IMG/VR virus record: IMGVR_UViG_3300037418_003103
Reading direction: 5' to 3' (one strand)
Length of the DNA stretch: 64,000 bases
From: a virus
Lineage: Duplodnaviria > Heunggongvirae > Uroviricota > Caudoviricetes
Below the pieces are notes generated by a model that ran no database searches, was not told the origin of the DNA, and saw only the letters and a list, made by a program, of their open reading frames with translations. The position numbers and the translations under genes are program-made. The first letter of the stretch is position 1. The number at the start of each line of letters is the position of its first letter. Of this stretch, positions 1 through 64,000 are shown in pieces.

Positions 1-236
1 CATTTTCAACCGCTTTCTTAGCTTTCTTGTATAAGAATTCTGACCTGTCGCCAGATTCTATTGCCCGTACCATATCAGTACACTCGATGCAGTCATCAAT
101 CATGGCCATAGATAGAAGAGCGTTTTTAGTAATAACCCTCATCTTAGCAATGAGTAGTGTCTTAACTTCTTCCCATCTCTTTTCATTCTCATCGAAGTTC
201 TGGGCGTACTGCCATGTTATCGTATTATTTTTCATT

Positions 237-1067
237 TTAGATCTTTGAGAATCGTTCATTATTTCTATCTCTTGCTTCTTTCAAGTAAGCAAGAATTTCA
301 GGTACATCTTCCTGTTCAAGACTTTCAATATACACACCCCTTGAAGCACCCTTGCGTGGATGAATGTACCATAATTGCAGGGCAACGCTCGCCTTTGGCT
401 CATCATATATCACCCCAGATTCACAGTGTTCACACTTACCCCAAATGCCCAAATGCTTCGCCCTTGCTTCAATACACACCCATCTGTTAATAGCATCGTG
501 TCCACCAAAGCCACCACGTTTTTCCTGGTTGTTTACTTCTTCGGCTGTTGGTAATTTAGGCATGGTAGATAGAGCAACTCTTTTACCATCCTTCCACTCC
601 ATCCAATTATTTGTGTCTTCATCAAAGTAAAATCTATCCATGCTAAAATGATGTAAGCGTCCTGCCTTAGCCAGTGCAAGCACTTCAACGTCAGTTATTT
701 TATCATGCCATTTTCTCCCTGTATACGCAAAATCGTACCAATCATCAGCAAGCTGTTTTGTTGCTTTATTTTGGCCTGAACCCTCGCACTCAGGACACTC
801 ATGATTCTTACGGTAAACCTCAAAGTAGAAATTAATCAGCTCATTAAGTTCATTCAAGTCCCATTTATGCTCCTTCCATGTGGGAGTAATTATACGGCCA
901 CTCCATCCAGACTCATTGCTCATAGAATCCTCGTAGCAACCCCAGCTGGTGTACTCAGGATTCTTTTTAAGCAGGTCAAGTTGCCAGTCATCAGCCTTTA
1001 AAGCATTTAATTCTTTCTGGTCGTCTTCGTCTATCTGACCGTCTTCGGTAGTGGGATAATTTCTCAT
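237..1067 (-). CDS. hypothetical protein with CPECEGSG zinc-ribbon-like motif
   Basis: 276-aa ORF; conserved promoter motif at 1089-1125 upstream; Cys pairs CxxC. Confidence 0.55.
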   Translation of the reverse strand: MRNYPTTEDGQIDEDDQKELNALKADDWQLDLLKKNPEYTSWGCYEDSMSNESGWSGRIITPTWKEHKWDLNELNELINFYFEVYRKNHECPECEGSGQNKATKQLADDWYDFAYTGRKWHDKITDVEVLALAKAGRLHHFSMDRFYFDEDTNNWMEWKDGKRVALSTMPKLPTAEEVNNQEKRGGFGGHDAINRWVCIEARAKHLGIWGKCEHCESGVIYDEPKASVALQLWYIHPRKGASRGVYIESLEQEDVPEILAYLKEARDRNNERFSKI

Positions 1068-1088
1068 TATTTTTCATTATTTTAGGAG

Positions 1089-1125
1089 TGCAAATATAAG
1101 ATTATTTTTTAAAAGAGCCAAATTG
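1089..1125 (-). promoter_or_regulatory. conserved Bacteroidetes-type promoter (-33 TTTG / -7 TAnnTTTG), phage motif copy
   Basis: tgcaaatataagattatt...ccaaattg on plus strand; reverse complement gives TTTG-N20-TATATTTG upstream of ATG at 1067. Confidence 0.55.
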
Positions 1126-1226
1126 TTATTTTTAAAGATTAAAAGATTGTGAATGGCTAATCAGTTAGTGTACCAGTTGAAATAGACTGAACAAACCACT
1201 GATTGTTCTTTTGAGGAAAAATACAG

Positions 1227-1355
1227 AGATGAGAGCAGGAGTCGAACCTGCAACCTATGAGTACACCGAGGGGCTTATTCCCGTCACCTCATAGCTGTGG
1301 ACTGCAGTAACCCAGATTAGACGTCTGGTGCCTCTACCAATTTGGCCATCTCATC
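1227..1355 (-). tRNA. tRNA-like gene (type II, Leu-like D-arm AATTGGTAGAG) with about 45-nt extra sequence
   Basis: 7/7 acceptor pairing GATGAGA/TCTCATC, T-arm GCAGG-TTCGACT-CCTGC, D-arm present; total 128 nt, too long for a normal tRNA; the anticodon could not be resolved. Confidence 0.5.
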
Positions 1356-1529
1356 TATAAAAGAAAACAGAAGCCCCGTTACAGTGATTACGAGAACCTC
1401 ACATTAGTTCTCTTCTTGTGACAGGAAACACCCATCCATGATCATCTCCTTCAAACATCAGTGTAACGACTGACCACCTTCGATTTAATACGAGACTGCG
1501 GTGTTGTTCTCCAGAGAACTTCTGTTTAG

Positions 1530-1618
1530 ATCCACATACAGGACTCGAACCTGTGACCTCTACTTAAAGGAATGACCCAATCGTTTCAGTGCTCTAACAC
1601 CAACTGAGCTAATGTGGA
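1530..1618 (-). tRNA. tRNA-like gene with about 15-nt extra sequence in the anticodon region
   Basis: acceptor TCCACAT/ATGTGGA 7/7, D-arm GCTC-AGTTGGTGTTA-GAGC, T-arm ACAGG-TTCGAGT-CCTGT, variable loop AGGTC; no intact anticodon stem could be found. Confidence 0.5.
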
Positions 1619-2037
1619 CTCCATAAAATCTCCTTTGTTTACAGTTGTAATAACAGTTTATTATGCCTTCACTGTTTTGCGGCATCTATATTACAACTGT
1701 TCACATTGGAAATTGATTACTAATAGGGTGGTTCATGAAAGCCTCACTGTACATACAGCAGCGTATCCCCTAATTAAACGTATACGTCCTATCTATAATC
1801 AAATAATTTATCCCTCTGCATACAATTGCAATACATTCCTCAACACCTGCGCAGGCAATTGTTACCTCAACTGATTGGTCACTGTACCAATTAAGTCTTT
1901 AGTGCTCAGTGTATAGTAATGAAAAGTGTATTGCAATTGCTCAATCCTTGGGAGCTGATTAATAGAAGCTATTTTGTAACTATGCTGTACTCCTTTCGGT
2001 ACATACAACTATGTCACTATTAATCAGGTAGTTTCAC

Positions 2038-2165
2038 ATCTTATGATAGGGCTCGAACCTATACTTGGTACCCGTTGTGACGCTTATTAAGCGAAGCAGT
2101 GCTATTTCCATACGCTTACTCTATTACTCACTCACGAATCGCTCTACCAATTGGGCAACATAAGA
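2038..2165 (-). tRNA. tRNA-like gene with about 45-nt extra sequence
   Basis: acceptor TCTTATG/CATAAGA 7/7, D-loop AATTGGTAGAG, T-arm ATAGG-TTCGAGC-CCTAT; middle segment is 78 nt where about 32 would be expected. Confidence 0.5.
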
Positions 2166-2303
2166 AGTCTTTATATCTACATTGAGATGATGCATTAATA
2201 CTATTTTTAATATCTGTTATTTTATCACTTAGTCTTCAATCAGTTTACGTCCATAACTAAGAGTGATAGGCAAATATACTACAATTAATTGAGACGGAAA
2301 AAT

Positions 2304-2552
2304 TTACTTTCGTAATGAATTAATAAATTTATCAACTTCCATTAGATTGGTGATGTCCTTCTTGAATGGATTTTCTCTGTAATGAAATTTTAAAAATTTT
2401 AACAAGAGAAATCGCATCTCATCTTCACTTATGGACATCGCAGTTTTATAAACCTTTTTAAACCAATCCCACTCTTTCTTTTGAAAAGAATCAGCCTTCG
2501 CGCCCAGCACTTCTTCTATCTCAGAATCAGGTACTTCTTCAAATTTTTTCAT
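2304..2552 (-). CDS. hypothetical protein
   Basis: 82-aa ORF in co-directional array. Confidence 0.45.
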   Translation of the reverse strand: MKKFEEVPDSEIEEVLGAKADSFQKKEWDWFKKVYKTAMSISEDEMRFLLLKFLKFHYRENPFKKDITNLMEVDKFINSLRK

Positions 2553-2571
2553 AACTAGTGTAATTTAGCAT

Positions 2572-3042
2572 TTAAAACCCATAGATTACTGAGACCACAT
2601 TATCATTAACTTTGATAGTTCCTATGTCGTCGAAGCTATCTCCTCTCCAACGGATGCTACCATTAAGAACCACACCCCACTTTTTAAAGAAGTTATTAAT
2701 CAGATATTCTAGCCACTCAACATAATTGTAGAATTTCTCTCCGCCATCCCACTCCAATTCACCATTATCATTGATGATCCATTGACACCATAATCCTGGC
2801 TGTGTCTTTGGTGGCGTATTGTAGTCAAGAACAGACCTATCTTCTATATCCTGATTGAAGAACTCACCCTCAACTCCATAATCCCCGTCCAGACTATGTT
2901 TTCCCTTGTAGAGTTCCTGTAATATATTTACATCTCTTTTCATCCTGCGTGATTCAGAAAACTGATTGATGTAAACGGTTTGCTTCATTGTAAGTGAAGG
3001 AGTAATTGAAAGACTGCCTTCAAAGTCGGTTGTGTAGCCCAT
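2572..3042 (-). CDS. hypothetical protein
   Basis: 156-aa ORF; promoter motif 3066-3102 lies 27 nt upstream of ATG. Confidence 0.55.
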   Translation of the reverse strand: MGYTTDFEGSLSITPSLTMKQTVYINQFSESRRMKRDVNILQELYKGKHSLDGDYGVEGEFFNQDIEDRSVLDYNTPPKTQPGLWCQWIINDNGELEWDGGEKFYNYVEWLEYLINNFFKKWGVVLNGSIRWRGDSFDDIGTIKVNDNVVSVIYGF

Positions 3043-3065
3043 TTCTATATTTTTAAGTAATTAAT

Positions 3066-3102
3066 AATGCAAATATAAGACTAATTTTTGATTCTACCAA
3101 AT
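3066..3102 (-). promoter_or_regulatory. conserved phage promoter motif copy
   Basis: tgcaaatataagactaatttttgattctaccaaattt. Confidence 0.55.
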
Positions 3103-3612
3103 TTATTTTAACTCATACAAGTGAAAACATATTACATATTGAAAATCATTCCCGAAATCTTCATCATCCAAGTATTCATGTTGTGGATTAAGTTTTCCTA
3201 TGTAAGTACCCCATTTATGCCAGCGCCAACCACCGCCCTTGCCTTTGTTTTCTTTATCTTGGTAAACAGGCGTCATGGTTAAAAAGAACTTCCGATTAGG
3301 ATCTTCCATTTCTTCTTTGAAATACTCTTTTAATTGGTCTACGCTGTCGGCCACCCCATATTGGGCTTTATTATAATCTGGTGCAAAGACTTCATAGGAA
3401 TTCTTAAATGGAATGCTGAAAACTCTCTCATCAATATTATATTCTATAAATTCATTGTATGAGAAATTGAAGTCTAAATTGCATTGATAAATGCCGTCGC
3501 CATACTCCATTAATCTTTCATCGCATTGAGGTATATACTTAAAGTTATTTTCCTCAGCAATCTTTTTCCTTCTTTCTATTTCTTTTCGATTTGGTGTTAA
3601 ATTTACAAACAT
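3103..3612 (-). CDS. hypothetical protein
   Basis: 169-aa ORF. Confidence 0.55.
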   Translation of the reverse strand: MFVNLTPNRKEIERRKKIAEENNFKYIPQCDERLMEYGDGIYQCNLDFNFSYNEFIEYNIDERVFSIPFKNSYEVFAPDYNKAQYGVADSVDQLKEYFKEEMEDPNRKFFLTMTPVYQDKENKGKGGGWRWHKWGTYIGKLNPQHEYLDDEDFGNDFQYVICFHLYELK

Positions 3613-3740
3613 AGTATTTTATTTTATGTTAGTTAATAGATATGCTTCCAATATGGCAGAACTAGTCGGATGGCTTATATAATCTCCATCAGCATCTACG
3701 TCAAGTACTTTGGTTGCTGCTTCTAATATCCACACGGATG

Positions 3741-3929
3741 TTATTTGTTTTCAAATTGTTCAACTTCTTCATAAGAAAGTATTTCCGTATTCGTGATTCT
3801 TTCACTTGCGCTCCTGTCAGGAAAATAAGAGAAGCTGTAATCCATGTTATTAATTATATCCTCAATTTCTTCACCTTCTTCCAGAATAGCTTCAATGTTG
3901 GCAGTGACCTTTAAAATAACTGTTTTCAT
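3741..3929 (-). CDS. hypothetical acidic small protein
   Basis: 62-aa ORF directly downstream of promoter copy 3945-3980. Confidence 0.45.
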   Translation of the reverse strand: MKTVILKVTANIEAILEEGEEIEDIINNMDYSFSYFPDRSASERITNTEILSYEEVEQFENK

Positions 3930-3944
3930 ACTTTTAATTTTTAT

Positions 3945-3980
3945 GCAAATATAAGACTAATTATTGAAACTACCAAATTA
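3945..3980 (-). promoter_or_regulatory. conserved phage promoter motif copy
   Basis: tgcaaatataagactaattattgaaactaccaaatt. Confidence 0.55.
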
Positions 3981-4790
3981 ATGTTTTTCTCTCTCAGCTT
4001 CCCTCTTGTATCCGTTTTTCCTATAAGGCGCTATGAAAACCACTCTTGTATCACCCCTTCCAACTCCAACATGCCTTAGTGCCAAGTGTCCACTAACGTC
4101 AAATCCCTCTGAACGAATATAAGTTACATTCCAGTCGGAATTGATAAGAATAAACTTCATATCCGTATTGTTAAGGATCTTTCCAGACTTCTGAGTGCCG
4201 TACCTTGAATTGGGTTGAACTTCCCTAACCTCCACTTCCGATAAGAATATAAAGCAGAGCAGGGCAAATACCTTATGCTCGAAGTATTCTATGTTATCAT
4301 CAAATTGATCCAGAATTACTTCTTCTCCACCCAATGCTCGAAGTTTATCATACTCACCCATTATGGAAAGGCCTGTGTCTAAATTTGCTCTCCATAAATT
4401 CCACTTGAATCCCAGCCAATTAAAATCCTTACCATCATAAACCTCTCCTTTAAAAAAGAAAATACCGACCTTTAGCGTATCTCCCACTCTTTTAATTCGC
4501 AGTATCTCATTATCTGGAAGAAGATAAGTCTTTGTAGATCCATCTATATGTTTCTTGAATATGCCATAATTGTATGGCTTCTTTAATTTAAGGAAGGATA
4601 GGCTTTTCATTACATTTGCAGATACAATGTATCTCTCACTATCCCCTAATAAAAAATTGTCCAGCTCTTTCTGAGGATCGGTTTCAGGTGTAATCAAATC
4701 TGTATAGGCCAGCAGGTGGTTAGCTATCACCCTTTGACGAAGTGACTGGTCTGCTAAAAATAACTTTCCTACATGATTATTAACTTTCAT
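3978..4790 (-). CDS. hypothetical protein
   Basis: 270-aa ORF; degenerate promoter 4793-4838 abuts ATG (leaderless). Confidence 0.55.
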   Translation of the reverse strand: MKVNNHVGKLFLADQSLRQRVIANHLLAYTDLITPETDPQKELDNFLLGDSERYIVSANVMKSLSFLKLKKPYNYGIFKKHIDGSTKTYLLPDNEILRIKRVGDTLKVGIFFFKGEVYDGKDFNWLGFKWNLWRANLDTGLSIMGEYDKLRALGGEEVILDQFDDNIEYFEHKVFALLCFIFLSEVEVREVQPNSRYGTQKSGKILNNTDMKFILINSDWNVTYIRSEGFDVSGHLALRHVGVGRGDTRVVFIAPYRKNGYKREAEREKH

Positions 4791-4792
4791 GC

Positions 4793-4838
4793 TGCAAATT
4801 TAAGACTAATAATTGAAAGGGAAAAATTATTTTCATTG
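4793..4838 (-). promoter_or_regulatory. degenerate promoter copy; -7 TAAATTTG lies 4 nt from ATG
   Basis: gctgcaaatttaagactaataattgaaagg. Confidence 0.4.
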
Positions 4839-5045
4839 AAAAAAATCCTCAGCTTTGAGAATAAATCTCTCATCTGACATCTTCATCAATTTATCCTTCG
4901 TTTCAGTATCAAACCATGCAGATAATCTATTACCGTCATTGTCGTCTGATAAATTATATAGGCCTCTAGCGGCACCATCACCTTCATTAAGGCATATTCC
5001 GTTTACCTCTCTTAGCACTTTCATAATATTATTTATTATATTCAA
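4833..5045 (-). CDS. hypothetical protein
   Basis: 70-aa ORF. Confidence 0.4.
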   Translation of the reverse strand: MNIINNIMKVLREVNGICLNEGDGAARGLYNLSDDNDGNRLSAWFDTETKDKLMKMSDERFILKAEDFFQ

Positions 5046-5319
5046 AAATTATTTCTTCTGGAATGTAGTAAGCCAGTTCGCATAAGTAATTTATACCCTC
5101 TGTTCTATCAGAAGTTCTATATGCGCCACCAACGTGGCATCTTTTTATATTATCAGTGAAACGACAGAGGTAACTGGTTTGACCATTGATCTGACGTTTA
5201 AATGGCCTATTATTACCTTGCAAGTCTTTTCTTATATTTGGATAGTCAATTATGGCCACGGCCTCGCCGCTCCCTGTTTTAACCAGAACTTTTTGGCCTA
5301 AGACGAATTCTTTTTTCAT
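5029..5319 (-). CDS. hypothetical protein
   Basis: 96-aa ORF; promoter-like 5322-5365 abuts ATG. Confidence 0.5.
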   Translation of the reverse strand: MKKEFVLGQKVLVKTGSGEAVAIIDYPNIRKDLQGNNRPFKRQINGQTSYLCRFTDNIKRCHVGGAYRTSDRTEGINYLCELAYYIPEEIIFEYNK

Positions 5320-5321
5320 AC

Positions 5322-5365
5322 TGCAAAAATAAGAGTAAAAATTGGAATAGAAAAATTTATTTTAG
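5322..5365 (-). promoter_or_regulatory. degenerate promoter copy
   Basis: tgcaaaaataagagtaaaaattggaatagaaaaattt. Confidence 0.4.
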
Positions 5366-5367
5366 TG

Positions 5368-5676
5368 CTATTCAGAATGTGAGGTAAAAAATTCGTCCAC
5401 ACTCATTTCATTTCCTCTTTCAAATGAACCCTTATCTGTTTTCATGAAAATTTTTAATGCATCGTTGATTTCAACATCGGTTGTTACTTTTATGTTTTGC
5501 TTGGCCAAGTATTCTTTAAATTCCTTCTGGCACTCATAACAAACATAGCCAACTGTTCCGACATAAGTATGACACATTATTTGATCACAGCCCTTTCGGC
5601 TGCATGACATTACGCCCATATTATTTTTTATTTTATTGTAAGGGTTCAGTGGATATATGCGTAGGCGTCTGGCCAC
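5368..5676 (-). CDS. hypothetical Cys-rich (zinc-ribbon-like) protein
   Basis: 102-aa ORF; CSRKGC...CHTY...CYEC. Confidence 0.5.
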   Translation of the reverse strand: MARRLRIYPLNPYNKIKNNMGVMSCSRKGCDQIMCHTYVGTVGYVCYECQKEFKEYLAKQNIKVTTDVEINDALKIFMKTDKGSFERGNEMSVDEFFTSHSE

Positions 5677-5845
5677 TCACATCAATAGAGTACTTCCACT
5701 TCTTATTTTTTTCGTCATAGTGCTTGCTAACACGCGCCTGGGTATAAATAAATTTCTTGGCGTGGCTGGTCAGACTTCTTACCAGATACGTTCCGCTTTC
5801 AGCTGGAAGGTACTCAGGTGTTATTTCTTGCATTTCTATATTCAT
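5633..5845 (-). CDS. hypothetical protein
   Basis: 70-aa ORF; 44-nt overlap with downstream gene, so the true start may be internal. Confidence 0.35.
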   Translation of the reverse strand: MNIEMQEITPEYLPAESGTYLVRSLTSHAKKFIYTQARVSKHYDEKNKKWKYSIDVSGQTPTHISTEPLQ

Positions 5846-5886
5846 GAGAACTCAATTGTGTACATACTTAGGAGAATACTAATTCA

Positions 5887-6099
5887 TTATTTCATCCACC
5901 ACTCGTCATCATCCACTTCTTCTAATTTGGTTAGAAGAGTAGAATCTTCAAATTCAACTACTCCCTTCTCTCTTACAGTGTCTAAGTAATTACCTATTTC
6001 GAGATCATTGGATACCTGTTTTAAGGCCACCGCAATTTCTTCTGCAGTGCCTTCACCTGTGATTGTGATTTGTATATTCATTTGATTTATTTTATACAA
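5887..6099 (-). CDS. hypothetical acidic protein
   Basis: 70-aa ORF; promoter copy 6096-6130 upstream. Confidence 0.45.
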   Translation of the reverse strand: MYKINQMNIQITITGEGTAEEIAVALKQVSNDLEIGNYLDTVREKGVVEFEDSTLLTKLEEVDDDEWWMK

Positions 6100-6130
6100 A
6101 TATAAGACTAATTATTTAAAGTACCAAAAA
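6096..6130 (-). promoter_or_regulatory. conserved phage promoter motif copy
   Basis: tacaaatataagactaattatttaaagtaccaaaaa. Confidence 0.5.
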
Positions 6131-6169
6131 ATAATGGCAAGTATTTTTCAACTTGTCATTACACTTATT

Positions 6170-7234
6170 TTAAGATAATACTAATTCATTCTTTCTTATA
6201 AGGATTCCTGCCTCATTAACAGCGAAGTTATAAGCGGCCATGTTCGCAGTATAAGCAGAACCCACCATCAGAGTTTCCTCGAAGCCATTTACTCTTTTTG
6301 GTTTGGCTCTGGTGTGTGTTGTCCAATGAGTAACACCTGAGAATAACCCGAACAAATTTTCTCCCTTATCAGCAATTTGATCATCAATACTTGCATACAG
6401 GGAATCCATGTGATTGATGGCCTTTGAAGTCTTCTTAGCTTGATCTTCCAAACTTGTAAATATTCTATCATGCCCAAGCACTTCTTTAACCATGGCATCT
6501 GCCAGATTCTTGGTAAGAGGCGTATTCATGAATTTTTGATAAACAAGCATTTGTTTCATGCTCTCAGATAAAGCTGTTTCAATGAGCACAGGCATTGTCT
6601 TTAGCTTTACTTCAAGCGTTGAAGTATGCCTGAACTTTGCCTCTCCTTTCTTATAGAATTTAAAGAATTGATTCTCACAGCTCATTACTTTATCTCCGAT
6701 ACCCACGCTAAGGCCAGTAGACCCATCATTGCTGTCAATGATAGTAACAAAGCGCTCGATTTCTTCATCTCCGATCTTATTAAAACCCTTTATGCCAAGT
6801 TGAAAAAATACCTTGCGGCCACCGTGCAGAGCACCTGCCTTTGTTACCCTGAGTGTATCGCCAAACTTTTCCATTCCACGCAACACCAATTCAACAACCT
6901 CGGCATTTTGAGATACAACATATCCCTCTTTACAGGTATTGAGTGCGTCGCCTGTTTTACTATTATAAAGACCGTAATAGGGTGAAGGAAACGCCTTGGC
7001 CCCCTCATTAGGAGTAATTGCTACCTTCCTAAGTCTTTTACGATCCTTGGCATCAGGATCATCTGAATTCTTAACCATTTTGAAAGTCACGTCATCCTGA
7101 TTAAAGCCAAACAGAACCCGCTTCTCAATAATAAAGTCAAGACCGTATTTTCTAAGCATCCGATTAACCTTATCTCTCAGGTGCTGATCCATACTAAGTT
7201 GAACATTATTAGCATCATTTGTTACAATTTCCAT
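6170..7234 (-). CDS. hypothetical protein (354 aa)
   Basis: long ORF; promoter-like motif 7255-7295 upstream. Confidence 0.6.
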   Translation of the reverse strand: MEIVTNDANNVQLSMDQHLRDKVNRMLRKYGLDFIIEKRVLFGFNQDDVTFKMVKNSDDPDAKDRKRLRKVAITPNEGAKAFPSPYYGLYNSKTGDALNTCKEGYVVSQNAEVVELVLRGMEKFGDTLRVTKAGALHGGRKVFFQLGIKGFNKIGDEEIERFVTIIDSNDGSTGLSVGIGDKVMSCENQFFKFYKKGEAKFRHTSTLEVKLKTMPVLIETALSESMKQMLVYQKFMNTPLTKNLADAMVKEVLGHDRIFTSLEDQAKKTSKAINHMDSLYASIDDQIADKGENLFGLFSGVTHWTTHTRAKPKRVNGFEETLMVGSAYTANMAAYNFAVNEAGILIRKNELVLS

Positions 7235-7254
7235 AACTTTATATTTTATTTAAG

Positions 7255-7295
7255 CTTTTATAAAGATAAGACTAATTTTGATAGTCTTACAAAAA
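7255..7295 (-). promoter_or_regulatory. promoter copy
   Basis: tttataaagataagactaattttgatagtcttacaaaaaaattt. Confidence 0.4.
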
Positions 7296-7305
7296 AATTT
7301 TTAAA

Positions 7306-7611
7306 TTATTTGTTAAAATATTTATATAGGTATTCATAGATATTAATTAGATCACCTACAAAACAATCTCCCAAGGGCATTTCCTCAGTGACGCCCCAGT
7401 CAGATACGAAGAGAGTAATCACACCAAACTTGTACTCCAGACCTTTAACTTCTACTAGATTAGTATTAGTCTGTATTGTTAAAGATTCATCATCATTAAA
7501 ACCTATTCTCTTACAATCGAATAACATATTGCTAATGGCCATCGTTATATCAGAACGGAGTCTGTCATAAGCCTTATTAAAGTCAATCATCTTTTTCATA
7601 CTTTTATGCAA
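7306..7611 (-). CDS. hypothetical protein
   Basis: 101-aa ORF; promoter 7607-7642 upstream. Confidence 0.5.
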   Translation of the reverse strand: MHKSMKKMIDFNKAYDRLRSDITMAISNMLFDCKRIGFNDDESLTIQTNTNLVEVKGLEYKFGVITLFVSDWGVTEEMPLGDCFVGDLINIYEYLYKYFNK

Positions 7612-7642
7612 ATATAAGACTAATAGTTGAAAGTACCAAATT
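7607..7642 (-). promoter_or_regulatory. conserved phage promoter motif copy
   Basis: tgcaaatataagactaatagttgaaagtaccaaattt. Confidence 0.55.
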
Positions 7643-7917
7643 TATTTTATTTCAAGTTTTATGGAGATATCAATTAACCGCTCCAGAGACTGTGCATTCA
7701 GATTCCATTGGTAACCGAAGGCATCATACGCATGGCTATCGCTAACGTATTTGATTTCATCAATGTCCACCAGCATAACAGGAACATCGCTTATCTCCTT
7801 CTTCACGCCATGATGGTGAACATGATTTCCAATAGCGGTTATCAATCTATGCTTCATGTTCTTGTATTCGAGACTAAATGAATTATCCATAATATTTTGT
7901 TTTGTTGACGTTGCCAA
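7642..7917 (-). CDS. hypothetical protein (His-rich HVHHHG)
   Basis: 91-aa ORF. Confidence 0.45.
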   Translation of the reverse strand: MATSTKQNIMDNSFSLEYKNMKHRLITAIGNHVHHHGVKKEISDVPVMLVDIDEIKYVSDSHAYDAFGYQWNLNAQSLERLIDISIKLEIK

Positions 7918-7962
7918 ATTTATTTTGTTTAAGCATTTGATACTATCAATAATACATGTTTT

Positions 7963-8244
7963 TTATAAATCTAAATCCAGTGTGTATTCAAAATCCTCGG
8001 CGGGTATAGATAAGTACATGTCTTGTACCTTGCTAGCTAACTCACAATAATCAGTATTACTATCAGCTGACATCATCTTACGTTTGCCAGGTGCATTTAG
8101 GGTATTACTTGATGTGATCCCAATCCCTACATCTATTGCATCTATTCCAGCTCTCTGTAAGGCTCTGGTAATAGCACAATCGTATACATCCGTATAATTT
8201 GTTTCCTTAAAATCCTTCTTAAGAAAGTTTAGTTTTATATTCAT
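7963..8244 (-). CDS. hypothetical protein
   Basis: 93-aa ORF. Confidence 0.45.
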   Translation of the reverse strand: MNIKLNFLKKDFKETNYTDVYDCAITRALQRAGIDAIDVGIGITSSNTLNAPGKRKMMSADSNTDYCELASKVQDMYLSIPAEDFEYTLDLDL

Positions 8245-8256
8245 ATTTTTAATTTT

Positions 8257-8529
8257 TTAGATAAAATAGATATCGCTTGATGGCCTGTAACCATGCTTCT
8301 TTTCAAATGTCTCAATCAATTCTCTGGCAACTTTCTTGCTTTCATCATTTCTGAGATCAGTTTTATAGTCAGCGGAAGATACGTGTTCAAGCCATTTTAT
8401 ACAGAGCCTTGTAAAGGATTGTTGTTTTGTACGGTGTTCATGAGACATGACTTCATTGAACTCGTTTTGATTCAAACTGAATGAGCTTACAAATTCGGTA
8501 ATATCCTTAACTGTTTTCTGAGTGTCCAT
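8257..8529 (-). CDS. hypothetical protein
   Basis: 90-aa ORF; promoter 8590-8626 upstream. Confidence 0.5.
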   Translation of the reverse strand: MDTQKTVKDITEFVSSFSLNQNEFNEVMSHEHRTKQQSFTRLCIKWLEHVSSADYKTDLRNDESKKVARELIETFEKKHGYRPSSDIYFI

Positions 8530-8589
8530 TGTCTATATTTTGAATGAATAAAATTAAAGGAATCAAAGTCCTTTGTCAAACATTTAGAC

Positions 8590-8626
8590 TGCAAATATAA
8601 GACTAATAATTGGGAATACCAAATTT
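8590..8626 (-). promoter_or_regulatory. conserved phage promoter motif copy
   Basis: tgcaaatataagactaataattgggaataccaaattt. Confidence 0.55.
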
Positions 8627-8688
8627 ATTTATTATTGATTAATTGCGGTAACCGTATATCGTATCATAAGTATAAATTTATTTATACA

Positions 8689-8931
8689 TTAAAAAATACT
8701 TCGTATAGAATCTCCACCAGGATAGCACTGGATTTTAGTCACTTGCAAGTCCCTTCCTATATGCTCATGAATTTTTTCCTCTGAATTATTTTTAAGGATG
8801 CTGGAGAGCATTTCTTCTGCTTCTTTTATTGTCAGGTAGTTCCTACGATAATTATTGGTGAAGGCCAGTCCTCTCACTCCATCCTGTTTAATGGCTGTAA
8901 TACTGTAGCGAGTATGAGTTTTTATTTTCAT
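8689..8931 (-). CDS. hypothetical protein
   Basis: 80-aa ORF; promoter at 8934-8975. Confidence 0.5.
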   Translation of the reverse strand: MKIKTHTRYSITAIKQDGVRGLAFTNNYRRNYLTIKEAEEMLSSILKNNSEEKIHEHIGRDLQVTKIQCYPGGDSIRSIF

Positions 8932-8933
8932 AA

Positions 8934-9017
8934 TGCAAATATAGGTTTATAAATTAAATCTACCAACTTTAATTAAAAATAAATTTGGTACTTTCAATAA
9001 TTAGTCTTATATTTGCA
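8934..9017. promoter_or_regulatory. divergent promoter pair (strand-switch point)
   Basis: minus-type motif 8934-8975 and its reverse complement aaatttggtactttcaataattagtcttatatttgca 8981-9017 on the plus strand. Confidence 0.55.
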
Positions 9018-9032
9018 TTAAATTAATCAGGC

Positions 9033-9155
9033 ATGATAATCGATAGAAAGATAATGATACATCAATCCCACGAATATTCACATAGTGTAAAAATAATTTG
9101 TCAGAATAAAAAAATAGTCTTATATTTGCATATCGAAAATAACAACTCAATATAA
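9033..9155 (+). CDS. possible small ORF (40 aa)
   Basis: ATG 16 nt after plus promoter; contains the second plus promoter copy (9105-9135) within its 3' end. Confidence 0.2.
   Translation: MIIDRKIMIHQSHEYSHSVKIICQNKKIVLYLHIENNNSI
9105..9135 (+). promoter_or_regulatory. plus-strand promoter copy
   Basis: aatagtcttatatttgcatatcg with TTTG upstream. Confidence 0.45.
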
Positions 9156-9156
9156 A

Positions 9157-9450
9157 TTGGTATCATCAGAATTTTTTAGTAGTTTTGCATCAGATAAAAA
9201 CCATATCTTAAAAATGACCAACTACCAATGCACCAGTCTGGAGGCTAAGGAAAATAATATTGATCTGGAGCTTGAAGCCAAAGGCGCTGGAAACTGGGAG
9301 GCATTCAGAAGTTCACTGGGTCTTAGTAGCAAAGAGACTGAAATCCTACAACTCTGGATACATAAGAAAAACCTTGAATTTTATCATATGGGAATCAATA
9401 ACTTCAGAAATAGGGTAAGAGAGCTTCTCTTGTCGCCTGACGTTCAGTAG
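9157..9450 (+). CDS. hypothetical protein
   Basis: plus-strand ORF; the ORF-track start at 9157 is TTG; first ATG in frame near 9214 (MTNYQC...). Confidence 0.45.
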   Translation: MVSSEFFSSFASDKNHILKMTNYQCTSLEAKENNIDLELEAKGAGNWEAFRSSLGLSSKETEILQLWIHKKNLEFYHMGINNFRNRVRELLLSPDVQ

Positions 9451-9454
9451 GTGT

Positions 9455-9474
9455 CACAAATGTGTACATTTTAG
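9455..9474. promoter_or_regulatory. palindromic motif CACAAATGTGTACATTTTAG (copy 1)
   Basis: AAATGT/ACATTT inverted repeat immediately after the stop of ORF 9157-9450; identical copy at 9823-9842. Confidence 0.3.
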
Positions 9475-9496
9475 AGATTAAATAAACCCATGTTTT

Positions 9497-9685
9497 ATGA
9501 TTAACATAGCAGCTGTCATCATCGTATTTTTTATCTTTGGTGCCATTGACTTTATACTTAATTTAAACAATGCGAACCCAGAGGATGAACTGCAATTGGT
9601 AGAGCATTTTTTAAAGCTGACATTTTGGTGCCTAGTAGCTATTTTAATACTCTTTATAGCGAGCCACGGAGTCTTAACACCTTAA
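9497..9685 (+). CDS. small two-TM membrane protein
   Basis: 62-aa hydrophobic ORF on the plus strand. Confidence 0.4.
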   Translation: MINIAAVIIVFFIFGAIDFILNLNNANPEDELQLVEHFLKLTFWCLVAILILFIASHGVLTP

Positions 9686-9822
9686 CCAGATCCAATAAGT
9701 TTACGATAACTACTGTTTTGTATCAAGGTGGCCAGGATAAACCTGACCTGTTTACTCTGGATAATAAGTATATATCCTGAGAGCACCCAGTTATAATTTT
9801 GCCCGCATTAAGCTCCCCACCA

Positions 9823-9842
9823 CACAAATGTGTACATTTTAG
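9823..9842. promoter_or_regulatory. palindromic motif CACAAATGTGTACATTTTAG (copy 2)
   Basis: exact repeat of 9455-9474. Confidence 0.3.
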
Positions 9843-10303
9843 GGTCTATTTTTCCTTAGTTTATCGTAGAGGGTAATACTGAGTGTAAGGAGTACAACAA
9901 TAGCGAAGACGCATCCTGCAGCTGTTCCCAGGTCTACCTGGCCAATTTCAATTAGATTCATAAGAATTGTATTTATTTTGCAAAGATATTAATTATTTTA
10001 TAATCAACCAAATATTATACAAACTTTCTTTTATGATTATATGTCTTCTTTACATAGGATGTTGTATTCATAGAGTTATGGTTGATAATCCTGTCTTCTA
10101 GTATACCCTTGGCTGGATTCTTCTTTATGATCTGAACAGCCTTCTTCTTGCTGGTAAAGTTCTTATACATGAGCAATTTTTAATAAACATACTCAAATAT
10201 TTACAAAGAAACAACTTATGGCTGGAAATGAAAATATTATACTTGGCCAAAAGTAGGTAAAAATATGAGTTATGGCCCTGAATAAAAAAGAAGCGGGCTG
10301 TAT

Positions 10304-10366
10304 TACTTCTTTTTGCCTGTAGGAAATTTAAACTAAGAAATTAGTTTAAGGTTGATATTCAGTGAC
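10304..10366 (-). repeat. 62-bp repeat R1 with 9-bp hairpin TTAAACTAA/TTAGTTTAA and TTGATAnTCA
   Basis: tacttctttttgcctgtaggaaatttaaactaagaaattagtttaaggttgatattca. Confidence 0.6.
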
Positions 10367-10376
10367 TTATGACTTG

Positions 10377-10604
10377 CTACCATTCAATCAAGTATTCCAT
10401 ATACTCATAAGCAAAACTAACGTCAAAACCATCTTTGATCAGCATATCCTTTACCTCAGGAGTTATATGAGTTAATCTTAAGTTGAACCTACCAATCTTG
10501 GCATATTCACGTATCTTATTAGCAACGTCTAGGTACTCGGCATTGATTACCTTAGGACGGCTCTCCTTGGTAAGCTTATGTATTTCTTCTTTACTTATTC
10601 TCAT
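10377..10604 (-). CDS. hypothetical protein
   Basis: 75-aa ORF; ATG 4 nt downstream of repeat R2. Confidence 0.5.
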   Translation of the reverse strand: MRISKEEIHKLTKESRPKVINAEYLDVANKIREYAKIGRFNLRLTHITPEVKDMLIKDGFDVSFAYEYMEYLIEW

Positions 10605-10607
10605 AAT

Positions 10608-10668
10608 TACTTCTTTTTGCCCGTAGGAAATTTAAACTAATAAATTAGTTTAACATTGATAATCAAGG
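10608..10668 (-). repeat. 62-bp repeat R2
   Basis: ttctttttgcccgtaggaaatttaaactaataaattagtttaacattgataatcaa. Confidence 0.6.
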
Positions 10669-10670
10669 TG

Positions 10671-10868
10671 TTATTCATTTGTTGATGGAGCTGCATCTGC
10701 ATCAGTATAAGTAAGAGGTACAAATATTCCTCTTTCATTACTAGGATAGGAATAGTAGATCCATCCACCTGGTACCCGAAGGATATTTACATCTATACTT
10801 GATAAAAGGCCTGTACTAACACTTAACCTGGTTGTTTCATGCAGCTTTAGTTCGTATATATTTTTCAT
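10671..10868 (-). CDS. hypothetical protein
   Basis: 65-aa ORF; repeat R3 45 nt upstream. Confidence 0.45.
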   Translation of the reverse strand: MKNIYELKLHETTRLSVSTGLLSSIDVNILRVPGGWIYYSYPSNERGIFVPLTYTDADAAPSTNE

Positions 10869-10916
10869 AGGATAAACCTACTACTAATTTTTCAATGATA
10901 CAACTTCTCATCAGAA

Positions 10917-10977
10917 TACTTCTTTTTGCCTGTAGGAAATTTAAACTAAGTTTTTAGTTTAGCATTGATAATCAATT
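10917..10977 (-). repeat. 62-bp repeat R3
   Basis: cttctttttgcctgtaggaaatttaaactaagtttttagtttagcattgataatcaa. Confidence 0.6.
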
Positions 10978-10984
10978 ACTTATA

Positions 10985-11022
10985 AAAAAGACATGCTTAC
11001 CCTCTGCCAACTGAGCTACACA
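10985..11022 (-). pseudogene. tRNA 5'-half fragment (acceptor + D-arm only)
   Basis: the reverse complement reads GGATGTG-TA-GCTCAGTTGGCAGAGG; no matching T-arm or acceptor 3' strand within 150 nt. Confidence 0.35.
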
Positions 11023-11261
11023 TCCGATTAAAAGAACTAAAAATTAAACCTGTCACTTACCATCGTGAATAATTACCAATTCCCTTCACTCGATTATTAG
11101 TCGAACTACTAAGTTTGCACCTCTGGGTTCTTAATTATTATCTCTACATCAAACAACGCTATTGGTAATAGCTGTAAACCTTAACCTCCTTAGTATTTCT
11201 ACCTCGATTATGATTAATTTATTACTGTTTGACCTCAAGCAGGTTTAAAAGAACTAAATTT

Positions 11262-11300
11262 TGTATGCAGTGAAGGAGTTGAACCTCCTGGCCTTTTTGA
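11262..11300 (-). other. tRNA-like T-arm/acceptor fragment
   Basis: the reverse complement reads GGAGG-TTCAACT-CCTTC-ACTGCA; no convincing 5' half found. Confidence 0.25.
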
Positions 11301-11552
11301 TTGGAGAGTGAGGGGGTTAACCTTACTCACTTTACTAATACAATCAAATACTGCGCAGTATTTGATGCTTAAAAACCAATCAAAGTGTACTTCCCTTGTC
11401 ATTTTTACCTGTTCCGTCAAACAGAATGACTTATACTATACTGCACATCTAACTATTAGGCCACAAATATACTACTAATATTTTAAAAAACCAAAACAAT
11501 TCTAAATAACACAATTTCTGCATGCTAACACTCCCTGTGTTATTGAGCAAAA

Positions 11553-11664
11553 AATAAGACTATTTTTCAAAAAATAGTCTTAAAAATGTAAAAAAGCACC
11601 AAATATTATTTAGTCTTATTTTTGAGAGGGGTGTAAAATTAGTCTTAAATTTACAAAAAATTTG
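11553..11664. promoter_or_regulatory. cluster of four TAAGACTA/TAGTCTTA promoter-core motifs in an ORF-free region
   Basis: aataagactatttttcaaaaaatagtcttaaaaatg (palindromic pair), tagtcttatttttg, tagtcttaaattta; no ORF over 60 aa on either strand across 11460-12000. Confidence 0.4.
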
Positions 11665-12003
11665 ACTGAAGCATAATATTCACTTGCATAAATGGCTGTT
11701 TTTACATGTATTCAATTTTCATATCTAGCAGCATTAAACATTTTTTTACATGCCTCCAGTAAGCTAAATCCTGATGTAAAGAGACTTCTTATTACTCATT
11801 CCCAACACAAATTCCTACTTCTTCCCACTTTCCGTACCTCTCTACCACCTCTTTTTCTCTGCTCCTGATACTTCTAGCTCATTTTCCTCTAAGTACCTCT
11901 AGAAAGTCCATACGTGCTAATACAGGGTACAAAAGGTACACTTGCTTAATACCTGCCAGTCTGAGCAAGCTGTCCGTAATGGGGCTTAAAATGCGAAATA
12001 AGA

Positions 12004-12273
12004 CTACTCTCCTGATCTCTTACTCCCTCTCTTCTTCCTGGCCAGTCCCCTCTTTATTCTCCTGCTCCGCTCCTCCCGTATTGCCCCCATTGCCATCTCC
12101 GTCGGCCTAGCAAGGCCCAGCATAAGTTCATCTAGAGGCAGGCCCTCTCTTCTTGCATGTAGGTAGAGGAATATCCCCACCTTCCCCAGAGCCTCTCTAC
12201 CATCAAACTCCAGTAATTCCCTAAGTCCCTGATATAACTTCTCTTGTTCTTTATTTAATCCCTTGTTCTTCAT
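12004..12273 (-). CDS. hypothetical protein, basic C-terminus (GC-rich island)
   Basis: 89-aa ORF; local GC about 48% against about 33% for the window. Confidence 0.5.
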   Translation of the reverse strand: MKNKGLNKEQEKLYQGLRELLEFDGREALGKVGIFLYLHARREGLPLDELMLGLARPTEMAMGAIREERSRRIKRGLARKKRGSKRSGE

Positions 12274-12328
12274 ATGATTATTTTAATCCTCTTCTGCTTC
12301 TTTTTGATTGATGTGGTTCGGGATGTGA

Positions 12329-12724
12329 CTAGGGCCTGTATCCCCCTGCAAGTATCAAACCTCTTATCTTCTCCACTTCCATCTCTCCACGCTCGCTCAG
12401 ACCCTCATTATTCCAATTCGTATCAGTATCATGAAGAGCCTGAACTCCACTCAGAAACTGCCTGCCCAGATCCTTCAGGCCATCTGGCAAGAGTTCAAAG
12501 GCCTCCGCAGCTGATATGCCAACGCTAAAGTCAGGATACATCTTATCCAGCTTCCTCTGTAACTCAGGACTCAGGTGCCTGCCAATGGCACAACCTGGTG
12601 TCCTCTCGCTGCTGGGAGCATACATGCAACCAATCCTGGGTGAATAAGATCTGTTTCCCAGATTATAAAAACTGGCCGTGTCCTCCAGGAACGCCAGTTG
12701 CTTCTCTTGTCTAGTCATTTTCAT
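12329..12724 (-). CDS. hypothetical protein (GC-rich island)
   Basis: 131-aa ORF. Confidence 0.5.
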   Translation of the reverse strand: MKMTRQEKQLAFLEDTASFYNLGNRSYSPRIGCMYAPSSERTPGCAIGRHLSPELQRKLDKMYPDFSVGISAAEAFELLPDGLKDLGRQFLSGVQALHDTDTNWNNEGLSERGEMEVEKIRGLILAGGYRP

Positions 12725-12729
12725 GCTCT

Positions 12730-12942
12730 TTAATTTAATGCCCGCTTTATAATGTAACCCAGCAAATTCTCTGGCTTCTTGAACTCAATCCAATAACCCT
12801 CAGAATAGGGGTGCGAACTCATTACCAGATAAATTTCCTCATGCAACCCCTTCAATTCATCATACTTCTCGCTTGCCTTCTTATAAGCAAGCTCTCCGTC
12901 TTTGCTCCAGATTCCCACTGGAAAGTATATTGACTCTGTCAT
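12730..12942 (-). CDS. hypothetical protein (GC-rich island)
   Basis: 70-aa ORF. Confidence 0.45.
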   Translation of the reverse strand: MTESIYFPVGIWSKDGELAYKKASEKYDELKGLHEEIYLVMSSHPYSEGYWIEFKKPENLLGYIIKRALN

Positions 12943-12944
12943 AA

Positions 12945-13292
12945 TTATTTGAATCTATATCCCTTTAATAAATTACCTCTGCTCTTTAATAACTCACCCG
13001 CTAATTCTGAGTCTCTCTTAAGATAAGAGACTTCATAAGGACAAATCCTGTCGGTCAGCGGTGACATCCCAGTACCAATTACCCATTGATACAGAAGCCC
13101 CTCCTTACAGAGCTGGGTGAGAACTCTTCTTACACTAGGGCAAGTCCTATAAAAGGCCTGGCCATCTTGAACTGGATACTCCAAGGCCTCCGCAACCTCC
13201 ACGGCAGTATACTTACCCTCATGCCTCTCAAAGAAGGCAATTACCTCTTTCTTAAGTTCTCTTCGCTTGCTTGATTCTTTCTCGCTTGGCAT
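12945..13292 (-). CDS. putative winged-helix DNA-binding protein (GC-rich island)
   Basis: 115-aa ORF; YTAVEVAEAL...VRRVLTQLCKEGLL resembles a wHTH recognition helix and wing. Confidence 0.4.
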   Translation of the reverse strand: MPSEKESSKRRELKKEVIAFFERHEGKYTAVEVAEALEYPVQDGQAFYRTCPSVRRVLTQLCKEGLLYQWVIGTGMSPLTDRICPYEVSYLKRDSELAGELLKSRGNLLKGYRFK

Positions 13293-13299
13293 AAACTGA

Positions 13300-13746
13300 T
13301 TACTTAACCCCTGGTTTAATATTGGTGGAGTGCTTCACACGCTCATCATCCACATAAAAAAGTTCAACTCCCTGAAATATAAGATACATCCAGTCATACG
13401 TCTCCACACCCTCATAAAATTCATCACTGAACTCATCCCTATTTGTTTTTTTATCGGGGCCAAACATAAGTCTCTCCAGGAATTTAAACTCTTCCAGTGT
13501 TATCTGTTTATCTTTAAAGCAACCCATCAGGTGCTCCCAATCTAGCATAACAGCCCACTTGCCAGGGCAAGGCTTTAACTTATTCAACAGTCTACAGTAC
13601 TTCTCTGTATGAGGATTATCGATAGACACCCTTACGCTCCTGGACGTATATCCATCAGCATCCCCTATCATGTAGTGGTAGGTAAGGAGATAGTAGGGGT
13701 TTATTCTCTTTTTATTTACTACCTTCTTATTTCGTATTCGTATCAT
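13300..13746 (-). CDS. hypothetical protein
   Basis: 148-aa ORF. Confidence 0.5.
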   Translation of the reverse strand: MIRIRNKKVVNKKRINPYYLLTYHYMIGDADGYTSRSVRVSIDNPHTEKYCRLLNKLKPCPGKWAVMLDWEHLMGCFKDKQITLEEFKFLERLMFGPDKKTNRDEFSDEFYEGVETYDWMYLIFQGVELFYVDDERVKHSTNIKPGVK

Positions 13747-13767
13747 TGATCCTTTTTTACTCGTAAT

Positions 13768-14130
13768 TTATGCTTCAAGAGGAATTCTAAAAACTTCATA
13801 AGGATATTCCCTATCTAAAATAGACGCCCTCTCGTTCTTCGTATATGAAAATCCAATACTAAGGTTTCCTCCTACAAGTGGAAAGCAATCATCAATGAAA
13901 ATGTATCTGAATGGAATACAAGCGGCTCTTTCACCCAATCCAATTCTTAGAGTCGTCTCGTTCTTAAACCAAATACACCTGTAGGTAATATCATAAACCT
14001 TAAACTCTATTACCCTTGAAAACCCATAATCCTCTGCACCAGTGTACTTCGGATTCACACCAGCCTTGGTAAGAAAGTCAAAAAGTTCTTCTAATCCCAC
14101 CGCCTGAAAGTTTTTACTGGATGTGTTCAT
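13768..14130 (-). CDS. hypothetical protein
   Basis: 120-aa ORF. Confidence 0.5.
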   Translation of the reverse strand: MNTSSKNFQAVGLEELFDFLTKAGVNPKYTGAEDYGFSRVIEFKVYDITYRCIWFKNETTLRIGLGERAACIPFRYIFIDDCFPLVGGNLSIGFSYTKNERASILDREYPYEVFRIPLEA

Positions 14131-14387
14131 ACTTTTATTATAAATCGTTTCCGCCTTGTGCCTTCTATTTTTATTACTCTTTCATCAAACTCTCCTATGT
14201 TTCTTTCAATTTCATAAAACACTTTAATCGCTTGATCCTTGCTTTTAAAATTAAAGACATGTGAGCCCTTTTTACCTCTTGGCCTCTTCCATTCGGAGGA
14301 AGGAAATAATTCTGCTCCTCCGTCTTTCTTGAAATTTATAAAAGAGCCATCGGTTAATACCGCCGTTTCGCTATCAATAAACTTCAT
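14127..14387 (-). CDS. hypothetical protein
   Basis: 86-aa ORF; 4-nt overlap with upstream gene. Confidence 0.45.
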   Translation of the reverse strand: MKFIDSETAVLTDGSFINFKKDGGAELFPSSEWKRPRGKKGSHVFNFKSKDQAIKVFYEIERNIGEFDERVIKIEGTRRKRFIIKV

Positions 14388-14390
14388 ATA

Positions 14391-14948
14391 TCAAAGCACT
14401 TTGGTCTTACAATTAGCAATATCCAATTCGACAGCCGACATACCATTAGCCCAGTGTCCAGGGCCAAAGAATAAGGGGGTTGGATATCCTCTATCTGTCA
14501 AGTATTCAATTGCAAAACTATAACTTAGTGGATCTTCCCAAGCATAATCCTCTCCATCCAAACCCATTGAAAAATCATCATATATGGTGAGCGATAAGCC
14601 ACCTCTTTCACTGGAGTAAAAAATACGTATTGCGTCCTGAAACTTTTCAGTTTTGATTGGGTCCTTATAGTAAAAAATCTTAGAAAGATTAAGAATCTCT
14701 TCATCTGTTATTCTAGAGAAATCATTAAGAAGCAGCTTGTAATTAGCATCCTTAAAGTAAAAGGAATTACGCAAGCCTCCATTAGCTGCTGTAAAGAACA
14801 TGCTGGCATTATCATTAATAACACCAAGAAGCTTCTCTGATCGACTTCCCTTTAAGTGTTCAAATGCTCCACCCTCAACCAGTACTGGTTGACCAATATA
14901 CTTTGTAAAGACGCTAGCTATTTCTTCATGGGTTAATTTGTTATCCAT
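14391..14948 (-). CDS. hypothetical protein
   Basis: 185-aa ORF; promoter copy 14962-14998. Confidence 0.55.
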   Translation of the reverse strand: MDNKLTHEEIASVFTKYIGQPVLVEGGAFEHLKGSRSEKLLGVINDNASMFFTAANGGLRNSFYFKDANYKLLLNDFSRITDEEILNLSKIFYYKDPIKTEKFQDAIRIFYSSERGGLSLTIYDDFSMGLDGEDYAWEDPLSYSFAIEYLTDRGYPTPLFFGPGHWANGMSAVELDIANCKTKVL

Positions 14949-14961
14949 CTGAATTAATTTG

Positions 14962-14998
14962 CTGCAAATATAAGGTTATTAATTTAATCCGCCAAATT
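14962..14998 (-). promoter_or_regulatory. conserved phage promoter motif copy
   Basis: tgcaaatataaggttattaatttaatccgccaaatt. Confidence 0.5.
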
Positions 14999-15002
14999 AT
15001 TT

Positions 15003-15338
15003 TTAAAAGAATATAAATCTCTTTTTCTTCACTACTGGTTCTGCAGCTAGAAACTTCCTCGCCTCATCCTCTAGTCCCTGCTGATAAATAAACGTCCAAA
15101 GTTGCATATTGGTCGTCTTGTACTCCTGCTTCTCTGTTTCCTCATCCCTCCAATAATATCCATCGAAATAAGGAACAATCCTATACCTAAGATTAGCCAC
15201 CTTATCGCTAGTAAAATCAATTATTGCCCTCTCAGCATTAGAGAGACTTCTGTACTTACCCACTCTCTCCCAGAGACTACCCCTCTCATTAAAGGGCTGT
15301 GCAATTATTGCATATGAATACACTCTTGACTTGGTCAT
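15003..15338 (-). CDS. hypothetical protein
   Basis: 111-aa ORF. Confidence 0.5.
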   Translation of the reverse strand: MTKSRVYSYAIIAQPFNERGSLWERVGKYRSLSNAERAIIDFTSDKVANLRYRIVPYFDGYYWRDEETEKQEYKTTNMQLWTFIYQQGLEDEARKFLAAEPVVKKKRFIFF

Positions 15339-15443
15339 AACTTATTTATTAATGGAATTATTCATACCCAGATGCTCAGTTGAAAACCCAAGGGCTAGAT
15401 GCATGTACTCCTCACACAATTCTTTCTTCTATCATGCTTATTG

Positions 15444-15875
15444 TTATCTGGTTAGTTTTACCATGAGCTTATCTAAAATATCTGAATTAATAAAGCCAGT
15501 GCTTCCACCAGCGGCATCCTCATCATACAACCAGGCGACGCTACCTTTATGCTCCTGTATTAAATTGTTTAGGATAACTTTTGAATCAGCTAGAGAAACC
15601 CTCTGCTGCTTAGGCTTTACAGAAATGCGACTAGCATACTCCTTGGCTATTTCAGACGCGTTTTCCTTACTCTCCTCTTCATACTCCTCATCCAGCCACT
15701 TAATCTGCTCCCTGCTCATGTCTGTAAACTCCTCAGATATTTGAGAACCATTTGAGAAGCATAATTTAACCACTCTATGATCGGTAAAGATCATCAAACA
15801 CTCTTCATTATCATGTTTTGCATGGTAACGGCCATCCTTATAGGGTGGTCTATCAGAAATCTTAATCCATTTCAT
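15444..15875 (-). CDS. DUF551-like phage protein (MKWIK N-terminus)
   Basis: 143-aa ORF; N-terminal MKWIKISDRPP is shared with the adjacent paralogue. Confidence 0.45.
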   Translation of the reverse strand: MKWIKISDRPPYKDGRYHAKHDNEECLMIFTDHRVVKLCFSNGSQISEEFTDMSREQIKWLDEEYEEESKENASEIAKEYASRISVKPKQQRVSLADSKVILNNLIQEHKGSVAWLYDEDAAGGSTGFINSDILDKLMVKLTR

Positions 15876-16018
15876 ACTCTATTTTTAAAAATGGGGAACT
15901 TCCATCCCCATCCTTCCTAACTAGAAAGTGAAGGTTAGATTAATCCAATTGATTTAGTGCATTAATACACAGGGCTCAGGAGCATTAAAACCGTCAGCTA
16001 AAGCCGCTAAAAAATTAC

Positions 16019-16561
16019 CTATTCTGGTAGTGGTGAGTGCTGGGGCTTCTTGGCCTGCTTCTCTCTTATCTCTTTCATCTTGATCCAGATACGATCCAGT
16101 TCTGTCTGGCCACACTTATTCATATCCAATTCATTAGCGCTGCATAATGCAGCTAGTGTAACCATTACGCCGCCAACCTCCTGGTAGGGCTCTCCAATTG
16201 GACGATTAAATACATAATCTACCAGTTGATGCGCTTCAGATACTTCACAACCCAGTGACTGAACCAGTTCTATTGCTTCTTCAAGAAACCTATGATTTCT
16301 TTCTGTCTTATTTCTTGCTATCTCCTGGCCAAAACAAGAAAGTAACCAGGCATCAACATCTCTTTGGAAGTCAGCAGGTTCCTCGTCTAGCCACTCAATA
16401 ACTTCACACTCTGTGCCGCAGACAGAGGGTTTAATCCATTCATCTCTAAAAGACTGGAACGCGACTGGAAAATAGTTCAATTCATCCTCTTTCACCCTCA
16501 CAATACACACGTAATTCTTATTTTTTGTAGGCTTTCCTTCAGACGCTTTAATCCATTTCAT
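16019..16561 (-). CDS. DUF551-like phage protein (MKWIK N-terminus)
   Basis: 180-aa ORF; MKWIKASEGKP. Confidence 0.45.
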   Translation of the reverse strand: MKWIKASEGKPTKNKNYVCIVRVKEDELNYFPVAFQSFRDEWIKPSVCGTECEVIEWLDEEPADFQRDVDAWLLSCFGQEIARNKTERNHRFLEEAIELVQSLGCEVSEAHQLVDYVFNRPIGEPYQEVGGVMVTLAALCSANELDMNKCGQTELDRIWIKMKEIREKQAKKPQHSPLPE

Positions 16562-16707
16562 ATCACTTATATTTTTAGTTTTCGTTTAAGCATCTCCATC
16601 CTATGCCTCTCGTATTTCTTTTGATTCCCCGACATAAGAAACCCAAATACTACAGTAATCAGTAGCATACTGCTAACAATTAGCCCAATGATATATGTTG
16701 CTTGCAT

Positions 16708-16944
16708 TTAATTCTTTTTACTTGATAGAGCGGTTAATACAACCATACCAAAATTAGGTTCTGTTATACAGGTTTCCAGTATTGGATGATTTGGGAAACA
16801 CTTGATACAGTCATTCAGGAAGTTAAATGTATTAACCGCGTTGGCATCAAAGCCCTTTGTTATAACAATCGTTGCTACATACTCGTGCACTACTTTACAA
16901 GTCTTCACTTCCCCATATTTACTCAGTGCTTTAGTTGGATTCAT
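16708..16944 (-). CDS. hypothetical protein
   Basis: 78-aa ORF. Confidence 0.4.
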   Translation of the reverse strand: MNPTKALSKYGEVKTCKVVHEYVATIVITKGFDANAVNTFNFLNDCIKCFPNHPILETCITEPNFGMVVLTALSSKKN

Positions 16945-16969
16945 ACTTTATTTTTGTGTTGTATACTAA

Positions 16970-17275
16970 TTATTTAAAGATGAGCGTTATCTCTGTATCT
17001 CCGCTTATCCATCTCCTGTACGTATGGCCAGACTTAGGAATTACAGTTACATGGCCAGAAGGATGCCAGAGCCTCTCCCAATACAGGGTCTTCCCTCTTC
17101 CAATCACATAACCCTCATGAATATCATGTTCCAGATCGCTGGGCATTATATCCACTCTTCCATTATCATTCTGAAAACGCCTACCAACCATATCGCTGAG
17201 TTCATATATCTTGCAAGTTAGTCTCTTTGTATCTGGAATCTCCCAGAAAAATCCAAATGATTCATGTATTTGCAT
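16970..17275 (-). CDS. hypothetical protein
   Basis: 101-aa ORF. Confidence 0.45.
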   Translation of the reverse strand: MQIHESFGFFWEIPDTKRLTCKIYELSDMVGRRFQNDNGRVDIMPSDLEHDIHEGYVIGRGKTLYWERLWHPSGHVTVIPKSGHTYRRWISGDTEITLIFK

Positions 17276-17280
17276 AAAAA

Positions 17281-17751
17281 CTAATTTAAAATACCCAGAA
17301 ATTTAAACGCTGCAACAAATCCACTTACAAAGGATTTAGGCTCAACATAGTCTTTATTATTTATTAGTCCTATAAAACCTCTCTTATTTATAATCTGAGT
17401 TAATGCTATTTTTCTTACGTCTTCCTCAGAATCCCTGTCATATATGCTACATCTATTAGAGGTATACTGATGAGGTTCCGTTAGTTCAGGTACCTCTGGT
17501 GGATAATCCCAATGAGTTACGTACTCAGTGATGTCCACACTTTTATTATCATGCATAGAGCCAGTATAAAACCTGCCATTGTTTAGCCAAGCTTTCTCGA
17601 AACCAAATGACCTCCTCCAGTCGTTATCCAAGGCCAAGTCTGCCTGGGTGACTGGCTCCTCTCTTGAGCCAGAATGATTCTTTGGAACGGTTGCCACGAC
17701 AAACCAACCCCAGCCCTCATGCGGACCTTCTTTAATACTCTTCCAATTCAT
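17281..17751 (-). CDS. hypothetical protein
   Basis: 156-aa ORF; promoter 17766-17802. Confidence 0.55.
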   Translation of the reverse strand: MNWKSIKEGPHEGWGWFVVATVPKNHSGSREEPVTQADLALDNDWRRSFGFEKAWLNNGRFYTGSMHDNKSVDITEYVTHWDYPPEVPELTEPHQYTSNRCSIYDRDSEEDVRKIALTQIINKRGFIGLINNKDYVEPKSFVSGFVAAFKFLGILN

Positions 17752-17765
17752 TTATAATTTATTTA

Positions 17766-17802
17766 CTGCAAATATAAGATTATTAATTTAAACTACCAAC
17801 TT
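17766..17802 (-). promoter_or_regulatory. conserved phage promoter motif copy
   Basis: tgcaaatataagattattaatttaaactaccaacttt. Confidence 0.5.
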
Positions 17803-18500
17803 TATTTAAAATACTTAGTTATTATCTTATCTCTAAGGATAGAAATATCTTCAGAAATCTTCGTAAGAATACTACTGCCAAACGATGTATTACAATTAAG
17901 CTCAGAGGTCATAGAATTAGAGTACTGAATAATGTCGTTGAGGCTGAACTCTGGTTTATTCATGATGAAATGTTCCTCAGCCTTATTCCTGTTTGCAAAT
18001 CTAAGGGTTCCCTTATGATTCTCTGATGTCTTATTGGCTATGTATTCGTCTCCCCTCAATTCAAATAAATTCACTGGATAATACTTGTCACCCTCAAAAA
18101 TATCTACGCCGTCACAAGAGGTAAAGAGTGGGTCAGTTTTTTCCTCTATTTCCCTGCTTGCAGTATCTTTTTCAATAGGTTCAACTTTGGTTCTATTCGT
18201 TGCTCCGTTTATAATTCCGTGTAAATAAGCTACCACTACAGAAGCATCCCCAGAAGCGGATGATTGAAGCCTGGCTTCGAAGGGTAGTCCTTTAAAGGGA
18301 GACATCTCATGAAAAACACTATACGTACTGTAGGCCTCAGTTTTTCTCCTGACTCCGACGCGTCTTGTCTGTACATGCTCAGATATCATAATACTAGGAT
18401 CATACTTCAATGCCTCCTGAAACAAGTTATTAAGGTTCTTATCAGTTACCTTTCTCATCCTTATACTATCTTCAGCGTTTATATAGATATAGAGTCCCAT
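17802..18500 (-). CDS. hypothetical protein
   Basis: 232-aa ORF. Confidence 0.55.
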   Translation of the reverse strand: MGLYIYINAEDSIRMRKVTDKNLNNLFQEALKYDPSIMISEHVQTRRVGVRRKTEAYSTYSVFHEMSPFKGLPFEARLQSSASGDASVVVAYLHGIINGATNRTKVEPIEKDTASREIEEKTDPLFTSCDGVDIFEGDKYYPVNLFELRGDEYIANKTSENHKGTLRFANRNKAEEHFIMNKPEFSLNDIIQYSNSMTSELNCNTSFGSSILTKISEDISILRDKIITKYFK

Positions 18501-18517
18501 ATATTTTATTAATAGTG

Positions 18518-18883
18518 TTAAAAAGATTTAATTTCAAAAATTAGACTCCTTGCATGGGATACTTTTTTACCGTCCTGGCCATGCATCCAATCCTCAAAAT
18601 AAGATAAGATTTCATCTATTTCATCAAGCCTATTATTAATTTCTTCCTGCTTGTCATTCGAGTACCTCTTTGCAGCTTCAACGCATTTTTCTACCGTTGG
18701 CTCAATGATAAGGTTACCTATATTGTCATATAGTAGATCGAAAACTTTTTCAAATAATTTTAATTCAGTTCCATTAATAAATTCTTTCCTAGAAAATTTA
18801 TGCTTCAGCGCTGGGGGAGGAGTAAACATACTTTTGGTCTGATCTTCATTAGATGGCTTTATGTTCTGTTCATTCTTTTCCAT
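18518..18883 (-). CDS. hypothetical protein
   Basis: 121-aa ORF. Confidence 0.5.
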   Translation of the reverse strand: MEKNEQNIKPSNEDQTKSMFTPPPALKHKFSRKEFINGTELKLFEKVFDLLYDNIGNLIIEPTVEKCVEAAKRYSNDKQEEINNRLDEIDEILSYFEDWMHGQDGKKVSHARSLIFEIKSF

Positions 18884-19157
18884 TTTCTATACTTTTTGTG
18901 TATTCAATAGTATCTTTATCACCTAGTTTCATGCTAGATTTTAATTTAGTTTTTTCGTTTAAGTATTTTCGTGAAATGAGCCTCATCGTATTCCAAAAGT
19001 CTTGTTCTTTTTTAAACGTCTCCCGCCATTTATTTATTACCAGTAGTCTTTGAACAGACAAGCTATATTCCTGATCTGTCAAGATCCTAATATCCTTCAG
19101 GAGCCTTTTATTCTCTTCTTTTAACTTCTGATACACGCTACGACTTACACTACTCAT
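18870..19157 (-). CDS. hypothetical basic protein
   Basis: 95-aa ORF. Confidence 0.45.
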   Translation of the reverse strand: MSSVSRSVYQKLKEENKRLLKDIRILTDQEYSLSVQRLLVINKWRETFKKEQDFWNTMRLISRKYLNEKTKLKSSMKLGDKDTIEYTKSIENGKE

Positions 19158-19168
19158 AATATTTGTAT

Positions 19169-19390
19169 TTATTCAAAATCAACAATTTCAGATTTTCCAC
19201 ACTTATCGCAAACATAACTGCTCCAAGTATCAGTATCTAGTGTACAACGATAGGTATGAGTGCATTTAGATTGATACTCAATTATCTCATTTTCAACGGT
19301 TTCTATACTAGCCTCCAATTCTTTTAAGGTTTCCTTAAATATAAGGAGCTGTATCTCGCTCACTAATAATTGTTTGTCGTTCTTAATCAT
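19169..19390 (-). CDS. hypothetical protein with C-terminal zinc ribbon
   Basis: 73-aa ORF; CTHTYRC...CDKCG. Confidence 0.45.
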   Translation of the reverse strand: MIKNDKQLLVSEIQLLIFKETLKELEASIETVENEIIEYQSKCTHTYRCTLDTDTWSSYVCDKCGKSEIVDFE

Positions 19391-19439
19391 ATCCCTGGGT
19401 TATTTTATTAGAAGGTAAGGCTCTTTTCTCATCTTTAAT

Positions 19440-19853
19440 TTAAAGTACCAACAAATCTGTTTCACCCTTTAAAAAACTTACAAGTTTATTTACCTTAGTT
19501 GATCTACGTGACAGCCTTGTGTACCTATTCACAAAGTTCTCAATTGGCGAGGAATAGTAGTTTAGCCTCTCCCTAGAACATGAAATATTAAACTCTCTAG
19601 GGTCTACATTAACAATGTTAGTACATGCTCTTAGATGAACCGTTTTATAAACCCTGGTGGCACACTTCTCAATTAATAATTTAGCTCTGTCCGTTAAACA
19701 GTTTCCAGTCATTTGTCCGTAAATACACTTTTCTATATCATTACCATCTAAGGTTTTCAAGTTTAATCTAGCAAGTTCTTTTTTAGTTGCATATTTCTTA
19801 AGATTAGTAGCCTCCATTACCACTAGCTCTTCAAGTTTAAGATTTCTATTCAT
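19440..19853 (-). CDS. hypothetical protein
   Basis: 137-aa ORF. Confidence 0.5.
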   Translation of the reverse strand: MNRNLKLEELVVMEATNLKKYATKKELARLNLKTLDGNDIEKCIYGQMTGNCLTDRAKLLIEKCATRVYKTVHLRACTNIVNVDPREFNISCSRERLNYYSSPIENFVNRYTRLSRRSTKVNKLVSFLKGETDLLVL

Positions 19854-20231
19854 TAATTTGTTTTTTAATTATTTTTTCATGAAGTTCTTTAGTCTTTGCA
19901 ATTCGTTCATCTCTCTCTAAAGGATTTTCATAATCATCTAGCTTAAGCATAAAGTCTATTTGCTTTTGAGTAAGATTCTCCGATATATGTGCTTCTTGCC
20001 ATTTACCTTTTGTTTCATTTAAAACCCAAATTATTGAGGTTTATATCAACTTAAAAGGTAAAGATATAAATTTCTTCAGAATAAACAAGACCTAACTATT
20101 ATTTCCTTACTATCAAATAGCTTAACCTAGGATCATTCAGAACTCTTTCCATTTCCGAACTTAATACGCCATAAATATAAAAACCTTTCTGCTTCACTTA
20201 TAAAATTCGAATGAAGCAAATACAAATAAAG

Positions 20232-20519
20232 TTATTCATATTGAAATGATTTACCTGTGTAACCCTCTAATTGAAGGTTCTCATGAAAGCCACAGCCGTT
20301 TACTTCACCAATATCTCTATTTAATTCATATGCGGCTTTTTTATGATGCCAAAATGAAGTGCTTATTATACCTTTTTCATCAATAGAATGCAAGTTTATT
20401 TCACAAGGCTGGCCGCACTTGCAATATATTATTGGTCTCAACTGATTGCCATTTTGGTCAACAGCACTCTTCCAACAGGGGTAATTATTTCGTTCTTCGT
20501 TTGCCTTTGGTATTAGCAT
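20232..20519 (-). CDS. hypothetical Cys/His-rich protein
   Basis: 95-aa ORF. Confidence 0.45.
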   Translation of the reverse strand: MLIPKANEERNNYPCWKSAVDQNGNQLRPIIYCKCGQPCEINLHSIDEKGIISTSFWHHKKAAYELNRDIGEVNGCGFHENLQLEGYTGKSFQYE

Positions 20520-20585
20520 ATTATCCTATATTAATGTAAAATTTTAGCTCAACCGTATTTTCTTCTAAAAATACATCCATTGTTT

Positions 20586-20825
20586 TTATTTTATTGGCTT
20601 AAAACGAGATAAATACTCCAGTTCTTTTTTATCCGCCTCTTCTCTTGAAATGGGATTACCACTTTCATCCAAATCAATCCAAACTCCTTTTGGCAGAGCT
20701 TCTAACATAGCAAGCCTTTCCTCCTGTTCAGGTGATAACGGTCCTAAGTTATTTTCTATATTGTATTCTTTTGCTGCTCTAAGAATGCCAGCTTGAATTC
20801 CTCCATTCATTATTTGCGTTGACAT
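20586..20825 (-). CDS. hypothetical protein
   Basis: 79-aa ORF. Confidence 0.45.
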   Translation of the reverse strand: MSTQIMNGGIQAGILRAAKEYNIENNLGPLSPEQEERLAMLEALPKGVWIDLDESGNPISREEADKKELEYLSRFKPIK

Positions 20826-20871
20826 ATATTTTATTTTACAGCGTAATTATTAGGAAGGTACAAAGTTATCA

Positions 20872-21216
20872 CTAAGCCTCTTCTATCAAATTTTCTGTGT
20901 AATTAATATCAAAAATGACCATTCCGTTAATATCCGTTTCCGCCTCAACATTTACATACCCCTCCTGTTCTTCATACTTACCATCATGAAAAATATCTTG
21001 ATTTTCACCATTATGTTTCACATAGCCAACGCCCTCTATCATTTCATCTACACCATAGCGAGAAATTTGAGAAGCAATGTTTTCAGCTAAACTTTCATAA
21101 TCGGCATCACTATCTATAAATTCTTTATAGCCCTCCCATAATTCTTTAAAAGAATCTGAGTTTTCATCAAACTCAATAATAATTTCCTTTTCAAGGGTTA
21201 CTTTAAATTTTTGCAT
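20872..21216 (-). CDS. highly acidic protein (possible DNA mimic)
   Basis: 114-aa ORF, D/E-rich; promoter copy 21224-21257; immediately downstream of the methyltransferase gene. Confidence 0.5.
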   Translation of the reverse strand: MQKFKVTLEKEIIIEFDENSDSFKELWEGYKEFIDSDADYESLAENIASQISRYGVDEMIEGVGYVKHNGENQDIFHDGKYEEQEGYVNVEAETDINGMVIFDINYTENLIEEA

Positions 21217-21223
21217 TTTTTTT

Positions 21224-21257
21224 ACAAATATAAGAGTAAAGATCTAATCCGCCAAAC
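21224..21257 (-). promoter_or_regulatory. promoter copy
   Basis: tacaaatataagagtaaagatctaatccgccaaacatt. Confidence 0.45.
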
Positions 21258-21309
21258 ATTTTTTTATTAGTACGTTTCTTCTAATGTAGGCGTTTTAAAA
21301 TTAATTTTT

Positions 21310-22044
21310 TTAAATATTTAATAAGTTATTAATGTAACTTCCATCATTTTCATTACAACTATATAATTTAGGTACAATATGGCCATCTACGCATGTATGC
21401 ATTTTGTAATTAAAGTCTCTTTTATCATATAGATCTTCAACATCTCTATTGCACTTTTCACATAAAATAAGTGGTCTACCAAGCCATCCCCAGTACCAGT
21501 AATGCAAGCACTCCTTATCTTTTGATATATTTAATGGTACAATTTGACCAGATATTCCACAAGTCTTCAGAGTCTCGAAATTCTCCTTTCCGTATGCCAC
21601 CAGAACTGATGGAGCCCCAGCATTGGCGCTGGCCACCTCACCGCTTACGTGATGAAAATAAAGTCTACCCTCCAGGAATAGCAGCCCATACGCCTTTTTC
21701 CATACTTGTTCAAAGAACATCTTTGTCTCTGTCCTTGCAAATATAAGCGCAATTCCGTTGCCATGCTCAGCTAATTTATTCAGCCAGCTTGCAGCGATCA
21801 ATCCATAAGGTGGATTGCACCAGACTCTTCCTATCCACTTCTTACTAAGTCCATCATCCTCTATAGTAAAATGAGTCTTGGCTGTTGGCCAGGGCCTCTG
21901 AATTGGAGAACAAGGATCTAAATCAAATGGCCCTAATTTTTCAAGGATATGTGGTGGAGTCAGCCACTCATCCTTCATCATTTTTGCGGATTGATGAGAG
22001 CCCATTCCCTTCCTTCCGTCGTGTTCTTCTTGGTTTTCTTGCAT
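21310..22044 (-). CDS. DNA N6-adenine methyltransferase, phage Dam family, with C-terminal Cys-rich extension
   Basis: WLTPP...FDLDPCS...WCNPPYG...IALIFARTETKMF matches the phage Dam family (PF05869-like); NPPY catalytic motif. Confidence 0.75.
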   Translation of the reverse strand: MQENQEEHDGRKGMGSHQSAKMMKDEWLTPPHILEKLGPFDLDPCSPIQRPWPTAKTHFTIEDDGLSKKWIGRVWCNPPYGLIAASWLNKLAEHGNGIALIFARTETKMFFEQVWKKAYGLLFLEGRLYFHHVSGEVASANAGAPSVLVAYGKENFETLKTCGISGQIVPLNISKDKECLHYWYWGWLGRPLILCEKCNRDVEDLYDKRDFNYKMHTCVDGHIVPKLYSCNENDGSYINNLLNI

Positions 22045-22062
22045 TATTAGTTTCGTTGGTGT

Positions 22063-22599
22063 TTAAGTAATTATATTTTCAGATAGTTGTTTTAGTATAC
22101 CAGCATCAATTGCTTGTCTCACTAAAGGAAGCCATTGAAGATTCTTAGAAAAATAACTGATATCTTTACCCAGTGGTTGAATATCTCTTTTCATCAGGAA
22201 TGATTGAAGGAAGCCAACGCTATATTCTTTCTTAATTTTATTTAGTAGTCGTTGTTCTTCTTTGGAGATATCCGAAGAAACAACCTCATCCTTCACTTGT
22301 TTTATGTACTTCCTATGTTCATCGTAGTAAGTATTCAACTTAACTCTTTTCCCATTTAAGTTGCCATTTTTAAGTTCTCTATCTACATATGACGAGAAGC
22401 TGTTCCAATTATTCTGAATGAAATCGTTTACCTGATAATGATTATTTGCTGTGAATTTAGTTATACCCTTGTACTTAAGGAAACCGTTTATAGCCTCCTT
22501 AGAATTTAATTCTTTTGATTCAATAAATCTTGTAAGTCCAATGTTATACATTCGAAATGTTGTTTTATTTATCAGATTCTTCAAGCAAAAACTTCTCAT
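22063..22599 (-). CDS. hypothetical protein
   Basis: 178-aa ORF. Confidence 0.5.
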   Translation of the reverse strand: MRSFCLKNLINKTTFRMYNIGLTRFIESKELNSKEAINGFLKYKGITKFTANNHYQVNDFIQNNWNSFSSYVDRELKNGNLNGKRVKLNTYYDEHRKYIKQVKDEVVSSDISKEEQRLLNKIKKEYSVGFLQSFLMKRDIQPLGKDISYFSKNLQWLPLVRQAIDAGILKQLSENIIT

Positions 22600-22819
22600 A
22601 CATCAGATCCTTACATGTCTGGCACTCAACATCCTTCAAAGGAATATACCTTAAATAATTGTTGGTTGCCCTTGGAAAGGAAATCCTTTCAGACCTGCTG
22701 AGAATACCGTAATATGTATACTTATAGCCGCAAACACAATCGAAAGCACTAATGGTTATATGTCCATCATAGCAAGCCATTTCTTTGAAATCAAATTTTG
22801 ATTGCTCTTCGGTTCTCAT
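22565..22819 (-). CDS. hypothetical Cys-rich protein
   Basis: 84-aa ORF. Confidence 0.4.
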   Translation of the reverse strand: MRTEEQSKFDFKEMACYDGHITISAFDCVCGYKYTYYGILSRSERISFPRATNNYLRYIPLKDVECQTCKDLMYEKFLLEESDK

Positions 22820-22838
22820 TTTTTATTCGTATTTTTAT

Positions 22839-23276
22839 TCACAGCTTTATTAATGCTGTAGTCTTCTGGCTATCCAAGTATTCTCGTTCTGACGCTGGTA
22901 GCATATATGCTAATGCTTCTTGATTATAAGTGTGATGTTCAAAATCAGCATAGGCTGGCAAATTGTCTACATGATATTCATTAACCTTAGCAATGTCACC
23001 GTCTTCATATTTCAAATAAAGAGGCAATTCTTTTCGCTCTTCCCACCATTCAATTTCCTCAAATACATCCTTATATAGAATAGCATGACTTAAATATATT
23101 TTATGCTTTTCGTTGTACCAATCCATTTTTTCAGTGGTATAATATTTCTTCGGTACAAAATATAAAATCTCACCCTCCATCATTTTACTGTCTGGATGGC
23201 ATACCTTCACATATAACCTTGGATTGGTTAAATTTAAAACCTGTTCTTCAGTTAAATTTACAATAATTGGTTTCAT
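22839..23276 (-). CDS. hypothetical protein
   Basis: 145-aa ORF. Confidence 0.5.
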   Translation of the reverse strand: MKPIIVNLTEEQVLNLTNPRLYVKVCHPDSKMMEGEILYFVPKKYYTTEKMDWYNEKHKIYLSHAILYKDVFEEIEWWEERKELPLYLKYEDGDIAKVNEYHVDNLPAYADFEHHTYNQEALAYMLPASEREYLDSQKTTALIKL

Positions 23277-23404
23277 ACATTAGTCTTTTTATTCATTGCT
23301 CTATTATCTTCTTTAGGCCAATCAAATTATATATGAACAGCCATTTATAATAAATTATGCCATCCTAACCTTAAATGAAAATTTTTTCCACATCTATATT
23401 TAAT

Positions 23405-23644
23405 TTATTGATTTTCCATGAGTTCAAGGATCATTTCTACCTTGCTCATTGCATCTTCAGCTTTTAATTTTTCTTTTTCAATTAGTACTGTTAACTTTCC
23501 TTGCTTAATTCCATCTATAAAATCACCTTTCTTGGATGCAAGACTTTCAAGCTCTCGCTGCATGCTCAGGTAATTCTTAATAGGAGAAAGTTTGTTTCTT
23601 AATTCAGGTATTAATTTTTCTATGTTATCTCTAAAATTATCCAT
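23405..23644 (-). CDS. hypothetical coiled-coil protein
   Basis: 79-aa ORF. Confidence 0.45.
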   Translation of the reverse strand: MDNFRDNIEKLIPELRNKLSPIKNYLSMQRELESLASKKGDFIDGIKQGKLTVLIEKEKLKAEDAMSKVEMILELMENQ

Positions 23645-23648
23645 CTTA

Positions 23649-23692
23649 TTTTACTCTTTTAAATCTACCATTTACATAACGATTTCTTTTAG
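23649..23692. repeat. 44-bp direct repeat copy A
   Basis: ttttactcttttaaatctaccatttacataacgatttcttttag; 42/44 identical to 24017-24060. Confidence 0.6.
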
Positions 23693-23752
23693 TATAATTT
23701 CTTGTTGTTACAGTAAATGAATAATTTGTTAAGAAAAAAACTAAAGCACATT

Positions 23753-23995
23753 TCAATTTATAATCAGTTCACACGCATTTAATGGCACTTCGCAACACAA
23801 TTCAACAGTCACAAAAGTTACTTTATTACCTTTCGAATCTTCGTCTTCATAAACATCATACGCTGTTTCAACTTTACCCTTGAATCTTTCCACAAAAGGT
23901 TCCATTTCTATTTTGTCGAAGCCAACTTTTACAAGTTCTTCCATAAGATTATCTTTAATCAGAATTTTATCGCCTTTTTTAATTCCTGGATTCAT
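23753..23995 (-). CDS. hypothetical protein (cassette gene flanked by 44-bp direct repeats)
   Basis: 80-aa ORF. Confidence 0.45.
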   Translation of the reverse strand: MNPGIKKGDKILIKDNLMEELVKVGFDKIEMEPFVERFKGKVETAYDVYEDEDSKGNKVTFVTVELCCEVPLNACELIIN

Positions 23996-24012
23996 TTATT
24001 TACTTTTTAATA

Positions 24013-24240
24013 TTATTTTACTCTTTTAAATCTACCATTTATATAATGATTTCTTTTAGCAGAAGCATAGCTTGTTGTCCAATCAGATTGATAACCACTG
24101 CCATCTGATTCATCCATCCTACCAAAGTTCCATATCTCCATTTTGCCATTCATTCTTACAAGTTCTATCCAATATAGAACTCCGTTATTTCTATATTCCC
24201 ATGTAGCGCCCACTGGATATTTTGAAATTGTATAATTCAT
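24013..24240 (-). CDS. hypothetical protein
   Basis: 75-aa ORF; its last 14 codons form repeat copy B. Confidence 0.45.
   Translation of the reverse strand: MNYTISKYPVGATWEYRNNGVLYWIELVRMNGKMEIWNFGRMDESDGSGYQSDWTTSYASAKRNHYINGRFKRVK
24017..24060. repeat. 44-bp direct repeat copy B
   Basis: ttttactcttttaaatctaccatttatataatgatttcttttag. Confidence 0.6.
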
Positions 24241-24245
24241 TAATT

Positions 24246-24584
24246 TTAATTTGTTAAAGAAATAAATTCAACACTACTTATTTTACTACTCTTAAAATCA
24301 TCCACATATTTTTTATAAGCTGCATCAATGCCCTTGTTAACTTCTTCAAGAGAGTAGAAGTCATAAACTATATGAAAACTACTTAAAAAATATACACGAT
24401 TTTCAATCAGTCCTGCCCACCCTAGAGTATATGTTTGACGGAATGGGATTCCAAAGATTACTGATTTTCTAATAACCACCTCAGCACGATATCTTTCTAC
24501 GCCATCAAGCATAGTTATTTTTGTAATATTCTTTTTAATTATTACGGGAATTTCGTTTTTATTCATACATTTCTTTTTGCACAT
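24246..24584 (-). CDS. hypothetical protein
   Basis: 112-aa ORF. Confidence 0.45.
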   Translation of the reverse strand: MCKKKCMNKNEIPVIIKKNITKITMLDGVERYRAEVVIRKSVIFGIPFRQTYTLGWAGLIENRVYFLSSFHIVYDFYSLEEVNKGIDAAYKKYVDDFKSSKISSVEFISLTN

Positions 24585-25131
24585 AAGTTGGATGATAACA
24601 TAATTCTCCGTTTATAATTTGGGCTGGAGCGGTGTAACGATGGGCAGTCTCTTTTTCTGTACTCATTATATGCGATACGCTCCATCCAATTGATTTCAAA
24701 TAATCTGAGATCATAGAACGATGACACTTCCACCAGACAGCTTCTGAGCACATATAAGCTGCACGCCGTTCTAATGCGATTCTTTCAAGAACTCTTATTC
24801 CTTCTTTAAAATCGTCAGTCTCCATATAATCAGCATAAGCCCTAAAAGATGGATGGCGCCAAAGTGTATTTTTTGAACTTGGATTTGTTTTTCTTCTGCC
24901 TCCCAGATCCTTCAAATGAATATATTCAATATTCTTATTCGGAAAATATACTTCTAAATTCTCTTTATTAAAATGAGGATAACGATTGGAGCCTGGATAA
25001 CTTCTAACATCAACAAGAACTTCTATGCTAAATGATTTAAGTATTTGTTCTATCTCTTGTATGCTTCTTGTAGAGTGGCCTATTGTCCATATGCTATTAG
25101 ATGAATTATCTTTCATATTACAAATGTACAT
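24559..25131 (-). CDS. DUF488 family protein
   Basis: IWTIGHSTRS...VLVDVRSYPGSNRYPHFNKENL matches the DUF488 N-terminal signature. Confidence 0.6.
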   Translation of the reverse strand: MYICNMKDNSSNSIWTIGHSTRSIQEIEQILKSFSIEVLVDVRSYPGSNRYPHFNKENLEVYFPNKNIEYIHLKDLGGRRKTNPSSKNTLWRHPSFRAYADYMETDDFKEGIRVLERIALERRAAYMCSEAVWWKCHRSMISDYLKSIGWSVSHIMSTEKETAHRYTAPAQIINGELCYHPTYVQKEMYE

Positions 25132-25158
25132 TAATTTTGTTTAAAAACCAAATTAATT

Positions 25159-25578
25159 TTATAAGAAGTATTCCCTAACCTTATCCCAGTTTTCATAAGG
25201 GGTTTGACCATACAGAAGTTGCTTTCCAGTAAAGTCCCATGGATTATCATCAATAAGATAATCCCCCATTAAAAGGTTCTTATGAGCACAAAGGATAAGC
25301 CTGTCACAGAAATCAAGCCCAATGTGATTCTCCACCCAGATTCTCTTCTCAGTGTAGCACAAAGGATTTCTTACTGATGGTCTGCTAAGAATAAAAACAT
25401 CATGAATCTCTCTTAGTTCATTAACTACCTCGATAGCACCCTCCATTGGTTCTAGGTTCGTGAAGAAGCCCCATTGGGACTGTGGATAGATGACTTCTGG
25501 TGTTTCTTTAATTGCCTTTATATAAGCATCCTTAAAGTTGCATAAAGTATTATCCATATCTATATAAATGACACTCAT
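25159..25578 (-). CDS. 5'(3')-deoxyribonucleotidase (NT5C-like, HAD superfamily)
   Basis: IYIDMDNTL..., FFTNLEP, DYLIDDNP motifs. Confidence 0.65.
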   Translation of the reverse strand: MSVIYIDMDNTLCNFKDAYIKAIKETPEVIYPQSQWGFFTNLEPMEGAIEVVNELREIHDVFILSRPSVRNPLCYTEKRIWVENHIGLDFCDRLILCAHKNLLMGDYLIDDNPWDFTGKQLLYGQTPYENWDKVREYFL

Positions 25579-25630
25579 TCTACTGGCGGTTTTTGGTTTT
25601 GTTATAAGAAGTAATTAAAGTCGGCATTTA

Positions 25631-26572
25631 TCAAATAATATCTGATAAATGAATAAATATTGCTTCAAGTAACTGGGTATTGTCGTGCAAATCAACTAAG
25701 TCATGACGTAATCTTGATGCCATATCGCATAAGGGATTGTTTTTTTCACTTTGCTCAACTTCTTCCTTACGTAAATCAATAACTTCGTGAAGCTTATCTT
25801 GCAGTTTAAATAAAAGTCCTCTTTGATAAATAATGCCATCGAACAGTTGCTGATGTACTGCGCTCAGCAATGTTTCTTTTGGCTTGTATTCTTCGTCTGT
25901 TACTATGCTATTAGAGCAATTCGTTTTTTTTAAAGTGTTTTCCATTTTGTTTTGTTTTATTGTAATATTAAATTTATTTTCTAGTTCAGGAAAGATATAG
26001 TCTATCGCGTCGTTAATCTTTGAAGAGGACTCTCCATAATCTCTTAAGTATCGATCAATGAGAACCTTAAATTCATCTTTGAATGCTTCTACTGGGTTTA
26101 ATTCTTTCAGATTCTTTTGCTTTATTAATGGATAAGCAAATACCTCATCAACAAAATGAACTGAATTAAATGAGAAGTCTGGTAATTCTTCAAGATAAAA
26201 GTCCGTATGCCAACCTTCTACATTAGTAGACGCTATTGTATAAAAATGGCCAACTTTAAGCAGATCATTAGCTTTTTCTTTATCCCAGGCACTGCCATAA
26301 TTAATTGTCTCATTTGTAACGGTTACCCTATGGCCAGGCTTACAGTAAATGTCTGTCTGGACAGTTCGTACTTCGAAATCTTTTTCTGTGTACGTATCAC
26401 AATCAGCAAATGAGAAAGCAAATTCTTTAGGAACTTTAATCGAGTGTTTTAGGAAATACTCAGTGTTAATCTTTTGACTGAAGATATTATCAACCAATAA
26501 TTCGTCATCACACGTAAGTGCCTCGATATCGACCAATCGATTATTTATTCTGCTGAATGTATATTCTTTCAT
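25631..26572 (-). CDS. hypothetical protein
   Basis: 313-aa ORF. Confidence 0.55.
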   Translation of the reverse strand: MKEYTFSRINNRLVDIEALTCDDELLVDNIFSQKINTEYFLKHSIKVPKEFAFSFADCDTYTEKDFEVRTVQTDIYCKPGHRVTVTNETINYGSAWDKEKANDLLKVGHFYTIASTNVEGWHTDFYLEELPDFSFNSVHFVDEVFAYPLIKQKNLKELNPVEAFKDEFKVLIDRYLRDYGESSSKINDAIDYIFPELENKFNITIKQNKMENTLKKTNCSNSIVTDEEYKPKETLLSAVHQQLFDGIIYQRGLLFKLQDKLHEVIDLRKEEVEQSEKNNPLCDMASRLRHDLVDLHDNTQLLEAIFIHLSDII

Positions 26573-26600
26573 CGCGTTAATTTTAATAACTGTTTTCTAC

Positions 26601-26891
26601 TTAATTAATATTTATGATCATAAGAGTTACTGGTTTTAAATATATAGCCCATCTGCCACACTCAGTATATGTATAAAATTCGCTAAGAGCCTCACCAACG
26701 ATTTGTCGTTGCCATTCTTTGATCATATTGAAGTCCTTTTCAGCTTCTATTGGATGCCTATGATACAAGCTTGGTTCAATTTGACATTCAATATATGGAA
26801 ATGATTCTCCATTAACCTCTCTTTTCAATATTTTAACAACACTGTTTGAGGGTAGAGTATCTCTAATTTTTTGAAGATCAATTTTTATCAT
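26601..26891 (-). CDS. hypothetical protein
   Basis: 96-aa ORF. Confidence 0.45.
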   Translation of the reverse strand: MIKIDLQKIRDTLPSNSVVKILKREVNGESFPYIECQIEPSLYHRHPIEAEKDFNMIKEWQRQIVGEALSEFYTYTECGRWAIYLKPVTLMIININ

Positions 26892-26936
26892 GCTATTATA
26901 ACAAATATACTATTAAAAATTCAATACTGCCAAGAT

Positions 26937-27140
26937 TTATTCCTTTGCAGTGAGTATTGCCTCTTTAAAACTCTCAAACAATTTGGAGGCTTTTTCCATA
27001 AACTCCAACGCTTCCTTACGTTCATAGTAGCTCCACTTGGCTATCTGATCCTCGTTCTTACGTTTTAAATCAATGGTGATATCTGCAATTTTTTGCTTAT
27101 CAGGACCCTTCCTATAAAATTGAAATTTAATTTGTGCCAT
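26937..27140 (-). CDS. hypothetical protein
   Basis: 67-aa ORF. Confidence 0.4.
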   Translation of the reverse strand: MAQIKFQFYRKGPDKQKIADITIDLKRKNEDQIAKWSYYERKEALEFMEKASKLFESFKEAILTAKE

Positions 27141-27278
27141 ATTGTATACTGTTTTTTTTTATTTTTAAAATTTTTCAACTGGTTCAATATAATAACCGTG
27201 AATAACGGCTATGCTATTATTATAACTTTTAGTCGTAGACTGAATATTTTAGTTTACAGTTGTTGTAGTTGTGGTAAT

Positions 27279-27542
27279 TTAGTTTGAGCAAGTTTTATTT
27301 TCTTTAGATGATACAGTTATAATGGAATCCTCAAATACTTCTTCGAGCTTTGAAATTGTGAATAATGTAAAATTTTGAACACCATTTAGCCACTTGCTAA
27401 TTTCTGATTCCTTCTTACCTAATTTTTTTGCTAACTCTGATTGTTTTCCTTCAAATTTTTCGTCTAGAAGTTCATGTATTCGCTCTAATATGGACATTGA
27501 ATGTTCAACGTAATTATTAGCTCCTATAGTTGATTTATCCAT
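27279..27542 (-). CDS. XRE/Cro-type helix-turn-helix transcriptional regulator
   Basis: QSELAKKLGKKESEISKWLNG is a typical HTH_3 motif. Confidence 0.55.
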   Translation of the reverse strand: MDKSTIGANNYVEHSMSILERIHELLDEKFEGKQSELAKKLGKKESEISKWLNGVQNFTLFTISKLEEVFEDSIITVSSKENKTCSN

Positions 27543-27545
27543 AAT

Positions 27546-28166
27546 TTATTTATTATTTTCTTGATTCCAGCCATAATTACGCACCGTATTCTTAAAGATG
27601 CTCACAAGCTGATCTGATAAATGAAATCTGTTCTTATTAATATCAATACTTTTATCAATACTTCCTCCTTTGGTTCTCTCAGTTGCTGCCTTCCAATCCA
27701 TAAAGAGTTCAACAATATCCAGGAGATCCATCCCATTTATTCCAGGAATGAAATCAATGGCTGTTAATTCTGTCTCGTAGATAGCGTGTCCGCCAGAACA
27801 ATCCAAACAGAACCTAGTTCCAGTGTCCTTTGCAACCCATGTTTCAGATGTCTTCTTTTCTCTTTTACACATGGCACAATCCCATCTATCATAGTATTGT
27901 GGATGATGCGAATTATTATCGTAGTGATGTTGTAGTGCAACATTTAACTCATCAAGGCTTTCTTTATATTCAGGACTTCCATATTCCAGATTCTTTAAAA
28001 TTGGTGTCAACCTATCAAATTCGGACTTTTCAGGTTCCTGTAACTTAGAGGCATCATGGCAAGCTGCCCTATCCATTAAATCTTTAGAAAATCTAAGGAG
28101 AAGCTCATTAACTCTCTTTATATGTAAAAGAGTGTCGGCAGTACTATCGTATTTTGTATCAATCAT
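27546..28166 (-). CDS. conserved phage protein with HDxSK and His-rich motifs (DUF5662-like?)
   Basis: 206-aa ORF; ACHDASKL...HHYDNNSHHP; Cys pairs. Confidence 0.35.
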   Translation of the reverse strand: MIDTKYDSTADTLLHIKRVNELLLRFSKDLMDRAACHDASKLQEPEKSEFDRLTPILKNLEYGSPEYKESLDELNVALQHHYDNNSHHPQYYDRWDCAMCKREKKTSETWVAKDTGTRFCLDCSGGHAIYETELTAIDFIPGINGMDLLDIVELFMDWKAATERTKGGSIDKSIDINKNRFHLSDQLVSIFKNTVRNYGWNQENNK

Positions 28167-28196
28167 TTTGATAATTTATCTTGTATCTATAAAACT

Positions 28197-28508
28197 CTAT
28201 GACCAATCATCCCAGCCACAATCATAACAAACAGTAATGCCACCCGCGCCAACGGCATTTTCATGCTTGCAGTTTTGCCTTTTTAATTTCATGGCTTCTA
28301 AATCAGTAAAGCTTCTTGTTTCACTTAATAACCTCTTTTCATCGTGTTCAATATATTTTTCTGGCCATTCTTTTATATCCCAGGAATTTACTCCAAATTT
28401 GGAGTGATGAATACGGATCTTAGGAAACTTATAAATGCTTGATTGCTTGTGCTCCTCGTAGCCCACAACAATTCCTTTTTTTAATAATTCAAATGTAAAT
28501 GCTGTCAT
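28197..28508 (-). CDS. hypothetical protein, C-terminal zinc-ribbon
   Basis: 103-aa ORF; CKHE...CYDC. Confidence 0.45.
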   Translation of the reverse strand: MTAFTFELLKKGIVVGYEEHKQSSIYKFPKIRIHHSKFGVNSWDIKEWPEKYIEHDEKRLLSETRSFTDLEAMKLKRQNCKHENAVGAGGITVCYDCGWDDWS

Positions 28509-28608
28509 TTATTTTCTTTTTATAAATAAGATTCTTGTTTTAAAGAAACACTAATTAAATAAGTCCTTTTAGCTTTCCCAAAGCAAATAAATTATAATTT
28601 TTTTATAT

Positions 28609-29343
28609 TTAATCACTACAATCATATTTCCAGTATATCTTACAAATTGGACAACTGACTGTATTTTCACTGCCTCTTTGATTATGTTGCACCTCTATTC
28701 TCCTATGTTTTTGCTCAATACACTCTACATATTCTTCTTTGGTGTATCCAAAGCTTCGTTTAGGTTTTTCTCCCTTAGAAGCATCTCCTGTTGTTTGATT
28801 ACCGTCCTCATCAAAGTAAACGTGCTTCCATCCATTTTGCCAGCCCAGGAATTTATACCCGTTAGCTTTGTAGTCATAATTGGCATCCTTCTTATGAGTT
28901 TCTTTAAATAGAATATTTTCATCATAAGCTGCCTTTATTTCAATAGCCGCTACTTCAGCATCCTCTCTAGAAAGGAACGCCTCTTTTTTTTCTAAAACAG
29001 CCATGATTGGAATGGCTGTCTTTGCTGTATACTCTTTACCATCAGTATCAATTGACCATACGTAAGAATATTCAAAGTATGCTCTTTCGGCTTTAAAACC
29101 TATATCACTTTTATACAAATTTTCAATCGTTTCTACATCTCTTTTACTTGGTTTACTGATACAAAAAAGATGAGGCTCAAAAGAGTAATATCTGCTAATT
29201 ACTAGACATTTATTAACGCCTCCTTTAAAATTAACCATATAGAATTCAGATGGTGTTACAGGACTAATTGAGTCTAAAAAAGCACTAGCTCTCTGTTCTA
29301 ATAATTTTTTATAGTAATTCCATTTTTCTAAATTGGTTCTCAT
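28609..29343 (-). CDS. hypothetical protein
   Basis: 244-aa ORF. Confidence 0.55.
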   Translation of the reverse strand: MRTNLEKWNYYKKLLEQRASAFLDSISPVTPSEFYMVNFKGGVNKCLVISRYYSFEPHLFCISKPSKRDVETIENLYKSDIGFKAERAYFEYSYVWSIDTDGKEYTAKTAIPIMAVLEKKEAFLSREDAEVAAIEIKAAYDENILFKETHKKDANYDYKANGYKFLGWQNGWKHVYFDEDGNQTTGDASKGEKPKRSFGYTKEEYVECIEQKHRRIEVQHNQRGSENTVSCPICKIYWKYDCSD

Positions 29344-29366
29344 GATATTAATTTTTATTTAGTGTT

Positions 29367-29558
29367 TTACTTTGGCCCTGTATCATTATCTGATAGCCTC
29401 TTTTGGGTGAGTGTTCCGCATTTTGGACAACGCCACATTTTATTATCACTAGTCCCATACTTGGTATGAAACAACTCACAATACAATGTGTCATCCAACA
29501 AGCGTAATAAAATTTTTTTCACCTTAATTAACTTTAAAAATGCCATCTTTAAATCCAT
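29367..29558 (-). CDS. hypothetical small zinc-ribbon protein
   Basis: 63-aa ORF; CELF...CPKCG. Confidence 0.35.
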   Translation of the reverse strand: MDLKMAFLKLIKVKKILLRLLDDTLYCELFHTKYGTSDNKMWRCPKCGTLTQKRLSDNDTGPK

Positions 29559-29937
29559 GATTCTTCCAATGTTTAAAATACGTTTTTATGTGTTTATCAA
29601 AATCAAAATTTTTGCCAGATATTTTAGCTTTTAAGGCAGCCTGGATTGTTCCACTCATATCATCAGCATGGAAGATGTTTCTATCATTAAACCATTTCAC
29701 TAGGGCTGGTTTTTCTTGTGGATACTCTGTATTTGGATCTTTTTCATATTGTCTTTTTGCCGCATCTTCAGACCACCATAAATTAAGTTCATTTCTAATA
29801 GAGGTTCCGAAGCCATGATGGGGCATCAAACTATCAATGTTAGTATCATCTACGTTATTGCTTTTACGATACTCTTCCGTATCTCTATACAGAAGATCAA
29901 CTACTTCATCTAAATCTTTGGGTGAATTAAAACTCAT
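29524..29937 (-). CDS. hypothetical protein
   Basis: 137-aa ORF. Confidence 0.5.
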   Translation of the reverse strand: MSFNSPKDLDEVVDLLYRDTEEYRKSNNVDDTNIDSLMPHHGFGTSIRNELNLWWSEDAAKRQYEKDPNTEYPQEKPALVKWFNDRNIFHADDMSGTIQAALKAKISGKNFDFDKHIKTYFKHWKNHGFKDGIFKVN

Positions 29938-29944
29938 GTTATTT

Positions 29945-30229
29945 TTATTTATTAATTTTTAGATATTCTAAGAATGCTTCAGGCTTCCAGCAAGAGCCTG
30001 ATACGCCATATATTTTAAACGCACTAATTTTTGGCTTTACATAAATGTCAGGACATAGGTTACTCCAATACCCAGGATTATATTCTACATCGGAAATAAA
30101 GGCTTTCTCCCCTTTTTCATGGGTTATTTGCCCACTTATGCAAATTATATCAGAGGCAAACGTTACCTCTTGTCCTATTAACTCATAAAAACATTCATGC
30201 GTTTCACTAGCTTTTTCTAATAATTTCAT
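29945..30229 (-). CDS. hypothetical protein
   Basis: 94-aa ORF. Confidence 0.45.
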   Translation of the reverse strand: MKLLEKASETHECFYELIGQEVTFASDIICISGQITHEKGEKAFISDVEYNPGYWSNLCPDIYVKPKISAFKIYGVSGSCWKPEAFLEYLKINK

Positions 30230-30307
30230 TTATGTCTTAAATTATTCTTAATTACTTAAACAATTCATCTCATCAACATACTTAATAGTATATTATAAAA
30301 ATTAAAA

Positions 30308-30523
30308 TTATATTATACAACCCATACCCTTGTATTCCTCTTTTCCGCAGCTACAGCATTTATGTAGTTCATACCAACAAATCATGTCCCCTGGATCTGG
30401 ATTGGGGAGGGGATTAGAATCAATATTTATCCAATTATGAAAGCCAAACTTACATCTCAAACGGATAATTAAAGATTTATACTTTCTTTGTAGCGAAAGA
30501 TATGTCTTTTTATTTATAATCAT
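30308..30523 (-). CDS. hypothetical Cys-rich protein
   Basis: 71-aa ORF. Confidence 0.4.
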   Translation of the reverse strand: MIINKKTYLSLQRKYKSLIIRLRCKFGFHNWINIDSNPLPNPDPGDMICWYELHKCCSCGKEEYKGMGCII

Positions 30524-30542
30524 AGTGTTTTACTTATATTAT

Positions 30543-30818
30543 TCAAAAGCCGTCAAATTCTGGCATTTTATCAAGTTCAGATTGTGTATAAATTTCTTCT
30601 ACAGCAATTGAATACTCCACTGGAGAACCATTTAATTCAGCTACCTCCAACTCACTTCTAAGCGTTTCAATAATTCCATCTAAAGATGAATCCACTAAAA
30701 AGCACCCTGCATCAAGTGATAAGCGGTAAGTTCTAACCTTCTTGTTATCAATCCCTAAATCGTCACACATGTTATTATTTTTTAAGTTTAAAAAGATTTG
30801 AAAAAAATAAACTTTCAC
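30543..30818 (-). CDS. hypothetical protein
   Basis: 91-aa ORF. Confidence 0.4.
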   Translation of the reverse strand: MKVYFFQIFLNLKNNNMCDDLGIDNKKVRTYRLSLDAGCFLVDSSLDGIIETLRSELEVAELNGSPVEYSIAVEEIYTQSELDKMPEFDGF

Positions 30819-31008
30819 TTATACCTTTAAGCCAAATCCTAGTCCAATATAGCTCAACAGATTTGTACTCCTTTTTAGTCCAGTAAGTTTTATCATATTT
30901 AGGCACTTGGCTCATGTCGATATCCAAAACCTCATATTCATGGCCAACCTTAATTATTTTATTTCCACTTAATACAATTCCACTAAGGCCTAAGGTCTCC
31001 ATCGTCAT
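30775..31008 (-). CDS. hypothetical protein
   Basis: 77-aa ORF. Confidence 0.35.
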   Translation of the reverse strand: MTMETLGLSGIVLSGNKIIKVGHEYEVLDIDMSQVPKYDKTYWTKKEYKSVELYWTRIWLKGISESLFFSNLFKLKK

Positions 31009-31058
31009 CCTTGGCGATGCAAATAACGATGTCGCCTTTTTTGATCATAGTTAAGCGC

Positions 31059-31310
31059 TTAATTATTAGTAAAGGTTTTCTTAATTCCAAGGAATTCAAT
31101 CCACTCATCAAAGTGTTGTTCTCCGAAAAGCGCAATATAACCATATTCCATACAGCTGGTTTCAATAACTTCCTTATTTTCAATCCTTACTGGGAAACCA
31201 TAGTTTTTTACAGTATCATCACCTCGCTGCATTTTCTCTAATAGTCTTCCAAATTCCACGCCATTGGTAAATGATTGACTTTGATCTTTAAATTTTATTT
31301 GTAATTCCAT
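31059..31310 (-). CDS. hypothetical protein
   Basis: 83-aa ORF; overlaps alternative ORF 30983-31183 in another frame. Confidence 0.4.
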   Translation of the reverse strand: MELQIKFKDQSQSFTNGVEFGRLLEKMQRGDDTVKNYGFPVRIENKEVIETSCMEYGYIALFGEQHFDEWIEFLGIKKTFTNN

Positions 31311-31311
31311 T

Positions 31312-31668
31312 TTATTTATCCTTTGAATCAGGATTTACGGGCATTAGGTTATCTGAATAAACATAATCTATATCCTCTTTTTCAAGGGCCTCCATCAAAA
31401 GTTTATCCATATCCTCTCCTTTGCATGAAAAATACAAAAACGCAGTGGATAACAATCCAATAAAACTTTCTTTAGTAAGCCATAAATTAGTTTGTGCATT
31501 TCTTACTGTTGATGCTGGGTTTTCAACCATCACTACCAGACTACCATCTTCAATCCCACCGACGGTAACAAATCTATTATCTTTAAACTTTGCTTGCACA
31601 AAGTCAATTATTTCCATTTCTCTTTGGTCTGTAGACCCGTACCCAACTGTTATTTTACCTCTTGACAT
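31312..31668 (-). CDS. hypothetical protein
   Basis: 118-aa ORF. Confidence 0.5.
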   Translation of the reverse strand: MSRGKITVGYGSTDQREMEIIDFVQAKFKDNRFVTVGGIEDGSLVVMVENPASTVRNAQTNLWLTKESFIGLLSTAFLYFSCKGEDMDKLLMEALEKEDIDYVYSDNLMPVNPDSKDK

Positions 31669-31681
31669 GTATTTCAGTATT

Positions 31682-32233
31682 TTATAAAGTTTTTAAATCC
31701 TCAAAAAGATCCCAATGGTCGCTTTGTTTTAATAAATTATAGGGAGGATAGTATTCTTCCCCGTCCTCGTTAATACTTAGTTCATCTGATTCCCAGGCGT
31801 CACCATTCACTGAGGTTTGATTCCACGCAATAGCTATCAAATCATCATCAGTTTTGTAAGCGTATTCAATTAAATCAGCTTGTTCTTTTAATGATGTTCC
31901 ACCTTCAAACTCCCTGAATGATTTAATAATTTCTGGAATATATTCTTTCATAACAACTACGTTATCAAATGTGGTACCTAAGACAAGTCTATCCGTATAA
32001 GAAATTTTATTCCCATCAAACAGACTCCATATTTCTTTGATTCCACCTCCCATAAAATCAGTTATGCGACTATAATCAGAGTGGCCAAAAGACCATGAAG
32101 GCTTATACTTTGGCAAGTACTTATTCTCAAGTATCTGCCAAATAGACATTGCACCACGAAAAGCGTTTTTTACTTCAGCAAGGCACTGAGCTTCACCATT
32201 CTTTTTAAATTTGTAAATTTCTGTATAGGACAT
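31682..32233 (-). CDS. hypothetical protein
   Basis: 183-aa ORF. Confidence 0.55.
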   Translation of the reverse strand: MSYTEIYKFKKNGEAQCLAEVKNAFRGAMSIWQILENKYLPKYKPSWSFGHSDYSRITDFMGGGIKEIWSLFDGNKISYTDRLVLGTTFDNVVVMKEYIPEIIKSFREFEGGTSLKEQADLIEYAYKTDDDLIAIAWNQTSVNGDAWESDELSINEDGEEYYPPYNLLKQSDHWDLFEDLKTL

Positions 32234-32243
32234 ATGTTAAGTT

Positions 32244-32540
32244 TTAATAAAAATCATCATTTAAAAATCTTTCAGCTTCTTTTATTAGATCCTTCTCAGT
32301 CAACAGTTCAAAACCATCTCTGCGTTTATCAGTATCTAAATAAAAAGATTTAATCTTCTCAATTGCTTCATTAGCTTCAGTAACAGCGTGAGTGAAATGA
32401 CAAGGGTTATTATTTTTAATGGTATTAACATGAAGCAACGCGGCTGCCTCCATTGACCTGCATATTGACATATAAACCGAAAACATATCCACATTAAATG
32501 CATCCGAATCATATGCTAACTGTATTTTCATAATAAACAA
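32244..32540 (-). CDS. hypothetical protein
   Basis: 98-aa ORF. Confidence 0.45.
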   Translation of the reverse strand: MFIMKIQLAYDSDAFNVDMFSVYMSICRSMEAAALLHVNTIKNNNPCHFTHAVTEANEAIEKIKSFYLDTDKRRDGFELLTEKDLIKEAERFLNDDFY

Positions 32541-32595
32541 TATTATACTTTAATTTTTATGCAAAAATACAATTTAATTCCTATAATAACAAGTA

Positions 32596-32946
32596 TTATT
32601 TTATATTATCTGCAAAGGTTAAAATATCTGAAACGACGCTTATCAAACCCTTATTCCCAAACTCGTCAATGTGACTTATATTTGCCTCAAAATCGTCATG
32701 ACCAATAATTTTAATTGACAAGCACAAATATGCGTTGTTAAGGAACAAAACACAAATCTTGAACTTACATCTATTATTTAGCTGAAAAAAGATAGTATTT
32801 GACTCGCTACTCAGATTAACCTTTTTTTCTGCTTTTGAATAAGATACCAGGAAAGACCATAGGCTGTCCATAACAAATTTCCATTTATTTAGTAAAGTCA
32901 ATGGTATGCCCATATCCTTAGCGTCTTTTTTTGTAAACTCTGGCAT
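32596..32946 (-). CDS. hypothetical protein
   Basis: 116-aa ORF. Confidence 0.45.
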   Translation of the reverse strand: MPEFTKKDAKDMGIPLTLLNKWKFVMDSLWSFLVSYSKAEKKVNLSSESNTIFFQLNNRCKFKICVLFLNNAYLCLSIKIIGHDDFEANISHIDEFGNKGLISVVSDILTFADNIK

Positions 32947-32951
32947 AAATA

Positions 32952-33263
32952 TTATAGTATATTGGTTTCACGAGTAATATCTTTAGTTGTTATAACAATT
33001 AATGAGTTACTCTCAATAATCGCTAAAGGCGTATCTATATGTAAATGCCCCATTACCCTACTAATGCCAATTCTTAATTTGACTATATAGTTATTAAGTT
33101 TTTCTAGTTCCTGACTCTTTGCTTGTATTTCTTCTTTATATTTGAAATACTCGTTAGAAAGTTGCTCTATTAACTCTTTTCCTTTTGATTTATCTCCTGC
33201 TACTAACTCAGAAATATTTTCAATGCTTAAATCTAATTTATCAAAAATTTCCGTCTTGTTCAT
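32952..33263 (-). CDS. hypothetical coiled-coil protein
   Basis: 103-aa ORF. Confidence 0.45.
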   Translation of the reverse strand: MNKTEIFDKLDLSIENISELVAGDKSKGKELIEQLSNEYFKYKEEIQAKSQELEKLNNYIVKLRIGISRVMGHLHIDTPLAIIESNSLIVITTKDITRETNIL

Positions 33264-33274
33264 TTTTTTTAATT

Positions 33275-33613
33275 TTAAAATTCATTATTAAGAGAGACTT
33301 CTTCTGTCAAAGAAATAACCATATTAGCCAAATCTAATATTGTTTTGCTATCTCCATCAGTATGATACATCCTGGATTTACACTTTTTAATTACTTCCAG
33401 TGCTCTGTTTCTACAGTCTAGCTTTAACTTGTGATTGTAAACGCGTGAAACGCCTTTAATAGGCATCCATGACTTTTGTATTACATTATTTATTCCGCCT
33501 GAATAATCTCCTTCAAGTTCTAACTCGTTCTTTCTAATTCCTACTATGATCAATGGTTCTCCATGATCATAAACATTTCTATGATAAACAGTCTGGCCTA
33601 TTTTGAAATCCAT
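33275..33613 (-). CDS. hypothetical protein
   Basis: 112-aa ORF. Confidence 0.5.
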   Translation of the reverse strand: MDFKIGQTVYHRNVYDHGEPLIIVGIRKNELELEGDYSGGINNVIQKSWMPIKGVSRVYNHKLKLDCRNRALEVIKKCKSRMYHTDGDSKTILDLANMVISLTEEVSLNNEF

Positions 33614-33712
33614 AAATTATTTTAATTTTTTATAAATGCTTAAAATACTAGCACTTAATCGTTTCATATTCTTAATTTAAACAAACATACTACTTAAAAT
33701 AATAACTTCAAA

Positions 33713-34291
33713 CTATAATTTTTGTAATTTAAAATCTTCTTCGTCAGACGGTTCCAATTCAAATATTGGCTGAAAATGATCATATTTTAAACTGTATCCT
33801 TTTGGGTTAAATCCCTCTAATTTCAGGATGGCTGGTACAATATCTCCTTCCCTCCAGTATCCTCTGTATTTAATTACCTTAACAAATTTTACCGTAATTA
33901 AGTCATCAATAGTTCTTTTCTCCCACCACTCCATGCGCCTGAATACCTTTGGATAACGTTCTGGATTATCAACACAGGGAACTCCAACAGACATAAAGCC
34001 ACATCTTCCAGTACGTCTATAAGTCATAATACCATTCACATTCAAGTGTTCTAAAATGTCGCCTTCAATTAAAATACGTGCATTCTCCTCATCATCTTTA
34101 ACAAGTCTCTGAGGATAGTTGGCTATAACCATATACCTGGGCCTAAGCCATTCTTTTTTTGTCATAATGCTATTATTGTGTAATATCTTTAACTTCCCAG
34201 TAAATTCTGCAAACATCGCTAAAGTCTTCTTCCTCCCAGCATCCGCATCTACAGCTTGTGTCATCCTGCCAGGCCATAAATCTCCCATCAT
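33713..34291 (-). CDS. hypothetical protein
   Basis: 192-aa ORF; the 5' end overlaps a Cys-rich ORF, so the true start is probably an internal Met. Confidence 0.5.
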   Translation of the reverse strand: MMGDLWPGRMTQAVDADAGRKKTLAMFAEFTGKLKILHNNSIMTKKEWLRPRYMVIANYPQRLVKDDEENARILIEGDILEHLNVNGIMTYRRTGRCGFMSVGVPCVDNPERYPKVFRRMEWWEKRTIDDLITVKFVKVIKYRGYWREGDIVPAILKLEGFNPKGYSLKYDHFQPIFELEPSDEEDFKLQKL

Positions 34292-34397
34292 CTGTCATAC
34301 ATACATGGTGATCATAATGTCCTTCTTTCTTTAAACAACCACTAGAATCGTTAAAATTACTTTTCATGAAAAAGATACCGCATAATGAATCATTCAT
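34173..34397 (-). CDS. possible Cys-rich small protein
   Basis: 74-aa ORF overlapping the previous gene in another frame. Confidence 0.3.
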   Translation of the reverse strand: MNDSLCGIFFMKSNFNDSSGCLKKEGHYDHHVCMTDDGRFMAWQDDTSCRCGCWEEEDFSDVCRIYWEVKDITQ

Positions 34398-34407
34398 ACT
34401 AGTAATT

Positions 34408-34674
34408 TTAAATAGCTTCTATAATTTTTAATATCTCTGACGCTGCATCAAGTTTGAAATAGTTTTCTTTCCATTTAGCGGAACAAAAATTTATTTCTTC
34501 TTCTCTCTTTTCTTCAAATTGCTCATCAGTGAAACACTTCCTGTTATTAGTCCTACGTCTCCATTCCTCTTGATGTTGAATGTAAGCATTCTTTTCCTTA
34601 GTATAGTCCGCTATTTTATCCTTCACCAAGGAAATTAATTTCCACTTAATGTAAAGTTTATAAATTTTAAACAT
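34408..34674 (-). CDS. hypothetical protein
   Basis: 88-aa ORF. Confidence 0.45.
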   Translation of the reverse strand: MFKIYKLYIKWKLISLVKDKIADYTKEKNAYIQHQEEWRRRTNNRKCFTDEQFEEKREEEINFCSAKWKENYFKLDAASEILKIIEAI

Positions 34675-34876
34675 TATGAATTACATTTTAAAATACTTTC
34701 TTCATAGTCCATCCAAAGTTTTTCAGACGTGCGACCTGCAATGACTTGGTTGTTCAACCAATTCAAATAAGTCCTTGCCTACTGAGCAGCAAATACACTC
34801 ATGGCTTCCTTTATGTATGGCAGAATATTATTGTTTAATGGCCAAGGCATTTCATCCTTTGTTCGGTAGCGTAATA

Positions 34877-35395
34877 TCATATAGCAGCAATTGATTTCAT
34901 TCTTTTAATAAATTCAGCATAATCTTTGTCAGTTTCTATTTTCTGACAAATATTTTTTTCGCTACAAATAATATAAGTAGGCAGCCCAAATAACACACCT
35001 TCTACACGAATATTCAGACCGTCCCTAAATGGCAGATCTAATTTATTGTTGTGGTTCATGCTTTCAAATTTTCCGTCGCCACCATTGGACGTTGTTTGAG
35101 AAAAGGGAATAAACAGAAGCATATTATTATCTATATCAGAAAAATGTTTGTACACCAAACCATAGATCCACTCTACTGAATACCAGTTATTTTTTGACAC
35201 TCGTCTGAGTCTCATCTCTAAACGCGGAAAGGGCATTTGTCGTGAAAACTCATCGTTTTCAAAAGCAGAGTGCAACTGCCAACTCAAACGGTTTAGATCA
35301 AATTGATCCTTAATTGTTTCAATTTCTTGTTCTAGCCTTGAAATTTGCCTTTCCTTCTCTTCAATTAATTCATTTAAACGCTCTTCTAATTTCAT
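34877..35395 (-). CDS. hypothetical protein with N-terminal coiled coil
   Basis: 172-aa ORF. Confidence 0.5.
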   Translation of the reverse strand: MKLEERLNELIEEKERQISRLEQEIETIKDQFDLNRLSWQLHSAFENDEFSRQMPFPRLEMRLRRVSKNNWYSVEWIYGLVYKHFSDIDNNMLLFIPFSQTTSNGGDGKFESMNHNNKLDLPFRDGLNIRVEGVLFGLPTYIICSEKNICQKIETDKDYAEFIKRMKSIAAI

Positions 35396-35625
35396 ACTTG
35401 TTTATTTTTAATAATTTTATTCAGGACCGACTCAGCGAAGTGTTTTGCCCCCAAATCGCCTCCTCTAACAGGAGAATATTTCCAACAATCATCAATAATA
35501 TGACCATCTTTTGATACGTTCCAATATGCTAATCCAAAGGCAGCGCCCACTTTTATATTAATTTGATAGCCATCCTTTTCGCCTATGAATGTTGTGCTAT
35601 CAATCATTTTCCAATTAACTGACAT
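35392..35625 (-). CDS. hypothetical protein
   Basis: 77-aa ORF. Confidence 0.45.
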   Translation of the reverse strand: MSVNWKMIDSTTFIGEKDGYQINIKVGAAFGLAYWNVSKDGHIIDDCWKYSPVRGGDLGAKHFAESVLNKIIKNKQV

Positions 35626-35628
35626 AAT

Positions 35629-36030
35629 TTATGAAAATATTTTTATTATCCTTGATTTTAATTCAGTATTAAAGACGTTTTGGAAATCCATTAAATCTGC
35701 TTCTTCAGAATCAATTCTTTCTGGCAACTTTTGCTTAACGCCTCTTTTTATAGCCAAAATTCTCTCTCTTTCTTCTTGAAAAGTCCTCCCTGTTTTATTG
35801 TGTTCACCACCAAAATTGGTGTACTCATATGTCGTACACATTCCTTTATGTATGATAACATCGTAACCCCAAGTATTAAGTAATTGCTGCGTTTCTTCAA
35901 TGGTAAAATTTGGAAATTTAAAGTCACCCCAACATCTAGTTATTCTAGAGTATTCTTTGTTTGATATCATGAATTTTTTAATTACGTTTAGTATTATTTG
36001 CCAACATATAAGTCCCATAAAGTAAAACAA
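35629..36030 (-). CDS. hypothetical protein
   Basis: 133-aa ORF. Confidence 0.5.
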   Translation of the reverse strand: MFYFMGLICWQIILNVIKKFMISNKEYSRITRCWGDFKFPNFTIEETQQLLNTWGYDVIIHKGMCTTYEYTNFGGEHNKTGRTFQEERERILAIKRGVKQKLPERIDSEEADLMDFQNVFNTELKSRIIKIFS

Positions 36031-36245
36031 ACCTTATCACCCTTCTGAACATTATTATACATAGCAGAAGAAACAGGAACATTTATTAATTTTTTAACTC
36101 TGTCATTGTAGAAAACAATATTATATACGCCATCATTATTTTCATTCAAGGTATACTTATGAGTTACCTTACCACAGTACCTATGTTTTAGCTCACAACC
36201 TGTTAATAGCACAGCTACCAGTATTACACTTAATATTTTAATCAT
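35994..36245 (-). CDS. putative lipoprotein
   Basis: signal peptide MIKILSVILVAVLLTGC with lipobox LTGC. Confidence 0.5.
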   Translation of the reverse strand: MIKILSVILVAVLLTGCELKHRYCGKVTHKYTLNENNDGVYNIVFYNDRVKKLINVPVSSAMYNNVQKGDKVCFTLWDLYVGK

Positions 36246-36423
36246 TTAATTTATTTATAAACCTTACTCTTCAGTTTTAATTGTTCTGTCAGTATATGAG
36301 TCACTGAATTCTTTTAAAGCCTTAGCCAATGCTTCTTCCTTTGCGTTACGATAAAATTCTACGTCATCAGGTGAATACCATTTAAGAATTATTTTAGCCT
36401 CTTCTTGTGTTAATTTAAACATA

Positions 36424-37020
36424 TTAATTATTTTTTATTATAGAATATGCGGAGTCATAGAATTCAAGAAAATCTTTAACTAGTACCTTCCGCCAATTAT
36501 CAAATTTTTTCTCTGCTATTATTTCATCGCTGAATACTCTTCTTAGCATAAGAATTACACTTCCATCTTCATTAAATTTAGCTGGCCTTGGCCTTAATTC
36601 GTAACAATGGCGTCTTTTATAACAAGCATTAAACCACTTATCATCAAATTGCCATTGCTTATCTGTCCATTTCCAATTGGGGAAGGTATCAGTTAATGTT
36701 AAGGGTAAATTAAATATTCCAACATTACTCCACCAGCACAAATCTCCATCCTCTATGCTCTCAAGCAAATATTCTGTTGAAAATCTATTATCAGACGGTC
36801 TAATTTCCTTTAGCCAACCTAAATAAAATTTTGATGTGGGAGCTGACTGTAACATGCAAAGACTACCTATCGGCGGATCTTGTCTGTTAAGATAAGATCC
36901 ATGAAATGATCTATCCTTATCGTTAAGTGAAAACGAGTCTCCAAAGCATTTTACAGTACAGAAGTTGATGATGTAGTTTAGTATCTCAATTCGTGACCTA
37001 CGTCTATTTTCTCCAGTCAT
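36424..37020 (-). CDS. hypothetical protein
   Basis: 198-aa ORF. Confidence 0.55.
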   Translation of the reverse strand: MTGENRRRSRIEILNYIINFCTVKCFGDSFSLNDKDRSFHGSYLNRQDPPIGSLCMLQSAPTSKFYLGWLKEIRPSDNRFSTEYLLESIEDGDLCWWSNVGIFNLPLTLTDTFPNWKWTDKQWQFDDKWFNACYKRRHCYELRPRPAKFNEDGSVILMLRRVFSDEIIAEKKFDNWRKVLVKDFLEFYDSAYSIIKNN

Positions 37021-37030
37021 TTTTGTTATT

Positions 37031-37510
37031 TTATGAATTATGAAAAACAGGAATAGTACAATTAACCAGCGCCCAATCGACCCAATACCTTAACCACTCA
37101 AGACGTGTTGCATAGTTATTCTCCTCAGGCCAGTCTGGATCGTCGAATATACCCTCCTTTTCATTTATCTTTGGCGAATATCCTGCCTTAGCATTTGGGT
37201 ATTTTTCATAAAAATTTTTATATGCTTCATCAATAATTTCCTTGTGTTCAGGAACTAAGACAGTGCATCCAGGGTGGTTAAGTATTAATCCTGTCTCTTT
37301 ATTATACATTAAATCCTCTAAACCAACAAATCTCATTGCGTTGTGCCAGCTCGTATAAGAAGGCCATCTCATATTTGTAAAATCAGTCGGTTCACCGTAA
37401 GCTGGCGCATCGTCATTGCGTTTAACTTCAGCACGGTTATTTATGCGACTATATAATTCATCATAATAGATATCAGTTTTTAATTCTCCGATTGTTAAAT
37501 TGTATCCCAT
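37031..37510 (-). CDS. hypothetical protein
   Basis: 159-aa ORF. Confidence 0.55.
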   Translation of the reverse strand: MGYNLTIGELKTDIYYDELYSRINNRAEVKRNDDAPAYGEPTDFTNMRWPSYTSWHNAMRFVGLEDLMYNKETGLILNHPGCTVLVPEHKEIIDEAYKNFYEKYPNAKAGYSPKINEKEGIFDDPDWPEENNYATRLEWLRYWVDWALVNCTIPVFHNS

Positions 37511-37512
37511 CT

Positions 37513-37965
37513 TTATTTAAATTTAAGATTCTGTTTTTTATTGTAAGCCAGACGTAAACCATTAATGAATGCTTTAGTTTTATCCTTCCATAGATTGGCA
37601 ACGTCATCCAGCATAAGTGGTAATAATTCTTCAAGCGCATCAGCAATCTTCTTACACTTAGTGTAAGAAATATATCCATCACAATCAGAATGTCTAAGAA
37701 GTTCATACAGCGGATGCTCTATGAGTAAATCCCATTTTATTGGGAGTCGTTTTTTAAGATGTATAATGCCCCACATTTGGAGTTCATCATCATTAGGAAA
37801 TGTGTGTTCTAAAAGAGTAAAAGGGTTATTAATTCCATCTTCATAATAAAATCCCTCCATTAATTCAAGGGGTGGAAATCCTGCTAATTCAGCTATTTTA
37901 GTCCTCCAAGCCATAAAAGAACCGTAAGATCCGTGCCATGCATCATGTGTAATGTCCAACCCCAT
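37513..37965 (-). CDS. hypothetical protein
   Basis: 150-aa ORF. Confidence 0.55.
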   Translation of the reverse strand: MGLDITHDAWHGSYGSFMAWRTKIAELAGFPPLELMEGFYYEDGINNPFTLLEHTFPNDDELQMWGIIHLKKRLPIKWDLLIEHPLYELLRHSDCDGYISYTKCKKIADALEELLPLMLDDVANLWKDKTKAFINGLRLAYNKKQNLKFK

Positions 37966-38025
37966 TCTTAATATTTAAAACAAAAATAGCATAAATTTGT
38001 TACAAAAACAACTAATATTAATAAT

Positions 38026-38469
38026 TTATTTTAATTTTTCAAGACTCATAAAATAATCAGGTAAGATTATCCCCTCTCTTGAAGGATGTGGATCATGAGC
38101 AAGCAATCCGTTCTTATAAATTACACTATGTCTAAAGCCGCGAGGACTCTCGCCAAAAACAATGTAGTATTTATTTCTACACTCTTTCATCCACTTATAT
38201 CTTTGTTTTTCTTTTTTTCCATAATTCTTTTCATGGAAAACCCTGAATCTATCATCTGATGATAGATCATATCCCAGGTTGGTTAGAAAGCAACACATAA
38301 CTTCAATCCAATAAGACCCCTCAATACCAAATAAAACCTCTACATTTGGAACTTGGGGTAGGGGTAACTCAATTAGTGAAGCGATTGAGGCGGCAAAACA
38401 GTTACCTCTTACAACAACCTCATCCTTTGAGTTCTTGACAACTACTTTTGTCTGTGTAACTGGAATCAT
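38026..38469 (-). CDS. possible papain-fold cysteine peptidase/amidase
   Basis: 147-aa ORF; GNCFAASIASL (Cys) with downstream FRHSVIY and AHDPHP His motifs in an NlpC/P60- or C39-like order; weak. Confidence 0.3.
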   Translation of the reverse strand: MIPVTQTKVVVKNSKDEVVVRGNCFAASIASLIELPLPQVPNVEVLFGIEGSYWIEVMCCFLTNLGYDLSSDDRFRVFHEKNYGKKEKQRYKWMKECRNKYYIVFGESPRGFRHSVIYKNGLLAHDPHPSREGIILPDYFMSLEKLK

Positions 38470-38538
38470 TTAATTATGAGTTTAATTTTATCATAAGATT
38501 TTTTTATTCGGATTGTAAATTAATTAACATCACATAAT

Positions 38539-39060
38539 TTATAATTTTTTAAATTTCACAACAGTTAACTCCATGTCTTTTAATTCTTTTTGAAAAATAC
38601 CTCTTACTATTTCCCACGACCCTCCAGCTAATCCGCAACCAATTAGTGGTAAACCTATACGCAGGCCTTTAAAAGTATAATTTATTTTTCGCATGCATAG
38701 AGCAATCGCTTCATAATCTACAGGAGGCCCATAGAGAGAGCCATAAAAAAACTGGGTATAGCAATTCACAACAAATAAAGAATAAAGCAGCGTATCACCT
38801 TCATCAGGATAACGTTCAAATTTTTTATCCCAACTAGAGTACCATAACTTTTCAAAATCAATTTGTCCTAGCTTATTGATGTCTCCAACAAATTTTTTAT
38901 CTTCCAATTTAAAGTTATTACAACCAAAAGCGGATGCCATTTGAGGAGCGATTCCAGCACCCATCTGACAGAAACAATTAGCTCCATGGGCTACAACATT
39001 GAATTCTCCATTTTTAGCCCTTACGATTAAATCACCCTCCACTTCTTGATATTTATTCAT
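38539..39060 (-). CDS. macro domain protein (ADP-ribose binding/hydrolase)
   Basis: GDLIVRAKNGEFNVVAHGANC...GAGIA and LPLIGCGLAGG match macro-domain motifs. Confidence 0.65.
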   Translation of the reverse strand: MNKYQEVEGDLIVRAKNGEFNVVAHGANCFCQMGAGIAPQMASAFGCNNFKLEDKKFVGDINKLGQIDFEKLWYSSWDKKFERYPDEGDTLLYSLFVVNCYTQFFYGSLYGPPVDYEAIALCMRKINYTFKGLRIGLPLIGCGLAGGSWEIVRGIFQKELKDMELTVVKFKKL

Positions 39061-39062
39061 AC

Positions 39063-39815
39063 TTATAATATTTTAACTGTTATTTTTTTATCTTCTATAA
39101 CAATATACTCCTTGGTTTTGTTACCTAGTGTATCAATAAAGTAATATCTTCCACCAGTGGCTCTACCATTTATATCAATTTTTTCAACACCTGTATGTCC
39201 TACAATCTGGATATACTTATTCCTTAGAGTTATTTTATTGGCTTTCATCAAACTCCTAGGCCTTATCCAAATTGGAGACTGTTCAACATCATCTCCATAT
39301 GCATTAGTACCATTAAACATAAAGGCTAATGGTTTATACCTCCATAAATCATTTATGTACTCTTCCAGAGGCTCATCCTCATATCCAACCTCCTGTAGCC
39401 AGACACTGCTCACACCAGCGTGTGTAAACAAGTAATTGTCATGTACATGGCACATTTGAAGATGCTGCTTATTATCTTCTAGTATCTGAGTGATAAATGC
39501 TGCGAAATCAACTTGAAAGCCAGATGTTTGGGTGTACTGTTTAAGCCCGTTAAAATAATGGAAATCATGATTTCCAATAAGCATAACGACTTTTATACCC
39601 TCATTCTCGGCCTGTATTTTCCATTCAATAATTTCTTTAAAATTATTGACCTGCACATGACCTGGAAGGTAAGGAATAATTTTTTTTAATTGCTTATCAT
39701 AAATAGCTGAGTCAAAGTAGTCTCCCAGAAATATAACCTTATCAGGCTTCTCGATTTCAACCATAAGCTTCCAAACATCTCTACCATGAATATCAGGAAT
39801 TGGCAAAATAGTCAT
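39063..39815 (-). CDS. Ser/Thr protein phosphatase-like metallophosphoesterase (lambda PPase type)
   Basis: PDIHGRD (GDxHG), GDYFD (GDxxDRG-like), IGNHD (GNHE) motifs. Confidence 0.7.
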   Translation of the reverse strand: MTILPIPDIHGRDVWKLMVEIEKPDKVIFLGDYFDSAIYDKQLKKIIPYLPGHVQVNNFKEIIEWKIQAENEGIKVVMLIGNHDFHYFNGLKQYTQTSGFQVDFAAFITQILEDNKQHLQMCHVHDNYLFTHAGVSSVWLQEVGYEDEPLEEYINDLWRYKPLAFMFNGTNAYGDDVEQSPIWIRPRSLMKANKITLRNKYIQIVGHTGVEKIDINGRATGGRYYFIDTLGNKTKEYIVIEDKKITVKIL

Positions 39816-39994
39816 GTTAAAAAATTGTATGTAAGGGTATCAAAGAAAATATGAAGCTTACGCTTCCCCAAACGACAATAACAGCCATAAATCATTCCAA
39901 CGTTATCTCTATTAGAAAAAATACTAAAATTTTTAAACTGATACTTAGATTCCACAGTTAACCAGTCATTAATAAAATGAATATCTGAAGGCAT
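39812..39994 (-). CDS. hypothetical small protein
   Basis: 60-aa ORF; ATGA overlap with the phosphatase start. Confidence 0.3.
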   Translation of the reverse strand: MPSDIHFINDWLTVESKYQFKNFSIFSNRDNVGMIYGCYCRLGKRKLHIFFDTLTYNFLT

Positions 39995-40091
39995 GACCTT
40001 TATTTTAAATTTACCTTTGGGCTTATTTTAAGGTTATAATCGTTACTGCCTATATGTACATATAGTCTTGTTGTATGAGACTTTTGATGCA

Positions 40092-40343
40092 TTATCTTTT
40101 TATTTTATACTCTGAAACGCCTGTTATCACTGGTTTGCATGGGACGCCATTTTCATAAAATCCATCATGCTCAACCTCAGCTAAAAATAAATTAAACCAG
40201 TTATGTTTAATAGCATACGTAATCTTTTTTATTTTGTCTGCAGGGATTTGAATATCCGCAAAGAATTGACTTCCAGGTAGATCCAGGAAGCCAAGAGCGG
40301 CATTTCTCTCGTTTATCGTAACAAGTTTAAAATGAGTCCTCAT
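40092..40343 (-). CDS. hypothetical protein
   Basis: 83-aa ORF. Confidence 0.45.
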   Translation of the reverse strand: MRTHFKLVTINERNAALGFLDLPGSQFFADIQIPADKIKKITYAIKHNWFNLFLAEVEHDGFYENGVPCKPVITGVSEYKIKR

Positions 40344-40344
40344 T

Positions 40345-40824
40345 CTATTTTTTCTGTTTAATCATTTCGATTAATTCATCCTTACTTTTACTTTCTAATG
40401 TATCAGTAATAATAGGAGATTTCATTTGTTCTATCTCATCCTTTATTTTCAGTCTAAGAAGATTTGTTAATTCAGAAGGTATTTGTTTTGCTGAACTGTC
40501 TGAAGTAATAAAATTACCTACTGCTCCACCAGCTACTATAGTCAAAGCATCTGTTTTACTTGGCGTAAGCATAAAGCCAAACCAAGTAATAACACATAGA
40601 ATAAGATTGATATAAAAGAATCTTGAAAAGTGCTTTCCCCATTGATCGGTGACTTTAGGATTATTACATTCATCAGTTACTCTATAAATTCTGTTGACTA
40701 CATATATGATTAGTCCTATTACAGCAAATGTTGTAAAAAGATTTGAAAATGCATCAAAGGCTTTTTTAACTCCATCAGCAACTGTTATCCAATAAAATAC
40801 TCTGTAAAAATTTATTTGTAACAT
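40345..40824 (-). CDS. membrane protein (multi-TM)
   Basis: 159-aa ORF with hydrophobic segments. Confidence 0.5.
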   Translation of the reverse strand: MLQINFYRVFYWITVADGVKKAFDAFSNLFTTFAVIGLIIYVVNRIYRVTDECNNPKVTDQWGKHFSRFFYINLILCVITWFGFMLTPSKTDALTIVAGGAVGNFITSDSSAKQIPSELTNLLRLKIKDEIEQMKSPIITDTLESKSKDELIEMIKQKK

Positions 40825-40866
40825 GTTTTTAGTTTTAATTTAGTTGTTTTAAAATGAAAAATATTC

Positions 40867-41097
40867 TTAATTTAATGATTTAATTGTTGAATCCTCATGC
40901 TTCATCTTTAATCGGATAAGGCTGATTGATTTGGGTGACATTTGTTTTGCTGAAGTATCTAAAGTTACAAAATTGCCAACAACACCAGTTACAGTATCTT
41001 TCTTGCTTAATATATATACAAACAATATAATGATGCAGAGGATAATACTTTTACAAAATAGTGTATAAAATCGTTTACTTAATTGATGCAAATTCAT
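40867..41097 (-). CDS. small membrane protein (paralogous C-terminus to the previous gene)
   Basis: 76-aa ORF; ...GNFVTLDTSAKQ resembles ...GNFITSDSSAKQ in 40345-40824. Confidence 0.4.
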   Translation of the reverse strand: MNLHQLSKRFYTLFCKSIILCIIILFVYILSKKDTVTGVVGNFVTLDTSAKQMSPKSISLIRLKMKHEDSTIKSLN

Positions 41098-41159
41098 AAA
41101 AATTTAATTTAGTTGTTTTAAAATGCAAAACTACTATTAAATTATCAATAAACCAAAAA

Positions 41160-41489
41160 TTAAAATAACTTACTTTCTTTTTCTGTTGGTATAATTGAGT
41201 AATTATCACAAATTTTTTCCTCGCTCAAAACTCTATTTGAGTTTAAAAGTAACATGAGTTGAACTAGCTCTGAGTAGTTAATGCTAAGATTCTTTTTTGA
41301 AGAAAGGCCAGTTATTATTACATTATTGCCAGTGTCTTTAAAAGACATGGCTAGGGTCTTTCTTATTTCTTCTGACCAATTATTATTTGAATAAAAAAGA
41401 CTCAGTGTTTCTGCATCCGCGTCTGATTCTTTAATTAAGTCGAATTCATGACTCGTATTCTGATCTAAAATTAAATATTTAGTTGCCAT
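41160..41489 (-). CDS. hypothetical protein
   Basis: 109-aa ORF. Confidence 0.45.
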   Translation of the reverse strand: MATKYLILDQNTSHEFDLIKESDADAETLSLFYSNNNWSEEIRKTLAMSFKDTGNNVIITGLSSKKNLSINYSELVQLMLLLNSNRVLSEEKICDNYSIIPTEKESKLF

Positions 41490-41520
41490 TTTGATATATT
41501 ACTTATTAGTTATAAAAAAT

Positions 41521-41721
41521 TCATTTTATTTTTGAGACGGACGAATTATCCTGGTTATAAATAAATCCATCACTTAAAAGAGAATTAAAAGCTAATTTTG
41601 CAATTGTATAACTTGTTAAATATTTTCTTTGAAGTTTAGGTATAGAAATGTCGTCTCCAGATTTAAAATCAGTCTTTATTTTTGTTATTAATTCGTCTTT
41701 TATTTGAGTAGTTTCATTCAT
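41521..41721 (-). CDS. hypothetical protein
   Basis: 66-aa ORF. Confidence 0.4.
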   Translation of the reverse strand: MNETTQIKDELITKIKTDFKSGDDISIPKLQRKYLTSYTIAKLAFNSLLSDGFIYNQDNSSVSKIK

Positions 41722-41728
41722 GTTAGGC

Positions 41729-41989
41729 TTAATTTAATTCTGGATAAAATACTGGCGGTTCATCATCTAAATCGTCATCAACATTGTCAGAATCTTCTAT
41801 ATTAAAATAGTTACAAGGAACTAGAATAAACGCTTGTTCCTCTTCGTTATTAAGCACCATTCCCGCAACTCCACTCATGTTTAAACAAGGTTCTTTAAAT
41901 AGTCCGTCAAAATAATCAGAGGCAGCAAAAAATACTTGTATATCATCAGGGACTTCCTTTAATAATTCTTTTAATTCACCTACATTCAT
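41729..41989 (-). CDS. hypothetical acidic protein
   Basis: 86-aa ORF; D-rich C-terminus. Confidence 0.45.
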   Translation of the reverse strand: MNVGELKELLKEVPDDIQVFFAASDYFDGLFKEPCLNMSGVAGMVLNNEEEQAFILVPCNYFNIEDSDNVDDDLDDEPPVFYPELN

Positions 41990-41997
41990 TTTTAATA

Positions 41998-42477
41998 TTA
42001 TTTATTATTGATGTAATCAGGCACTTGTTGGCCTGTTATTTGTTCGAATAAACTTGTTCTTAATTCGGTTAAGGCATACCAAAGCATTATAGCCTTAGCG
42101 TATCTATCGAGTGTATTATTAATCGCAGCAATGTATTTATCAGTGTCAACGTCATATAATTGATCTCTGGAAACTCTTCGTTCAGCAGTAAATTCCTTTC
42201 CGTTTATTTTGAACTTAAAAACCATTCTAACTATCGGTTCAAATCCTGGCTCTTGTAAAGCAAATGCTTCACCATTAATTAAGTTATTCTCTACTTTAAC
42301 GCTGGAAATAAGCTTGTTAAGTACCTTCTCATGCATTTCTTCTGCCAGTCTAATACTATCGTCTGTAGGAGCTCGGTATTCATTAACCTCTACCTTTTCT
42401 GGCGATTTGTTGTAAGTATTCTGAATTACTGGTTCGTAGTTCACATTAATTAATTTGTTATAAGGTGATCTTCCCAT
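41998..42477 (-). CDS. hypothetical protein
   Basis: 159-aa ORF. Confidence 0.55.
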   Translation of the reverse strand: MGRSPYNKLINVNYEPVIQNTYNKSPEKVEVNEYRAPTDDSIRLAEEMHEKVLNKLISSVKVENNLINGEAFALQEPGFEPIVRMVFKFKINGKEFTAERRVSRDQLYDVDTDKYIAAINNTLDRYAKAIMLWYALTELRTSLFEQITGQQVPDYINNK

Positions 42478-42631
42478 CAGTATTTATAGGTTTGTATTTG
42501 ATACTTAAGTTTCCCGTGTTTATCATAGTGCTGCTGAGTAGTTGTTGACTTAGGCTTACGCGCATGCTTTGAAGGCGAGCAGGATGCCATGAGTATGATG
42601 GCAATAAAAATTATACTTTTCATATGTTTAT

Positions 42632-42970
42632 TTATTTATTTTCAATTACATTTATATCTAAGTAAAAGTCTGACCAAATACTAACGGTATAAACTACTCT
42701 TCCATTGGGCTTGCCGTAGTGCGGGATGCTGTGCTCATCCTTCCATGGAGATTCTGTAAAGCAATCAGATATCGCTTGAATCAACTCTTCAACTGGCCTA
42801 GCATCCTCAGTCCAGGGCATTGCCATAATATCCATGTCACTTGCCAGACTTCCATGAAGGCCAAGCGCCCACCCACATTTCATAGCAGCTATCCTAAGGT
42901 CATTTAGTACCGCTGCGTAAAATATTGTCTTTCCATACATAACAATATGTTCGTTGTTAAATTTACTCAT
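42632..42970 (-). CDS. hypothetical protein
   Basis: 112-aa ORF; GLHGSLASDMDI is only weakly nucleotidyltransferase-like (spacing atypical). Confidence 0.45.
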   Translation of the reverse strand: MSKFNNEHIVMYGKTIFYAAVLNDLRIAAMKCGWALGLHGSLASDMDIMAMPWTEDARPVEELIQAISDCFTESPWKDEHSIPHYGKPNGRVVYTVSIWSDFYLDINVIENK

Positions 42971-43032
42971 ATTATTTTGGCTTTAAATAACTTGTAAAAC
43001 ATGTGATAAGCACCTGCTACATGTTAGTACAC

Positions 43033-43542
43033 TCATATAGTTTTTATTATTTGGTTATTCATTACTTTTAAGAAGGTATAATATGCTTCTTGAATAACAG
43101 GATCTTTTGGAAATACTACACAAGCGACATAATTAAGGCCATTCAAATGTTTAATTGAGTCAATATCCGATGCAAAAGTATTATGACCAAAGCCATAATT
43201 AATATTAAGATCTCCACCTTTTATATGTTCTTTTAACAAGTCATCAATCGCCATTCTTAGGGTATTCCTTCTAGTATTAATATTATCATACATCCGCTTG
43301 CTAACCTTCTCATGTACGGTACATGATGTACCGCATTCGGCACAGGTAAAATTGTTTAAGTCCTTATAGGCTTCTTTATTACTCTCGTCTAGTATATACC
43401 CCATAAGCGTCTCGATACCGTTAGCACAGCCGCATTTAGGGCATACTTCATGATTCTTATGATATAAATCCATGAAAGAATCGTAGTCTAATTCATTTAA
43501 ATCATCAGTATTCATTGAGTTAATTTTCAATAAAAATACCAT
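43033..43542 (-). CDS. hypothetical protein with two CxxC zinc-ribbon motifs
   Basis: 169-aa ORF; CPKCGC...CAECG. Confidence 0.5.
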   Translation of the reverse strand: MVFLLKINSMNTDDLNELDYDSFMDLYHKNHEVCPKCGCANGIETLMGYILDESNKEAYKDLNNFTCAECGTSCTVHEKVSKRMYDNINTRRNTLRMAIDDLLKEHIKGGDLNINYGFGHNTFASDIDSIKHLNGLNYVACVVFPKDPVIQEAYYTFLKVMNNQIIKTI

Positions 43543-43575
43543 TTTTTTAAATGCAATACAACTAAATGAGTCTAA

Positions 43576-43818
43576 TTATTTTTTTTGTTGGTCGTATGAA
43601 GAATCAAGCATCTCTCGTATTTTTTTAAATACAATTGGAATTGATGTTAGCTCATCTTCTCCGTAGAAGAAGACTGTAAAACCGTGATCGCCTTGGAACT
43701 TATCTTTAACCTTCTTTCCATTAACTGTATCCAGATAAATCCATGGATAGTTACCAAATAGTTCCACTTTTATGCCAATTTTAGCTAAACGATTTACAAA
43801 AGATTTAATTGTTGTCAT
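43576..43818 (-). CDS. hypothetical protein
   Basis: 80-aa ORF. Confidence 0.45.
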   Translation of the reverse strand: MTTIKSFVNRLAKIGIKVELFGNYPWIYLDTVNGKKVKDKFQGDHGFTVFFYGEDELTSIPIVFKKIREMLDSSYDQQKK

Positions 43819-43890
43819 TATTTTTATTTATTAAGAAAATTAATAAATGTATCCAGCACCGTTGTTAACTTATTTGTTTTTAATCTCTTT

Positions 43891-44430
43891 TCATTTCTTC
43901 GGAGCTATGATTTGAGGTTTATTCCAGTAGAGGTCTTGAACTGCAACTCCGTAATATTTAGGAAATCCATTATTATCATAATATTGTGTGACCTTCCTTT
44001 TGAAATCTACTTCTATTACAGTATGATCATGACAATCAAATGATTTAATAGTACCCTCACCATATTGTAATGAGAAAACTTTATCGCCAACTTTAGATTT
44101 AGCAAACATAGGCTCAGATGCTTGTTCATTTTGATTATTGGCTAATTGTTGCTTAGGTTCCTCTGGTTTGATACGATAATTTTCAACAGGTTCATTCCAA
44201 AATGGCTTATTGAGTCTTATATCTTCCCACCCATAATCGTTTATAATTTGTATGATTTTTCCAGTTTCATGAGCGTCTTTAAGTTCTCTGTATGGATCTC
44301 TTACCCTGTAGGGAGTATCAGGATTCCAATTCGGACATGGTGCATCCATCCATGTGCCACTTGGTAGTTTAACTTCAATTTCTTTACCTTCAGCCCAGGC
44401 TATAATTTCATTATAATGTTTATGTTTCAT
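43891..44430 (-). CDS. hypothetical protein
   Basis: 179-aa ORF. Confidence 0.55.
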   Translation of the reverse strand: MKHKHYNEIIAWAEGKEIEVKLPSGTWMDAPCPNWNPDTPYRVRDPYRELKDAHETGKIIQIINDYGWEDIRLNKPFWNEPVENYRIKPEEPKQQLANNQNEQASEPMFAKSKVGDKVFSLQYGEGTIKSFDCHDHTVIEVDFKRKVTQYYDNNGFPKYYGVAVQDLYWNKPQIIAPKK

Positions 44431-44506
44431 ATTGCTTTTTGTTTGTTGTTTTATACTTGTTCTGAGATACTCAACGGCATATATTTTTTAACTTATTTAT
44501 TAGCCG

Positions 44507-45067
44507 TTAATGAAAATATCCACAAGGACCTTTAATTTCACAATATATTTTTGGATTGTCAGTTTCTTTATATAAGTCTATTGACTGCCGTTCACCCCAT
44601 GAATTCTCCCCAACAACATGAACTTCATCTTCGTCAAATTCATCCCCTTCTTTTACCCAAATTGCTTCTGGTGAAATTTCTCCAATTACTTTAAAAGCTT
44701 GATCTGCTTGTATCCATTCTTCATTTTCAGAAGGCCATGGTTCATAAACATATACTCCAAATAGCAATACAGGTTCAAAATGATGAACTATTCTTTCCTT
44801 ATTATCTTTATTACATTCTTTGAGAATATCACCCGCTTGAATATCCCTGGAACAAAGAACTAGCTTTACTTTTTTAAATTTGAATCTATTCTGCCAATCT
44901 GGTAAATTAACTATTTCATTGTTATGATTTAAAAAATCATTTCCACCAAGATAAGTGCCTATTAAACCTTTTAAATAAGGTTCATTAGAAGTTACTTTAT
45001 CTCCAGTACGTATTTCATTTATCTCTACTTTTACCTGAATATATTTTGCGAAATATTTTTTATTCAT
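44507..45067 (-). CDS. hypothetical protein
   Basis: 186-aa ORF. Confidence 0.55.
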   Translation of the reverse strand: MNKKYFAKYIQVKVEINEIRTGDKVTSNEPYLKGLIGTYLGGNDFLNHNNEIVNLPDWQNRFKFKKVKLVLCSRDIQAGDILKECNKDNKERIVHHFEPVLLFGVYVYEPWPSENEEWIQADQAFKVIGEISPEAIWVKEGDEFDEDEVHVVGENSWGERQSIDLYKETDNPKIYCEIKGPCGYFH

Positions 45068-45279
45068 TTTATAAATTTAATTGTGTCACCAATTTTGTAC
45101 TTATTGCATGTATCAATGATAACTATAAAGTAATCATCAGAAATATATGTACAGCCTGCACTATTACTTTGTATACAACTAACAACAAAAGACTTTATAT
45201 TGGGGTGAATATCTTCAACACAAGAAGATAAGCCAGTTATTAAAATTAGCAGTAGAATTATTGTTTTTATTATTTTCAT
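45064..45279 (-). CDS. putative lipoprotein
   Basis: MKIIKTIILLLILITGLSSC signal peptide and lipobox. Confidence 0.45.
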   Translation of the reverse strand: MKIIKTIILLLILITGLSSCVEDIHPNIKSFVVSCIQSNSAGCTYISDDYFIVIIDTCNKYKIGDTIKFIK

Positions 45280-45530
45280 ATTATTAGTTTTTTTACTTGT
45301 TCAATAGAATTTTCATCTAATTCACCATAGTCACCATATTCATCTTCCATATTCAGAACTGCTGCATTCTCTTTACATTTATCTACTGCAAGATTCCATA
45401 CTTCTTTCATTAGTTCTAAAATAAATCTTTCTGTCGTACCTCTTGGTCTTATAACCAAGCTATCCATTGGTAGAACTTTAAATGTTCTAAACTTTTCTTC
45501 GAGCATTTCTTTTAAATTAATTTTTTCCAT
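45276..45530 (-). CDS. hypothetical protein
   Basis: 84-aa ORF. Confidence 0.45.
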   Translation of the reverse strand: MEKINLKEMLEEKFRTFKVLPMDSLVIRPRGTTERFILELMKEVWNLAVDKCKENAAVLNMEDEYGDYGELDENSIEQVKKLII

Positions 45531-45653
45531 TATATTATTGATATAGATTAGTGATAAAACCTCATTACTGCGATCTTAATGGTTATTTCAGGGACCCAGA
45601 TGAGGTTTGTTAGCTACTACGTTCCCTTTTTCGCTTTTTAAATTAGTTTTATA

Positions 45654-45896
45654 TTATTTTATATTAGTTAATGGATAAGCATTGATGATAGAATCTTTGT
45701 TCCAACCATTTTCTAAATCTGTTTCAGATAGGTATCTTAAAAATTCTTTTGTTTGAGCTTGTACATGAAGTTTAGCAAATTCAATCATTGCTTCTGAGAC
45801 TGTAAGACCTATATGTTGGAGTCTTACTGATTTATCATTGTAGAGACCTCTATCTTTTAGAAATTCCTCTGCTGTTGGTATTTTATTTTTTTCCAT
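45654..45896 (-). CDS. hypothetical protein
   Basis: 80-aa ORF. Confidence 0.45.
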   Translation of the reverse strand: MEKNKIPTAEEFLKDRGLYNDKSVRLQHIGLTVSEAMIEFAKLHVQAQTKEFLRYLSETDLENGWNKDSIINAYPLTNIK

Positions 45897-46242
45897 CTTG
45901 TACTATTTTTATAAGTTTACGCAAACAAGTAAGTTCAGCTTCTTCATAAGTTTTGAAGTGATTAATAGCAATACCATTATCTGTGTCAACAAAAGTTTGA
46001 TTGATTCGACCAACATATACTTCGGGTCCTTCTATTGGTTGTATAGGATATGAATTAAAACATAAGTTATATTTCTCCCTAAAAAATCTGAATGCTTGTT
46101 GATAAAGAGGAGCTGCTGTGGTAGATATATTGAAATAATTTACTAACTGCTTCTCAGAGTTGTAATATCTCATACAATTTTCTCTATAGCCCAATTCTTT
46201 TATTGCTAATGCTTCAGTAAATGGTATAAATTCTTTACTCAT
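45883..46242 (-). CDS. hypothetical protein
   Basis: 119-aa ORF. Confidence 0.5.
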   Translation of the reverse strand: MSKEFIPFTEALAIKELGYRENCMRYYNSEKQLVNYFNISTTAAPLYQQAFRFFREKYNLCFNSYPIQPIEGPEVYVGRINQTFVDTDNGIAINHFKTYEEAELTCLRKLIKIVQDGKK

Positions 46243-46846
46243 ACTTAAATTCTTTAATAATGAGATGATTGTTTCTATCTACTTTTGGTAGCAGATAAGG
46301 CTTATATTTATCCCACAGTTCATTCGCAGCGTTCCAATCAAATACTTTATCAAATGTTTCATCACTCATGAAATCTTTTGTGGTAGTCATAGCCACCAAA
46401 GCTGATGTAGGATATTTCTTGAGGGATTTTAAAATTCTTTTTTCAATTTCTCCTACCGATAATTTAGATTGTTTAGCTTGACCAAAAGATATTCTAATTG
46501 CATTCTTCATATCTTCTTCCGTATATCCTCCTGCTTTGTAACCTGCCATAAAATCTCTTCTTACAGAATCTTTGTAAATTGAGTCTTGTGTATAGTTGAT
46601 ATTCTTGTAATGAATATCAAATAGCTTTTCAACAGTATCATTTATTTCAAACAATGGAAGATTACTATCTTTTAAAGATTTAATACCTGTATGAGCTATG
46701 ATTTCAAATAGTTTATCTTCCTTCAATGAACCCTTAAACACTGGATTTGTTATTAGTCTTGCATCATCAGAAGGATTTTCTGGAATTTTAACTATTACAG
46801 CCCCACCATCAACCTGAATAATGGGATATTCTTTATATTGTTCCAT
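46235..46846 (-). CDS. hypothetical protein
   Basis: 203-aa ORF. Confidence 0.55.
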   Translation of the reverse strand: MEQYKEYPIIQVDGGAVIVKIPENPSDDARLITNPVFKGSLKEDKLFEIIAHTGIKSLKDSNLPLFEINDTVEKLFDIHYKNINYTQDSIYKDSVRRDFMAGYKAGGYTEEDMKNAIRISFGQAKQSKLSVGEIEKRILKSLKKYPTSALVAMTTTKDFMSDETFDKVFDWNAANELWDKYKPYLLPKVDRNNHLIIKEFKYE

Positions 46847-47369
46847 AATTAAAATTTTTAAAAGATTTAAATAAAGAAATTATGTTCTCTTTCCCAACAG
46901 GGTTCATGCTATGCACAAAATATTCTGGTAAGGTTTTGTTATGTTCTATAACATAATCAATCAACCATTGTGCACAATGATAGCCTGTTTTATTCATATC
47001 CACTTCAAAACTATCACCCTTATAATTTAATACACCGTTCTGCATGTTGGAATGGTAGTGCCCATCTGCCAAGTCATGGTCAAAGGATATAACATTAGGA
47101 ATTCCGTTATCGGTAATATACTTAACGAAAGCTGGATAATTCCTTACAATAACCCACTCATACACCCTGTACTGTTTTCTTAACTCAACTGGATTTATAT
47201 AGTTTCCAACCTCATAAGGCTGTCTAATATCATCCAAAAACAATCTATACATCGTAATACTTTTTATCTTATTTCCAAATTGATTTGGGTTCAGATGGAA
47301 TAATATCGGTATCGTCAGTCTTATAACTACCCCGCATCCATTTATATTTACCATCATATACTGCCTCAC
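46833..47369 (-). CDS. hypothetical protein
   Basis: 178-aa ORF. Confidence 0.5.
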   Translation of the reverse strand: MRQYMMVNINGCGVVIRLTIPILFHLNPNQFGNKIKSITMYRLFLDDIRQPYEVGNYINPVELRKQYRVYEWVIVRNYPAFVKYITDNGIPNVISFDHDLADGHYHSNMQNGVLNYKGDSFEVDMNKTGYHCAQWLIDYVIEHNKTLPEYFVHSMNPVGKENIISLFKSFKNFNYGTI

Positions 47370-47997
47370 ACTTATCGTAACCCACCTTGCATTTAATTCG
47401 TTTCATTACCTGAGCAAAATTATCATACTCATAAATGTTATTCTTTAATATTGTAAATGTCAGATCATTGAACCATGGCTTATCATTTCCACCATGAGTG
47501 TAGTATGAATTAACCACCTTGTACTTATCCATGTTATTATCGAATTCATTCTGAAGCAATTCAATCAAACTGCCATGAGAATTGATGAAGAAATTAATAT
47601 CCATAAAGTATGAAAAAACGTTTGCAATTGCATACCTAAACTGATCAATGTCTTCAAACAGCGAATCAATAATAATATTTTTAATTTGTCTATCTTCAAT
47701 TAATTCTTTTAATTCAGACAGTTGAGCAGGATGTAAACTGGTGTACTCTTTATGCTGCATTCGTTTAAGATTATTAAGTCTTTTTATTTCGTTCTGCAGA
47801 TCTAATAAGGTATCAGGAACTTTTATATCGTTTTCTAGAATCGCGGTGCCATTGGTTAGAGAGTTTGTGAATGTTAATAACCTTCTATCAAAGACAGGCG
47901 TATATCCCTGAGAAATTAATTCTTCCTCTTTATTTTTGCGGCCTAAGTACATTTCAAATGTGTAAACTTGTCCATCTTTATAAAACTCTTTCCACAT
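47269..47997 (-). CDS. hypothetical protein
   Basis: 242-aa ORF; degenerate promoter motif 48010-48045 upstream. Confidence 0.55.
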   Translation of the reverse strand: MWKEFYKDGQVYTFEMYLGRKNKEEELISQGYTPVFDRRLLTFTNSLTNGTAILENDIKVPDTLLDLQNEIKRLNNLKRMQHKEYTSLHPAQLSELKELIEDRQIKNIIIDSLFEDIDQFRYAIANVFSYFMDINFFINSHGSLIELLQNEFDNNMDKYKVVNSYYTHGGNDKPWFNDLTFTILKNNIYEYDNFAQVMKRIKCKVGYDKCEAVYDGKYKWMRGSYKTDDTDIIPSEPKSIWK

Positions 47998-48109
47998 GGG
48001 CTATTATTTATTTCGCAAAAATAAGAATAATTTTTCAATATTCCAATTTTATTTCAATAATACTTTTTATTATCTTTGTAAGATATTTATATAAGTAAAT
48101 CATACTACC

Positions 48110-48454
48110 ATGGGATTTAAAAAACAAATTATTAATGAGCTTAGAAATATTACTAAACAACTAATAAAAGAGAATGATGCTTTATATAGCAAGGCCAGGA
48201 CTCTATTTATGCTTAATCAAAACAAATTAGGCTATACCCCTGAATTTGAACGCCTACATGGAGAGTTGTCCAATGGATTAAACGGTGATATTGATCTGGC
48301 ATTGAGGCACTTCAATACTGCAGAAGAATTCGCTGATTACATCGCTAATAAAAGAGAAAAAACAGGCGAATATGTTTGGCCAACCAGTAGAAGAAATGAT
48401 AAATCTGACGCTGAGCTAACTGACTGGATGGGTGAGAGAAAAAGAGGACTATAA
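48110..48454 (+). CDS. hypothetical protein (lone plus-strand gene)
   Basis: 114-aa ORF convergent with 48449-48781. Confidence 0.45.
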   Translation: MGFKKQIINELRNITKQLIKENDALYSKARTLFMLNQNKLGYTPEFERLHGELSNGLNGDIDLALRHFNTAEEFADYIANKREKTGEYVWPTSRRNDKSDAELTDWMGERKRGL

Positions 48455-48781
48455 CTTTTTGTATTTTACATCTCCAGACATGGTAGCAATACTGCCAGAT
48501 ACATTATTACAATCAACATCTCCTGACATGGTGGAAATACTGCCGTTTACGTCGCCTGATACATCTACATCACCGCTTAATGTTTTTACATTTCCAACCT
48601 TTCCTTTTACCTGAACTTTGTCACAGGAGTCTACTTCAAGTTTATCAATATTGCCGTTTACTACAATATTTATTTCTTTTATTTCTGGCGTAAAATCTTT
48701 ACCATTAACAAAAACTTTACCGTTTGAAACAACGACATTGTTACCTGAAATACTTACTCCATTTATTGTTATTGTACTCAT
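48449..48781 (-). CDS. bactofilin-like beta-helix repeat protein
   Basis: 110-aa ORF with iterated SGDV/NG repeats (VSISGNNVVVSNGKVFVNGK...SGDVDVSGDVNGSISTMSGDVD); underlying about 26-nt DNA tandem repeat. Confidence 0.45.
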   Translation of the reverse strand: MSTITINGVSISGNNVVVSNGKVFVNGKDFTPEIKEINIVVNGNIDKLEVDSCDKVQVKGKVGNVKTLSGDVDVSGDVNGSISTMSGDVDCNNVSGSIATMSGDVKYKKL

Positions 48782-48805
48782 TATTTAGTTTTGTTCTTTT
48801 TAGTA

Positions 48806-49129
48806 TTATATTAATATTAAAAAGGTTTGTGCTCTTTTTTTGGCATCTTCGAATTCTACCTCGTTGCATTTATACTTATCTTTAATATAACAGGTGTAGC
48901 CAGAATTTTTAATAGAAAAAAAGGAATTCTTGCTTATCTCATAAGATGTCTCATAAGATGTTTCGTTGTCATCGTACCTTACTTGGATTTCTGTGCACTT
49001 GTCTTCATCCAAGCGGCCATACAGAAAAGTCTCACCATCGTCATCAGAAAGATCTTGTTTATAATAGTAAGGTAGTTCAAACTCAATTATTTTAGATTGT
49101 TTAACTAGTTCTTCAATTTCTATCTGCAT
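48806..49129 (-). CDS. hypothetical protein
   Basis: 107-aa ORF. Confidence 0.45.
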   Translation of the reverse strand: MQIEIEELVKQSKIIEFELPYYYKQDLSDDDGETFLYGRLDEDKCTEIQVRYDDNETSYETSYEISKNSFFSIKNSGYTCYIKDKYKCNEVEFEDAKKRAQTFLILI

Positions 49130-49452
49130 ATCTGATTCTTTTTGTATTCGTATTCTTTTTTATATTTGTTGAAATCCTTTGAATCAAGAAATTTTTTAAT
49201 TTTCTCAGCTCTTATTTGATCATTCACAGGAAAAAGATGATTAAGCATAATTAAATGCATCTCTACATCAACAATTTCTTCCTCAATATCTCCTTCCGTA
49301 ATAGACTCTGGTTTATTTAAGTGCTGAAGTAACTTAACGCTTAGTTCACCTAGTTCCTCAAGTGCCTTAGTTATATTCAGATAATCTGGTTTAGTATCTA
49401 TTAGAATATTAATAGCTTCATTAAATTCCTTCGTCATCCAATTGGCCATCAA
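49120..49452 (-). CDS. hypothetical protein
   Basis: 110-aa ORF. Confidence 0.45.
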   Translation of the reverse strand: MMANWMTKEFNEAINILIDTKPDYLNITKALEELGELSVKLLQHLNKPESITEGDIEEEIVDVEMHLIMLNHLFPVNDQIRAEKIKKFLDSKDFNKYKKEYEYKKNQICR

Positions 49453-49750
49453 TTATTTTTTTTTCTATTAAATTATCTATTTGCGCCGCTATAAGCGCTC
49501 CAGCTTTAGCCAGTTCTTTAATTCTGTTGTCTGGTGATGGTTTCCACCATTCCTTGGCCCAGGGCCAAATCAAAGGCGCTTCATTACTCTGTAAGTGTTC
49601 TCTAGAAGCTTCTGCTAAGGCATAACAACCTCCTGCAATTGCAAGTTCATTCGAAACCTCGTACAATTCGTGGTCCCTTTCAATAGTAAAACCTTCTTCA
49701 TTGATTTGCCTCTCCCGTTCTTCGGCAATAATTTCAATTCCTGTCTTCAT
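49421..49750 (-). CDS. hypothetical protein
   Basis: 109-aa ORF. Confidence 0.45.
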   Translation of the reverse strand: MKTGIEIIAEERERQINEEGFTIERDHELYEVSNELAIAGGCYALAEASREHLQSNEAPLIWPWAKEWWKPSPDNRIKELAKAGALIAAQIDNLIEKKIIDGQLDDEGI

Positions 49751-49770
49751 AGTTAGTTATTGGTTTTTAT

Positions 49771-49916
49771 AAAACAGGCAGCATTGCCACAGGTTCGACC
49801 CTGTCAGGGTTTGATTGCTTTAGAACAGAAAAACATGCTTTAGAGGGCTTGTGGCATACAGAAATGTACGCCTTTTCTGTTTTCTTAGTGCCAAAGATAT
49901 AATCCCTTATTGAAGC
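49771..49916 (-). terminator. nested inverted-repeat structure (candidate terminator or structured RNA)
   Basis: 12-bp AAAACAGGCAGC/GCTGCCTGTTTT enclosing a 9-bp AACAGAAAA/TTTTCTGTT stem and a T-arm-like hairpin ACAGG-TTCGACC-CCTGT; on the minus strand the outer stem is followed by UUUUAUAAAAA. Confidence 0.35.
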
Positions 49917-49940
49917 TGCCTGTTTTATTTTTAAAAAGTG

Positions 49941-51974
49941 TTATAGGTAACTTGAAACGCTCTCTAGTGTTGTATTTTCATCGAATACCAAGTCAGCCTC
50001 CTCAACGGATTCAACTACTTCACCTGATATCGCGTTTAAGATATGGCCCTGATTAATCTTATCCCATTTAATGCTTGAATCTCCTGAGTCAAGAGTAACA
50101 AAGGTTTTTAAGAAACTCCTCATTTTAATAGCATCAGACTTATTAGACACCATCGCAGAACCCATGGCCATGTCAAGAAATACAAGACTTCTAGTAGGAA
50201 TATGTAGAGCCTGTAAGTAAGCCGTTTCTCCTTCATTTTCAAGAACCATTGCGTGTTCAACAGTTTCAGGTAACCAATGAGAATTAGCCTCTGGATATTT
50301 TCTAAGCATCCAGCCAACCTTTGTCTTTGGTTTAAATTTACTGTAACTTGAAGGACCTCTGAATATTCTAGCTTCGGTTATCACCCATTCGGTATTTTTA
50401 GGCAACTTACCGACCTCTATGTCAAGGTATTCAGCATTTTGAGATGAATGCCCTGTATTATCTCCAGAGTAAACAATTGCAGACCCCATGTGATGGCTGC
50501 CATTCCAGCCAACCTTTACAAAGTTATTATCACTTCCCAGCACAAGTGCAGATAAATCAATATCATGCCTACCATGCCAATGAACATACATCCTGATAGT
50601 CTTTCCCTCAGGTATAACCTCAACAGTGCCTTTAACTTTCCCATCAAGTGACAAAGACGACGCTCTATTATTCATCCCCAGAGGTCTGTAGTATAGCGCT
50701 CTATCAATGAATACCTTCTTATTTTTAAGATCATCACGTTTCATACTTCTTACTCGATCAAGAATTAAAGTTTTAATCTCATTCACAAGATTTGCATCAA
50801 GAGGCACAAGTGAGTCATAAGTAACAACATTTGATTTAGAAGCAGAAGCAAGAATCGCTCCTCGGCCTTCCTGTTCTTTATCTCTGTCAGTAAAGTGATT
50901 ATAAGCCGTCGCTAATGAAGATAGACTTTCATTTCCATCAAGCCATACATTAATAGCTTTAATACCGAACACCCTTACACAATGGTCAAGCCTACGTGTG
51001 AACGCGCCTGGTCTTTTCTTAAGAAGTTCCAATACACTTGCGTCATTTTTACCCAACAGTTCTTCAACTCTTGAATTGAATGTGCGTAATTCCTTAGGTT
51101 TATTTCTAAGAAGATTAGCATATTTAAAGAGGTTAGGATAGCGTTTTGCATTATCCTTTGTTAAGGGATTAAGATAGAATAATAGTCTAAGAAATTTCTC
51201 GCGATACACCTTGAACGCTTCTTCCAAATTATAGGAAGCATCAAGAGTCGCTGAAAGAACCTTAACGTGTCTCCTGGTAGGTTTTTTAAATTTGGTATTC
51301 TCCTTCAGACCTTCATCTCCACCAGAGAAAGCAGAATAGATTCTGAGCACACTAACCGCATCTCTGGTAGGAAGTACGTTAATGCTTTCGTCATTAAGAA
51401 GTCTCTTACCAACGTAAGCAGCAGTCTCCTTAAATTTAATATCAGAAAAATTGAACTTCACACCTTCGTGAATAAAGTCATCAATAATTTGTTTATCAAA
51501 CTTGCTGATAGAAGTTGTAGATGAAAGAATATCCGTAAAGATGCTATCAAACTGAGATTTTGAGAGAAGGCTTATATTTTTGTATTTTACAGGTTCAAGC
51601 TTAAATTCTCTTTCCAGATAGCCAGCGTCCTCAGGCCTCCAATTACCAAAACTCCAATAATGCAGTATTGCGTTTACGGCAAACTCAAGGTATGACATAG
51701 CAAGTACAGACTGAGGGAAATTACGATAAATGGGTTCAAATTTACTACCATCACCCAGGACCTTTTGAATGCCCTTCATAAGGTCATTATAAACTTCGGT
51801 AAGTGTTTCTTCACTTTGAACACTAAGGCGATCAAATAAATCTTTTGTCACCACGTAGCCATACTTCATTAATTCGTGATTAATTTGGTGCGCTAGTGCT
51901 TCATTGTTGTTATCTGAGCTAGGCAGCTCCAGATATAATCCCTTTCTCTTTTGGAAGGAAATGAAATGCTTCAT
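49941..51974 (-). CDS. large protein with C-terminal TerD-like domain
   Basis: 677-aa ORF; VKVGWNGSHHMGSAIVYSGDNTGHSSQNAEYLDIEVGKLPKNTEWVITEARIF matches the TerD GDN..G / E.i.vdL signature. Confidence 0.55.
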   Translation of the reverse strand: MKHFISFQKRKGLYLELPSSDNNNEALAHQINHELMKYGYVVTKDLFDRLSVQSEETLTEVYNDLMKGIQKVLGDGSKFEPIYRNFPQSVLAMSYLEFAVNAILHYWSFGNWRPEDAGYLEREFKLEPVKYKNISLLSKSQFDSIFTDILSSTTSISKFDKQIIDDFIHEGVKFNFSDIKFKETAAYVGKRLLNDESINVLPTRDAVSVLRIYSAFSGGDEGLKENTKFKKPTRRHVKVLSATLDASYNLEEAFKVYREKFLRLLFYLNPLTKDNAKRYPNLFKYANLLRNKPKELRTFNSRVEELLGKNDASVLELLKKRPGAFTRRLDHCVRVFGIKAINVWLDGNESLSSLATAYNHFTDRDKEQEGRGAILASASKSNVVTYDSLVPLDANLVNEIKTLILDRVRSMKRDDLKNKKVFIDRALYYRPLGMNNRASSLSLDGKVKGTVEVIPEGKTIRMYVHWHGRHDIDLSALVLGSDNNFVKVGWNGSHHMGSAIVYSGDNTGHSSQNAEYLDIEVGKLPKNTEWVITEARIFRGPSSYSKFKPKTKVGWMLRKYPEANSHWLPETVEHAMVLENEGETAYLQALHIPTRSLVFLDMAMGSAMVSNKSDAIKMRSFLKTFVTLDSGDSSIKWDKINQGHILNAISGEVVESVEEADLVFDENTTLESVSSYL

Positions 51975-51988
51975 ATATAAAAATTTAG

Positions 51989-52110
51989 TGGGGAAGGGTG
52001 GAATCGAACCACCGACGCGGCCATTAAAAGTGGAGTAAGTTAAAATATGTTATCACAGAGATAAAATCATCTCAACTAATTACCTGCTCTACCAACTGAG
52101 CTACTTCCCC
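51989..52110 (-). tRNA. tRNA-Lys(TTT) interrupted by a 49-nt insertion (52034-52082) in the 5' strand of the anticodon stem
   Basis: acceptor GGGGAAG/CTTCCCC, D-arm GCTC-AGTTGGTA-GAGC, T-arm GGTGG-TTCGATT-CCACC; removing the insert gives a canonical 73-nt tRNA with anticodon stem GGCCA/TGGCC and loop CTTTTAA. Confidence 0.65.
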
Positions 52111-52134
52111 GAAAAAAAAAAGCTATATAATCAA

Positions 52135-52183
52135 ATGAAGTGTGTTTTTTATCAATTAAAGTAACTTCATTTATGTTACAGCT
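52135..52183. repeat. hairpin element copy 1 (ATGAAGT...ACTTCAT, conserved loop TTTTTATCAATTAAAGT)
   Basis: 7-bp stem; paralogue at 52286-52340 has compensatory stem changes. Confidence 0.45.
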
Positions 52184-52285
52184 TAAAGAACTAAAACATT
52201 AATAATCTGCTGGAGTATGTTTTCAAATAAAGGTTGTAGTAACTCCAACAATGTTCAATGTTTATTATATTAAAAGTGATAATCA

Positions 52286-52340
52286 GACGAAGTGGTTGTT
52301 TTTATCAATTAAAGTTTAGTAACTTCGTCTATGTTCACTC
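52286..52340. repeat. hairpin element copy 2 (GACGAAGT...ACTTCGTC)
   Basis: 8-bp stem; same conserved loop core. Confidence 0.45.
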
Positions 52341-52415
52341 TTGTTTTTTATTATGATGCAAATATACCAAATATTTTTTAAATAACCAACTTATTTTTAT
52401 TTTTTATTTACATTT

Positions 52416-53066
52416 TTAGTAACCATAAAAAATCATAACTTTTCGTTTCCAGTCAAATGATTTATAAATTCTAATAAGTTCAAAAATGCTATATTCGTAC
52501 TTCCAGCTTGCTGTTACGCTTTCTCCTTTTTTTAAATTGTAAGGCTCTAATAAAGTCCATTCTGTTCTCATGTCTCTTACATGCTGTATGATTTTAAATA
52601 AATTATTTTGTTCTTCTTGTGTTATTTTAGTAAAATCAAATGTTATATTATTTTCAGGATAACTATAATTTGTTTTTATAGATTTCAAAAAATCGCATGG
52701 ATTATATATCTCAGAAACGCCAAAAAAAGGATTCATCATGTTATTATAATAATCGCAAATTCTTTTTTTATACGTTTCAATTACATACTCAACAAATTCT
52801 GCTGTGACTATATTGAAATCATGTTCCGCAGTAAAATACTTATTTAATTCTTTGTTTTTAAAAAAAGTTTTTAATGATTTTTTAGGTGGGTTAAATTCTG
52901 TATACTTGCCAAATTCATATAATTCTTCACCAAAATCATAAACGCCCATCCCAATATATCCTTCGTCTTCAAGTTTATAATGCTCAATCAATTGTTCTCT
53001 GCTCATTGATTTTATTTTATTGTAGTCTTTTTTTAGCATCGAACCAATATATGTCCTATATCCCAT
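52416..53066 (-). CDS. hypothetical protein
   Basis: 216-aa ORF; promoter copy 53118-53160. Confidence 0.55.
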   Translation of the reverse strand: MGYRTYIGSMLKKDYNKIKSMSREQLIEHYKLEDEGYIGMGVYDFGEELYEFGKYTEFNPPKKSLKTFFKNKELNKYFTAEHDFNIVTAEFVEYVIETYKKRICDYYNNMMNPFFGVSEIYNPCDFLKSIKTNYSYPENNITFDFTKITQEEQNNLFKIIQHVRDMRTEWTLLEPYNLKKGESVTASWKYEYSIFELIRIYKSFDWKRKVMIFYGY

Positions 53067-53117
53067 TTTTTTATTTGTTTACAAGATCCTCCAGATAATT
53101 TACATGTTTATTTAAGG

Positions 53118-53160
53118 AGTGCAAATATATGATTAATATTTAAATAGCCAAAATTATTTA
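53118..53160 (-). promoter_or_regulatory. conserved phage promoter motif copy
   Basis: gtgcaaatatatgattaatatttaaatagccaaaatt. Confidence 0.45.
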
Positions 53161-53390
53161 ATAATAATTTCTCCCTGCCATACACCCCAGGGCTCCCTAA
53201 AGTACTTGATGCGCGTTGTAGTGTCTTCGGTAAGCACCCACATATCATTAGACTTATCCCAGTCAATATTTAATAAAATTTCATTTGGTTTCAGCTTAAG
53301 CTTTTCGGTTCCACCATATTGTCTTGCTCTTTGGTTGTCTGTGCAACTACCTAGTATAAATACAGATAAGACTATTAGTAATTTTTTCAT
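53154..53390 (-). CDS. putative lipoprotein
   Basis: MKKLLIVLSVFILGSC signal peptide and lipobox. Confidence 0.5.
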   Translation of the reverse strand: MKKLLIVLSVFILGSCTDNQRARQYGGTEKLKLKPNEILLNIDWDKSNDMWVLTEDTTTRIKYFREPWGVWQGEIIIK

Positions 53391-53410
53391 GTTTTATTTT
53401 TTAAATTATA

Positions 53411-53896
53411 TTAAAGAACATTTTGCAAGTACTCACCACTTTTCAAGATAATGTGTTTGCAATAAGATTGTTCTTTAAGCTCATTTATCCAAGTGTCCCA
53501 ATATTTCATAAATGCGCCTATAAAATCATAAGGACTGCCTCTTTTAATGTATCTATCAAGATATTCGTTTCTTAATTCGTTTTCAGGATAAACAAGAAGT
53601 ATGTCAAAGCCTTCCTTATATATCAATTTCAAACCATCTGGATCTGTACTAATAAAAATATAATCAACCTTTCCAATATGCTTTTTTATATCTTCAATAT
53701 AGTCTTTATTTGATTCATTATCCTTGTATTTCCAGTACTCAATCTCAATTGAATTTCCACCGCTTTGTTCACAAATATATGTCTTACCTGAGCCAGGGAA
53801 AGCCGCGCATAATACAGTATTATGACTATCTAACTTATGCTGAAAAAGATGTGTAGAATTTTGATACGAGCTTGTGTCTTTTAATTGTTCTTTCAT
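53411..53896 (-). CDS. P-loop NTPase / putative nucleotide kinase
   Basis: Walker A AFPGSGKTY; 161 aa, kinase-sized. Confidence 0.5.
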   Translation of the reverse strand: MKEQLKDTSSYQNSTHLFQHKLDSHNTVLCAAFPGSGKTYICEQSGGNSIEIEYWKYKDNESNKDYIEDIKKHIGKVDYIFISTDPDGLKLIYKEGFDILLVYPENELRNEYLDRYIKRGSPYDFIGAFMKYWDTWINELKEQSYCKHIILKSGEYLQNVL

Positions 53897-53936
53897 TTTA
53901 TTATTTTAAATTCTTAAACATTATACACAATACTTA

Positions 53937-54218
53937 CTATACAACGTTCAAAGTTTTATCAGCCAATTCATACATCTTCAATTCATGATCAGTCAATTCA
54001 TTTAATTCTACTTTAATAGGAGTTGTGGTGAGACTCCATGTATTAGATTTCAAAATCTCACCGTGCTGCGTAAAATCATTTAGTGGGAACCACACCAATT
54101 GGTAGTTGTCGACATACATGACTTTTGCTCTATTTTTTAATCTTATATCCTCCCGTCCATGATCACCATCTGTAAAAATATCTCCCGCTTTTACGACCTG
54201 ACCATCTTTATATTTCAT
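53937..54218 (-). CDS. hypothetical protein
   Basis: 93-aa ORF. Confidence 0.45.
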   Translation of the reverse strand: MKYKDGQVVKAGDIFTDGDHGREDIRLKNRAKVMYVDNYQLVWFPLNDFTQHGEILKSNTWSLTTTPIKVELNELTDHELKMYELADKTLNVV

Positions 54219-54262
54219 AAGTTTATTTAATTATATTTTACACGCTATCGATGCTTAAAACA

Positions 54263-54625
54263 TTACTCTAATTTAGTTTTATTGAAAAGTACAAATCCCA
54301 TTGACAACTTGGCACATCCGAGATCAGAAACCACCAACGAATGCGCTTGTATATCGGGTCTGAATAATGTAAATCTCTTGTTCATATACTTTACCAAGCC
54401 GTTTTTTACTATGATAAAAGTGGATTTTCCTTTAAGAACTATATTAAGTCTCCAATGCTTTCCGTTTTCAACAGGATCTGTGTGAGTAGGCAATCTTGTA
54501 TTGCCTTCATATTTAAGAATATAGGCATCAAGACCAATCCTGCCAAGTCTGAAGTACCACAGTGGCATCTTCATGTACTTGCTACCAACTTGTCTACCGC
54601 CTTGCCATTTAAATAATTGCATCAA
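54263..54625 (-). CDS. hypothetical protein
   Basis: 120-aa ORF. Confidence 0.5.
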   Translation of the reverse strand: MMQLFKWQGGRQVGSKYMKMPLWYFRLGRIGLDAYILKYEGNTRLPTHTDPVENGKHWRLNIVLKGKSTFIIVKNGLVKYMNKRFTLFRPDIQAHSLVVSDLGCAKLSMGFVLFNKTKLE

Positions 54626-54903
54626 TCCTTAAGTTTTATTTGAAAATACCTAGTGTTTGGCTGATCCTCTACTACTTCAAGATTAACCTGATGTCTCTCT
54701 ATCTCAGCCTTAACTCTTTCCATGGTAACTGTTTTTCTTATTAATGAACTGGATGAGCAATTTATACCTATGACTTCACCGTTACTCATATCACTTTTTA
54801 AATTATATCCAAAGAATACGAAACTCTTTATAGCGTCGTGAATCTTATTTAATTCGTTGTGAAAATTATTCATGCGTTTTAATTTTTTTGAAGTGACAAA
54901 CAA
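54622..54903 (-). CDS. hypothetical protein
   Basis: 93-aa ORF. Confidence 0.45.
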   Translation of the reverse strand: MFVTSKKLKRMNNFHNELNKIHDAIKSFVFFGYNLKSDMSNGEVIGINCSSSSLIRKTVTMERVKAEIERHQVNLEVVEDQPNTRYFQIKLKD

Positions 54904-55076
54904 ATTATTGCTGTTGCAATTATACCTCCTATGAATAAAGGCGCAAATAAATGCCAGCCAAAAATTAAAGAGGCCGCACCATCCACAATTGCTGATATAA
55001 TTAAGTAAGCTACAAACACGCCAAATTTAGTTTTAAAGCAATCTGTAAGGCCACTTGTCATATATTTATTGTTCAT
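54879..55076 (-). CDS. small membrane protein
   Basis: 65-aa ORF, two hydrophobic segments. Confidence 0.4.
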   Translation of the reverse strand: MNNKYMTSGLTDCFKTKFGVFVAYLIISAIVDGAASLIFGWHLFAPLFIGGIIATAIICLSLQKN

Positions 55077-55276
55077 TATCTTATTAATTTTATGTTAATT
55101 AAAGGATATTCTTCACCAATAAGTAAAATCCTATCTATAACTATACATTCAAAATCGTTGACCTTTAGTTTATCACCTACCAGAGGATAAAACGGCAATT
55201 CAATAACCTGATTATTAATATTAGAAGATGATAAATAATATTCTTCTTCATGTTGAACCTTAACGTAAACCATCAA
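55076..55276 (-). CDS. hypothetical protein
   Basis: 66-aa ORF. Confidence 0.35.
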   Translation of the reverse strand: MMVYVKVQHEEEYYLSSSNINNQVIELPFYPLVGDKLKVNDFECIVIDRILLIGEEYPLINIKLIR

Positions 55277-55763
55277 ATAAATTTTTATATTTTGTTAATG
55301 TAACCTCTTCACAATCCTCAGGTACAATTATATTCCATTTATCATTAATTGAAAAGCCAAAATATTCATCATTATACGCGAATCCTATGTGGGTCATAAA
55401 CGTCCAATCTTCCGAATCAAAGCCAATACACTCATTTAATTCTTCCATAGAAACTAATGGAAGATTATCAATCTCTTTTTGTATTTCCTTACCAGCTTTT
55501 ACATTAAGACGTGGCATCCACTCGTCTTCAGAGTTATTTACTTTTTTCCAAATCTTTTCATCTGGAGCGTTTTCAAAAACGCATGCCGAAATTCCACCCC
55601 AGACAGAAATATGACTTGGCCTATAAATTTTAAAATTATATTTATTTCCAAAATCTTTTTGAGCCGTGGTAGCCACATTTATTCGATGCTCAAGCGCTTG
55701 AAACTTAAGTCCTGTTGATGTATTTCTTTCAGTAATAAAATAATGTGTTCCTTCCGTAGTCAT
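55260..55763 (-). CDS. hypothetical protein
   Basis: 167-aa ORF. Confidence 0.55.
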   Translation of the reverse strand: MTTEGTHYFITERNTSTGLKFQALEHRINVATTAQKDFGNKYNFKIYRPSHISVWGGISACVFENAPDEKIWKKVNNSEDEWMPRLNVKAGKEIQKEIDNLPLVSMEELNECIGFDSEDWTFMTHIGFAYNDEYFGFSINDKWNIIVPEDCEEVTLTKYKNLFDGLR

Positions 55764-56002
55764 CTTATGATAGTTTTATGAGATATATAATAAACAAGTG
55801 TGTCTTTAAAAATTAATTTAGTACAAGTATTGCTGTTAGCTTTAATCTGTTTATCTATTATATTCTGAATAGTATCAATAGTGACGTCAAAGCCTGCCTC
55901 AGCACCTTTTTCCCATCCTATCGTATAAGTGCTAGAAATTATAGCCAATATAGCAAATATACCTGAAATTATATAATAAACATAATTTTTTTTAAATTTC
56001 AT
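55760..56002 (-). CDS. small membrane protein
   Basis: 80-aa ORF with N-terminal TM. Confidence 0.4.
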   Translation of the reverse strand: MKFKKNYVYYIISGIFAILAIISSTYTIGWEKGAEAGFDVTIDTIQNIIDKQIKANSNTCTKLIFKDTLVYYISHKTIIR

Positions 56003-56006
56003 TATC

Positions 56007-56258
56007 TTAATTTTTTATTATCTCATTCAATTTAATATGTAATTCTTCTATTTTTTCTGAATTAATCTTATGCGTCTCCTCCCATACCTTCCAAAGCATT
56101 AGTGTGAGCTTCTCTACCAATTCCATATGTCCATATTTTCTTATGTGTTCTATCAGTAGTTGTTCATCAAAACCACCGTCTATTTTATCCATATGATACA
56201 TGCCTGTTTCTGTATCTGTAATAATACTAATGCTTCCTAATTCTTTTCTTTCAGCCAT
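56007..56258 (-). CDS. hypothetical protein
   Basis: 83-aa ORF. Confidence 0.45.
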   Translation of the reverse strand: MAERKELGSISIITDTETGMYHMDKIDGGFDEQLLIEHIRKYGHMELVEKLTLMLWKVWEETHKINSEKIEELHIKLNEIIKN

Positions 56259-56273
56259 TTTAAAATAAAAATA

Positions 56274-56582
56274 CTATTTTTGTTTTAAAGAGGCAACTTT
56301 ATTATTCTTTATTTTTAAAATGAATGTCCTAGCTAATCCCTTAAATGATCTAAAGAACTGCTTTTCAAATATAGCATCTGAGTATCTTGATTCTCTATCA
56401 AGAGCATTAAGGACTGAACGATGTTTATTTAACGGATGAGATATTTCATTTTTCATTCCAGCATCTTCAAATATTTGATGGAGCATGAGCAAGTCTCCAT
56501 AAGAAACACTATCTAGATGTTTAAATCTACTGTCCTCCTTTAACAATTTCTCAGCTATTTTAGATATTCGTTGACTAGACAT
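56274..56582 (-). CDS. hypothetical protein
   Basis: 102-aa ORF. Confidence 0.45.
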   Translation of the reverse strand: MSSQRISKIAEKLLKEDSRFKHLDSVSYGDLLMLHQIFEDAGMKNEISHPLNKHRSVLNALDRESRYSDAIFEKQFFRSFKGLARTFILKIKNNKVASLKQK

Positions 56583-56592
56583 AATATTTATT

Positions 56593-56910
56593 TTAGTTCA
56601 GATAAATCTTTGTTACTATATCCATCACCTTTTTAAAAATAAACGTTGGATACACCTCCTTATTATCAAGCATCTCTTTATATAAATTTACACTTTCATA
56701 AACCGCTGTGTGGCCTCTATTTATGAACTTACCTATTTCCTCAAGTGATATTGACTGATCTAGTATTTCCCTGGCGGTGTACATATATAAACGTCTACAA
56801 AATCTAAGCTCTTTTGTTTGTTTAGAGCTTTTAAGATCATTTATTGGTAAGTTACATACATCCGATATTGTTTCTAAAATAATTGGTAATAGTGGATGAG
56901 CAGTTTTCAT
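56593..56910 (-). CDS. hypothetical protein
   Basis: 105-aa ORF. Confidence 0.45.
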   Translation of the reverse strand: MKTAHPLLPIILETISDVCNLPINDLKSSKQTKELRFCRRLYMYTAREILDQSISLEEIGKFINRGHTAVYESVNLYKEMLDNKEVYPTFIFKKVMDIVTKIYLN

Positions 56911-56937
56911 TTTATTTTAAACATTTATTTTAACTTA

Positions 56938-57351
56938 TTAATCAACCCATTCAATTTTTGAACAATTTTTTTTAATATTCTCTACACGGTAAATCACATA
57001 ACCAATACCCGAAGCTATTAAAACTATAATAGAGATTACTAAAAATAGGATAATTGCTCCGTAACAATAATATAACATTAATAAAATAAATCTGTTTGAT
57101 ACGTGAAAGTATTCCTTATTAGGTATACCAATGGCCATAAATAGCGGAACATGAAAAATAAATCGGTAAGCTTTTACCTTATCATCCAAGTTAATAATTA
57201 ATTTATTAATTAAATGCCCTGGCCATGCAGGCAACAGAAATATCCAGGATAATAATGATTTCCAAAAAAATGCACAAATTGATTCAGGTAAATGATCACC
57301 GAATGTTGATACATACAATTTAGTATTAAAACTGTTTTTACTTAATTTCAT
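56938..57351 (-). CDS. membrane protein
   Basis: 137-aa ORF, multiple hydrophobic segments. Confidence 0.45.
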   Translation of the reverse strand: MKLSKNSFNTKLYVSTFGDHLPESICAFFWKSLLSWIFLLPAWPGHLINKLIINLDDKVKAYRFIFHVPLFMAIGIPNKEYFHVSNRFILLMLYYCYGAIILFLVISIIVLIASGIGYVIYRVENIKKNCSKIEWVD

Positions 57352-57361
57352 ATAATTTTAT

Positions 57362-57862
57362 TTAATTGAATCTAATTTCATTATTAATAAGATTAGCCTC
57401 TATTCTTACAGAGTTTAAGGATTCAAAATATCCACACCATGGTGCGTATATTTGAAACTTCTTACCGTTGTCAGTATATAGAATTATTTGATTTATAGCA
57501 TCATGCTGTGCTATGATATAACCCGTCTTATACCCTTTCTTCTGAAACATTTCAATATCTTCTTCGCTAATCGCATTGGTTCTACCTTTTGCATCAAAAA
57601 TAACTGGCACTATTCTTTTAACGAACCAATCCTTTTCAGAATTTTTAGATACAATATCGTCAAATTTGGTTAGATAATTTATCTTATCCAGATACTGCAG
57701 ATAGTGTTCCTCAATCCTTTTAAGATTAGCCTGGGCTACTTCGTACTTGTTAAACTCCAATTCAAGTGCATCCTCATTAAAGTAAAAGGTTCCGTTAGAA
57801 TCACCTGTATTATAGTTGTAAATAATTTTATATTTTTTCATTAAATAAGAATTAGATTGCAA
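57362..57862 (-). CDS. hypothetical protein
   Basis: 166-aa ORF. Confidence 0.5.
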   Translation of the reverse strand: MQSNSYLMKKYKIIYNYNTGDSNGTFYFNEDALELEFNKYEVAQANLKRIEEHYLQYLDKINYLTKFDDIVSKNSEKDWFVKRIVPVIFDAKGRTNAISEEDIEMFQKKGYKTGYIIAQHDAINQIILYTDNGKKFQIYAPWCGYFESLNSVRIEANLINNEIRFN

Positions 57863-57896
57863 ATTTAAGAATAATCTTGTAAAACGCCAAAATTAT

Positions 57897-58202
57897 CTAC
57901 ATCTCTTGAAATTCTTCACACTTGGTGACTCCAATTGTTAATAATTGTAAATTACATATTATTCCACTTCCCTTACCAAGAGTAAGTTCTGACCTAAGAT
58001 CTACCCACCCCTCAGCGATTTCATTAGCCTCGCTGATTTGGCTCCAATCCTTTCCAAGCACCCTTAAACTACAACCAACATAGCCATTCATGATGTTTTC
58101 GTCAGAAGCAGGTTTTCTTGCGTTTCGGCAATTATGGCAAAGCGAAGGGAACTTTGCCTTTACTTCTGAGAGTAACTTCTCATTATTTACTTTTTCTGTC
58201 AT
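57897..58202 (-). CDS. hypothetical Cys-containing protein
   Basis: 101-aa ORF. Confidence 0.45.
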   Translation of the reverse strand: MTEKVNNEKLLSEVKAKFPSLCHNCRNARKPASDENIMNGYVGCSLRVLGKDWSQISEANEIAEGWVDLRSELTLGKGSGIICNLQLLTIGVTKCEEFQEM

Positions 58203-58203
58203 A

Positions 58204-59379
58204 TTATTCCTCTAATTCAAATTGATTTTCAAAACCATAATACAATAAACCTATTGTGGCAAGACTTGTAAGTATATAAGTAAGCCATAATTCAAATGTA
58301 GAAGGATCAACCTGCAAATAATCAAATTCCTTAAAATCTCTGTATTGGAATTGCTCGGTATCTTTCTCAATTATCCTATATAACTGTAAAAAATTAATCT
58401 TATCAATATTTGCGATATCATTCCTAAGGTCAATCTCAATTCTTTTATTGGTAGTCCAGGTGAACGGATACACCCAGTTTATACTACCAGTATTCTTGTT
58501 GACATCTATGCATATAACCACTTCATTCTTATTTCCTCCATCCCAATAATATTTCTGTTTAACCGCAGTTTCTATTGGCTTTCCATATGTCATAAGTACA
58601 AATATGTGTATTTTTCGTATAGGTCCATAATATCCATTAAAATAATTAAAGTAAATGCGTGTACCACGCTTGATAGCATCACTAATTGTTTTTAATGAAT
58701 CAAGACCTAGTATTGTTTCTTGAGAGTACTTATCAATTCCTGGATACTCATACAAGTTAAGTTTACTAGCTTCTCTGTGACTTATGTCCAATAGATCAAA
58801 ATTAGCCTTCGCTGTTTGAACCTTATTCTTATAGTTTTCTGACCAAGTAGATGATTCAGAAGTAAGAATATCGCCTTTCCATGTAACCGAATAGGCGTCT
58901 CCGTCCTTACCACAGCCACCATGAAAATCTATATTCCTATTTAATTCTATTTTAACTGGTACCGATTTCCACTTAATTCTAAGATCGTTATATTTCTGTT
59001 CGGATATGCTCCAGGAATGTCCTTGGTTATCATAAGCCATCCAGTATGCGTCATGCTCATCACAATGAGAACAATCATAGTATCTTGTACAGTACTCAGC
59101 ATGACCTTTACTATCAGTGCCACACTGATACTGTTCTGAACAAGTTTCTGTTATCCATGTAGAGTAAGCCTCATAATATCTAGCTTCCACGATCAACCCA
59201 CTCAGATATTGTTTATCTAGTGTCGCAGAATATTCTCTAACATACTTAATTCCAAGTATGAGAAGGAAACAAGCTGCAGATGGGAGCAATAGCTCCCACC
59301 ATACAAACTCTTTTTTCCAACCAAGATAGGCTATAAAACATCCCATTAATGGGATTAGCATTGCAAGCCATATTATCAT
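58204..59379 (-). CDS. membrane protein with N- and C-terminal TM segments and Cys-rich ectodomain
   Basis: 391-aa ORF; CGTDSKGHAEYCTRYYDCSHCDEHD. Confidence 0.55.
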   Translation of the reverse strand: MIIWLAMLIPLMGCFIAYLGWKKEFVWWELLLPSAACFLLILGIKYVREYSATLDKQYLSGLIVEARYYEAYSTWITETCSEQYQCGTDSKGHAEYCTRYYDCSHCDEHDAYWMAYDNQGHSWSISEQKYNDLRIKWKSVPVKIELNRNIDFHGGCGKDGDAYSVTWKGDILTSESSTWSENYKNKVQTAKANFDLLDISHREASKLNLYEYPGIDKYSQETILGLDSLKTISDAIKRGTRIYFNYFNGYYGPIRKIHIFVLMTYGKPIETAVKQKYYWDGGNKNEVVICIDVNKNTGSINWVYPFTWTTNKRIEIDLRNDIANIDKINFLQLYRIIEKDTEQFQYRDFKEFDYLQVDPSTFELWLTYILTSLATIGLLYYGFENQFELEE

Positions 59380-59399
59380 TGGATAATGTTTAAATTATA

Positions 59400-59963
59400 T
59401 TAAAATACTTTAACGTCGTTGTCTTTTCCTGATTTCATCACTTCATCAGTTTTGTCAGAAGTGATCGGATTGTATACCAATTCCTTTCTACCTAGGAATA
59501 AGTTATAAACGTTATTTGGAAAACTCCTAAGAAAGCGTGAGTGTTCACGTTGAATACTAGAAAGGGTTGTCTCTCTTTCATAAAAAGAGTTTCTTTCACT
59601 CTCAATACTCCTACTAAGATCTCTGTATAATTCCTGGACTGCCCTAAAATCTGCATTTGGATTACTCTCTGTTATCCATTTCATGAAAAGTCCTTGAGCA
59701 TCCTTGCGGCCCTCCATAATAAGGGCTACATTGTGTTTAAAAGAAGAATCATTCTTAACAGCTATTTGACTTTGCTGTGAAATAGTCTTCCACATCTTGT
59801 CGAAGAAGGCCGTCCTGTTTTTAATCTGCATGTCAAACTCAGTTCTAAAATTAACATCAGTATTATTAAAGGAAGCATACGTTGAAACAATAAAGATTAC
59901 TGGCATTATAATTAATACTGCCTTAACTAAAATTCCTGGTATTTTAAAATTTCCTATATTCAT
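59400..59963 (-). CDS. membrane-anchored protein (weak LemA-like)
   Basis: 187-aa ORF with N-terminal TM; directly upstream of the SPFH gene. Confidence 0.4.
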   Translation of the reverse strand: MNIGNFKIPGILVKAVLIIMPVIFIVSTYASFNNTDVNFRTEFDMQIKNRTAFFDKMWKTISQQSQIAVKNDSSFKHNVALIMEGRKDAQGLFMKWITESNPNADFRAVQELYRDLSRSIESERNSFYERETTLSSIQREHSRFLRSFPNNVYNLFLGRKELVYNPITSDKTDEVMKSGKDNDVKVF

Positions 59964-59978
59964 TTTATTTAATTTTTA

Positions 59979-60899
59979 TTATTTGCTTAATTGTAACATG
60001 ATTCCGCCGCTTCCGCTTTGAACGCTTGGAAGTACTCCATTCCATTTATCAATCTTCAAGTATTGAATGTATAAATCAGTTAATTGAGCTTGTTTAACTT
60101 TTGTTTCCTGAGCCTCACCTCCAGCTCTGATAACTCTTGCTGAACTATCAGCTCTTGCGACGGCAATTTTTCTTTGTCCATCAGCAATAGCAACAAGTTT
60201 TTGATTTTCTGCAACCTGAACGTCCTGAATAGCTTTGGTCTTTGCTTCAATACTTGCTTGTAGTGATGGTGGCGGAATTATATTGGTTCTTAACTGAGAA
60301 ATGATAAACCATTTGGAGAGCCTTTTATTCGCCTCTTGAACGATATTTCCTTCAAATCTCTCTCTTTCGTTAAAGATACTATCAACACTCCACTTATTTG
60401 CCACGTCATTGACTGCGCCTACAATGGCATTTTGAAGCCACCCCTGTTCAATCCCCTTAATATCAAGTCTAAGATTAAGGAACATGTCACCAACATCACC
60501 TGGCTTAAGTGAGTAATTAAATTTAGGGTGAATAGTAGCTGAAAACCCTCCCTTTGTGATTACTTGTTGTTGAGGATACTCAATAGTTTGTTGATAAATT
60601 GGAAATTCGTATAGAATAGCAACCCATGAATTAATGACCACCCATCCAGTTTTATACTCTAATTTAGATACGCCTCTATCGCCGCCAGTAAGATTTACTT
60701 TAATACCGACATGACCCGCATCAACACGCTCTAATTTAAGTGGATTAATTAAAGAAATAAGAAGTCCAATAATAAGTATTCCAAATCCCTTCCAGAATAA
60801 GGGTGACGCAGCAAACGGTGCCTTTATTTTATCTGAATTGTTTTTGAAAAAAATAAATGTTGCAAAAAGTGTAACAACTGCTAAAAAAATAGAAATCAT
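59979..60899 (-). CDS. SPFH/band-7 (HflK/C, prohibitin-like) membrane protein
   Basis: N-terminal TM; C-terminal AENQKLVAIADGQRKIAVARADSSARVIRAGGEAQ is an HflK/C-like helical repeat. Confidence 0.6.
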   Translation of the reverse strand: MISIFLAVVTLFATFIFFKNNSDKIKAPFAASPLFWKGFGILIIGLLISLINPLKLERVDAGHVGIKVNLTGGDRGVSKLEYKTGWVVINSWVAILYEFPIYQQTIEYPQQQVITKGGFSATIHPKFNYSLKPGDVGDMFLNLRLDIKGIEQGWLQNAIVGAVNDVANKWSVDSIFNERERFEGNIVQEANKRLSKWFIISQLRTNIIPPPSLQASIEAKTKAIQDVQVAENQKLVAIADGQRKIAVARADSSARVIRAGGEAQETKVKQAQLTDLYIQYLKIDKWNGVLPSVQSGSGGIMLQLSK

Positions 60900-61306
60900 T
60901 TAAAAAGGGTTTTAATTTGTTTTGAAAATAAAATTTTAATTAACGCTAGCTCAATAATAAGGCATAGAATAGTGGCTAACATACTACTCTGTCTATTTAG
61001 CAAATACTCAAAATTAACACTGCTAAGTATAATTAATATAAGCATTCGAATAAAAATGTTTATCGCTTCTGGCATGTTTTTTTTGCAAAAATACTATTAA
61101 GTTTCTAATAAACCAATTTTATTTTAAAATAAAGGATTTATTGGCCGAATAAGCCATTTACCAATTCGAATACTATTGGCGTATTCATAGCGTTCCGAAA
61201 ATCTCATCTGATACTTTGTTAAGTCCTTAAAGACTAATCCATAACCAAATATTCTGAACCAGAAAAAACCATCCGATTTATGATAATAAAAAATACGCAT
61301 AGTTAA

Positions 61307-61627
61307 TTATTTTTTAATTACTTTCATCCTATTGAATGTGGAAAATAAGTATTCTTGGAGCTCATTGCCTTCACTATCACATAATACAACCTTAGTATAA
61401 GTATCAAGTTGCCAATCGGTTCCTTCATCTATTTTGACGTCTCGTCCAGTAATTTCTTCATAGTAAAGAAATTTAGTTTGCATCAAACTAGGAATGGGAA
61501 GAAATACATTGTTTCTATAATGAACCAGAGCTCTCCCTATCTCATAAGAGGGAGGAGCATATCCCCATTCCAAATTTTCAATTAAAGAAATAGGGTGTCC
61601 TACATAAAATTCCATTGATGTATCCAT
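61307..61627 (-). CDS. hypothetical protein
   Basis: 106-aa ORF. Confidence 0.45.
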   Translation of the reverse strand: MDTSMEFYVGHPISLIENLEWGYAPPSYEIGRALVHYRNNVFLPIPSLMQTKFLYYEEITGRDVKIDEGTDWQLDTYTKVVLCDSEGNELQEYLFSTFNRMKVIKK

Positions 61628-61727
61628 AACAAGTCGTTTTACTTATAGAAACGGATGAAACATAAAAAGTTTTCCTGTTAAACAATAATTTTAACATTAT
61701 TTATTTACAATCTGTTCTTTGGTATAA

Positions 61728-62201
61728 TTATGAGCCTACGGTCTCGTTGGTTCCTTCCCATACAAATTCATTAACATCTAAATGTTTAAAGCATCCAATA
61801 CAATAAGTCGCACCATAGAATTTTGGGTCTCTGGCATATGTCTCAGCAATTGTTTTATTCATCTTTGTTTTGGTTCCACACCCACCCATTCTATCGCCAG
61901 TATAAGTATCTAAGTCATGTTGTGTCATAAATATCCCGATTAAAGAATTTCCTTCTATCTTATCGTAAGTTAAGAAGGCGACATATTCGTTGTTAAATTC
62001 AGATTTTTGTTTGTCTGTCAAAAGTGAAACCCTTCCAGGCCTTTCTTTTCTACCCACGTGTATATAAGAATCTCTTACAGGTCTTACAAACCCTTTATTT
62101 CTTTCTTCCTCAGAAAGAACCAAGTATTTTGAGTGTTGTCCGATCCGTTCAGAATCAATTCCGTGACCCAGTTCTGGATCGTTTTTATCTGTTGTTAGCA
62201 T
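61728..62201 (-). CDS. hypothetical protein
   Basis: 157-aa ORF. Confidence 0.5.
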   Translation of the reverse strand: MLTTDKNDPELGHGIDSERIGQHSKYLVLSEEERNKGFVRPVRDSYIHVGRKERPGRVSLLTDKQKSEFNNEYVAFLTYDKIEGNSLIGIFMTQHDLDTYTGDRMGGCGTKTKMNKTIAETYARDPKFYGATYCIGCFKHLDVNEFVWEGTNETVGS

Positions 62202-62205
62202 ATTT

Positions 62206-62715
62206 TTAATTTAAAAGTTCATTTAAAGTACTGTATATTTTATCCAAATCATCTTTATGCTTAGAATTTTGTATATACAAATGCCCTTTTTTATTTGAGG
62301 TCATTTCAGCATATACCCTTTTAGCAATTATGGCCTGGTTCACATTTTGAATATTGAGGGTTCTACCCAGGAATGTAATTCTGGATGATTGTAGGAACTC
62401 ATCAGGAACCTTGAAACAACAAATATGCACATCACCTATCTTTGCACCCACACGCTCTATCTGGAGACCATTTATATCAGTTGTTGTTTCAGATGAGATA
62501 TCAGAAGCAGTACTCATACATAATACAGTATTGTTTGAAAAGTTTTCTGTAAGCGGAAAGAATAAATCAATGTCTTTTATTTTTCTTCTGATTAATCCTA
62601 CAGCATTAAGAGCAATAGATCCACCAAATACAACATTTGGAGTGCGTTCAAGAATCAAATCAATTGCCGAAAGCAGTTTATTAGATAGAACCCAGTTATT
62701 TTCTAAATTATTCAT
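62206..62715 (-). CDS. possible nucleotidyltransferase-fold protein
   Basis: VVFGGSIALNAVGLIRRKIKDIDLF approximates the pol-beta NTase motif G[GS]...DxD; weak. Confidence 0.35.
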   Translation of the reverse strand: MNNLENNWVLSNKLLSAIDLILERTPNVVFGGSIALNAVGLIRRKIKDIDLFFPLTENFSNNTVLCMSTASDISSETTTDINGLQIERVGAKIGDVHICCFKVPDEFLQSSRITFLGRTLNIQNVNQAIIAKRVYAEMTSNKKGHLYIQNSKHKDDLDKIYSTLNELLN

Positions 62716-62726
62716 AGTTTTGGCTT

Positions 62727-62939
62727 TTAATAGTTATTGTCAAATTCCCATGGAGAACCGATAACGGGTGAGTCTTCATCTTCATATATCACATCAACAA
62801 CCCAATAGTTTCTAAAGGTTGATTCCTTCAATTCATATAGAATAGAAGCCAACTCTTCATTTGTTAAATCATATATCTTTGAAGCCAGAACTTTAATAGC
62901 TGTATCTCTGCTTATTGTATATGTACTTCTTACACCCAT
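62727..62939 (-). CDS. hypothetical protein
   Basis: 70-aa ORF. Confidence 0.4.
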   Translation of the reverse strand: MGVRSTYTISRDTAIKVLASKIYDLTNEELASILYELKESTFRNYWVVDVIYEDEDSPVIGSPWEFDNNY

Positions 62940-62945
62940 ATAATT

Positions 62946-63347
62946 TTATTTTAGTAATTCTAATTGCTCGTCCCAATAATTAGCATCTTTCATGCGTTGA
63001 ACAAGTTCCTTCAAGGGACGTATTCCCCTCTTTAACGCAGCCCACTTAACAGGTCCATACATCTCGTTTTCTTTCCACATCTTGTATAGACTAATTATTT
63101 CACTATCAGCGTCACCATCATTATTGGTGATGCATTCTCCGTCAGCAGAGGCATAATCAAATGTATCATTGCAATTAACGTAAACACATGTTGTCCATGT
63201 AGGTTTTTTATAATATCCAGGGTGTTGTTTTGAAAGGTCAACGTTGTTTAAGAAACATACATCAGCAGCCAATAAACATGCTAATGCTAAATTTTCATTA
63301 TAATATTCTTCATCAAGAATATCATCCTCGTTTATTTTTATAATCAT
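62946..63347 (-). CDS. hypothetical protein
   Basis: 133-aa ORF. Confidence 0.5.
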   Translation of the reverse strand: MIIKINEDDILDEEYYNENLALACLLAADVCFLNNVDLSKQHPGYYKKPTWTTCVYVNCNDTFDYASADGECITNNDGDADSEIISLYKMWKENEMYGPVKWAALKRGIRPLKELVQRMKDANYWDEQLELLK

Positions 63348-63349
63348 GT

Positions 63350-63649
63350 TTATTGAAGTTTAAATAATTCAGGTTCAAATAATTTATCAAATTGCTCCCT
63401 GGCGTAAACTTCTAGCGAGTTATACTCTATATCCCGAACAAGTAAATCATCAGAGCGCATAATCTTGCCATCACTACCAATATACAACGGGTGTGGTATC
63501 TTAAAATAACTCTCTCTTTCTTTTATTTCTAAGTCACCAGCAAAGTGAAAGTAATTATCACAACTTCTTTGTTTATCTTTACAATAATCCTTTAACTCCT
63601 GAAACGTCCATACTTCAAATAGTCTTGGTTTACTTTTTACTATCGTCAT
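63350..63649 (-). CDS. hypothetical protein
   Basis: 99-aa ORF. Confidence 0.45.
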   Translation of the reverse strand: MTIVKSKPRLFEVWTFQELKDYCKDKQRSCDNYFHFAGDLEIKERESYFKIPHPLYIGSDGKIMRSDDLLVRDIEYNSLEVYAREQFDKLFEPELFKLQ

Positions 63650-63827
63650 TAAGTTTTTTATTTAATGCTTGTTTATATATGGGTGTCTCCATGGCCCAAT
63701 TAACATCAAGTGGCACACCGCCCCAAATTTTAAAACAAATTTCTTTATACTGAATCAACTCTTCTTCTGTAAACTTATAAGACTTTCCGTCATTTGAATT
63801 AAAATATTTATTTGATTGGTTATTCAT
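63630..63827 (-). CDS. hypothetical protein
   Basis: 65-aa ORF. Confidence 0.4.
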   Translation of the reverse strand: MNNQSNKYFNSNDGKSYKFTEEELIQYKEICFKIWGGVPLDVNWAMETPIYKQALNKKLNDDSKK

Positions 63828-64000
63828 TTAAATAAAAATACTATTAAAAATAATCTCTTGCAACTTTTTAGATTTACAAATAATGTGAATTTAAAAACAA
63901 GTATCAAATTGGCCAATTAGCCTAATAACTGGGAGTGCTTTAGTCCTCTTATATTTCACCCTCTATTAAATTCATTTTCTAGAGCGAGTAATAATTTACT

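Follow-up and report, generated by a model that had tools for sequence, protein, structure and literature searches.

A repeated promoter-like motif of the Bacteroidota −33/−7 type in a jumbo phage genome

The T4 early promoters, the T5 early promoters and the SPO1 host-takeover module are arrays read by unmodified host RNA polymerase, in which many very strong, closely spaced promoters precede small genes of unknown function and the consensus is extended, with conservation beyond the minimal sigma elements. PeSL (promoter-early stem-loop) cassettes have been described in T4-like phages (PMC2839356, PMC4122927). In Flavobacterium promoters the −7 box occupies positions −12 to −5 (PMC9723704, PMC6847099). 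Transcription in Flavobacterium johnsoniae starts 4–5 nt past this box, and AT-rich motifs are present at −18 and −28 (PMC6847099); in F. psychrophilum the most highly expressed class of promoters combines TTTG at −33 with a C+A-rich 3′ extension (PMC9723704).

In the 64,000-nt stretch of jumbo phage DNA analysed here (the window), a position-weight-matrix (PWM) scan identified 20 motif copies at PWM ≥14, whereas 100 first-order Markov simulations gave 0.01 on average, and the pattern TTTG-N17-23-TANNTTTG has 21 occurrences where 4.4 are expected. A search for the exact consensus that allowed three mismatches at most gave only four matches; wider searches (a scan with up to 10 mismatches, and the PWM scan) yielded more (Table 1). 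Twelve copies are strong (PWM ≥38), 10 of them on the minus strand and two (8982, 9095) on the plus strand. Together with four weaker copies (2269, 5322, 11462 and 21223) and one variant with a 21-nt spacer (7259–7295), 17 copies lie in 1089–21258, so the ‘at least 15’ of the original prediction holds and its span, 1089–21257, is exact, but they are less alike than the ‘near-identical’ copies it described, with a mean pairwise identity among the 12 strong copies of 79% (range 61–97%). Four weaker copies are found elsewhere in the window (48014, 52357, 53120 and 57858) and at least seven further copies before its start; the array totals at least 24 near-copies across at least 28 kb.

Table 1 Motif copies and related boxes in the window, with predicted start sites and leaders.
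Position	Strand	Type	Downstream feature	Surroundings
1089–1124	−	Strong, TAATCT variant	ORF 237–1067; predicted +1 1086, 19-nt leader	
2269–2304	−	Weak variant (PWM scan), TTGTAG; TAG at −15 to −13	tRNA-like gene cluster 2038–2165, 1529–1618, 1226–1355	
3068–3103	−	Strong	ORF 2572–3042, 23-nt leader	5′ end adjoins stop codon of ORF 3103–3612
3944–3979	−	Consensus, 0 mismatches	ORF 3741–3929, 12-nt leader	
4793–4828	−	Strong, TTTT replacing TTTG at −33, TAAATTTG at −7	ORF 3978–4790; predicted +1 = A of ATG 4790, predicted leaderless	L113 gene call agrees
5322–5357	−	Weak (PWM scan), TACTCT, TATTTTTG	ORF 5029–5319; predicted +1 = A of ATG 5319, predicted leaderless	
6095–6130	−	Strong	64-aa gene 5887–6081 (JGI call)	Downstream of DUF932 gene; preceded by hairpin and T-run, 6132–6161; different hairpin at equivalent place in L115
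7259–7295	−	Variant, 21-nt spacer, −7 box TATCTTTA	DUF932 gene 6170–7234, ~22-nt leader	Inverted TAAGACTA within spacer; stretch TAGTCTTATCTTT kept in L115 orthologue
7607–7642	−	Strong	ORF 7306–7599, 5-nt leader	
8590–8625	−	Strong	ORF 8257–8529, 58-nt leader	
8934–8969	−	Strong, TAAACC variant	ORF 8689–8931; predicted +1 = A of ATG 8931, predicted leaderless	
8982–9017	+	Consensus	40-aa ORF 9033–9155, 13-nt leader	
9095–9130	+	Strong	ORFs 9157/9214–9450, 9497–9685	Inside ORF 9033–9155
11462–11497	−	Weak variant, TAGTAG	ORF-poor 10985–11447 with tRNA-like fragments	
11555–11653	.	Four TAGTCTTA boxes, one − and three +		Clustered within 100 bp
14963–14998	−	Strong, TAACCT	~3-kb gene run 14948 down to 12004, 12-nt leader	
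17767–17802	−	Strong, TAATCT	Gene run 17751 down to 15003, 13-nt leader	
21223–21258	−	Weak, TACTCT, TTTGTA	Gene run 21216 down to 17802, 4-nt leader	First promoter of the array along the direction of transcription
48014–48049	−	Weak family member	ORF 47269–47997	
52357–52392	−	Weak family member	Two hairpin repeats and tRNA-like gene 51989–52110	
53120–53155	−	Weak family member	ORF 52416–53066	
57858–57893	−	Weak family member	ORF 57362–57841, 14-nt leader	

The motif runs from an A-tract through TTTGG at −33 and a 20-nt spacer to TATATTTG at −12 to −5, followed by CA; the order originally given (TTTG, 20-nt spacer, TATATTTG) is correct. Invariant positions are TTGG (−35 to −32), AA (−24/−23), TA (−18/−17), C at −14, the whole of TATATTTG, and C and A at −4 and −3, and A is present at +1 in nine of the 12 strong copies. 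The TAAGACTAAT core, said to be constant, is exact in only seven of the 12. Similarity between copies ends abruptly at about −43 and +1. The sequence of the motif has the complete set of elements of a Bacteroidota sigma-A promoter: the −33 and −7 boxes and their spacing agree with published Flavobacterium data, as had been proposed for the family, and CA follows TATATTTG in 34 of 103 cases in the F. psychrophilum transcription start site (TSS) table (PMC9723704). Scored as a sigma-70 promoter (TTGGTA-17-TATATT) it reaches 9/12, so the motif alone does not exclude a host outside the Bacteroidota.

The Bacteroidota host suggested originally agrees with several independent lines of evidence: relatives among the jumbo phages infect Tenacibaculum and Prevotella (both Bacteroidota), Shine-Dalgarno motifs are depleted and leaders A-rich in the phage, and 32 of 43 matches to the extended motif in bacterial genomes are in Bacteroidota, mostly at the Flavobacterium tRNA-Met promoter. 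In 21 Flavobacterium or Flavobacteriales genomes the extended motif serves tRNA-Met, and it likewise drives tRNA-Asn in Kaistella and a tRNA-Gly/tRNA-Leu pair in one Saprospiraceae genome; the host is probably Flavobacterium-like.

From the architecture, copy number and positions of the motif and its occurrence across phages and hosts, we infer that it quite probably represents a family of strong promoters for the host primary RNA polymerase holoenzyme (Bacteroidota sigma-A, −33/−7 type), with start sites, strength and timing predicted on the same basis. TTTGG at −36 to −32 would be bound by sigma-A region 4 and TATATTTG by region 2, with added affinity from the A-tract (−43 to −41) and from AT-rich patches near −28 and −18, and the start site, in most cases an A, would lie 5 nt past the G of TTTG. 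It is highly improbable that the motifs are instead promoters for an RNA polymerase of the phage itself (packaged in the virion or not, as in phiKZ- or AR9-like jumbo phages) with a superficial likeness to those of the host: own RNA polymerases are common among jumbo phages, and the part inspected comprises only 64 kb plus ~6 kb of a 345-kb genome, but the motif has two parts that match the −33/−7 consensus and spacing of the host exactly, host tRNA genes have this sequence as their promoter, and the 147 ORFs of the window include no polymerase or sigma domain.

Every copy is co-oriented with an ORF or RNA (tRNA-like) gene and lies 0–58 nt upstream of it, and many abut the previous stop codon. 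The published −7-to-TSS distance rule places the predicted +1 three bases past the motif; among 388 phage promoter-like sites an ATG falls on this position 27 times, against about six at neighbouring offsets. mRNA leaders would be 0–25 nt long, A-rich and without Shine-Dalgarno sequences. At three copies (4793, 5322 and 8934) the predicted +1 coincides with the A of the ATG, and these units are therefore predicted to be leaderless; the first two had been named before, correctly by position, and the third is new to the list. The inference that some copies give rise to leaderless transcripts is well supported.

Promoters in the array are ~0.9–3 kb apart, and no intrinsic terminators were found between its promoter units. 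The genes served are small ORFans, a DUF932 gene and tRNA-like genes of the phage, with Pfam matches absent from almost all array ORFs scanned. The copies at 8934–8969 (−) and 8982–9017 (+) are back-to-back, 12 nt apart. Two of the four TAGTCTTA boxes at 11555–11653 precede −7-like boxes (TATTTTTG and TAAATTTA) and may be weak rightward promoters. The layout of the array would match that of a region for early functions or host takeover which is expressed ahead of any phage factor, and an early class is plausible for its genes. A phage block of probably early genes would then be switched on in an ordinary way, apart from a conserved six-base element, TAGTCT.

TAGTCT occupies one fixed place and orientation beside the −7 box (−18 to −13), and no dyad symmetry or dyad partner was found for it in canonical copies. 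It is present in promoter families of related phages, with multi-copy families in L027 (n = 13), L116 (n = 16) and L115 (n = 4), and in host tRNA promoters, and is lacking in some relatives (L119/L120). None was seen in promoter context in the F. psychrophilum TSS table (PMC9723704) or among 19 generic promoters in host loci, and its absence from all 127 generic phage sites sampled identifies it as a lineage-specific element. Since TAGTCT is thus no general property of host promoters, it is uncertain whether a purely sigma-intrinsic account would suffice. The ‘phage-specific regulator site’ originally proposed does not hold as stated, given these occurrences in related phages and host tRNA promoters, the fixed placement without a dyad, and the lack of a DNA-binding protein in a scan of 40 of the ~50 ORFs of the promoter-dense region. 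A related possibility is an operator embedded in the promoter, with TAGTCT(TA), at −18 to −11, as candidate binding site; a regulator encoded by the phage (or by the host) would turn the whole class off or on together (e.g. early shut-off) and spare generic promoters elsewhere in the genome. Two classes of promoter do occupy different parts of the window, TAGTCT copies being dense in 0–21 kb and generic copies with TAG at −15 to −13 lying in 21–64 kb and at tRNA-like genes, but in the former the box always points the same way at the same distance from the −7 box. The TAGTCTTA cluster (four boxes at 11555–11647) and an inverted pair at 7267–7289 would suit an operator, although the spacings of the two inverted pairs differ (7 vs 12 nt). 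TAGTCT is lineage-specific and kept at orthologous promoters, yet the same 16-mer occurs in host tRNA promoters, and the array ORFs scanned yielded no DNA-binding domain, helix-turn-helix or other; the only HTH_3 match of the window lies outside these ORFs, and a DnaA_C match is located at 56593–56910. We regard an embedded operator as unlikely; TAGTCT most probably acts as an ‘extended −7’ or spacer determinant, which would be read by RNA polymerase/sigma-A or through DNA shape.

Conservation beyond the two boxes would consist of three layers: features shared with host promoters (CA past and T ahead of the −7 box, AT-rich −18 and −28 turns and, as in the most active host class, a genuine −33 box), the lineage-specific TAGTCT, and a phage-specific upstream spacer (GGTAsTTTCAAT) homogenised by duplication and gene conversion between copies. 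The spacer does look to be under concerted evolution, and to this extent the original suggestion of recent duplication stands; the core, however, is kept at two orthologous promoters of the relative L115 while the flanks have diverged, which points to selection, not recency. A mobile regulatory cassette, its likeness upheld mainly by duplication and homologous recombination, its copies acting as junctions for gene-module shuffling (cf. PeSLs) and positions beyond −33/−7 hitch-hiking, has published precedent (PMC2839356, PMC4122927) and would suit the spacer, of which other phages have their own versions. L115 is also mosaic relative to the window, with homologues of the 19.4-kb, 8-kb and 6–7-kb genes within 4 kb and joined at promoter copies (a junction test on one relative). 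Such a cassette nevertheless appears quite improbable as the main explanation: similarity stops at the borders of the expected RNA polymerase footprint, TAGTCT persists among phages whose shared protein is only ~50% identical, the composite stem-loop that defines PeSLs is missing at 11 of 12 copies tested, and shuffling complements promoter function without replacing it.

Compared with Bacteroidota sigma-A/ABfr promoters (−33 TTTG/−7 TAnnTTTG), the phage motif has the same boxes, ~20-nt spacing, CA past −7, AT-rich patches near −18/−28 and A-rich leaders without Shine-Dalgarno sequences, the closest classes being F. psychrophilum SM2 (−33 box, CA-rich 3′ extension) and F. johnsoniae TAHHTTTG, and near-identical sequences are found at host tRNA genes. 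The phage copies differ in being far nearer consensus and far more uniform, and in G−16 and C−14 (TAGTCT), which are absent from the host data sets analysed; unlike generic phage sites, where G at −13 is enriched, the array motif lacks it. As in PeSL cassettes, the ORFan genes of a plastic region are separated by conserved early-type promoter sequences, and mosaic junctions fall on motifs in the comparison with one relative (L115), but a terminator stem-loop accompanies only the copy at 6095. Close spacing, extended consensus and small-gene targets are shared with the T4, T5 and SPO1 arrays, strength and timing here being predicted, while the Bacteroidota sigma type and the units predicted to be leaderless set the array apart. 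It is a new member of the known phage promoter arrays, ordinary in kind.

The consensus of the original prediction, allowing ≤3 mismatches, matched 4 sites only; a scan with ≤10 mismatches together with a position-weight-matrix (PWM) scan found 20 sites across the window, where first-order Markov simulations at the most permissive threshold predict 0.01 by chance. The predicted count of at least 15 copies between 1089 and 21257 holds, with 17 found there, 16 of them by the PWM scan and one a variant with a longer spacer. Description of these copies as near-identical captured a real family but was overstated, since mean pairwise identity among the strong copies (PWM score ≥38) is 79%, and TAAGACTAAT, which had been called constant, is exact in only 7/12 strong copies, so that claim was too strong. 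The simpler pattern TTTG-N17-23-TANNTTTG occurs 21 times versus 4.4 expected. Density of the main family reaches 17 copies per 20 kb, a further 7 strong copies follow within 6.4 kb beyond the window start, and the region shows the clustering of a phage early promoter class (many promoters per few kb, small accessory genes). Array ORFs are 40-354 aa long, and Pfam searches with 40 of them gave one match, DUF932, and otherwise sub-threshold noise.

Promoter copies and tRNA-like genes in the window (copies are named by start coordinate)
Feature	Position	Strand	Identified by	Remarks
Strong copies (n=12)	1089, 3068, 3944, 4793, 6095, 7607, 8590, 8934, 14963, 17767	-	PWM	
Strong copies (n=12), continued	8982, 9095	+	PWM	
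Weaker copies within predicted span (n=4)	2269, 5322, 11462, 21223		PWM	
Weaker copies past predicted span (n=4)	48014, 52357, 53120, 57858		PWM	
Spacer variant	7259-7295			21-nt spacer; upstream of DUF932 gene; -7 box TATCTTTA
tRNA-like genes	1226-1355, 1529-1618, 2038-2165, 51988-52110	-	Rfam + ARAGORN	

Copies were aligned by the published rule, with the sigma-A -7 box at -12 to -5 and the start site 4-5 nt downstream (PMC9723704; PMC6847099). Invariant positions in the strong copies are T-35, T-34, G-33 and G-32, A-24 and A-23, T-18 and A-17, C-14, TATATTTG (-12 to -5), C-4 and A-3. An A-tract lies at -43 to -41, +1 is A in 9/12 strong copies, and similarity among copies ends sharply beyond about -43 to +1. 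TA..TTTG is present in each of the 20 PWM copies, none of which carries G at -10 or -9, in agreement with the -7 element TAnnTTTG (TAHHTTTG), and 11 copies within the span read TTTG-N20-TA, as expected of a -33 element (TTTG ~19-21 nt upstream of -7). TTGG of the -33 box has no exceptions in the strong set; TTTT or GTTG replaces the box in three copies. The predicted Bacteroidota -33/-7 architecture was therefore borne out, the consensus being matched at the known spacing, and the motif is supported as a family of probably strong sigma-A-type promoters of this phylum. A sigma-70 reading (TTGGTA-17-TATATT, score 9/12) leaves the invariant TTTGCA unexplained; sigma-70-type promoters are not enriched in the window (80 vs 69).

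Every copy points the same way as the ORF or RNA gene that follows it, and many adjoin the preceding gene’s stop codon. Predicted leaders range from 0 to 58 nt: 0 nt at three copies (ATG 4790, 5319 and 8931), 4-24 nt at most and 51-58 nt at two, with start codons, these three included, matching independent JGI gene calls. Of 388 promoter-like sites from the window and viral loci, 27 have ATG exactly at the predicted +1, versus ~6 at neighbouring offsets, with a second ATG peak at about +16, corresponding to a ~15-nt leader. The spike at +1 supports both the start-site rule, by which transcription is predicted to begin 4-5 nt past the -7 element, and the original suggestion of leaderless transcripts.

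On comparison with the host promoter consensus, several of the ‘extra’ conserved positions proved to be host promoter features. In the F. psychrophilum TSS table (PMC9723704) CA follows TATATTTG in 34/103 cases and T precedes it in 51/103, and the highest expression in this species belongs to the promoter class with -33 TTTG and a C+A-rich 3′ extension (PMC9723704). Promoters of F. johnsoniae have AT-rich motifs whose centres lie at -18 and -28 (PMC6847099). A generic host-promoter profile from bacterial loci comprised 19 sites only, a small sample. A scan with TTTGG-N12-14-TAGTCTTATATTTG of bacterial and archaeal genomes, one for each species, identified 43 loci matching the extended motif, 32 of them in Bacteroidota. 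At 21 of the 43, all from Flavobacterium or Flavobacteriales, it forms the promoter of tRNA-Met(CAT); the extended motif also precedes tRNA-Asn (Kaistella) and a tRNA-Gly/tRNA-Leu pair (Saprospiraceae genome), and CA follows in most of the 43 matches, though not part of the search pattern. Shine-Dalgarno-like 4-mers are depleted ahead of 130 start codons (5% vs 14% background), where A peaks at -13 to -10, -6/-5 and -3, the pattern published for initiation regions of Bacteroidota type in F. johnsoniae (PMC6847099). Best matches of a 391-aa window protein are from Tenacibaculum jumbo phages (pT24, PTm1) and Prevotella Lak megaphages. The hosts of these relatives, the initiation region and the 32/43 genome matches support the Bacteroidota host originally predicted, probably a Flavobacterium-like one; a direct tie to a host, for instance through a CRISPR spacer or a prophage, was not found.

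The hexamer TAGTCT (-18 to -13), within the spacer, recurs in multi-copy promoter families of other viral contigs (13 copies in 11 kb of L027; 16 in L116); L025/L049, L057, L016 and L115 have such families too. A DUF932 protein is common to the window and five of these loci (L016, L049, L057, L115, L116), and some TAGTCT loci have further genes in common with the window; loci with generic promoters, 1 Mb in total, share almost nothing with it. TAGTCT is missing from some DUF932-bearing relatives (L119/L120). At two orthologous promoters of the window and L115, a 4.2-kb relative (DUF932 74% identical), TAGTCTTAT(A/C)TTTG is perfectly conserved and the flanks have diverged. From these comparisons we read TAGTCT as a lineage trait that is under selection. 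A universal Bacteroidota ‘extended -7’ element was ruled out, as TAGTCT occurs in 0/127 viral-contig sites matching TTTGG-N18-20-TATATTTGCA, G is preferred at -13 in those generic sites, and GTCTTATA was not found in promoter context in the F. psychrophilum TSS table. The window also has generic sites with TAG at -15 to -13 (8 versus 1.3 expected), located between 21 and 64 kb as well as at the tRNA-like genes, indicating that two promoter classes coexist, spatially separated. Other Bacteroidota-type phage contigs (L235 and others of L122-L241) have multi-copy families of their own, with the same -33/-7 and different -18 to -13 hexamers; L235 carries seven copies with TTTTCG (TTTGGTAGATTC..TTTTCGTATATTTGCA). 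TTTGGTAG(T/A)TTCAA recurs in several unrelated contigs.

Fixed position, asymmetry and presence in host tRNA promoters fit best with direct reading of TAGTCT by RNAP/sigma-A, or through DNA shape. It is possible that a regulator reads the hexamer and so marks the promoter class, as non-promoter boxes clustered at 11,555-11,647 and an inverted box at 7282 might suggest, but each canonical copy has one asymmetric box and no dyad. Pfam detected no DNA-binding domain among the array ORFs scanned, and a local phmmer search for an HTH protein with Cro and SinR found nothing; a match to DnaA_C (56593-56910) is far from the array. Neither a dyad or repeated half-sites at fixed spacing nor, among the array ORFs scanned, a cognate DNA-binding protein, as expected of a repressor-operator system, was found. 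Spacings differ between the inverted pairs 7267/7282 and 11555/11575, and a dimeric operator reading of TAAGACTA/TAGTCTTA was rejected because canonical copies have no partner half-site and spacings are inconsistent. The earlier suggestion of a phage-specific regulator site is not supported as it stood, given TAGTCT in other phages and host tRNA promoters, the missing dyad and the scanned array ORFs. Four TAGTCTTA boxes, one inverted, lie within 100 bp at 11555-11653, between the leftward promoter 11462 and a region that seems to be read rightward; -7-like boxes follow two of the four, which may be weak promoters, regulator sites or something else.

Returning to direct reading, a broader proposal can be offered only tentatively, and we consider it rather unlikely: TAGTCT would be a separate promoter element, so far undescribed, in some Flavobacteriia-type hosts, an ‘extended -7’ or spacer signal read by sigma-A/RNAP or a dedicated factor, that marks tRNA-type promoters and was copied by a jumbo-phage clade onto dozens of probably early promoters. 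If true, the copied element would capture stable-RNA-level, possibly growth-rate-controlled, transcription, and the hexamer would separate this class from the phage’s generic promoters. The occurrence of the hexamer both in this family and in host tRNA promoters is a small lead on recognition by the unusual Bacteroidota sigma factor.

All four tRNA-like genes of the phage are downstream of weaker promoter variants (2269 and 52357). Insertions of 13-50 nt, placed in the anticodon or variable region, bring the Rfam tRNA matches to lengths of 129, 89 and 122 nt, and ARAGORN in intron mode added the fourth gene. ARAGORN labels the most distant one ‘tRNA-Stop(tta)’ with a 34-nt intron, an unreliable anticodon assignment; between it and promoter 52357 (52110-52350, - strand) lie two related hairpin repeats, gacgaagttactaaactttaattgataaaaacaaccacttcgtc and aatgaagttactttaattgataaaaaacacacttcatt. 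Downstream of the weak promoter 11462, an ORF-poor segment (10985-11447, - strand) contains tRNA-like pieces seen by eye: a D-arm-like GTAGCTCAGTTGGCAGAG near 11010, and a T-arm GGAGGTTCAACTCCTTC plus a matching acceptor pair (GTGCAGT/ACTGCAT) spanning ~11262-11447, which may represent a tRNA with a ~110-nt insertion. Rfam found nothing in 9.4-12.3 kb. The window also has three 69-nt direct repeats, 86-87% identical (10302-10370, 10606-10674 and 10915-10983; spaced 304 and 309 nt), each with a 9-bp inverted repeat, TTAAACTAA-N4-TTAGTTTAA, overlapping a weak -7-like box, TAAATTTC, on the - strand. These boxes lie ~20 nt upstream of small ORFs (10015-10170, 10377-10604 and 10671-10868), and the arrangement looks like an operator plus weak promoter, three times, a control element distinct from the main family.

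A JGI metagenome contig matches the window at 100% identity; the longest contig with the window’s DUF932 protein is 345,454 bp. GC content of the window is 33%, and its genes are nearly all on the - strand. Megablast with 20 kb as query found no close DNA relative in the phage collection, a strict motif scan of metagenome contigs gave no match, and an IMG/VR search by peptide patterns identified no relatives of either the 270-aa or the DUF932 protein. Literature searches on this motif, on phage promoters in Flavobacteria/Bacteroidota and on RNAP structures of the phylum found nothing relevant. Arrays of consensus host-type promoters ahead of early genes are textbook phage biology, and the present array is ordinary in kind. 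It heads small ORFan genes and the phage’s tRNA-like genes, and from its host-type consensus and ORFan content is most likely an early region. At a promoter hub (8934-9130), the only window site where transcription switches to the + strand, strong copies 8934-8969 (-) and 8982-9017 (+) are back-to-back, 12 nt apart, and a third (9095-9130, +) lies inside a 40-aa ORF (9033-9155). A GC-rich island (12000-14000; 43% vs ~33% in the rest of the window) covers - strand genes 12004-14948, for which there is no Pfam match, and may be horizontally acquired. The 105-aa ORF at 56593-56910 (-) is a match to the C-terminal DNA-binding domain of DnaA (Pfam Bac_DnaA_C; E-value 3e-5 in local phmmer); in a phage, DnaA domain IV on its own could interfere with host replication initiation. 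For this uncultured 345-kb phage, the array points to where the early, host-takeover region probably lies, and it supports a Bacteroidota (probably Flavobacterium-like) host from sequence alone. It also provides a predicted set of very strong, compact promoters, some predicted to be leaderless, as possible genetic tools for a phylum that has few.

The upstream spacer, GGTAsTTTCAAT, is common within this genome and different between phages, which suggests that copies have been spread or homogenised. L115, the single 4.2-kb relative compared, is mosaic relative to the window, with joins at promoter copies. Recent duplication, as originally proposed, fits the spacer pattern but is secondary at most; the core is conserved at orthologous promoters with diverged flanks, which speaks for selection. 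Intrinsic terminators are not enriched in the window (11 vs 10.2 expected). When the 65 nt preceding each of 12 copies were folded, z-scores were -1.1 to +1.5, with a hairpin plus U-run at copy 6095 only, and a composite terminator/promoter (PeSL) reading was rejected for 11/12 copies, which have no stem-loop. At the exception, the only composite terminator/promoter in the array, a terminator-like hairpin then T-run (6132-6161) extends into the -33 box; the hairpin in the equivalent place of L115 (4135-4170) differs in sequence, so that structure is conserved and sequence is not. As the stem-loop that defines PeSL is missing at 11/12 copies, comparison with the PeSL cassettes of T4-like phages (PMC2839356, PMC4122927) is one of analogy, not membership, the likeness lying in the joins at the motifs in this one relative, L115.

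What the first reader, a model, noticed from the sequence alone, without database searches (positions are those of the whole stretch)
1227..2165. Three more clustered tRNA-like genes all carry extra internal sequence
- The units at 1227-1355, 1530-1618 and 2038-2165 are minus-strand and each has 7/7 complementary acceptor strands and textbook D-loops (AATTGGTAGAG or AGTTGG) and T-loops (GGTTCGA).
- Each is about 15-55 nt longer than any normal tRNA, and the surplus lies between the D arm and the T arm.
- Together with the tRNA-Lys at 52 kb, every tRNA-like gene in this window is interrupted, which suggests a genome-wide intron or insertion phenomenon.
- One possible anticodon loop reads CTTTAAG (UUA), a candidate ochre suppressor.
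Basis: partly seen in the sequence, partly recalled or inferred. Interest (0 to 1): 0.75.

Follow-up and report, generated by a model that had tools for sequence, protein, structure and literature searches.

The report
Phage tRNA genes split by inserts
A giant phage of Bacteroidota carries four tRNA-type genes whose anticodon region holds extra structured RNA; one is a lysine tRNA split by a 49-base insert of a widespread, apparently undescribed family that sits next to RNA-repair genes in phages and bacteria, hinting at non-self-splicing tRNA splicing in bacteria.

Summary
The three minus-strand units are real. Each has a 7/7 acceptor stem and canonical D and T arms, and surplus sequence between them: A is 129 nt, B 89 nt, C 128 nt. 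No ordinary tRNA occurs in the 64 kb.

Only the fourth unit, D at 52 kb, could be solved. Removing 49 nt between tRNA positions 28 and 29 restores a perfect tRNA-Lys(UUU). The same split is found in:
- cultured jumbo phages (GAP32, CBB, BF);
- viral contigs;
- Bacteroidota, Myxococcota and Firmicutes genome contigs.

These inserts are 44-54 nt structured hairpins with co-varying stems. They are neither group I nor bulge-helix-bulge introns. In the Bacteroidota, Myxococcota and window loci they lie directly upstream of a SCO0854-family RING/TerD protein, often with RtcB ligase, WYL regulator and HEPN genes nearby.

Units A, B and C do not match that insert model:
- C has two competing excision solutions.
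- A has an intact-looking anticodon arm with G33 and a 60-nt variable region.
- B has no excision solution better than chance, so the ochre-suppressor idea is unsupported.

Best explanation: pre-tRNAs matured by endonuclease plus RNA-repair ligation. The main rival is that the inserts are retained, making Y-RNA-like protein partners or decoys.

The parts
1227..1355 (-). Unit A: tRNA-like gene, 129 nt. Leu-type D arm (3-bp stem, loop AAAUUGGUAGA), 7/7 acceptor stem, canonical T arm.
   Evidence: Rfam tRNA 44.4 bits. Sequence read.
1312..1328 (-). A: perfect 5-bp/7-nt hairpin CCAGA CGUCUAA UCUGG at the anticodon-arm position. It has G33 instead of the near-universal U33. It is either a true but aberrant anticodon arm (UCU) or an insert-borne mimic like the one in D.
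   Evidence: Rfam alignment, enumerator, shuffle test 52/2000.
1252..1311 (-). A: 60-nt surplus between that hairpin and the T stem. It starts with GUUACU (1306-1311) and contains a hairpin closed by 7 bp, CUAUGAG/CUCAUAG (1255-1294).
1530..1618 (-). Unit B: tRNA-like gene, 89 nt, with canonical acceptor, D and T arms. Region 1560-1589 replaces a normal anticodon arm.
   Evidence: Rfam tRNA 44.9 bits. ARAGORN 'tRNA-???' with a 3-bp + 2 A.G stem, 6-nt loop and variable arm CCUUU AAGU AGAGG. No excision solution beats shuffles.
2038..2165 (-). Unit C: tRNA-like gene, 128 nt, 7/7 acceptor stem, canonical T arm, D stem with one C.A mismatch.
   Evidence: ARAGORN intron mode. Not called by Rfam.
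2081..2133 (-). C, reading ii: a 53-nt insert between positions 32 and 33 gives AUUCG UUCACAA CGGGU, Val(CAC), with a 7-nt variable loop.
   Evidence: Enumerator score 13. A class II member of the family (L012 4134-4262) can also be read with its insert at 32/33 (sequence and by-hand reading).
2094..2138 (-). C, reading i: a 45-nt insert between 28 and 29 gives a perfect stem GACGC UUAAUAA GCGUC. Against it: anticodon AAU, no nucleotide 26, and an unstructured 16-nt variable region.
   Evidence: Enumerator maximum score 15. Reached by 42/2000 shuffles under the relaxed search.
51989..52110 (-). Unit D: tRNA-Lys(UUU) gene split in the 5' strand of the anticodon stem. It is the reference case that explains the kind.
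   Evidence: Rfam 48.6 bits. Unique maximum-score excision. Orthologous splits elsewhere.
52034..52082 (-). D insert, 49 nt: 5' tail UAAUU, P1 (52068-52077 / 52038-52047), junction AUU, P2 hairpin (52050-52064), junction CA, 3' tail UACU.
   Evidence: Manual segmentation together with 13 relatives. RNAalifold on 10 relatives. Compensatory U-A to C-G change in P1 against L048.
49941..51974 (-). 677-aa SCO0854/MXAN_6230-family protein with a C-terminal TerD fold, starting 15 nt after D. Its homologs follow the split tRNAs in Bacteroidota and Myxococcota loci.
   Evidence: NCBIfam RING_SCO0854 3.5e-40. BLASTP 7e-17 to L024. AF2 model plus Foldseek TerD match. Synteny.
52130..52340 (-). Three ~80-nt hairpin repeats between the promoter and D. 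Each has AACAU-N9-UACU...N9'-GAUUAU, the same 18-nt motif as the 3' end of the D insert.
   Evidence: 4 of the 6 minus-strand motif hits lie in 52034-52335. Conserved in L048 and L049.
46833..47369 (-). cRec (cREC_REC) domain protein, a predicted 2',3'-cyclic-phosphate-processing enzyme. It is the only RNA-end-repair gene recognised in the window.
   Evidence: Pfam PF20274 4.3e-21. Function prediction from PMC7824862.

Best explanation
A, B and C are phage-encoded tRNA-derived genes on one 1.2-kb non-coding island. They keep everything needed for tRNA-type processing: a 7-bp acceptor stem, the D arm and the T arm. Their anticodon/variable region carries extra structured RNA.

They are of the same general kind as unit D in this window. 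D is a tRNA-Lys(UUU) gene whose anticodon stem is split between positions 28 and 29 by a 49-nt two-helix insert.

That insert type is widespread in jumbo phages and in bacterial chromosomes. It occurs in tRNAs for Lys, Glu, Asp, Asn, Tyr, Ile and Pro, usually in clusters of 2-4. In Bacteroidota, Myxococcota and this phage it lies directly upstream of an SCO0854-family RING/TerD protein, often beside RtcB ligase, a WYL regulator and a HEPN protein.

The most likely mechanism is inferred, not shown:
1. The transcripts are trimmed by RNase P and 3' processing like any tRNA.
2. A protein endonuclease, not the RNA itself, cuts out the insert, probably leaving 2',3'-cyclic-phosphate and 5'-OH ends.
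3. An RNA-repair ligase rejoins the halves. This could be RtcB where present. In this phage it could be a heal-and-seal route that would include the cRec protein.
4. The result is working tRNAs.

The tRNA species involved are largely those attacked by anticodon nucleases (established knowledge: PrrC on Lys; colicin E5 on Tyr/His/Asn/Asp; gamma-toxin on Glu/Lys/Gln). The module would therefore be a reserve tRNA supply coupled to RNA repair.

**Shown:** the split in D, its conservation, the insert's structure, and the gene linkage.
**Inferred:** that the inserts are removed, by which enzymes, and that A, B and C follow the same route.
For: **Units A-C are tRNA-like and irregular**
- Rfam and ARAGORN results.
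- No ORF of 50 aa or more on the minus strand between 1068 and 2303.

**D is a split tRNA-Lys**
- It has a unique perfect excision solution, GGCCA CUUUUAA UGGCC. Only 4/2000 shuffles reach that score.
- The same 28/29 split with different, co-varying anticodon stems (GG..CCA/UGGCC, GG..ACA/UGUCC, CG..ACA/UGUCG, CG..AGC/GCUCG, CG..GUC/GACCG) occurs in IMG/VR jumbo-phage contigs.
- It also occurs in cultured phages GAP32, XbC2, Kaldavass, CBB, BF and pEa_SNUABM_12.
- It also occurs in GTDB genome contigs of Bacteroidota and Firmicutes, and in a Myxococcota contig reached through homologs of the 677-aa protein.
- The same inserts sit in Glu, Tyr, Ile, Asp and Pro tRNAs. Excision restores canonical anticodon arms with scores of 14-15.

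**Insert structure**
- RNAalifold gives P1 + P2, with 8 of 12 pairs showing compensatory changes.
- All 14 manually segmented members, including D, pair fully or almost fully.

**Gene linkage**
- All five pattern-found Bacteroidota-type loci were examined. Four have a homolog of the window's 677-aa protein right after the tRNAs. The fifth locus ends before the downstream gene.
- Going from protein to locus: two of three loci have split tRNAs directly upstream, and the third has the related hairpin element.
- Neighbouring genes: RtcB (4e-84 and 7e-28), WYL-WCX regulators, HEPN.
- A cRec protein lies in the window, and Hen1_N and RlaP genes lie near a homolog.

**What it is not**
- Not self-splicing group I: inserts are 44-54 nt and no intron family hit appears in Rfam.
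Against: - No RNA data. Excision is inferred only from the fact that it restores canonical tRNAs.
- The co-variation of 27-28 with 42-43 would also be kept if the insert stayed in as a three-way junction.
- No endonuclease is identified. The N-terminal 440 aa of the linked protein has no fold match.
- No RtcB, EndA-type or other ligase was found among 91 ORFs of the window.
- The covariance model of the Bacteroidota-type insert finds neither D's insert nor anything in A, B or C. D fits only by manual segmentation.
- A, B and C have no relatives in the collections searched.
- B has no excision solution above chance, and A has G33.
- One family member, CBB tRNA15, keeps the insert but has a 10-nt 'anticodon loop'. 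This fits a non-decoding role better.
- Several solved members lack U33 in any reading (sequence of L012 4134-4262; first tRNA of L050).
Confidence: 0.45

Rival explanations
1. The inserts are not removed. The RNAs work as bipartite non-coding RNAs. A tRNA body gives processing, stability and mimicry. A protein-binding hairpin is grafted into the anticodon stem. The product serves as partner, bait or decoy for the adjacent protein: SCO0854 RING/TerD in Bacteroidota, Myxococcota and this phage, and DUF2828+DUF7788 in Firmicutes. This would operate within RNA-damage sensing or repair, by analogy with Ro60 and its tRNA-like Y RNAs. The exposed Lys/Glu/Asp/Asn/Tyr anticodon loops would act as bait for anticodon nucleases.
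For: - Tight, same-strand linkage of the RNAs to one protein family. This is the criterion used to find YrlA next to Ro60 (PMC4201824).
- The conserved internal-loop nucleotides (AUU / CAA) and the conserved UUACUUC tail look like a protein site rather than a splice signal.
- Splice-junction nucleotides and insert positions are not conserved.
- CBB tRNA15 has an intact insert but a degenerate anticodon loop.
- Non-U33 loops occur in A and in some relatives.
- The hairpin repeats upstream of the protein gene share the insert's 3' motif, even in a locus without a tRNA.
Against: - Excision restores textbook tRNAs with correct loop signatures (U33, R37, 5-nt variable loops) in most solved cases. 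That is unnecessary for a mere scaffold.
- In Rak2-like phages the split genes sit inside ordinary tRNA arrays, and tblastn found no SCO0854 homolog in those phages.
- The anticodon changes identity between close relatives (UUU in the window, GUU in L048) while staying canonical.
Confidence: 0.3
2. A, B and C are decaying tRNA pseudogenes, or tRNA genes disrupted by insertion of small mobile DNA elements. They have no function as RNAs. Only D is a functional special case.
For: - B has no canonical solution. A has G33 and a 60-nt unclassifiable region. C has two conflicting solutions.
- None has a detectable relative.
- A 70%-identical homolog of the flanking 276-aa protein has no such tRNA island next to it.
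- A, B and C all have U at position 73, and B and C start with U1-A72.
Against: - All three keep perfect 7/7 acceptor stems, 5-bp T stems and consensus T and D loops. Neutral decay would erode these first.
- They share one strand and one island behind a Bacteroidetes-type promoter motif.
- Clusters made only of irregular tRNAs are the rule in related loci.
- No target-site duplications or terminal repeats flank the inserts (inspection of the sequence).
Confidence: 0.12
3. The tRNA-like units are punctuation. They recruit RNase P and RNase Z to cut a long transcript and release the structured spacers (419 nt between C and B, 174 nt between B and A) as the real functional RNAs. The anticodon region is therefore free to vary.
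For: - The C-B spacer folds far better than shuffles: z = -4.9, 0 of 100 shuffles fold as well.
- It contains an 11-bp perfect inverted repeat and a 20-nt one.
- The tRNA-like parts that are conserved are exactly those RNase P needs.
Against: - The B-A spacer is not unusually structured (z = -1.5).
- No Rfam family matches the spacers.
- This does not explain why D and its many relatives restore perfect anticodon arms.
Confidence: 0.08

Closest known systems
Archaeal and eukaryal protein-spliced tRNA introns (EndA/TSEN endonuclease plus RtcB ligase), including non-canonical positions in the anticodon stem in Crenarchaeota, red algae and nucleomorphs
   Same: - Short inserts (tens of nt) that are not self-splicing.
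- They sit in or next to the anticodon stem-loop, including stem positions such as 28/29 and 29/30.
- Several tRNAs in one genome are affected.
- An RtcB gene lies next to the split tRNAs in a bacterial locus.
   Different: - The hosts are bacteria and their phages.
- No bulge-helix-bulge motif could be drawn at D's junctions (by hand, from the sequence).
- No EndA-type endonuclease domain appears among the window's ORFs.
- The inserts have their own conserved two-helix architecture and a conserved 3' tail, which archaeal introns lack.
'Enigmatic introns' in tRNAs of Lak megaphages of Prevotella (Devoto et al. 2019, PMC6784885)
   Same: - Phage tRNA genes that are too long.
- No Rfam match for the insert.
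- The hosts are in Bacteroidota.
- Only some tRNAs are affected.
- The mechanism is unknown.
   Different: - The three Lak inserts read here (Tyr, Phe, Thr) are 79-114 nt and placed at the canonical 37/38 site.
- The Tyr and Phe inserts contain T-arm-like pieces (GGUUCGA); the paper proposes that the Thr insert encodes a tRNA.
- The present family is 44-54 nt, lies mostly in the anticodon stem, and has a P1-P2 hairpin with a UUACUUC tail.
- The window uses the standard code, whereas Lak phages use code 15.
Bacterial Y RNAs (YrlA/YrlB) with Ro60/Rsr, encoded in rsr-yrlBA-rtcBA type loci (Chen et al. 2014, PMC4201824)
   Same: - tRNA-like RNAs encoded on the same strand within a few kb of a specific RNA-binding protein, in RNA-repair (RtcB) neighbourhoods.
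- Also present in phages.
- M. smegmatis YrlA is cut by RNase P and receives CCA.
   Different: - In YrlA the RNA's ends form the protein-binding stem. Here the termini form a normal acceptor stem and a complete anticodon stem-loop is present.
- The partner protein here is an SCO0854 RING/TerD protein, not a recognised TROVE protein.
- Rfam YrlA gives no significant hit. The only hit is 24.9 bits against a gathering score of 69, in a related locus, spanning two adjacent tRNAs.
Group I introns in bacterial and phage tRNA genes
   Same: They interrupt bacterial-type tRNA genes in the anticodon region.
   Different: - Group I introns are about 200 nt or more with a catalytic core, and sit in the anticodon loop.
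- These inserts are 13-60 nt, and no group I model matches.
Ire1 (HEPN/KEN RNase) plus RtcB unconventional splicing of XBP1/HAC1 mRNA
   Same: Conceptual parallel only: a metal-independent RNase cutting at two structured sites, followed by RtcB ligation. A HEPN protein and RtcB occur beside the split tRNAs in different Bacteroidota loci.
   Different: - No evidence that the HEPN protein cuts these RNAs.
- The substrates are tRNAs, not mRNA.
- The HEPN neighbour was seen in one locus only.

Membership tests
Canonical tRNA (Rfam RF00005 / cloverleaf) | Covariance-model score above the gathering threshold | tested here: met
   A scores 44.4 bits, B 44.9 and D 48.6, against a threshold of 29. C is not reported even at E<=10, so this is met for A, B and D and not for C.
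Canonical tRNA (Rfam RF00005 / cloverleaf) | Contiguous 5-bp anticodon stem with a 7-nt loop (U33, purine 37), and total length 73-93 nt | tested here: not met
   - A: stem and loop are present but with G33, and the gene is 129 nt.
- B: 3 bp plus 2 A.G and a 6-nt loop.
- C and D: no contiguous anticodon arm.
- ARAGORN without introns calls only B, as 'tRNA-???'.
Split tRNA genes with the P1-P2-UUACUUC insert (family defined here from D and its relatives) | A single excision restores a canonical anticodon arm and a 4-5-nt variable loop | tested here: inconclusive
   - D: yes, 4/2000 shuffles.
- C: only under relaxed rules, 42/2000.
- A: only by removing the variable-region surplus, 52/2000, with G33 remaining.
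- B: no solution above the null.
Split tRNA genes with the P1-P2-UUACUUC insert (family defined here from D and its relatives) | Insert matches the covariance model of the family | tested here: not met
   Model R1 (10 Bacteroidota-type inserts), run with filters off over the whole window, gives a best hit of 13.8 bits at E=3. It finds nothing in A, B, C or D.
Split tRNA genes with the P1-P2-UUACUUC insert (family defined here from D and its relatives) | Architecture: P1, junction ..AUU, P2, junction CA(A/U), P1', then a U(U)UAC(U)UC tail before the 3' junction | tested here: met
   Met for D only, by manual segmentation: P1 10/10, P2 5/5, junctions AUU and CA, tail UACU. Ortholog L048 shows a compensatory change. 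A has only a hairpin followed by GUUACU. B and C do not fit on inspection.
Split tRNA genes with the P1-P2-UUACUUC insert (family defined here from D and its relatives) | Lies directly upstream of an SCO0854-family RING/TerD gene on the same strand | tested here: met
   Met for D: the gene 49941-51974 starts 15 nt downstream. Not met for A, B and C, whose downstream gene is an unrelated 276-aa protein.
Group I intron-containing tRNA gene | Catalytic core (P3-P9) detectable, and an insert of about 200 nt or more | tested here: not met
   No Intron_gpI or other ribozyme hit at gathering over 64 kb, or at E<=10 over 1-4000. Inserts are 13-60 nt.
Archaeal-type BHB intron | Two 3-nt bulges separated by a 4-bp helix at the splice sites | tested here: not met
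   Checked by hand for D only. The 5' junction G28|U lies inside a helix and no 4-bp/3-nt-bulge arrangement can be drawn (sequence). Not checked by program, and not checkable for A, B and C because their junctions are unknown.
Archaeal-type BHB intron | EndA-family splicing endonuclease encoded by the genome or host | not testable with these tools
   None among the 91 window ORFs. However, only 64 kb of a 345-kb contig is available, and the host is unknown.
Lak-megaphage-type tRNA intron | Insert at 37/38, about 80-115 nt, with nested T-arm-like sequence | tested here: not met
   Compared with the sequences in the paper's Table S6. The window's inserts are shorter, lie elsewhere and have no GGUUCGA inside.
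YrlA / bacterial Y RNA | Match to Rfam RF02553, and a Ro60/TROVE gene within 4 kb | tested here: not met
   No YrlA hit in the window. No TROVE domain among the window ORFs.
Ochre suppressor tRNA (unit B) | Anticodon UUA in a 7-nt loop closed by a 5-bp stem, with in-frame TAA codons in the phage's genes | tested here: not met
   The best reading is CUUUC CUUUAAG UAGAG with a 3-nt variable loop. It scores 9.0 against a null median of 10. Reassigning TAA lengthens ORFs equally on the non-coding strand, as expected for AT-rich DNA.

The most novel reading that the evidence does not exclude
Bacteria and their phages possess a protein-dependent (non-group-I) tRNA splicing pathway. A family of 44-54-nt structured inserts in the anticodon stem-loop of tRNAs targeted by anticodon nucleases (Lys, Glu, Asp, Asn, Tyr and others) is excised and the halves are rejoined by RtcB-type RNA repair enzymes. 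The adjacent SCO0854 RING/TerD protein (or DUF2828 protein in Firmicutes) would act as the recognition or cleavage factor. The pathway would deliver spare tRNAs only when the RNA-repair response is switched on. This would give RtcB a natural splicing substrate in bacteria.
Probability: 0.3. Interest if true: 0.92.

Novelty: new variant of a known kind. Interest (0 to 1): 0.8.

Why it matters
- **Textbook gap.** Bacterial tRNA introns are held to be self-splicing group I introns only, and the natural substrates of bacterial RtcB remain debated. A conserved class of short, structured, non-self-splicing inserts at fixed places in tRNA anticodon stems would make protein-catalysed tRNA splicing in bacteria directly testable. 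So would the alternative, a new tRNA-based ribonucleoprotein in RNA-damage responses.
- **Tractable systems.** These inserts occur in cultured Enterobacterales phages and in chromosomes of three bacterial phyla, next to RtcB, WYL and HEPN genes and a conserved RING/TerD protein.
- **Annotation.** The same gene is called tRNA-Lys, tRNA-Ser, tRNA-Phe, tRNA-OTHER or a membrane-protein CDS in GenBank records.
- **Phage-host conflict.** It bears on how phages and hosts fight over tRNAs.

Tried and rejected
1. **Stop-codon recoding as a reason for a suppressor tRNA.** ORF statistics give no strand-specific gain for TAG, TGA or TAA.
2. **Borg or archaeal origin.** There are few tandem repeats and the gene content is phage-like. 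The host is probably Bacteroidota, judging by TAnnTTTG promoter motifs.
3. **DNA similarity of 1000-2500 to known phages.** No match.
4. **Synteny through the flanking 276-aa protein.** It has 479 homologs, but three related loci have no tRNAs nearby. The neighbouring ORFs are not homologous.
5. **Pattern scans for relatives of A, B and C in viral contigs.** Zero hits.
6. **ARAGORN's own intron placements.** These were rejected because the program forces the intron into the anticodon loop. It calls D 'tRNA-Stop(tta)' where the comparative data show Lys(UUU).
7. **RNase III-like 2-nt stagger at D's junctions.** It fits D but not the L002 or L010 type (by hand).
8. **Pairing of the insert tail with the acceptor stem, D loop, T loop or 5' junction ('U1-like').** No consistent co-variation across members (by hand, on the sequences).
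9. **Hammerhead, pistol, twister or hairpin ribozyme cores.** No conserved core, and no Rfam hits in a four-tRNA locus at E<=10.
10. **The weak YrlA hit in L028.** It spans the T arm of one tRNA and the D arm of the next. PMC4201824 describes this as a known false-positive type.
11. **Identifying an RNA ligase next to the cRec gene.** The neighbours 47269-47997 and 46235-46846 have no Pfam, PHROG, NCBIfam or PDB-sequence match.
12. **Fold search of the 677-aa protein for a nuclease or TROVE fold.** Only the TerD domain matched.
13. **Whether DUF2828 is TROVE-related.** This could not be checked.
Full report
**1. The observation**

The window is AT-rich (about 33% G+C). Essentially all genes are on the minus strand, they use the standard code, and the content is phage-like: Dam, DUF932, Band_7, Metallophos and many PHROG-only proteins. 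It is identical to part of a 345-kb metagenomic contig.

Bacteroidetes-type TAnnTTTG promoter motifs precede the non-coding islands, so the host is probably a Bacteroidota bacterium.

The three units named in the finding are real.
- Rfam's tRNA model scores A (1227-1355) at 44.4 bits and B (1530-1618) at 44.9 bits, against a threshold of 29. It scores the 52-kb unit D (51989-52110) at 48.6 bits.
- C (2038-2165) is not reported by Rfam even at E<=10. ARAGORN finds it once introns are allowed.
- C has a 7/7 acceptor stem, a consensus T arm and a D arm with one mismatch.
- ARAGORN in bacterial default mode finds only B in 64 kb and cannot name its anticodon.

So there is no ordinary tRNA in the window.

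**2. The unit that can be solved**

I enumerated every single-segment deletion between position 26 and the T stem and scored the resulting anticodon arm. D then has one maximal solution. Removing 49 nt (52034-52082) between tRNA positions 28 and 29 gives GGCCA CUUUUAA UGGCC plus variable loop GCGUC, a textbook tRNA-Lys(UUU). Only 4 of 2000 shuffles of the region reach that score under strict class I rules.

A pattern search that fixed only the D arm, the Lys anticodon loop and the start of the T arm found the same arrangement widely.
- It occurs in many 350-370-kb viral contigs.
- The insert is always between 28 and 29.
- The anticodon stem differs from case to case, but the two 5'-exon bases and the 3' exon stay complementary (GG..CCA/UGGCC, GG..ACA/UGUCC, CG..ACA/UGUCG, CG..AGC/GCUCG, CG..GUC/GACCG).
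- The acceptor and T stems also co-vary.

BLAST against GenBank phages shows that several of these are cultured jumbo phages of Enterobacterales and Xanthomonas: Cronobacter GAP32, Pectobacterium CBB, Serratia BF, Erwinia pEa_SNUABM_12 and relatives, Kaldavass and XbC2. The gene is annotated there as tRNA-Lys, tRNA-Ser or tRNA-OTHER, or lies under a 'membrane protein' CDS.

In those phages most tRNAs are intact. A few others carry the same kind of insert: Glu(UUC) at 28/29, a Tyr(GUA)-type at 30/31 or 31/32, Ile(GAU) at 27/28 or 28/29, and class II species. Intact Lys and Glu genes coexist with them.

**3. The insert family and its genomic company**

A scan of one genome per species found the split tRNA-Lys in genome and MAG contigs as well. 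These come from:
- Bacteroidota: Bacteroidales, Taishania, a 590-kb Raineya scaffold, Flavobacteriales;
- Firmicutes, including the isolate Ruminococcus flavefaciens FD-1.

A Myxococcota case came from the protein-first look-up. In all these loci every detected tRNA is of the split kind, and they come in clusters of two to four. Excision restores Asp(GUC) at 29/30, Pro at about 33/34, Tyr(GUA) at 31/32 and Glu(UUC) at 28/29.

Two insert types emerge.
- The Gammaproteobacteria-phage and Firmicutes type has a co-varying hairpin, often GAUUC..GAAUC. It is followed by UUA-CAGCAAC and a short tail.
- The Bacteroidota/Myxococcota type folds into P1 and P2 with conserved junctions (..AUU and CAA) and a conserved UUACUUC tail just before the 3' junction. 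RNAalifold finds 12 pairs, 8 of them with compensatory changes.

The window's D insert fits the second architecture on manual segmentation: P1 10 bp, junction AUU, P2 5 bp, junction CA, tail UACU. Its 78%-related ortholog locus L048 shows a compensatory U-A to C-G change in P1. A covariance model built from ten Bacteroidota members does not detect it, however. D is therefore a divergent member.

The gene immediately downstream of the split tRNAs is conserved.
- The window's 677-aa protein (49941-51974) starts 15 nt after D. It belongs to the NCBIfam 'MXAN_6230/SCO0854 family RING domain-containing protein' family.
- Homologs of it follow the tRNAs in four of the five Bacteroidota-type loci found by the pattern scan. 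The fifth locus, L028, ends before the downstream gene.
- Going the other way, from protein homologs to loci, two of three loci have split tRNAs directly upstream. The third has a hairpin element sharing the insert's 3' motif.
- An AlphaFold model (pLDDT 81) matches solved structures only in its C-terminal TerD domain.

Around these genes lie RtcB ligases (4e-84, right after the RING/TerD gene, and 7e-28 upstream), divergent WYL-WCX regulators and a HEPN protein. Near one phage homolog there are Hen1_N and RlaP genes.

In two Firmicutes loci the gene after the tRNAs is a DUF2828+DUF7788 protein.

The window itself encodes a cRec domain protein (46833-47369). Iyer et al. predict this family to open 2',3'-cyclic phosphate ends and find it linked to RNA ligases (PMC7824862). 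No ligase was recognisable in the 64 kb.

**4. What this means for A, B and C**

They sit together on a 1.2-kb island without ORFs, behind a promoter-like motif. They share the general character of D, but none could be solved with confidence.

- **A.** It has a perfect hairpin CCAGA CGUCUAA UCUGG exactly where the anticodon arm belongs, but with G33. This is followed by 60 nt (1252-1311) that begin with GUUACU, the motif that ends D's insert and marks the hairpin repeats upstream of D. In D, Rfam is fooled by an insert-borne pseudo-stem at the same place. A's hairpin may therefore be either a real but aberrant anticodon arm (UCU) followed by a variable-region insert, or a mimic. The best alternative is CC|31 nt|GCU AUGAGGU GACGG, a Leu GAG-like loop. 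It has a mismatch and a 29-nt variable region.
- **C.** It has two competing readings: a 53-nt insert at 32/33 giving Val(CAC) with a 7-nt variable loop, or a 45-nt insert at 28/29 giving a perfect stem. The second reading has anticodon AAU, no nucleotide 26 and an unstructured variable region. Under the relaxed search that produces it, 42/2000 shuffles do as well.
- **B.** At 89 nt it is within class II length and has a plausible variable arm, but only a 3-bp + 2 A.G anticodon stem and a 6-nt loop. No excision beats the null. The ochre-suppressor loop CUUUAAG exists but is not supported.

None of the three has a relative in the collections searched. Related loci of the flanking protein lack the island.

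**5. Mechanism**

The following are shown:
- the split in D;
- its conservation across phyla;
- the insert's folded architecture;
- the linkage to an SCO0854 RING/TerD gene and, in several loci, to RtcB, WYL and HEPN genes.

The inserts are too small to be group I introns and match no Rfam family. I could not draw a bulge-helix-bulge motif at D's junctions. Junction nucleotides are not conserved (G|UA is common but not universal). The insert position varies between tRNA species but is fixed within a species.

The best-supported inference has four steps.
1. RNase P and 3' trimming act as on any tRNA.
2. A protein endonuclease excises the insert, guided by the tRNA body and/or the conserved hairpin and tail.
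3. RNA-repair enzymes reseal the halves.
4. The result is a working tRNA.

The affected species (Lys and Glu with xm5s2U34-type wobble bases; Asp, Asn and Tyr with queuosine) are the classic targets of anticodon nucleases (established knowledge: PrrC, gamma-toxin, colicin E5). This suggests a reserve tRNA supply coupled to the repair response.

The main rival is that the insert stays in and the RNA is a Y-RNA-like partner or bait for the neighbouring protein. Three things favour the rival:
- the strict RNA-protein linkage, which is the criterion that defined YrlA (PMC4201824);
- the conserved internal-loop and tail nucleotides;
- a CBB paralog with an intact insert but a degenerate anticodon loop.

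Sequence alone cannot separate the two, because the co-varying pairs 27-28/42-43 would also form in a three-way junction.

**6. Comparison and novelty**

The only report of short inserts in phage tRNAs that I found in the held library is the 'enigmatic introns' of Lak megaphages (PMC6784885). Those read here are 79-114 nt, sit at 37/38, and some carry T-arm-like pieces.

The CBB genome paper does not mention the long tRNAs as split. No paper in the library links bacterial RtcB operons to split tRNA genes.

The finding is thus a new variant of a known kind, namely protein-dependent tRNA introns or tRNA-like RNP partners, in a domain of life where only group I tRNA introns are established. For A, B and C themselves the verdict is more modest: they are genuine, irregular tRNA-type genes of unresolved anatomy.

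**7. Verdict**

- The ochre-suppressor idea is not supported.
- Interest is high. The reason is what D and its relatives reveal, and that cultured phage-host systems exist in which the decisive RNA experiment is simple.

Noticed in passing
window 52130-52340 (minus strand); also L048 3200-3430 and L049 4935-5000: Three ~80-nt hairpin repeats lie between a TAnnTTTG promoter and tRNA D. Each has the form AACAU-N9-UACU-loop-N9'-GAUUAU. The 18-nt motif AACAU-N9-UACU also forms the 3' end of D's insert. Four of the six minus-strand hits in 64 kb lie within 52034-52335. The repeats are conserved upstream of the homologous protein gene in two other loci, one of which has no tRNA.
   Followed up: partly
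window 1619-2037 (minus strand): The 419-nt spacer between units C and B folds much better than shuffles (z = -4.9; 0 of 100 shuffles fold as well). It contains a perfect 11-bp inverted repeat (1955-1965 / 2017-2027) and a 20-nt one (1823-1842 / 1920-1939). No Rfam family matches. It may be an RNA in its own right.
   Followed up: partly
window 46833-47369 (minus strand): A cRec (PF20274) protein, predicted to process 2',3'-cyclic phosphates. It is tightly packed between two proteins of unknown family (47269-47997 and 46235-46846), which could be its ligase or kinase partners.
   Followed up: partly
window 52359-52366, 2271-2278, 1091-1098 (minus strand): The motif TATATTTG (Bacteroidetes -7 promoter consensus TAnnTTTG) lies upstream of the D island, of the C-B-A island and of the 276-aa gene. 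This points to a Bacteroidota host.
   Followed up: no
L048 3435-3557: The ortholog of D in a 78%-related locus has the same split and a near-identical insert. Its anticodon loop is UUGUUAA (GUU, Asn) instead of CUUUUAA (UUU, Lys), and its discriminator is U instead of A. This is an identity switch between close relatives.
   Followed up: partly
L019 15001-15120 (Pectobacterium phage CBB 'tRNA-Ser AGA'): This positional homolog of the split tRNA-Lys keeps a typical insert (hairpin + CAGCAAC). Its anticodon stem CGUGC/GCACG encloses a 10-nt loop, AUAUAUGAAA. It may be a non-decoding derivative.
   Followed up: no
JN882285 / NC_019401 306871-306993 (Cronobacter phage GAP32): The split tRNA-Lys is not annotated as RNA. 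It lies under a CDS called 'putative membrane protein' or 'hypothetical protein'. The same gene is called tRNA-Ser, tRNA-Phe or tRNA-OTHER in other records. This looks like systematic mis-annotation.
   Followed up: no
L043 1191-3315, L037 3860-6013: In Firmicutes contigs, clusters of three split tRNAs are followed by a DUF2828+DUF7788 protein. Other such clusters lie next to topoisomerase or alanyl-tRNA synthetase genes. Whether DUF2828 is a Ro60/TROVE-like RNA binder could not be checked.
   Followed up: partly
window 7612-12328: This 4.7-kb stretch has no ORF of 100 aa or more on either strand. ARAGORN at a relaxed threshold proposes a 'tRNA-Trp' with a 111-nt intron at 11263-11446. This is a low-confidence call and was not examined.
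   Followed up: no
L012 1-10636 (IMGVR_UViG_3300028833_000055): A 363-kb viral contig packs 39 tRNA genes into 10.6 kb. ARAGORN gives five an intron: Lys, Ile, a Leu-like class II species, Trp and a 3-nt 'Met' call. The Trp(CCA) insert lies 3' of the anticodon. Its 5' end (ACAGAGUAAGG) resembles that of a Lak-phage Phe intron (ACAGAGUAAAC), hinting at a third insert type.
   Followed up: no

Follow-up and report, generated by a model that had tools for sequence, protein, structure and literature searches.

A three-copy hairpin repeat among small genes of a very large uncultured phage, tentatively read as a portable intercistronic linker

REP-type hairpins and intercistronic stem-loops stabilize those parts of a polycistronic mRNA that lie upstream or downstream of them, while an intrinsic (Rho-independent) terminator consists of a G+C-rich stem that is followed by a run of U residues. 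The attC site of integrons is a palindrome that is imperfect, carries extrahelical bases and contains R''/L'' and L'/R' cores (GTTRRRY); an integron integrase is found nearby. T4-type phages possess promoter-early stem-loop (PeSL) regulatory cassettes (Arbiol et al. 2010, PMC2839356; Comeau et al. 2014, PMC4122927). Such a cassette includes an early promoter of host-type consensus and a stem-loop with terminator or attenuator activity; its numerous copies flank ORFans in plastic genome regions, and junctions of mini-circles or of indels between close relatives fall inside it. The promoters of Bacteroidota contain a -7 box of the form TAnnTTTG, in which the G at position -5 is nearly invariant (PMC6847099), and a -33 TTTG some 20 nt farther upstream. 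Translation initiation in this group proceeds without a Shine-Dalgarno sequence and is favored by an unpaired, A-rich leader with A residues at positions -3, -12 and -13 (PMC6847099).

The locus considered here lies in a 64,000-nucleotide stretch of DNA (the window) from a virus of the Caudoviricetes (IMG/VR record IMGVR_UViG_3300037418_003103), and the genes present at it are encoded on the minus strand. A unit of 69 nt occurs there in three direct copies, all read on the minus strand: copy C (10915..10983), which is the first in the direction of transcription, copy B (10606..10674), and the terminal copy A (10302..10370). The initial annotation had described three repeats of 62 bp that are spaced about 305 bp apart and all possess a 9-bp stem; number and distance stand (the spacings are 304 and 309 nt), but the unit is longer than proposed, and the stem of copy C comprises only 8 bp. 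The copies have sharp edges and exhibit pairwise identities of 87%, 85.5% and 84%. In gene orientation, the element is composed of the stop sequence ATAA, the palindrome TTGATTATCAA, the hairpin TTAAACTAA-N4-TTAGTTTAA, the segment ATTTCCTACRGGCAAAAAGAAGTAAT, and an ATG. Copy B is positioned between two small genes, ORF65 and ORF75; its bases 1-4 (ATAA) include the stop codon of ORF65, and only 1 nt lies between its end and the ATG of ORF75. Copy C directly follows a truncated tRNA, an adjacency already noticed in the initial annotation, and its end is separated by 46 nt from the ATG of ORF65. Copy A begins 7 nt past the stop codon of ORF75, has no ORF directly behind it, and leads into a non-coding stretch of about 125 nt that includes a second hairpin. 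The notion that a small gene follows each copy is thus correct for copies B and C, but not for copy A, which runs into a terminator-like hairpin.

The three-copy repeat is real but local. Its 31-nt and 23-nt cores match the three repeat sites only, with no match expected by chance. A covariance model run on the 64-kb window with its filters off detects only the three copies, each of which scores about 100 bits (copy C, 99.3 bits; copy B, 101.2 bits; copy A, 100.9 bits); the next unrelated match scores 15.6 bits, and in between are found only plus-strand readings of the palindromic hairpins of the copies themselves. Inclusion of a further 6.4 kb beyond the window yielded no additional copy among the more than 100 genes of the scanned sequence, which amounts to about 70 kb of the 345-kb genome. 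The arrangement of the repeats is 100% identical in two independent JGI assemblies, and in Logan contigs the assembly stops within copies C and A, as is expected of a true repeat. Five assemblies of this phage are all 100% identical, and no insertion or deletion bounded by the element was seen among them; exact-protein look-ups for phage relatives returned 100% identical assemblies only, and no relatives of a neighboring DUF932 protein were present in IMG/VR. The initial annotation had named a lack of conservation elsewhere among the signs that would speak against its proposal, and none of the public collections searched yielded a copy. Searches of the INPHARED phages in near and distant modes gave no match, three search patterns in IMG/VR gave either nothing or one chance match in an unrelated high-GC phage, all seven matches in JGI metagenome contigs lie within unrelated coding sequence, and the GTDB genomes contain a single chance match in a cyanobacterium. 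The covariance model found no copy on six phage contigs that carry homologues of ORF65, and Rfam holds no match to the element at the gathering score and chance-level matches only at E values up to 10.

The hairpin of copy B (10632..10653, minus strand) has the sequence TTAAACTAA-TTTA-TTAGTTTAA and that of copy A (10328..10349, minus strand) the sequence TTAAACTAA-TTTC-TTAGTTTAA, each with 9 bp and a 4-nt loop, while the hairpin of copy C (10941..10962, minus strand; CTAAACTAA-AAAC-TTAGTTTAA) retains 8 intact pairs and has a broken outer pair. A loop of five nucleotides had been proposed originally; a search with N5 fails. RNA structure prediction, recommended in the initial annotation as a check, does recover the hairpin in all three copies with a core-pair probability of 0.9-1.0 in 222-nt contexts (inner-pair probabilities of 0.8-0.98 in copy B). 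The stem is AU-rich, with one G-C pair in nine and a predicted energy of about -5 kcal/mol; the folds of the whole element are no better than those of shuffled sequence (z about 0), and no covariation is seen in stems that never vary. The differences among the copies are concentrated in the hairpin loop, in which 4 of 4 sites are variable versus 1 of 18 in the stem (Fisher p = 0.0007), and in the 5' part of the element, whose 21 nt contain eight variable positions versus two in the 3' 26 nt (p = 0.03), both values being derived from just three copies of shared ancestry. The change from TTT to AAA in the loop of copy C may be a single event.

These data bear on the idea that the copies are neutral leftovers of a recent local duplication or recombination, with the 69 bp corresponding to the ancestral intergenic region of an ORF75-like gene. 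The presence of only three clustered copies, unconserved in all collections searched, would agree with such an origin, and so would folds of no unusual stability that show no covariation. However, the substitutions are unevenly distributed between loop and stems and between the 5' and 3' parts, and the linkers are 84-87% identical while the segments flanked by them have retained no residual similarity, a combination that points either to constraint or to repeated conversion. We therefore regard neutrality as a rather unlikely explanation. A tandem duplication of a 305-bp unit was rejected, since the similarity among the inter-repeat segments and among the flanks does not exceed that of shuffled sequences and the two encoded proteins are unrelated.

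The palindrome TTGATTATCAA, which lies next to the hairpin, is found at 10656..10666 in copy B and at 10965-10975 in copy C, and it has the degenerate form CTGAATATCAA in copy A (10352-10362). One may envision that a dimeric phage or host regulator binds this dyad together with the perfect 22-bp dyad of the hairpin (two 9-bp half-sites with a 4-bp spacer) as a DNA operator and thereby controls the small genes. The invariant half-sites and the fully variable central spacer have the look of a dimer site, and two dyads are located side by side; yet no DNA-binding protein was found nearby (ORF75 has no fold match and its neighbors lack Pfam matches), the sites overlap no promoter, and copy A holds only a degenerate form of the second dyad. 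This makes an operator function improbable in our view. The palindrome TTGATAATCAA had also been thought to recur in hairpin loops at 52.1-52.3 kb, but no match with one mismatch or fewer is present there, and only the 8-mer ATTGATAA is common to the two regions.

Downstream of the hairpin, an A-rich leader, GGCAAAAAGAAGTAATT (10605..10621, minus strand), adjoins the ATG of ORF75, and equivalent A-rich tracts, GGCAAAAAGAAG, are present in copy A (10306-10317) and copy C (10919-10930). Only in copy B is the leader in use as a gene start. It contains A residues at positions -3, -12 and -13 relative to the ATG and is predicted to be mostly unpaired; the paired probability of the ORF75 start region (0.36) is in the lowest quartile of 138 ORFs. 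The second hairpin of copy A (10285..10314, minus strand; z = -3.2 in a 121-nt context, with equal folding in 2 of 200 shuffles) forms between the purine tract AAAAAGAAGU and its inverted counterpart GCUUCUUUUU, located 10 nt downstream. Judged from this predicted fold, the second hairpin is probably a terminator-like end of the unit.

A related proposal would view every copy as an intrinsic terminator or attenuator placed behind each unit, namely the tRNA fragment, ORF65 and ORF75. At its 5' edge, the element invariably begins within 0-7 nt of where the preceding unit stops, whereas the next start is found at varying distances of 1, 46 and about 125 nt; AUUU follows the hairpin, and copy A possesses the second, A-tract/U-tract hairpin. 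What speaks against termination is the stem itself, with its single G-C pair and its energy of only about -5 kcal/mol, and the sequence AUUUCC behind it, which provides just three U residues; a scan with the terminator consensus did not detect the element. Furthermore, a full stop after copy C or copy B would strand ORF65 or ORF75 without a recognizable promoter, and we hence deem a general terminator function very unlikely.

ORF75 (10377..10604, minus strand) starts with the ATG directly after copy B and encodes an ORFan protein of 75 amino acids for which no credible homologue was found. Matches obtained with HMMER were rejected as an artefact in which weak matches are summed over a perfectly repetitive protein. 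The AlphaFold model of ORF75 is helical and of low confidence (pLDDT 62), Foldseek returned nothing for it at E below 1, and searches of PHROGs, PADLOC and Pfam with the protein gave nothing. ORF65 (10671..10868, minus strand; 65 amino acids) falls into a small family of phage proteins that share the motif RVPGGWIY, and its homologues on six other phage contigs all lack the element. The ORF75 and ORF65 proteins show no similarity to each other, and the neighboring ORFs have no Pfam matches above threshold. A reading frame of 24 codons (10837..10911, minus strand) opens with ATGAGAA 3 nt past copy C and overlaps the start of ORF65 out of frame. The same ATGAGAA is found at the start of ORF75, a likeness that is not significant as a local alignment alone; from its sequence, the frame behind copy C appears to be a vestigial start or an upstream ORF. 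ORF65 is additionally preceded by a decayed host-type promoter (10873..10904, minus strand; GTTG-N20-TAGGTTTA-TCCT-ATG), which is spaced as for a leaderless mRNA; its score of -0.5 bits in a position weight matrix (PWM) should be seen against the fact that only 30 of 63,956 positions score above zero.

The truncated tRNA (10984..11025, minus strand) comprises the 5' part of such a molecule, with the acceptor strand, the D-arm and a remnant of the anticodon arm, and it stops at the edge of copy C. Its D-loop reads TAGCTCAGTTGG, and it shares 77% identity with the 5' portion of a tRNA at 52110; neither ARAGORN nor Rfam calls a tRNA at 10984..11025. A complete tRNA that is split or interrupted by an intron across the array was rejected, as the downstream sequence contains neither a T-arm nor a matching 3' acceptor strand. 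Derivation of the copy A flank from the tRNA fragment, suggestive in a MAFFT alignment, was likewise rejected as not above chance.

The nearest upstream host-type promoter (11460..11503, minus strand; TTTG-N20-TATATTTG; 36.7 bits) is the probable start of the transcription unit that holds the repeats. A tRNA-like RNA (11446-11263) lies downstream of it, and the unit is limited by the next host-type promoter in the downstream direction (9977..10020, minus strand; 28.5 bits). About 23 such promoters of the Bacteroidota TTTG/TAnnTTTG type are present in the window in an extended 44-nt form, and from these signals we judge the host lineage of the phage to be of Bacteroidota type.

Whether the element itself is a promoter was assessed with a PWM built from 21 promoters of the same phage. 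The copies score -15 to -27 bits versus 26-54 bits for the real promoters, and the element does not fit the main promoter class of the phage, in line with the earlier remark that it departs from the early promoter spacing. The suggestion of a second (middle/late) promoter class is not supported: only three clustered copies are present in about 70 kb, copy A has no gene behind it, and the frequency of TAHHTTTC upstream of ORFs (0.27) equals that of control boxes, versus 0.54 for TAHHTTTG, so that a general TAHHTTTC class was rejected for want of enrichment. A narrower proposal is that of a weak or specialized promoter, a true PeSL analogue, in which the stem-loop would sit between a -33 and a -7 box and TAAATTTC would serve as the -7 box (copy B, 10626..10633; copy A, 10322-10329; copy C, 10935-10942; all minus strand). 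The host polymerase, or a phage-modified one, would then start transcription at the variable purine 10622, 10318 or 10931, 5 nt past the box, and ORF75 would receive an A-rich leader of 20 nt. The box fits TAnnTTTG at 7 of 8 positions, a purine occupies the predicted +1 in every copy, and the spacing to the purine and the A-rich leader would suit a Bacteroidota promoter, as would the resemblance of TTAGT-TTAAATTTCC to the TTAGTCTTAAATTTGC of such promoters. In addition, TTATTAGT-TTAAATTT agrees at 16 of 17 positions with TTATTAGTCTTAAATTT of the promoter located at 4802, within its -7 region (equalled in 1 of 1000 shuffles), and the real promoters of this phage are likewise conserved over 44-50 nt. 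The stem-loop of PeSL cassettes, too, is mostly located between two promoter boxes (PMC2839356). In contrast to genuine Bacteroidota promoters, however, all copies carry a C in place of the nearly invariant G at -5 (PMC6847099) and a 1-nt deletion, and the -33 position holds AATG or, in copy A, AACC instead of TTTG. Taken with the low scores, the unenriched box, the small number of exclusively local copies, and a copy A that drives no gene, these features lead us to consider a promoter function unlikely.

A related and still less probable possibility is that a PeSL-type cassette functions in a phage that is not T4-like: the hairpin-bearing linker of this jumbo phage would both drive its cargo through the non-canonical TAAATTTC promoter and move small genes by recombination. 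Such a promoter would be read by the host polymerase or a phage-modified one, and copy C would record an insertion into a tRNA gene.

We tentatively favor, with somewhat less than even confidence, a reading of the repeat as a portable, PeSL-like intercistronic linker that is promoter-less or at most very weak as a promoter, the latter qualification stemming from the C at the position of the nearly invariant G(-5). Each copy would represent a complete intergenic linker that joins the stop codon of a unit to the start codon of its successor. The three copies would be transcribed within one minus-strand unit that has its origin in the host-type promoter at about 11.47 kb and opens with the tRNA-like RNA. 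In the transcript, the linker is predicted to fold into a short AU hairpin, and the next 20 nt or so, GGCAAAAAGAAGUAAUU, would stay unpaired before the AUG. Since Bacteroidota lack a Shine-Dalgarno sequence and favor unpaired A-rich leaders, the linker could serve as a portable landing pad, a hairpin plus ribosome landing pad suited to a host of this type. The hairpin might shield the start site from upstream RNA, and it may guard RNA ends once the tRNA-like part has been processed off. This anatomy would also suit two roles suggested in the initial annotation, a 5'-UTR element and a site of RNA processing. Copy A would be unused as a leader, with its A-tract held in the second hairpin that probably ends the unit.

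The proposed linker would also have an evolutionary side, which the initial annotation had overlooked. The 69 bp flanking each small gene would provide a substrate for homologous recombination, and the scars at the locus suggest that recombination copied the linker and exchanged its cargo, as has been proposed for the PeSL cassettes of T4-type phages. We read the truncated tRNA, the vestigial ATGAGAA, the orphan copy A and the decayed leaderless promoter of ORF65 itself as such scars, and we also count the sharp repeat edges, the unrelated nature of the flanked genes and the ORF65 homologues without the element as evidence of recombination. The segment around the 3' arm of the hairpin may be derived from the -7 promoter box of the phage.

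If this interpretation is true, it shows how small accessory genes are packaged in a very large, uncultured phage whose host group dispenses with Shine-Dalgarno sequences: a single short module of hairpin plus A-rich leader is reused and doubles as a recombination handle. The PeSL-derived idea of linkers as vehicles for gene shuffling would then extend past the T4-like phages and into Bacteroidota-style expression. The finding concerns a single locus in a single genome, and its weight is modest. Its practical outcome is a negative one: annotation of the element as a promoter class is to be avoided, and the link to the 52-kb hairpins falls.

Among the known systems, the integron cassettes resemble the locus as arrays of small, unrelated and promoter-less ORFs with a repeated palindromic site in between. 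The alternation of ORF, hairpin repeat and ORF, the sharp edges and the truncation of a tRNA gene by one copy would be compatible with a site of a dedicated mobile system, be it attC-like, a hairpin end of the IS200/IS605 type, or a MITE. The element nevertheless has neither terminal inverted repeats nor a target-site duplication, and its stem is short and perfect, without the extrahelical bases of attC. The R/L cores are unconserved (GTTAAAC, fitting GTTRRRY, occurs in copy B only), and its copies are near-identical, whereas attC sites are conserved in structure and variable in sequence. No integrase, transposase or other recombinase was found among the neighbors scanned, and no other copy was found in any of the collections searched; we thus hold a mobile-system site to be most improbable.

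With REP-type hairpins and intercistronic stem-loops, the element shares the position of repeated hairpins between cistrons of one operon, directly after stop codons. Its hairpin is, in contrast, much weaker and AU-rich, and it is fused to a conserved leader and a start codon instead of being dispersed over the genome.

The comparison with the PeSL cassettes is the most instructive one for the proposed linker. The element differs from them by the lack of a functional-looking host promoter, by an AU-rich stem in place of the GGGG/CCCC stem of PeSL, by its three clustered copies in about 70 kb scanned versus dozens for PeSL, and by its residence in a phage of Bacteroidota type, in which an A-rich leader takes the place of the Shine-Dalgarno sequence. 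The three copies in these 70 kb flank one ORFan (ORF75) and one small conserved phage gene (ORF65). Like PeSL, the element combines a stem-loop with a translation-initiation region, it flanks small genes of the ORFan type in a region of small early genes, and its repeated copies are natural substrates for homologous recombination.

The repeat search identified three 69-nt direct repeats on the minus strand, the strand that carries nearly all genes of the window (GC content of about 33%). Copies A (10302-10370), B (10606-10674) and C (10915-10983), whose order in the direction of transcription is C, B, A, are spaced by 304 and 309 nt and share pairwise identities of 87%, 85.5% and 84%. Their 31-nt and 23-nt cores occur in the window at these three places only, with a chance expectation of none. 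A covariance model built on the three copies, and run on both strands with the filters off, recovered only copies A to C (about 100 bits each); weak plus-strand matches of 16-20 bits merely echoed the palindromic hairpins of these copies, no further match scored above 15.6 bits (E = 2), and the 6.4 kb beyond the window start gave no match. The repeat locus is 100% identical between two independent JGI assemblies, and the breaks of Logan contigs fall exactly within copies C (10921) and A (10333), as is expected of a real repeat. Given a source contig of 345,454 bp, the virus is a jumbo phage. No match to the element was found among INPHARED phages; IMG/VR returned nothing or chance matches, all seven matches in JGI metagenome contigs were chance hits within coding sequence, and the single match in GTDB genomes was also due to chance. 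The collections searched thus offered no conservation of the element, and a relative of the phage itself was not recovered. We conclude that the repeat is real and well delimited, local within the sequence scanned and, by these searches, unique to this phage.

In gene orientation, the consensus consists of ATAA, 4-5 variable nt, TTGATTATCAA, NN, TTAAACTAA-N4-TTAGTTTAA, and ATTTCCTAC-R-GGCAAAAAGAAGTAAT; copy A has a degenerate form of the first palindrome. The initial annotation had described a perfect 9-bp hairpin with a 5-nt loop in all three copies. The loop is 4 nt long, so that the copies are not recovered by an N5 pattern, and the perfect stem holds for copies A and B, the outer pair being broken in copy C. 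Of the 69 columns, 15 vary, and they are unevenly distributed: all four loop positions vary versus one of 18 in the stem (p = 0.0007), and the 5' part has 8 variable positions out of 21 whereas the 3' part has 2 out of 26 (p = 0.03). This pattern points to constraint on both hairpin and leader. The edges of the copies are sharp; neither the flanks nor the two segments between the repeats resemble each other better than shuffled sequence does.

RNA structure prediction places the hairpin in every copy; within contexts of 222 nt, its core pairs reach probabilities of 0.9-1.0. It is built from AU pairs only (about -5 kcal/mol), and 81-nt folds are no better than those of shuffles; the three copies contain no covariation in the hairpin because the stems never vary. 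It fails the intrinsic-terminator consensus, and the element matches no Rfam family. Most of the A-rich tract is predicted to stay unpaired, and the ORF75 start region has a paired probability of 0.36, in the lower quartile among 138 ORFs. The leader of ORF75 carries A at -3, -12 and -13; A at such positions has been reported as one of several positive determinants in Flavobacterium johnsoniae, whose phylum does without Shine-Dalgarno pairing (PMC6847099). A 5'-UTR role of the element is compatible with this anatomy.

Contrary to the initial proposal, the palindrome does not recur at 52 kb. In that region (52128-52337, minus strand), a host-type promoter (anchor 52366) and an odd tRNA enclose three units, each about 60-70 nt long, in which AACAT is followed by one strand of a 10-bp stem, by a loop of conserved sequence (TTACT..TTAATTGATAAAAA), by the stem partner and by GATTAT. 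The stems differ in sequence and remain complementary, with double compensatory changes in 5 of 10 pairs across just three copies; judged by this pattern, the units look like a real structured RNA family. Several tRNA genes of the phage, all on the minus strand (51989-52110, 1227-1355, 1530-1618 and 2038-2165), contain large insertions of 26-57 nt, located either in the anticodon loop or in the variable region; when introns are allowed, ARAGORN assigns the anticodon TTA to the tRNA at 52110, which would then act as a UAA suppressor.

The copies flank two unrelated minus-strand genes, ORF75 (10377-10604, 75 aa) and ORF65 (10671-10868, 65 aa). The ORF65 stop codon lies at the start of copy B, which ends 1 nt ahead of the ORF75 ATG, and copy C is located 46 nt upstream of the ORF65 ATG. 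The sequence ATGAGAA, found 3 nt past the end of copy C, opens a 24-codon frame overlapping the start of ORF65; the identical seven bases open ORF75 after copy B. No ORF follows copy A, and the claim that every copy precedes a gene is therefore wrong. Instead, the purine tract of copy A (AAAAAGAAGU) is predicted to form a second hairpin with its own inverted copy (GCUUCUUUUU), which lies 10 nt downstream (fold z = -3.2 in a 121-nt context).

ORF75 is an ORFan without a homologue among 5.8 billion clustered proteins; its few HMMER matches among 1.84 billion representatives were rejected as artefacts of a perfectly repetitive protein, and its low-confidence structure model found no fold match. 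ORF65 belongs to a small, unannotated phage protein family (motif YELKLHE...RVPGGWIY...FVP) with members in six diverse IMG/VR contigs (40-50% identity, GC contents from 32% to 44%), none of which carries flanking repeats or the element.

The third copy does abut a tRNA fragment, as initially noted: a truncated 5' part (11025-10984, minus strand), called by neither ARAGORN nor Rfam, ends where copy C begins. A split tRNA gene was considered and rejected; neither a matching T-arm nor a 3' acceptor strand is present downstream, and the gene is therefore broken. The interval from the nearest upstream host-type promoter (anchor 11471) to copy C is entirely non-coding; it includes a tRNA-like gene of low score that carries an insertion of 111 nt (11263-11446, minus strand) and is found only at low threshold, and about 200 nt of unassigned sequence. 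Within 11028-11258 (minus strand), the 14-mer TTTAGTTCTTTTAA occurs twice, just past the tRNA-like gene and just ahead of the truncated tRNA, bracketing about 200 non-coding nt without an Rfam match. At 11550-11660, promoter-like TAGTCTTAnnTTTG motifs in both orientations surround an inverted repeat of 18 nt (AAAAATAGTCTTATTTTT), so that divergent promoters may lie here, ahead of the tRNA-like RNA unit; the plus-strand sites precede only a doubtful 58-aa ORF. The segment at 12000-14000 (GC 0.43 versus about 0.33 elsewhere) contains small ORFs, one of which (12945-13292) may encode a winged-helix protein (weak HTH_IclR match, E = 0.04); the segment may have been recently acquired.

The phage possesses a strongly conserved promoter family, AAATAAATTTGG-N-TTTCAA-N-ATTAGTCTTATATTTGCA, with at least 21 copies on the minus and two on the plus strand of the window (about 23 sites), which is of the Bacteroidota -33 TTTG / -7 TAnnTTTG type (PMC6847099). 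Conservation extends over 44-50 nt, far past the two boxes (AAATAAATTTGGTAnTTTCAAnnATTAGTCTTATATTTGCA; e.g., 3953, 7616, 8599 and 17776 on the minus strand, 9008 and 9121 on the plus strand), and such long promoters could themselves serve as recombination linkers. For several of these promoters (4802, 5331, 8943), an ATG follows at 4 nt, a distance that would give leaderless mRNAs. In a small opposite-strand island (8976-9685, plus strand) of an otherwise all-minus region, the strong promoters 9008 and 9121 would drive two ORFs of 97 and 62 aa; one of them stands back-to-back with the minus-strand promoter 8943.

A second promoter class, proposed in the initial annotation, is unsupported in the window. 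A promoter matrix derived from 21 promoters of the phage scored copies A to C at -15 to -27 bits, versus 26-54 bits for true sites; TAHHTTTC is found upstream of ORFs at 0.27, the same as control boxes, versus 0.54 for TAHHTTTG; the G at -5 is nearly invariant in Bacteroidota promoters (PMC6847099), which counts against a promoter role of the element, as does the fact that copy A drives nothing. It is conceivable that the element acts as a weak local promoter: it contains TAAATTTC, a 7/8 match to the -7 box, and TTATTAGT-TTAAATTT agrees with the promoter at 4802 in 16 of 17 positions with one gap, a likeness equalled by 1 of 1000 shuffles, with 12 comparisons made. The matrix scores, the G(-5) preference and the gene-less copy A speak against this possibility. 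Directly upstream of ORF65 lies a decayed host-type promoter copy with leaderless spacing; its score of -0.5 bits may be set beside the mere 30 of 63,956 positions that exceed 0. The next host-type promoter downstream of the repeats is at 9988.

The element is an entire intergenic linker, running from stop codon to start codon, and its three copies surround two small genes that are unrelated to each other. We infer its functions throughout; the most economical would be an intercistronic RNA module, in which a local hairpin is followed by an unpaired, A-rich ribosome landing pad. Four features may be read as scars: the truncation of the tRNA gene where it meets copy C, the vestigial start that follows this copy, the now decayed promoter with which one cargo gene would have arrived, and the terminal copy A, part of which apparently became one side of a terminator-like hairpin.

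Among described systems, the closest is the promoter-early stem-loop (PeSL) cassette of T4-type phages, in which stop codon, promoter, stem-loop, ribosome-binding site and start codon follow each other; PeSLs flank ORFans and mediate gene shuffling via homologous recombination (PMC2839356). The element shares this layout, and a similar role in recombination is likely. Unlike PeSLs, it does not score as a promoter and is not dispersed within the roughly 70 kb covered, and we therefore class it as a promoter-less or promoter-decayed variant rather than as a member of the PeSL group.
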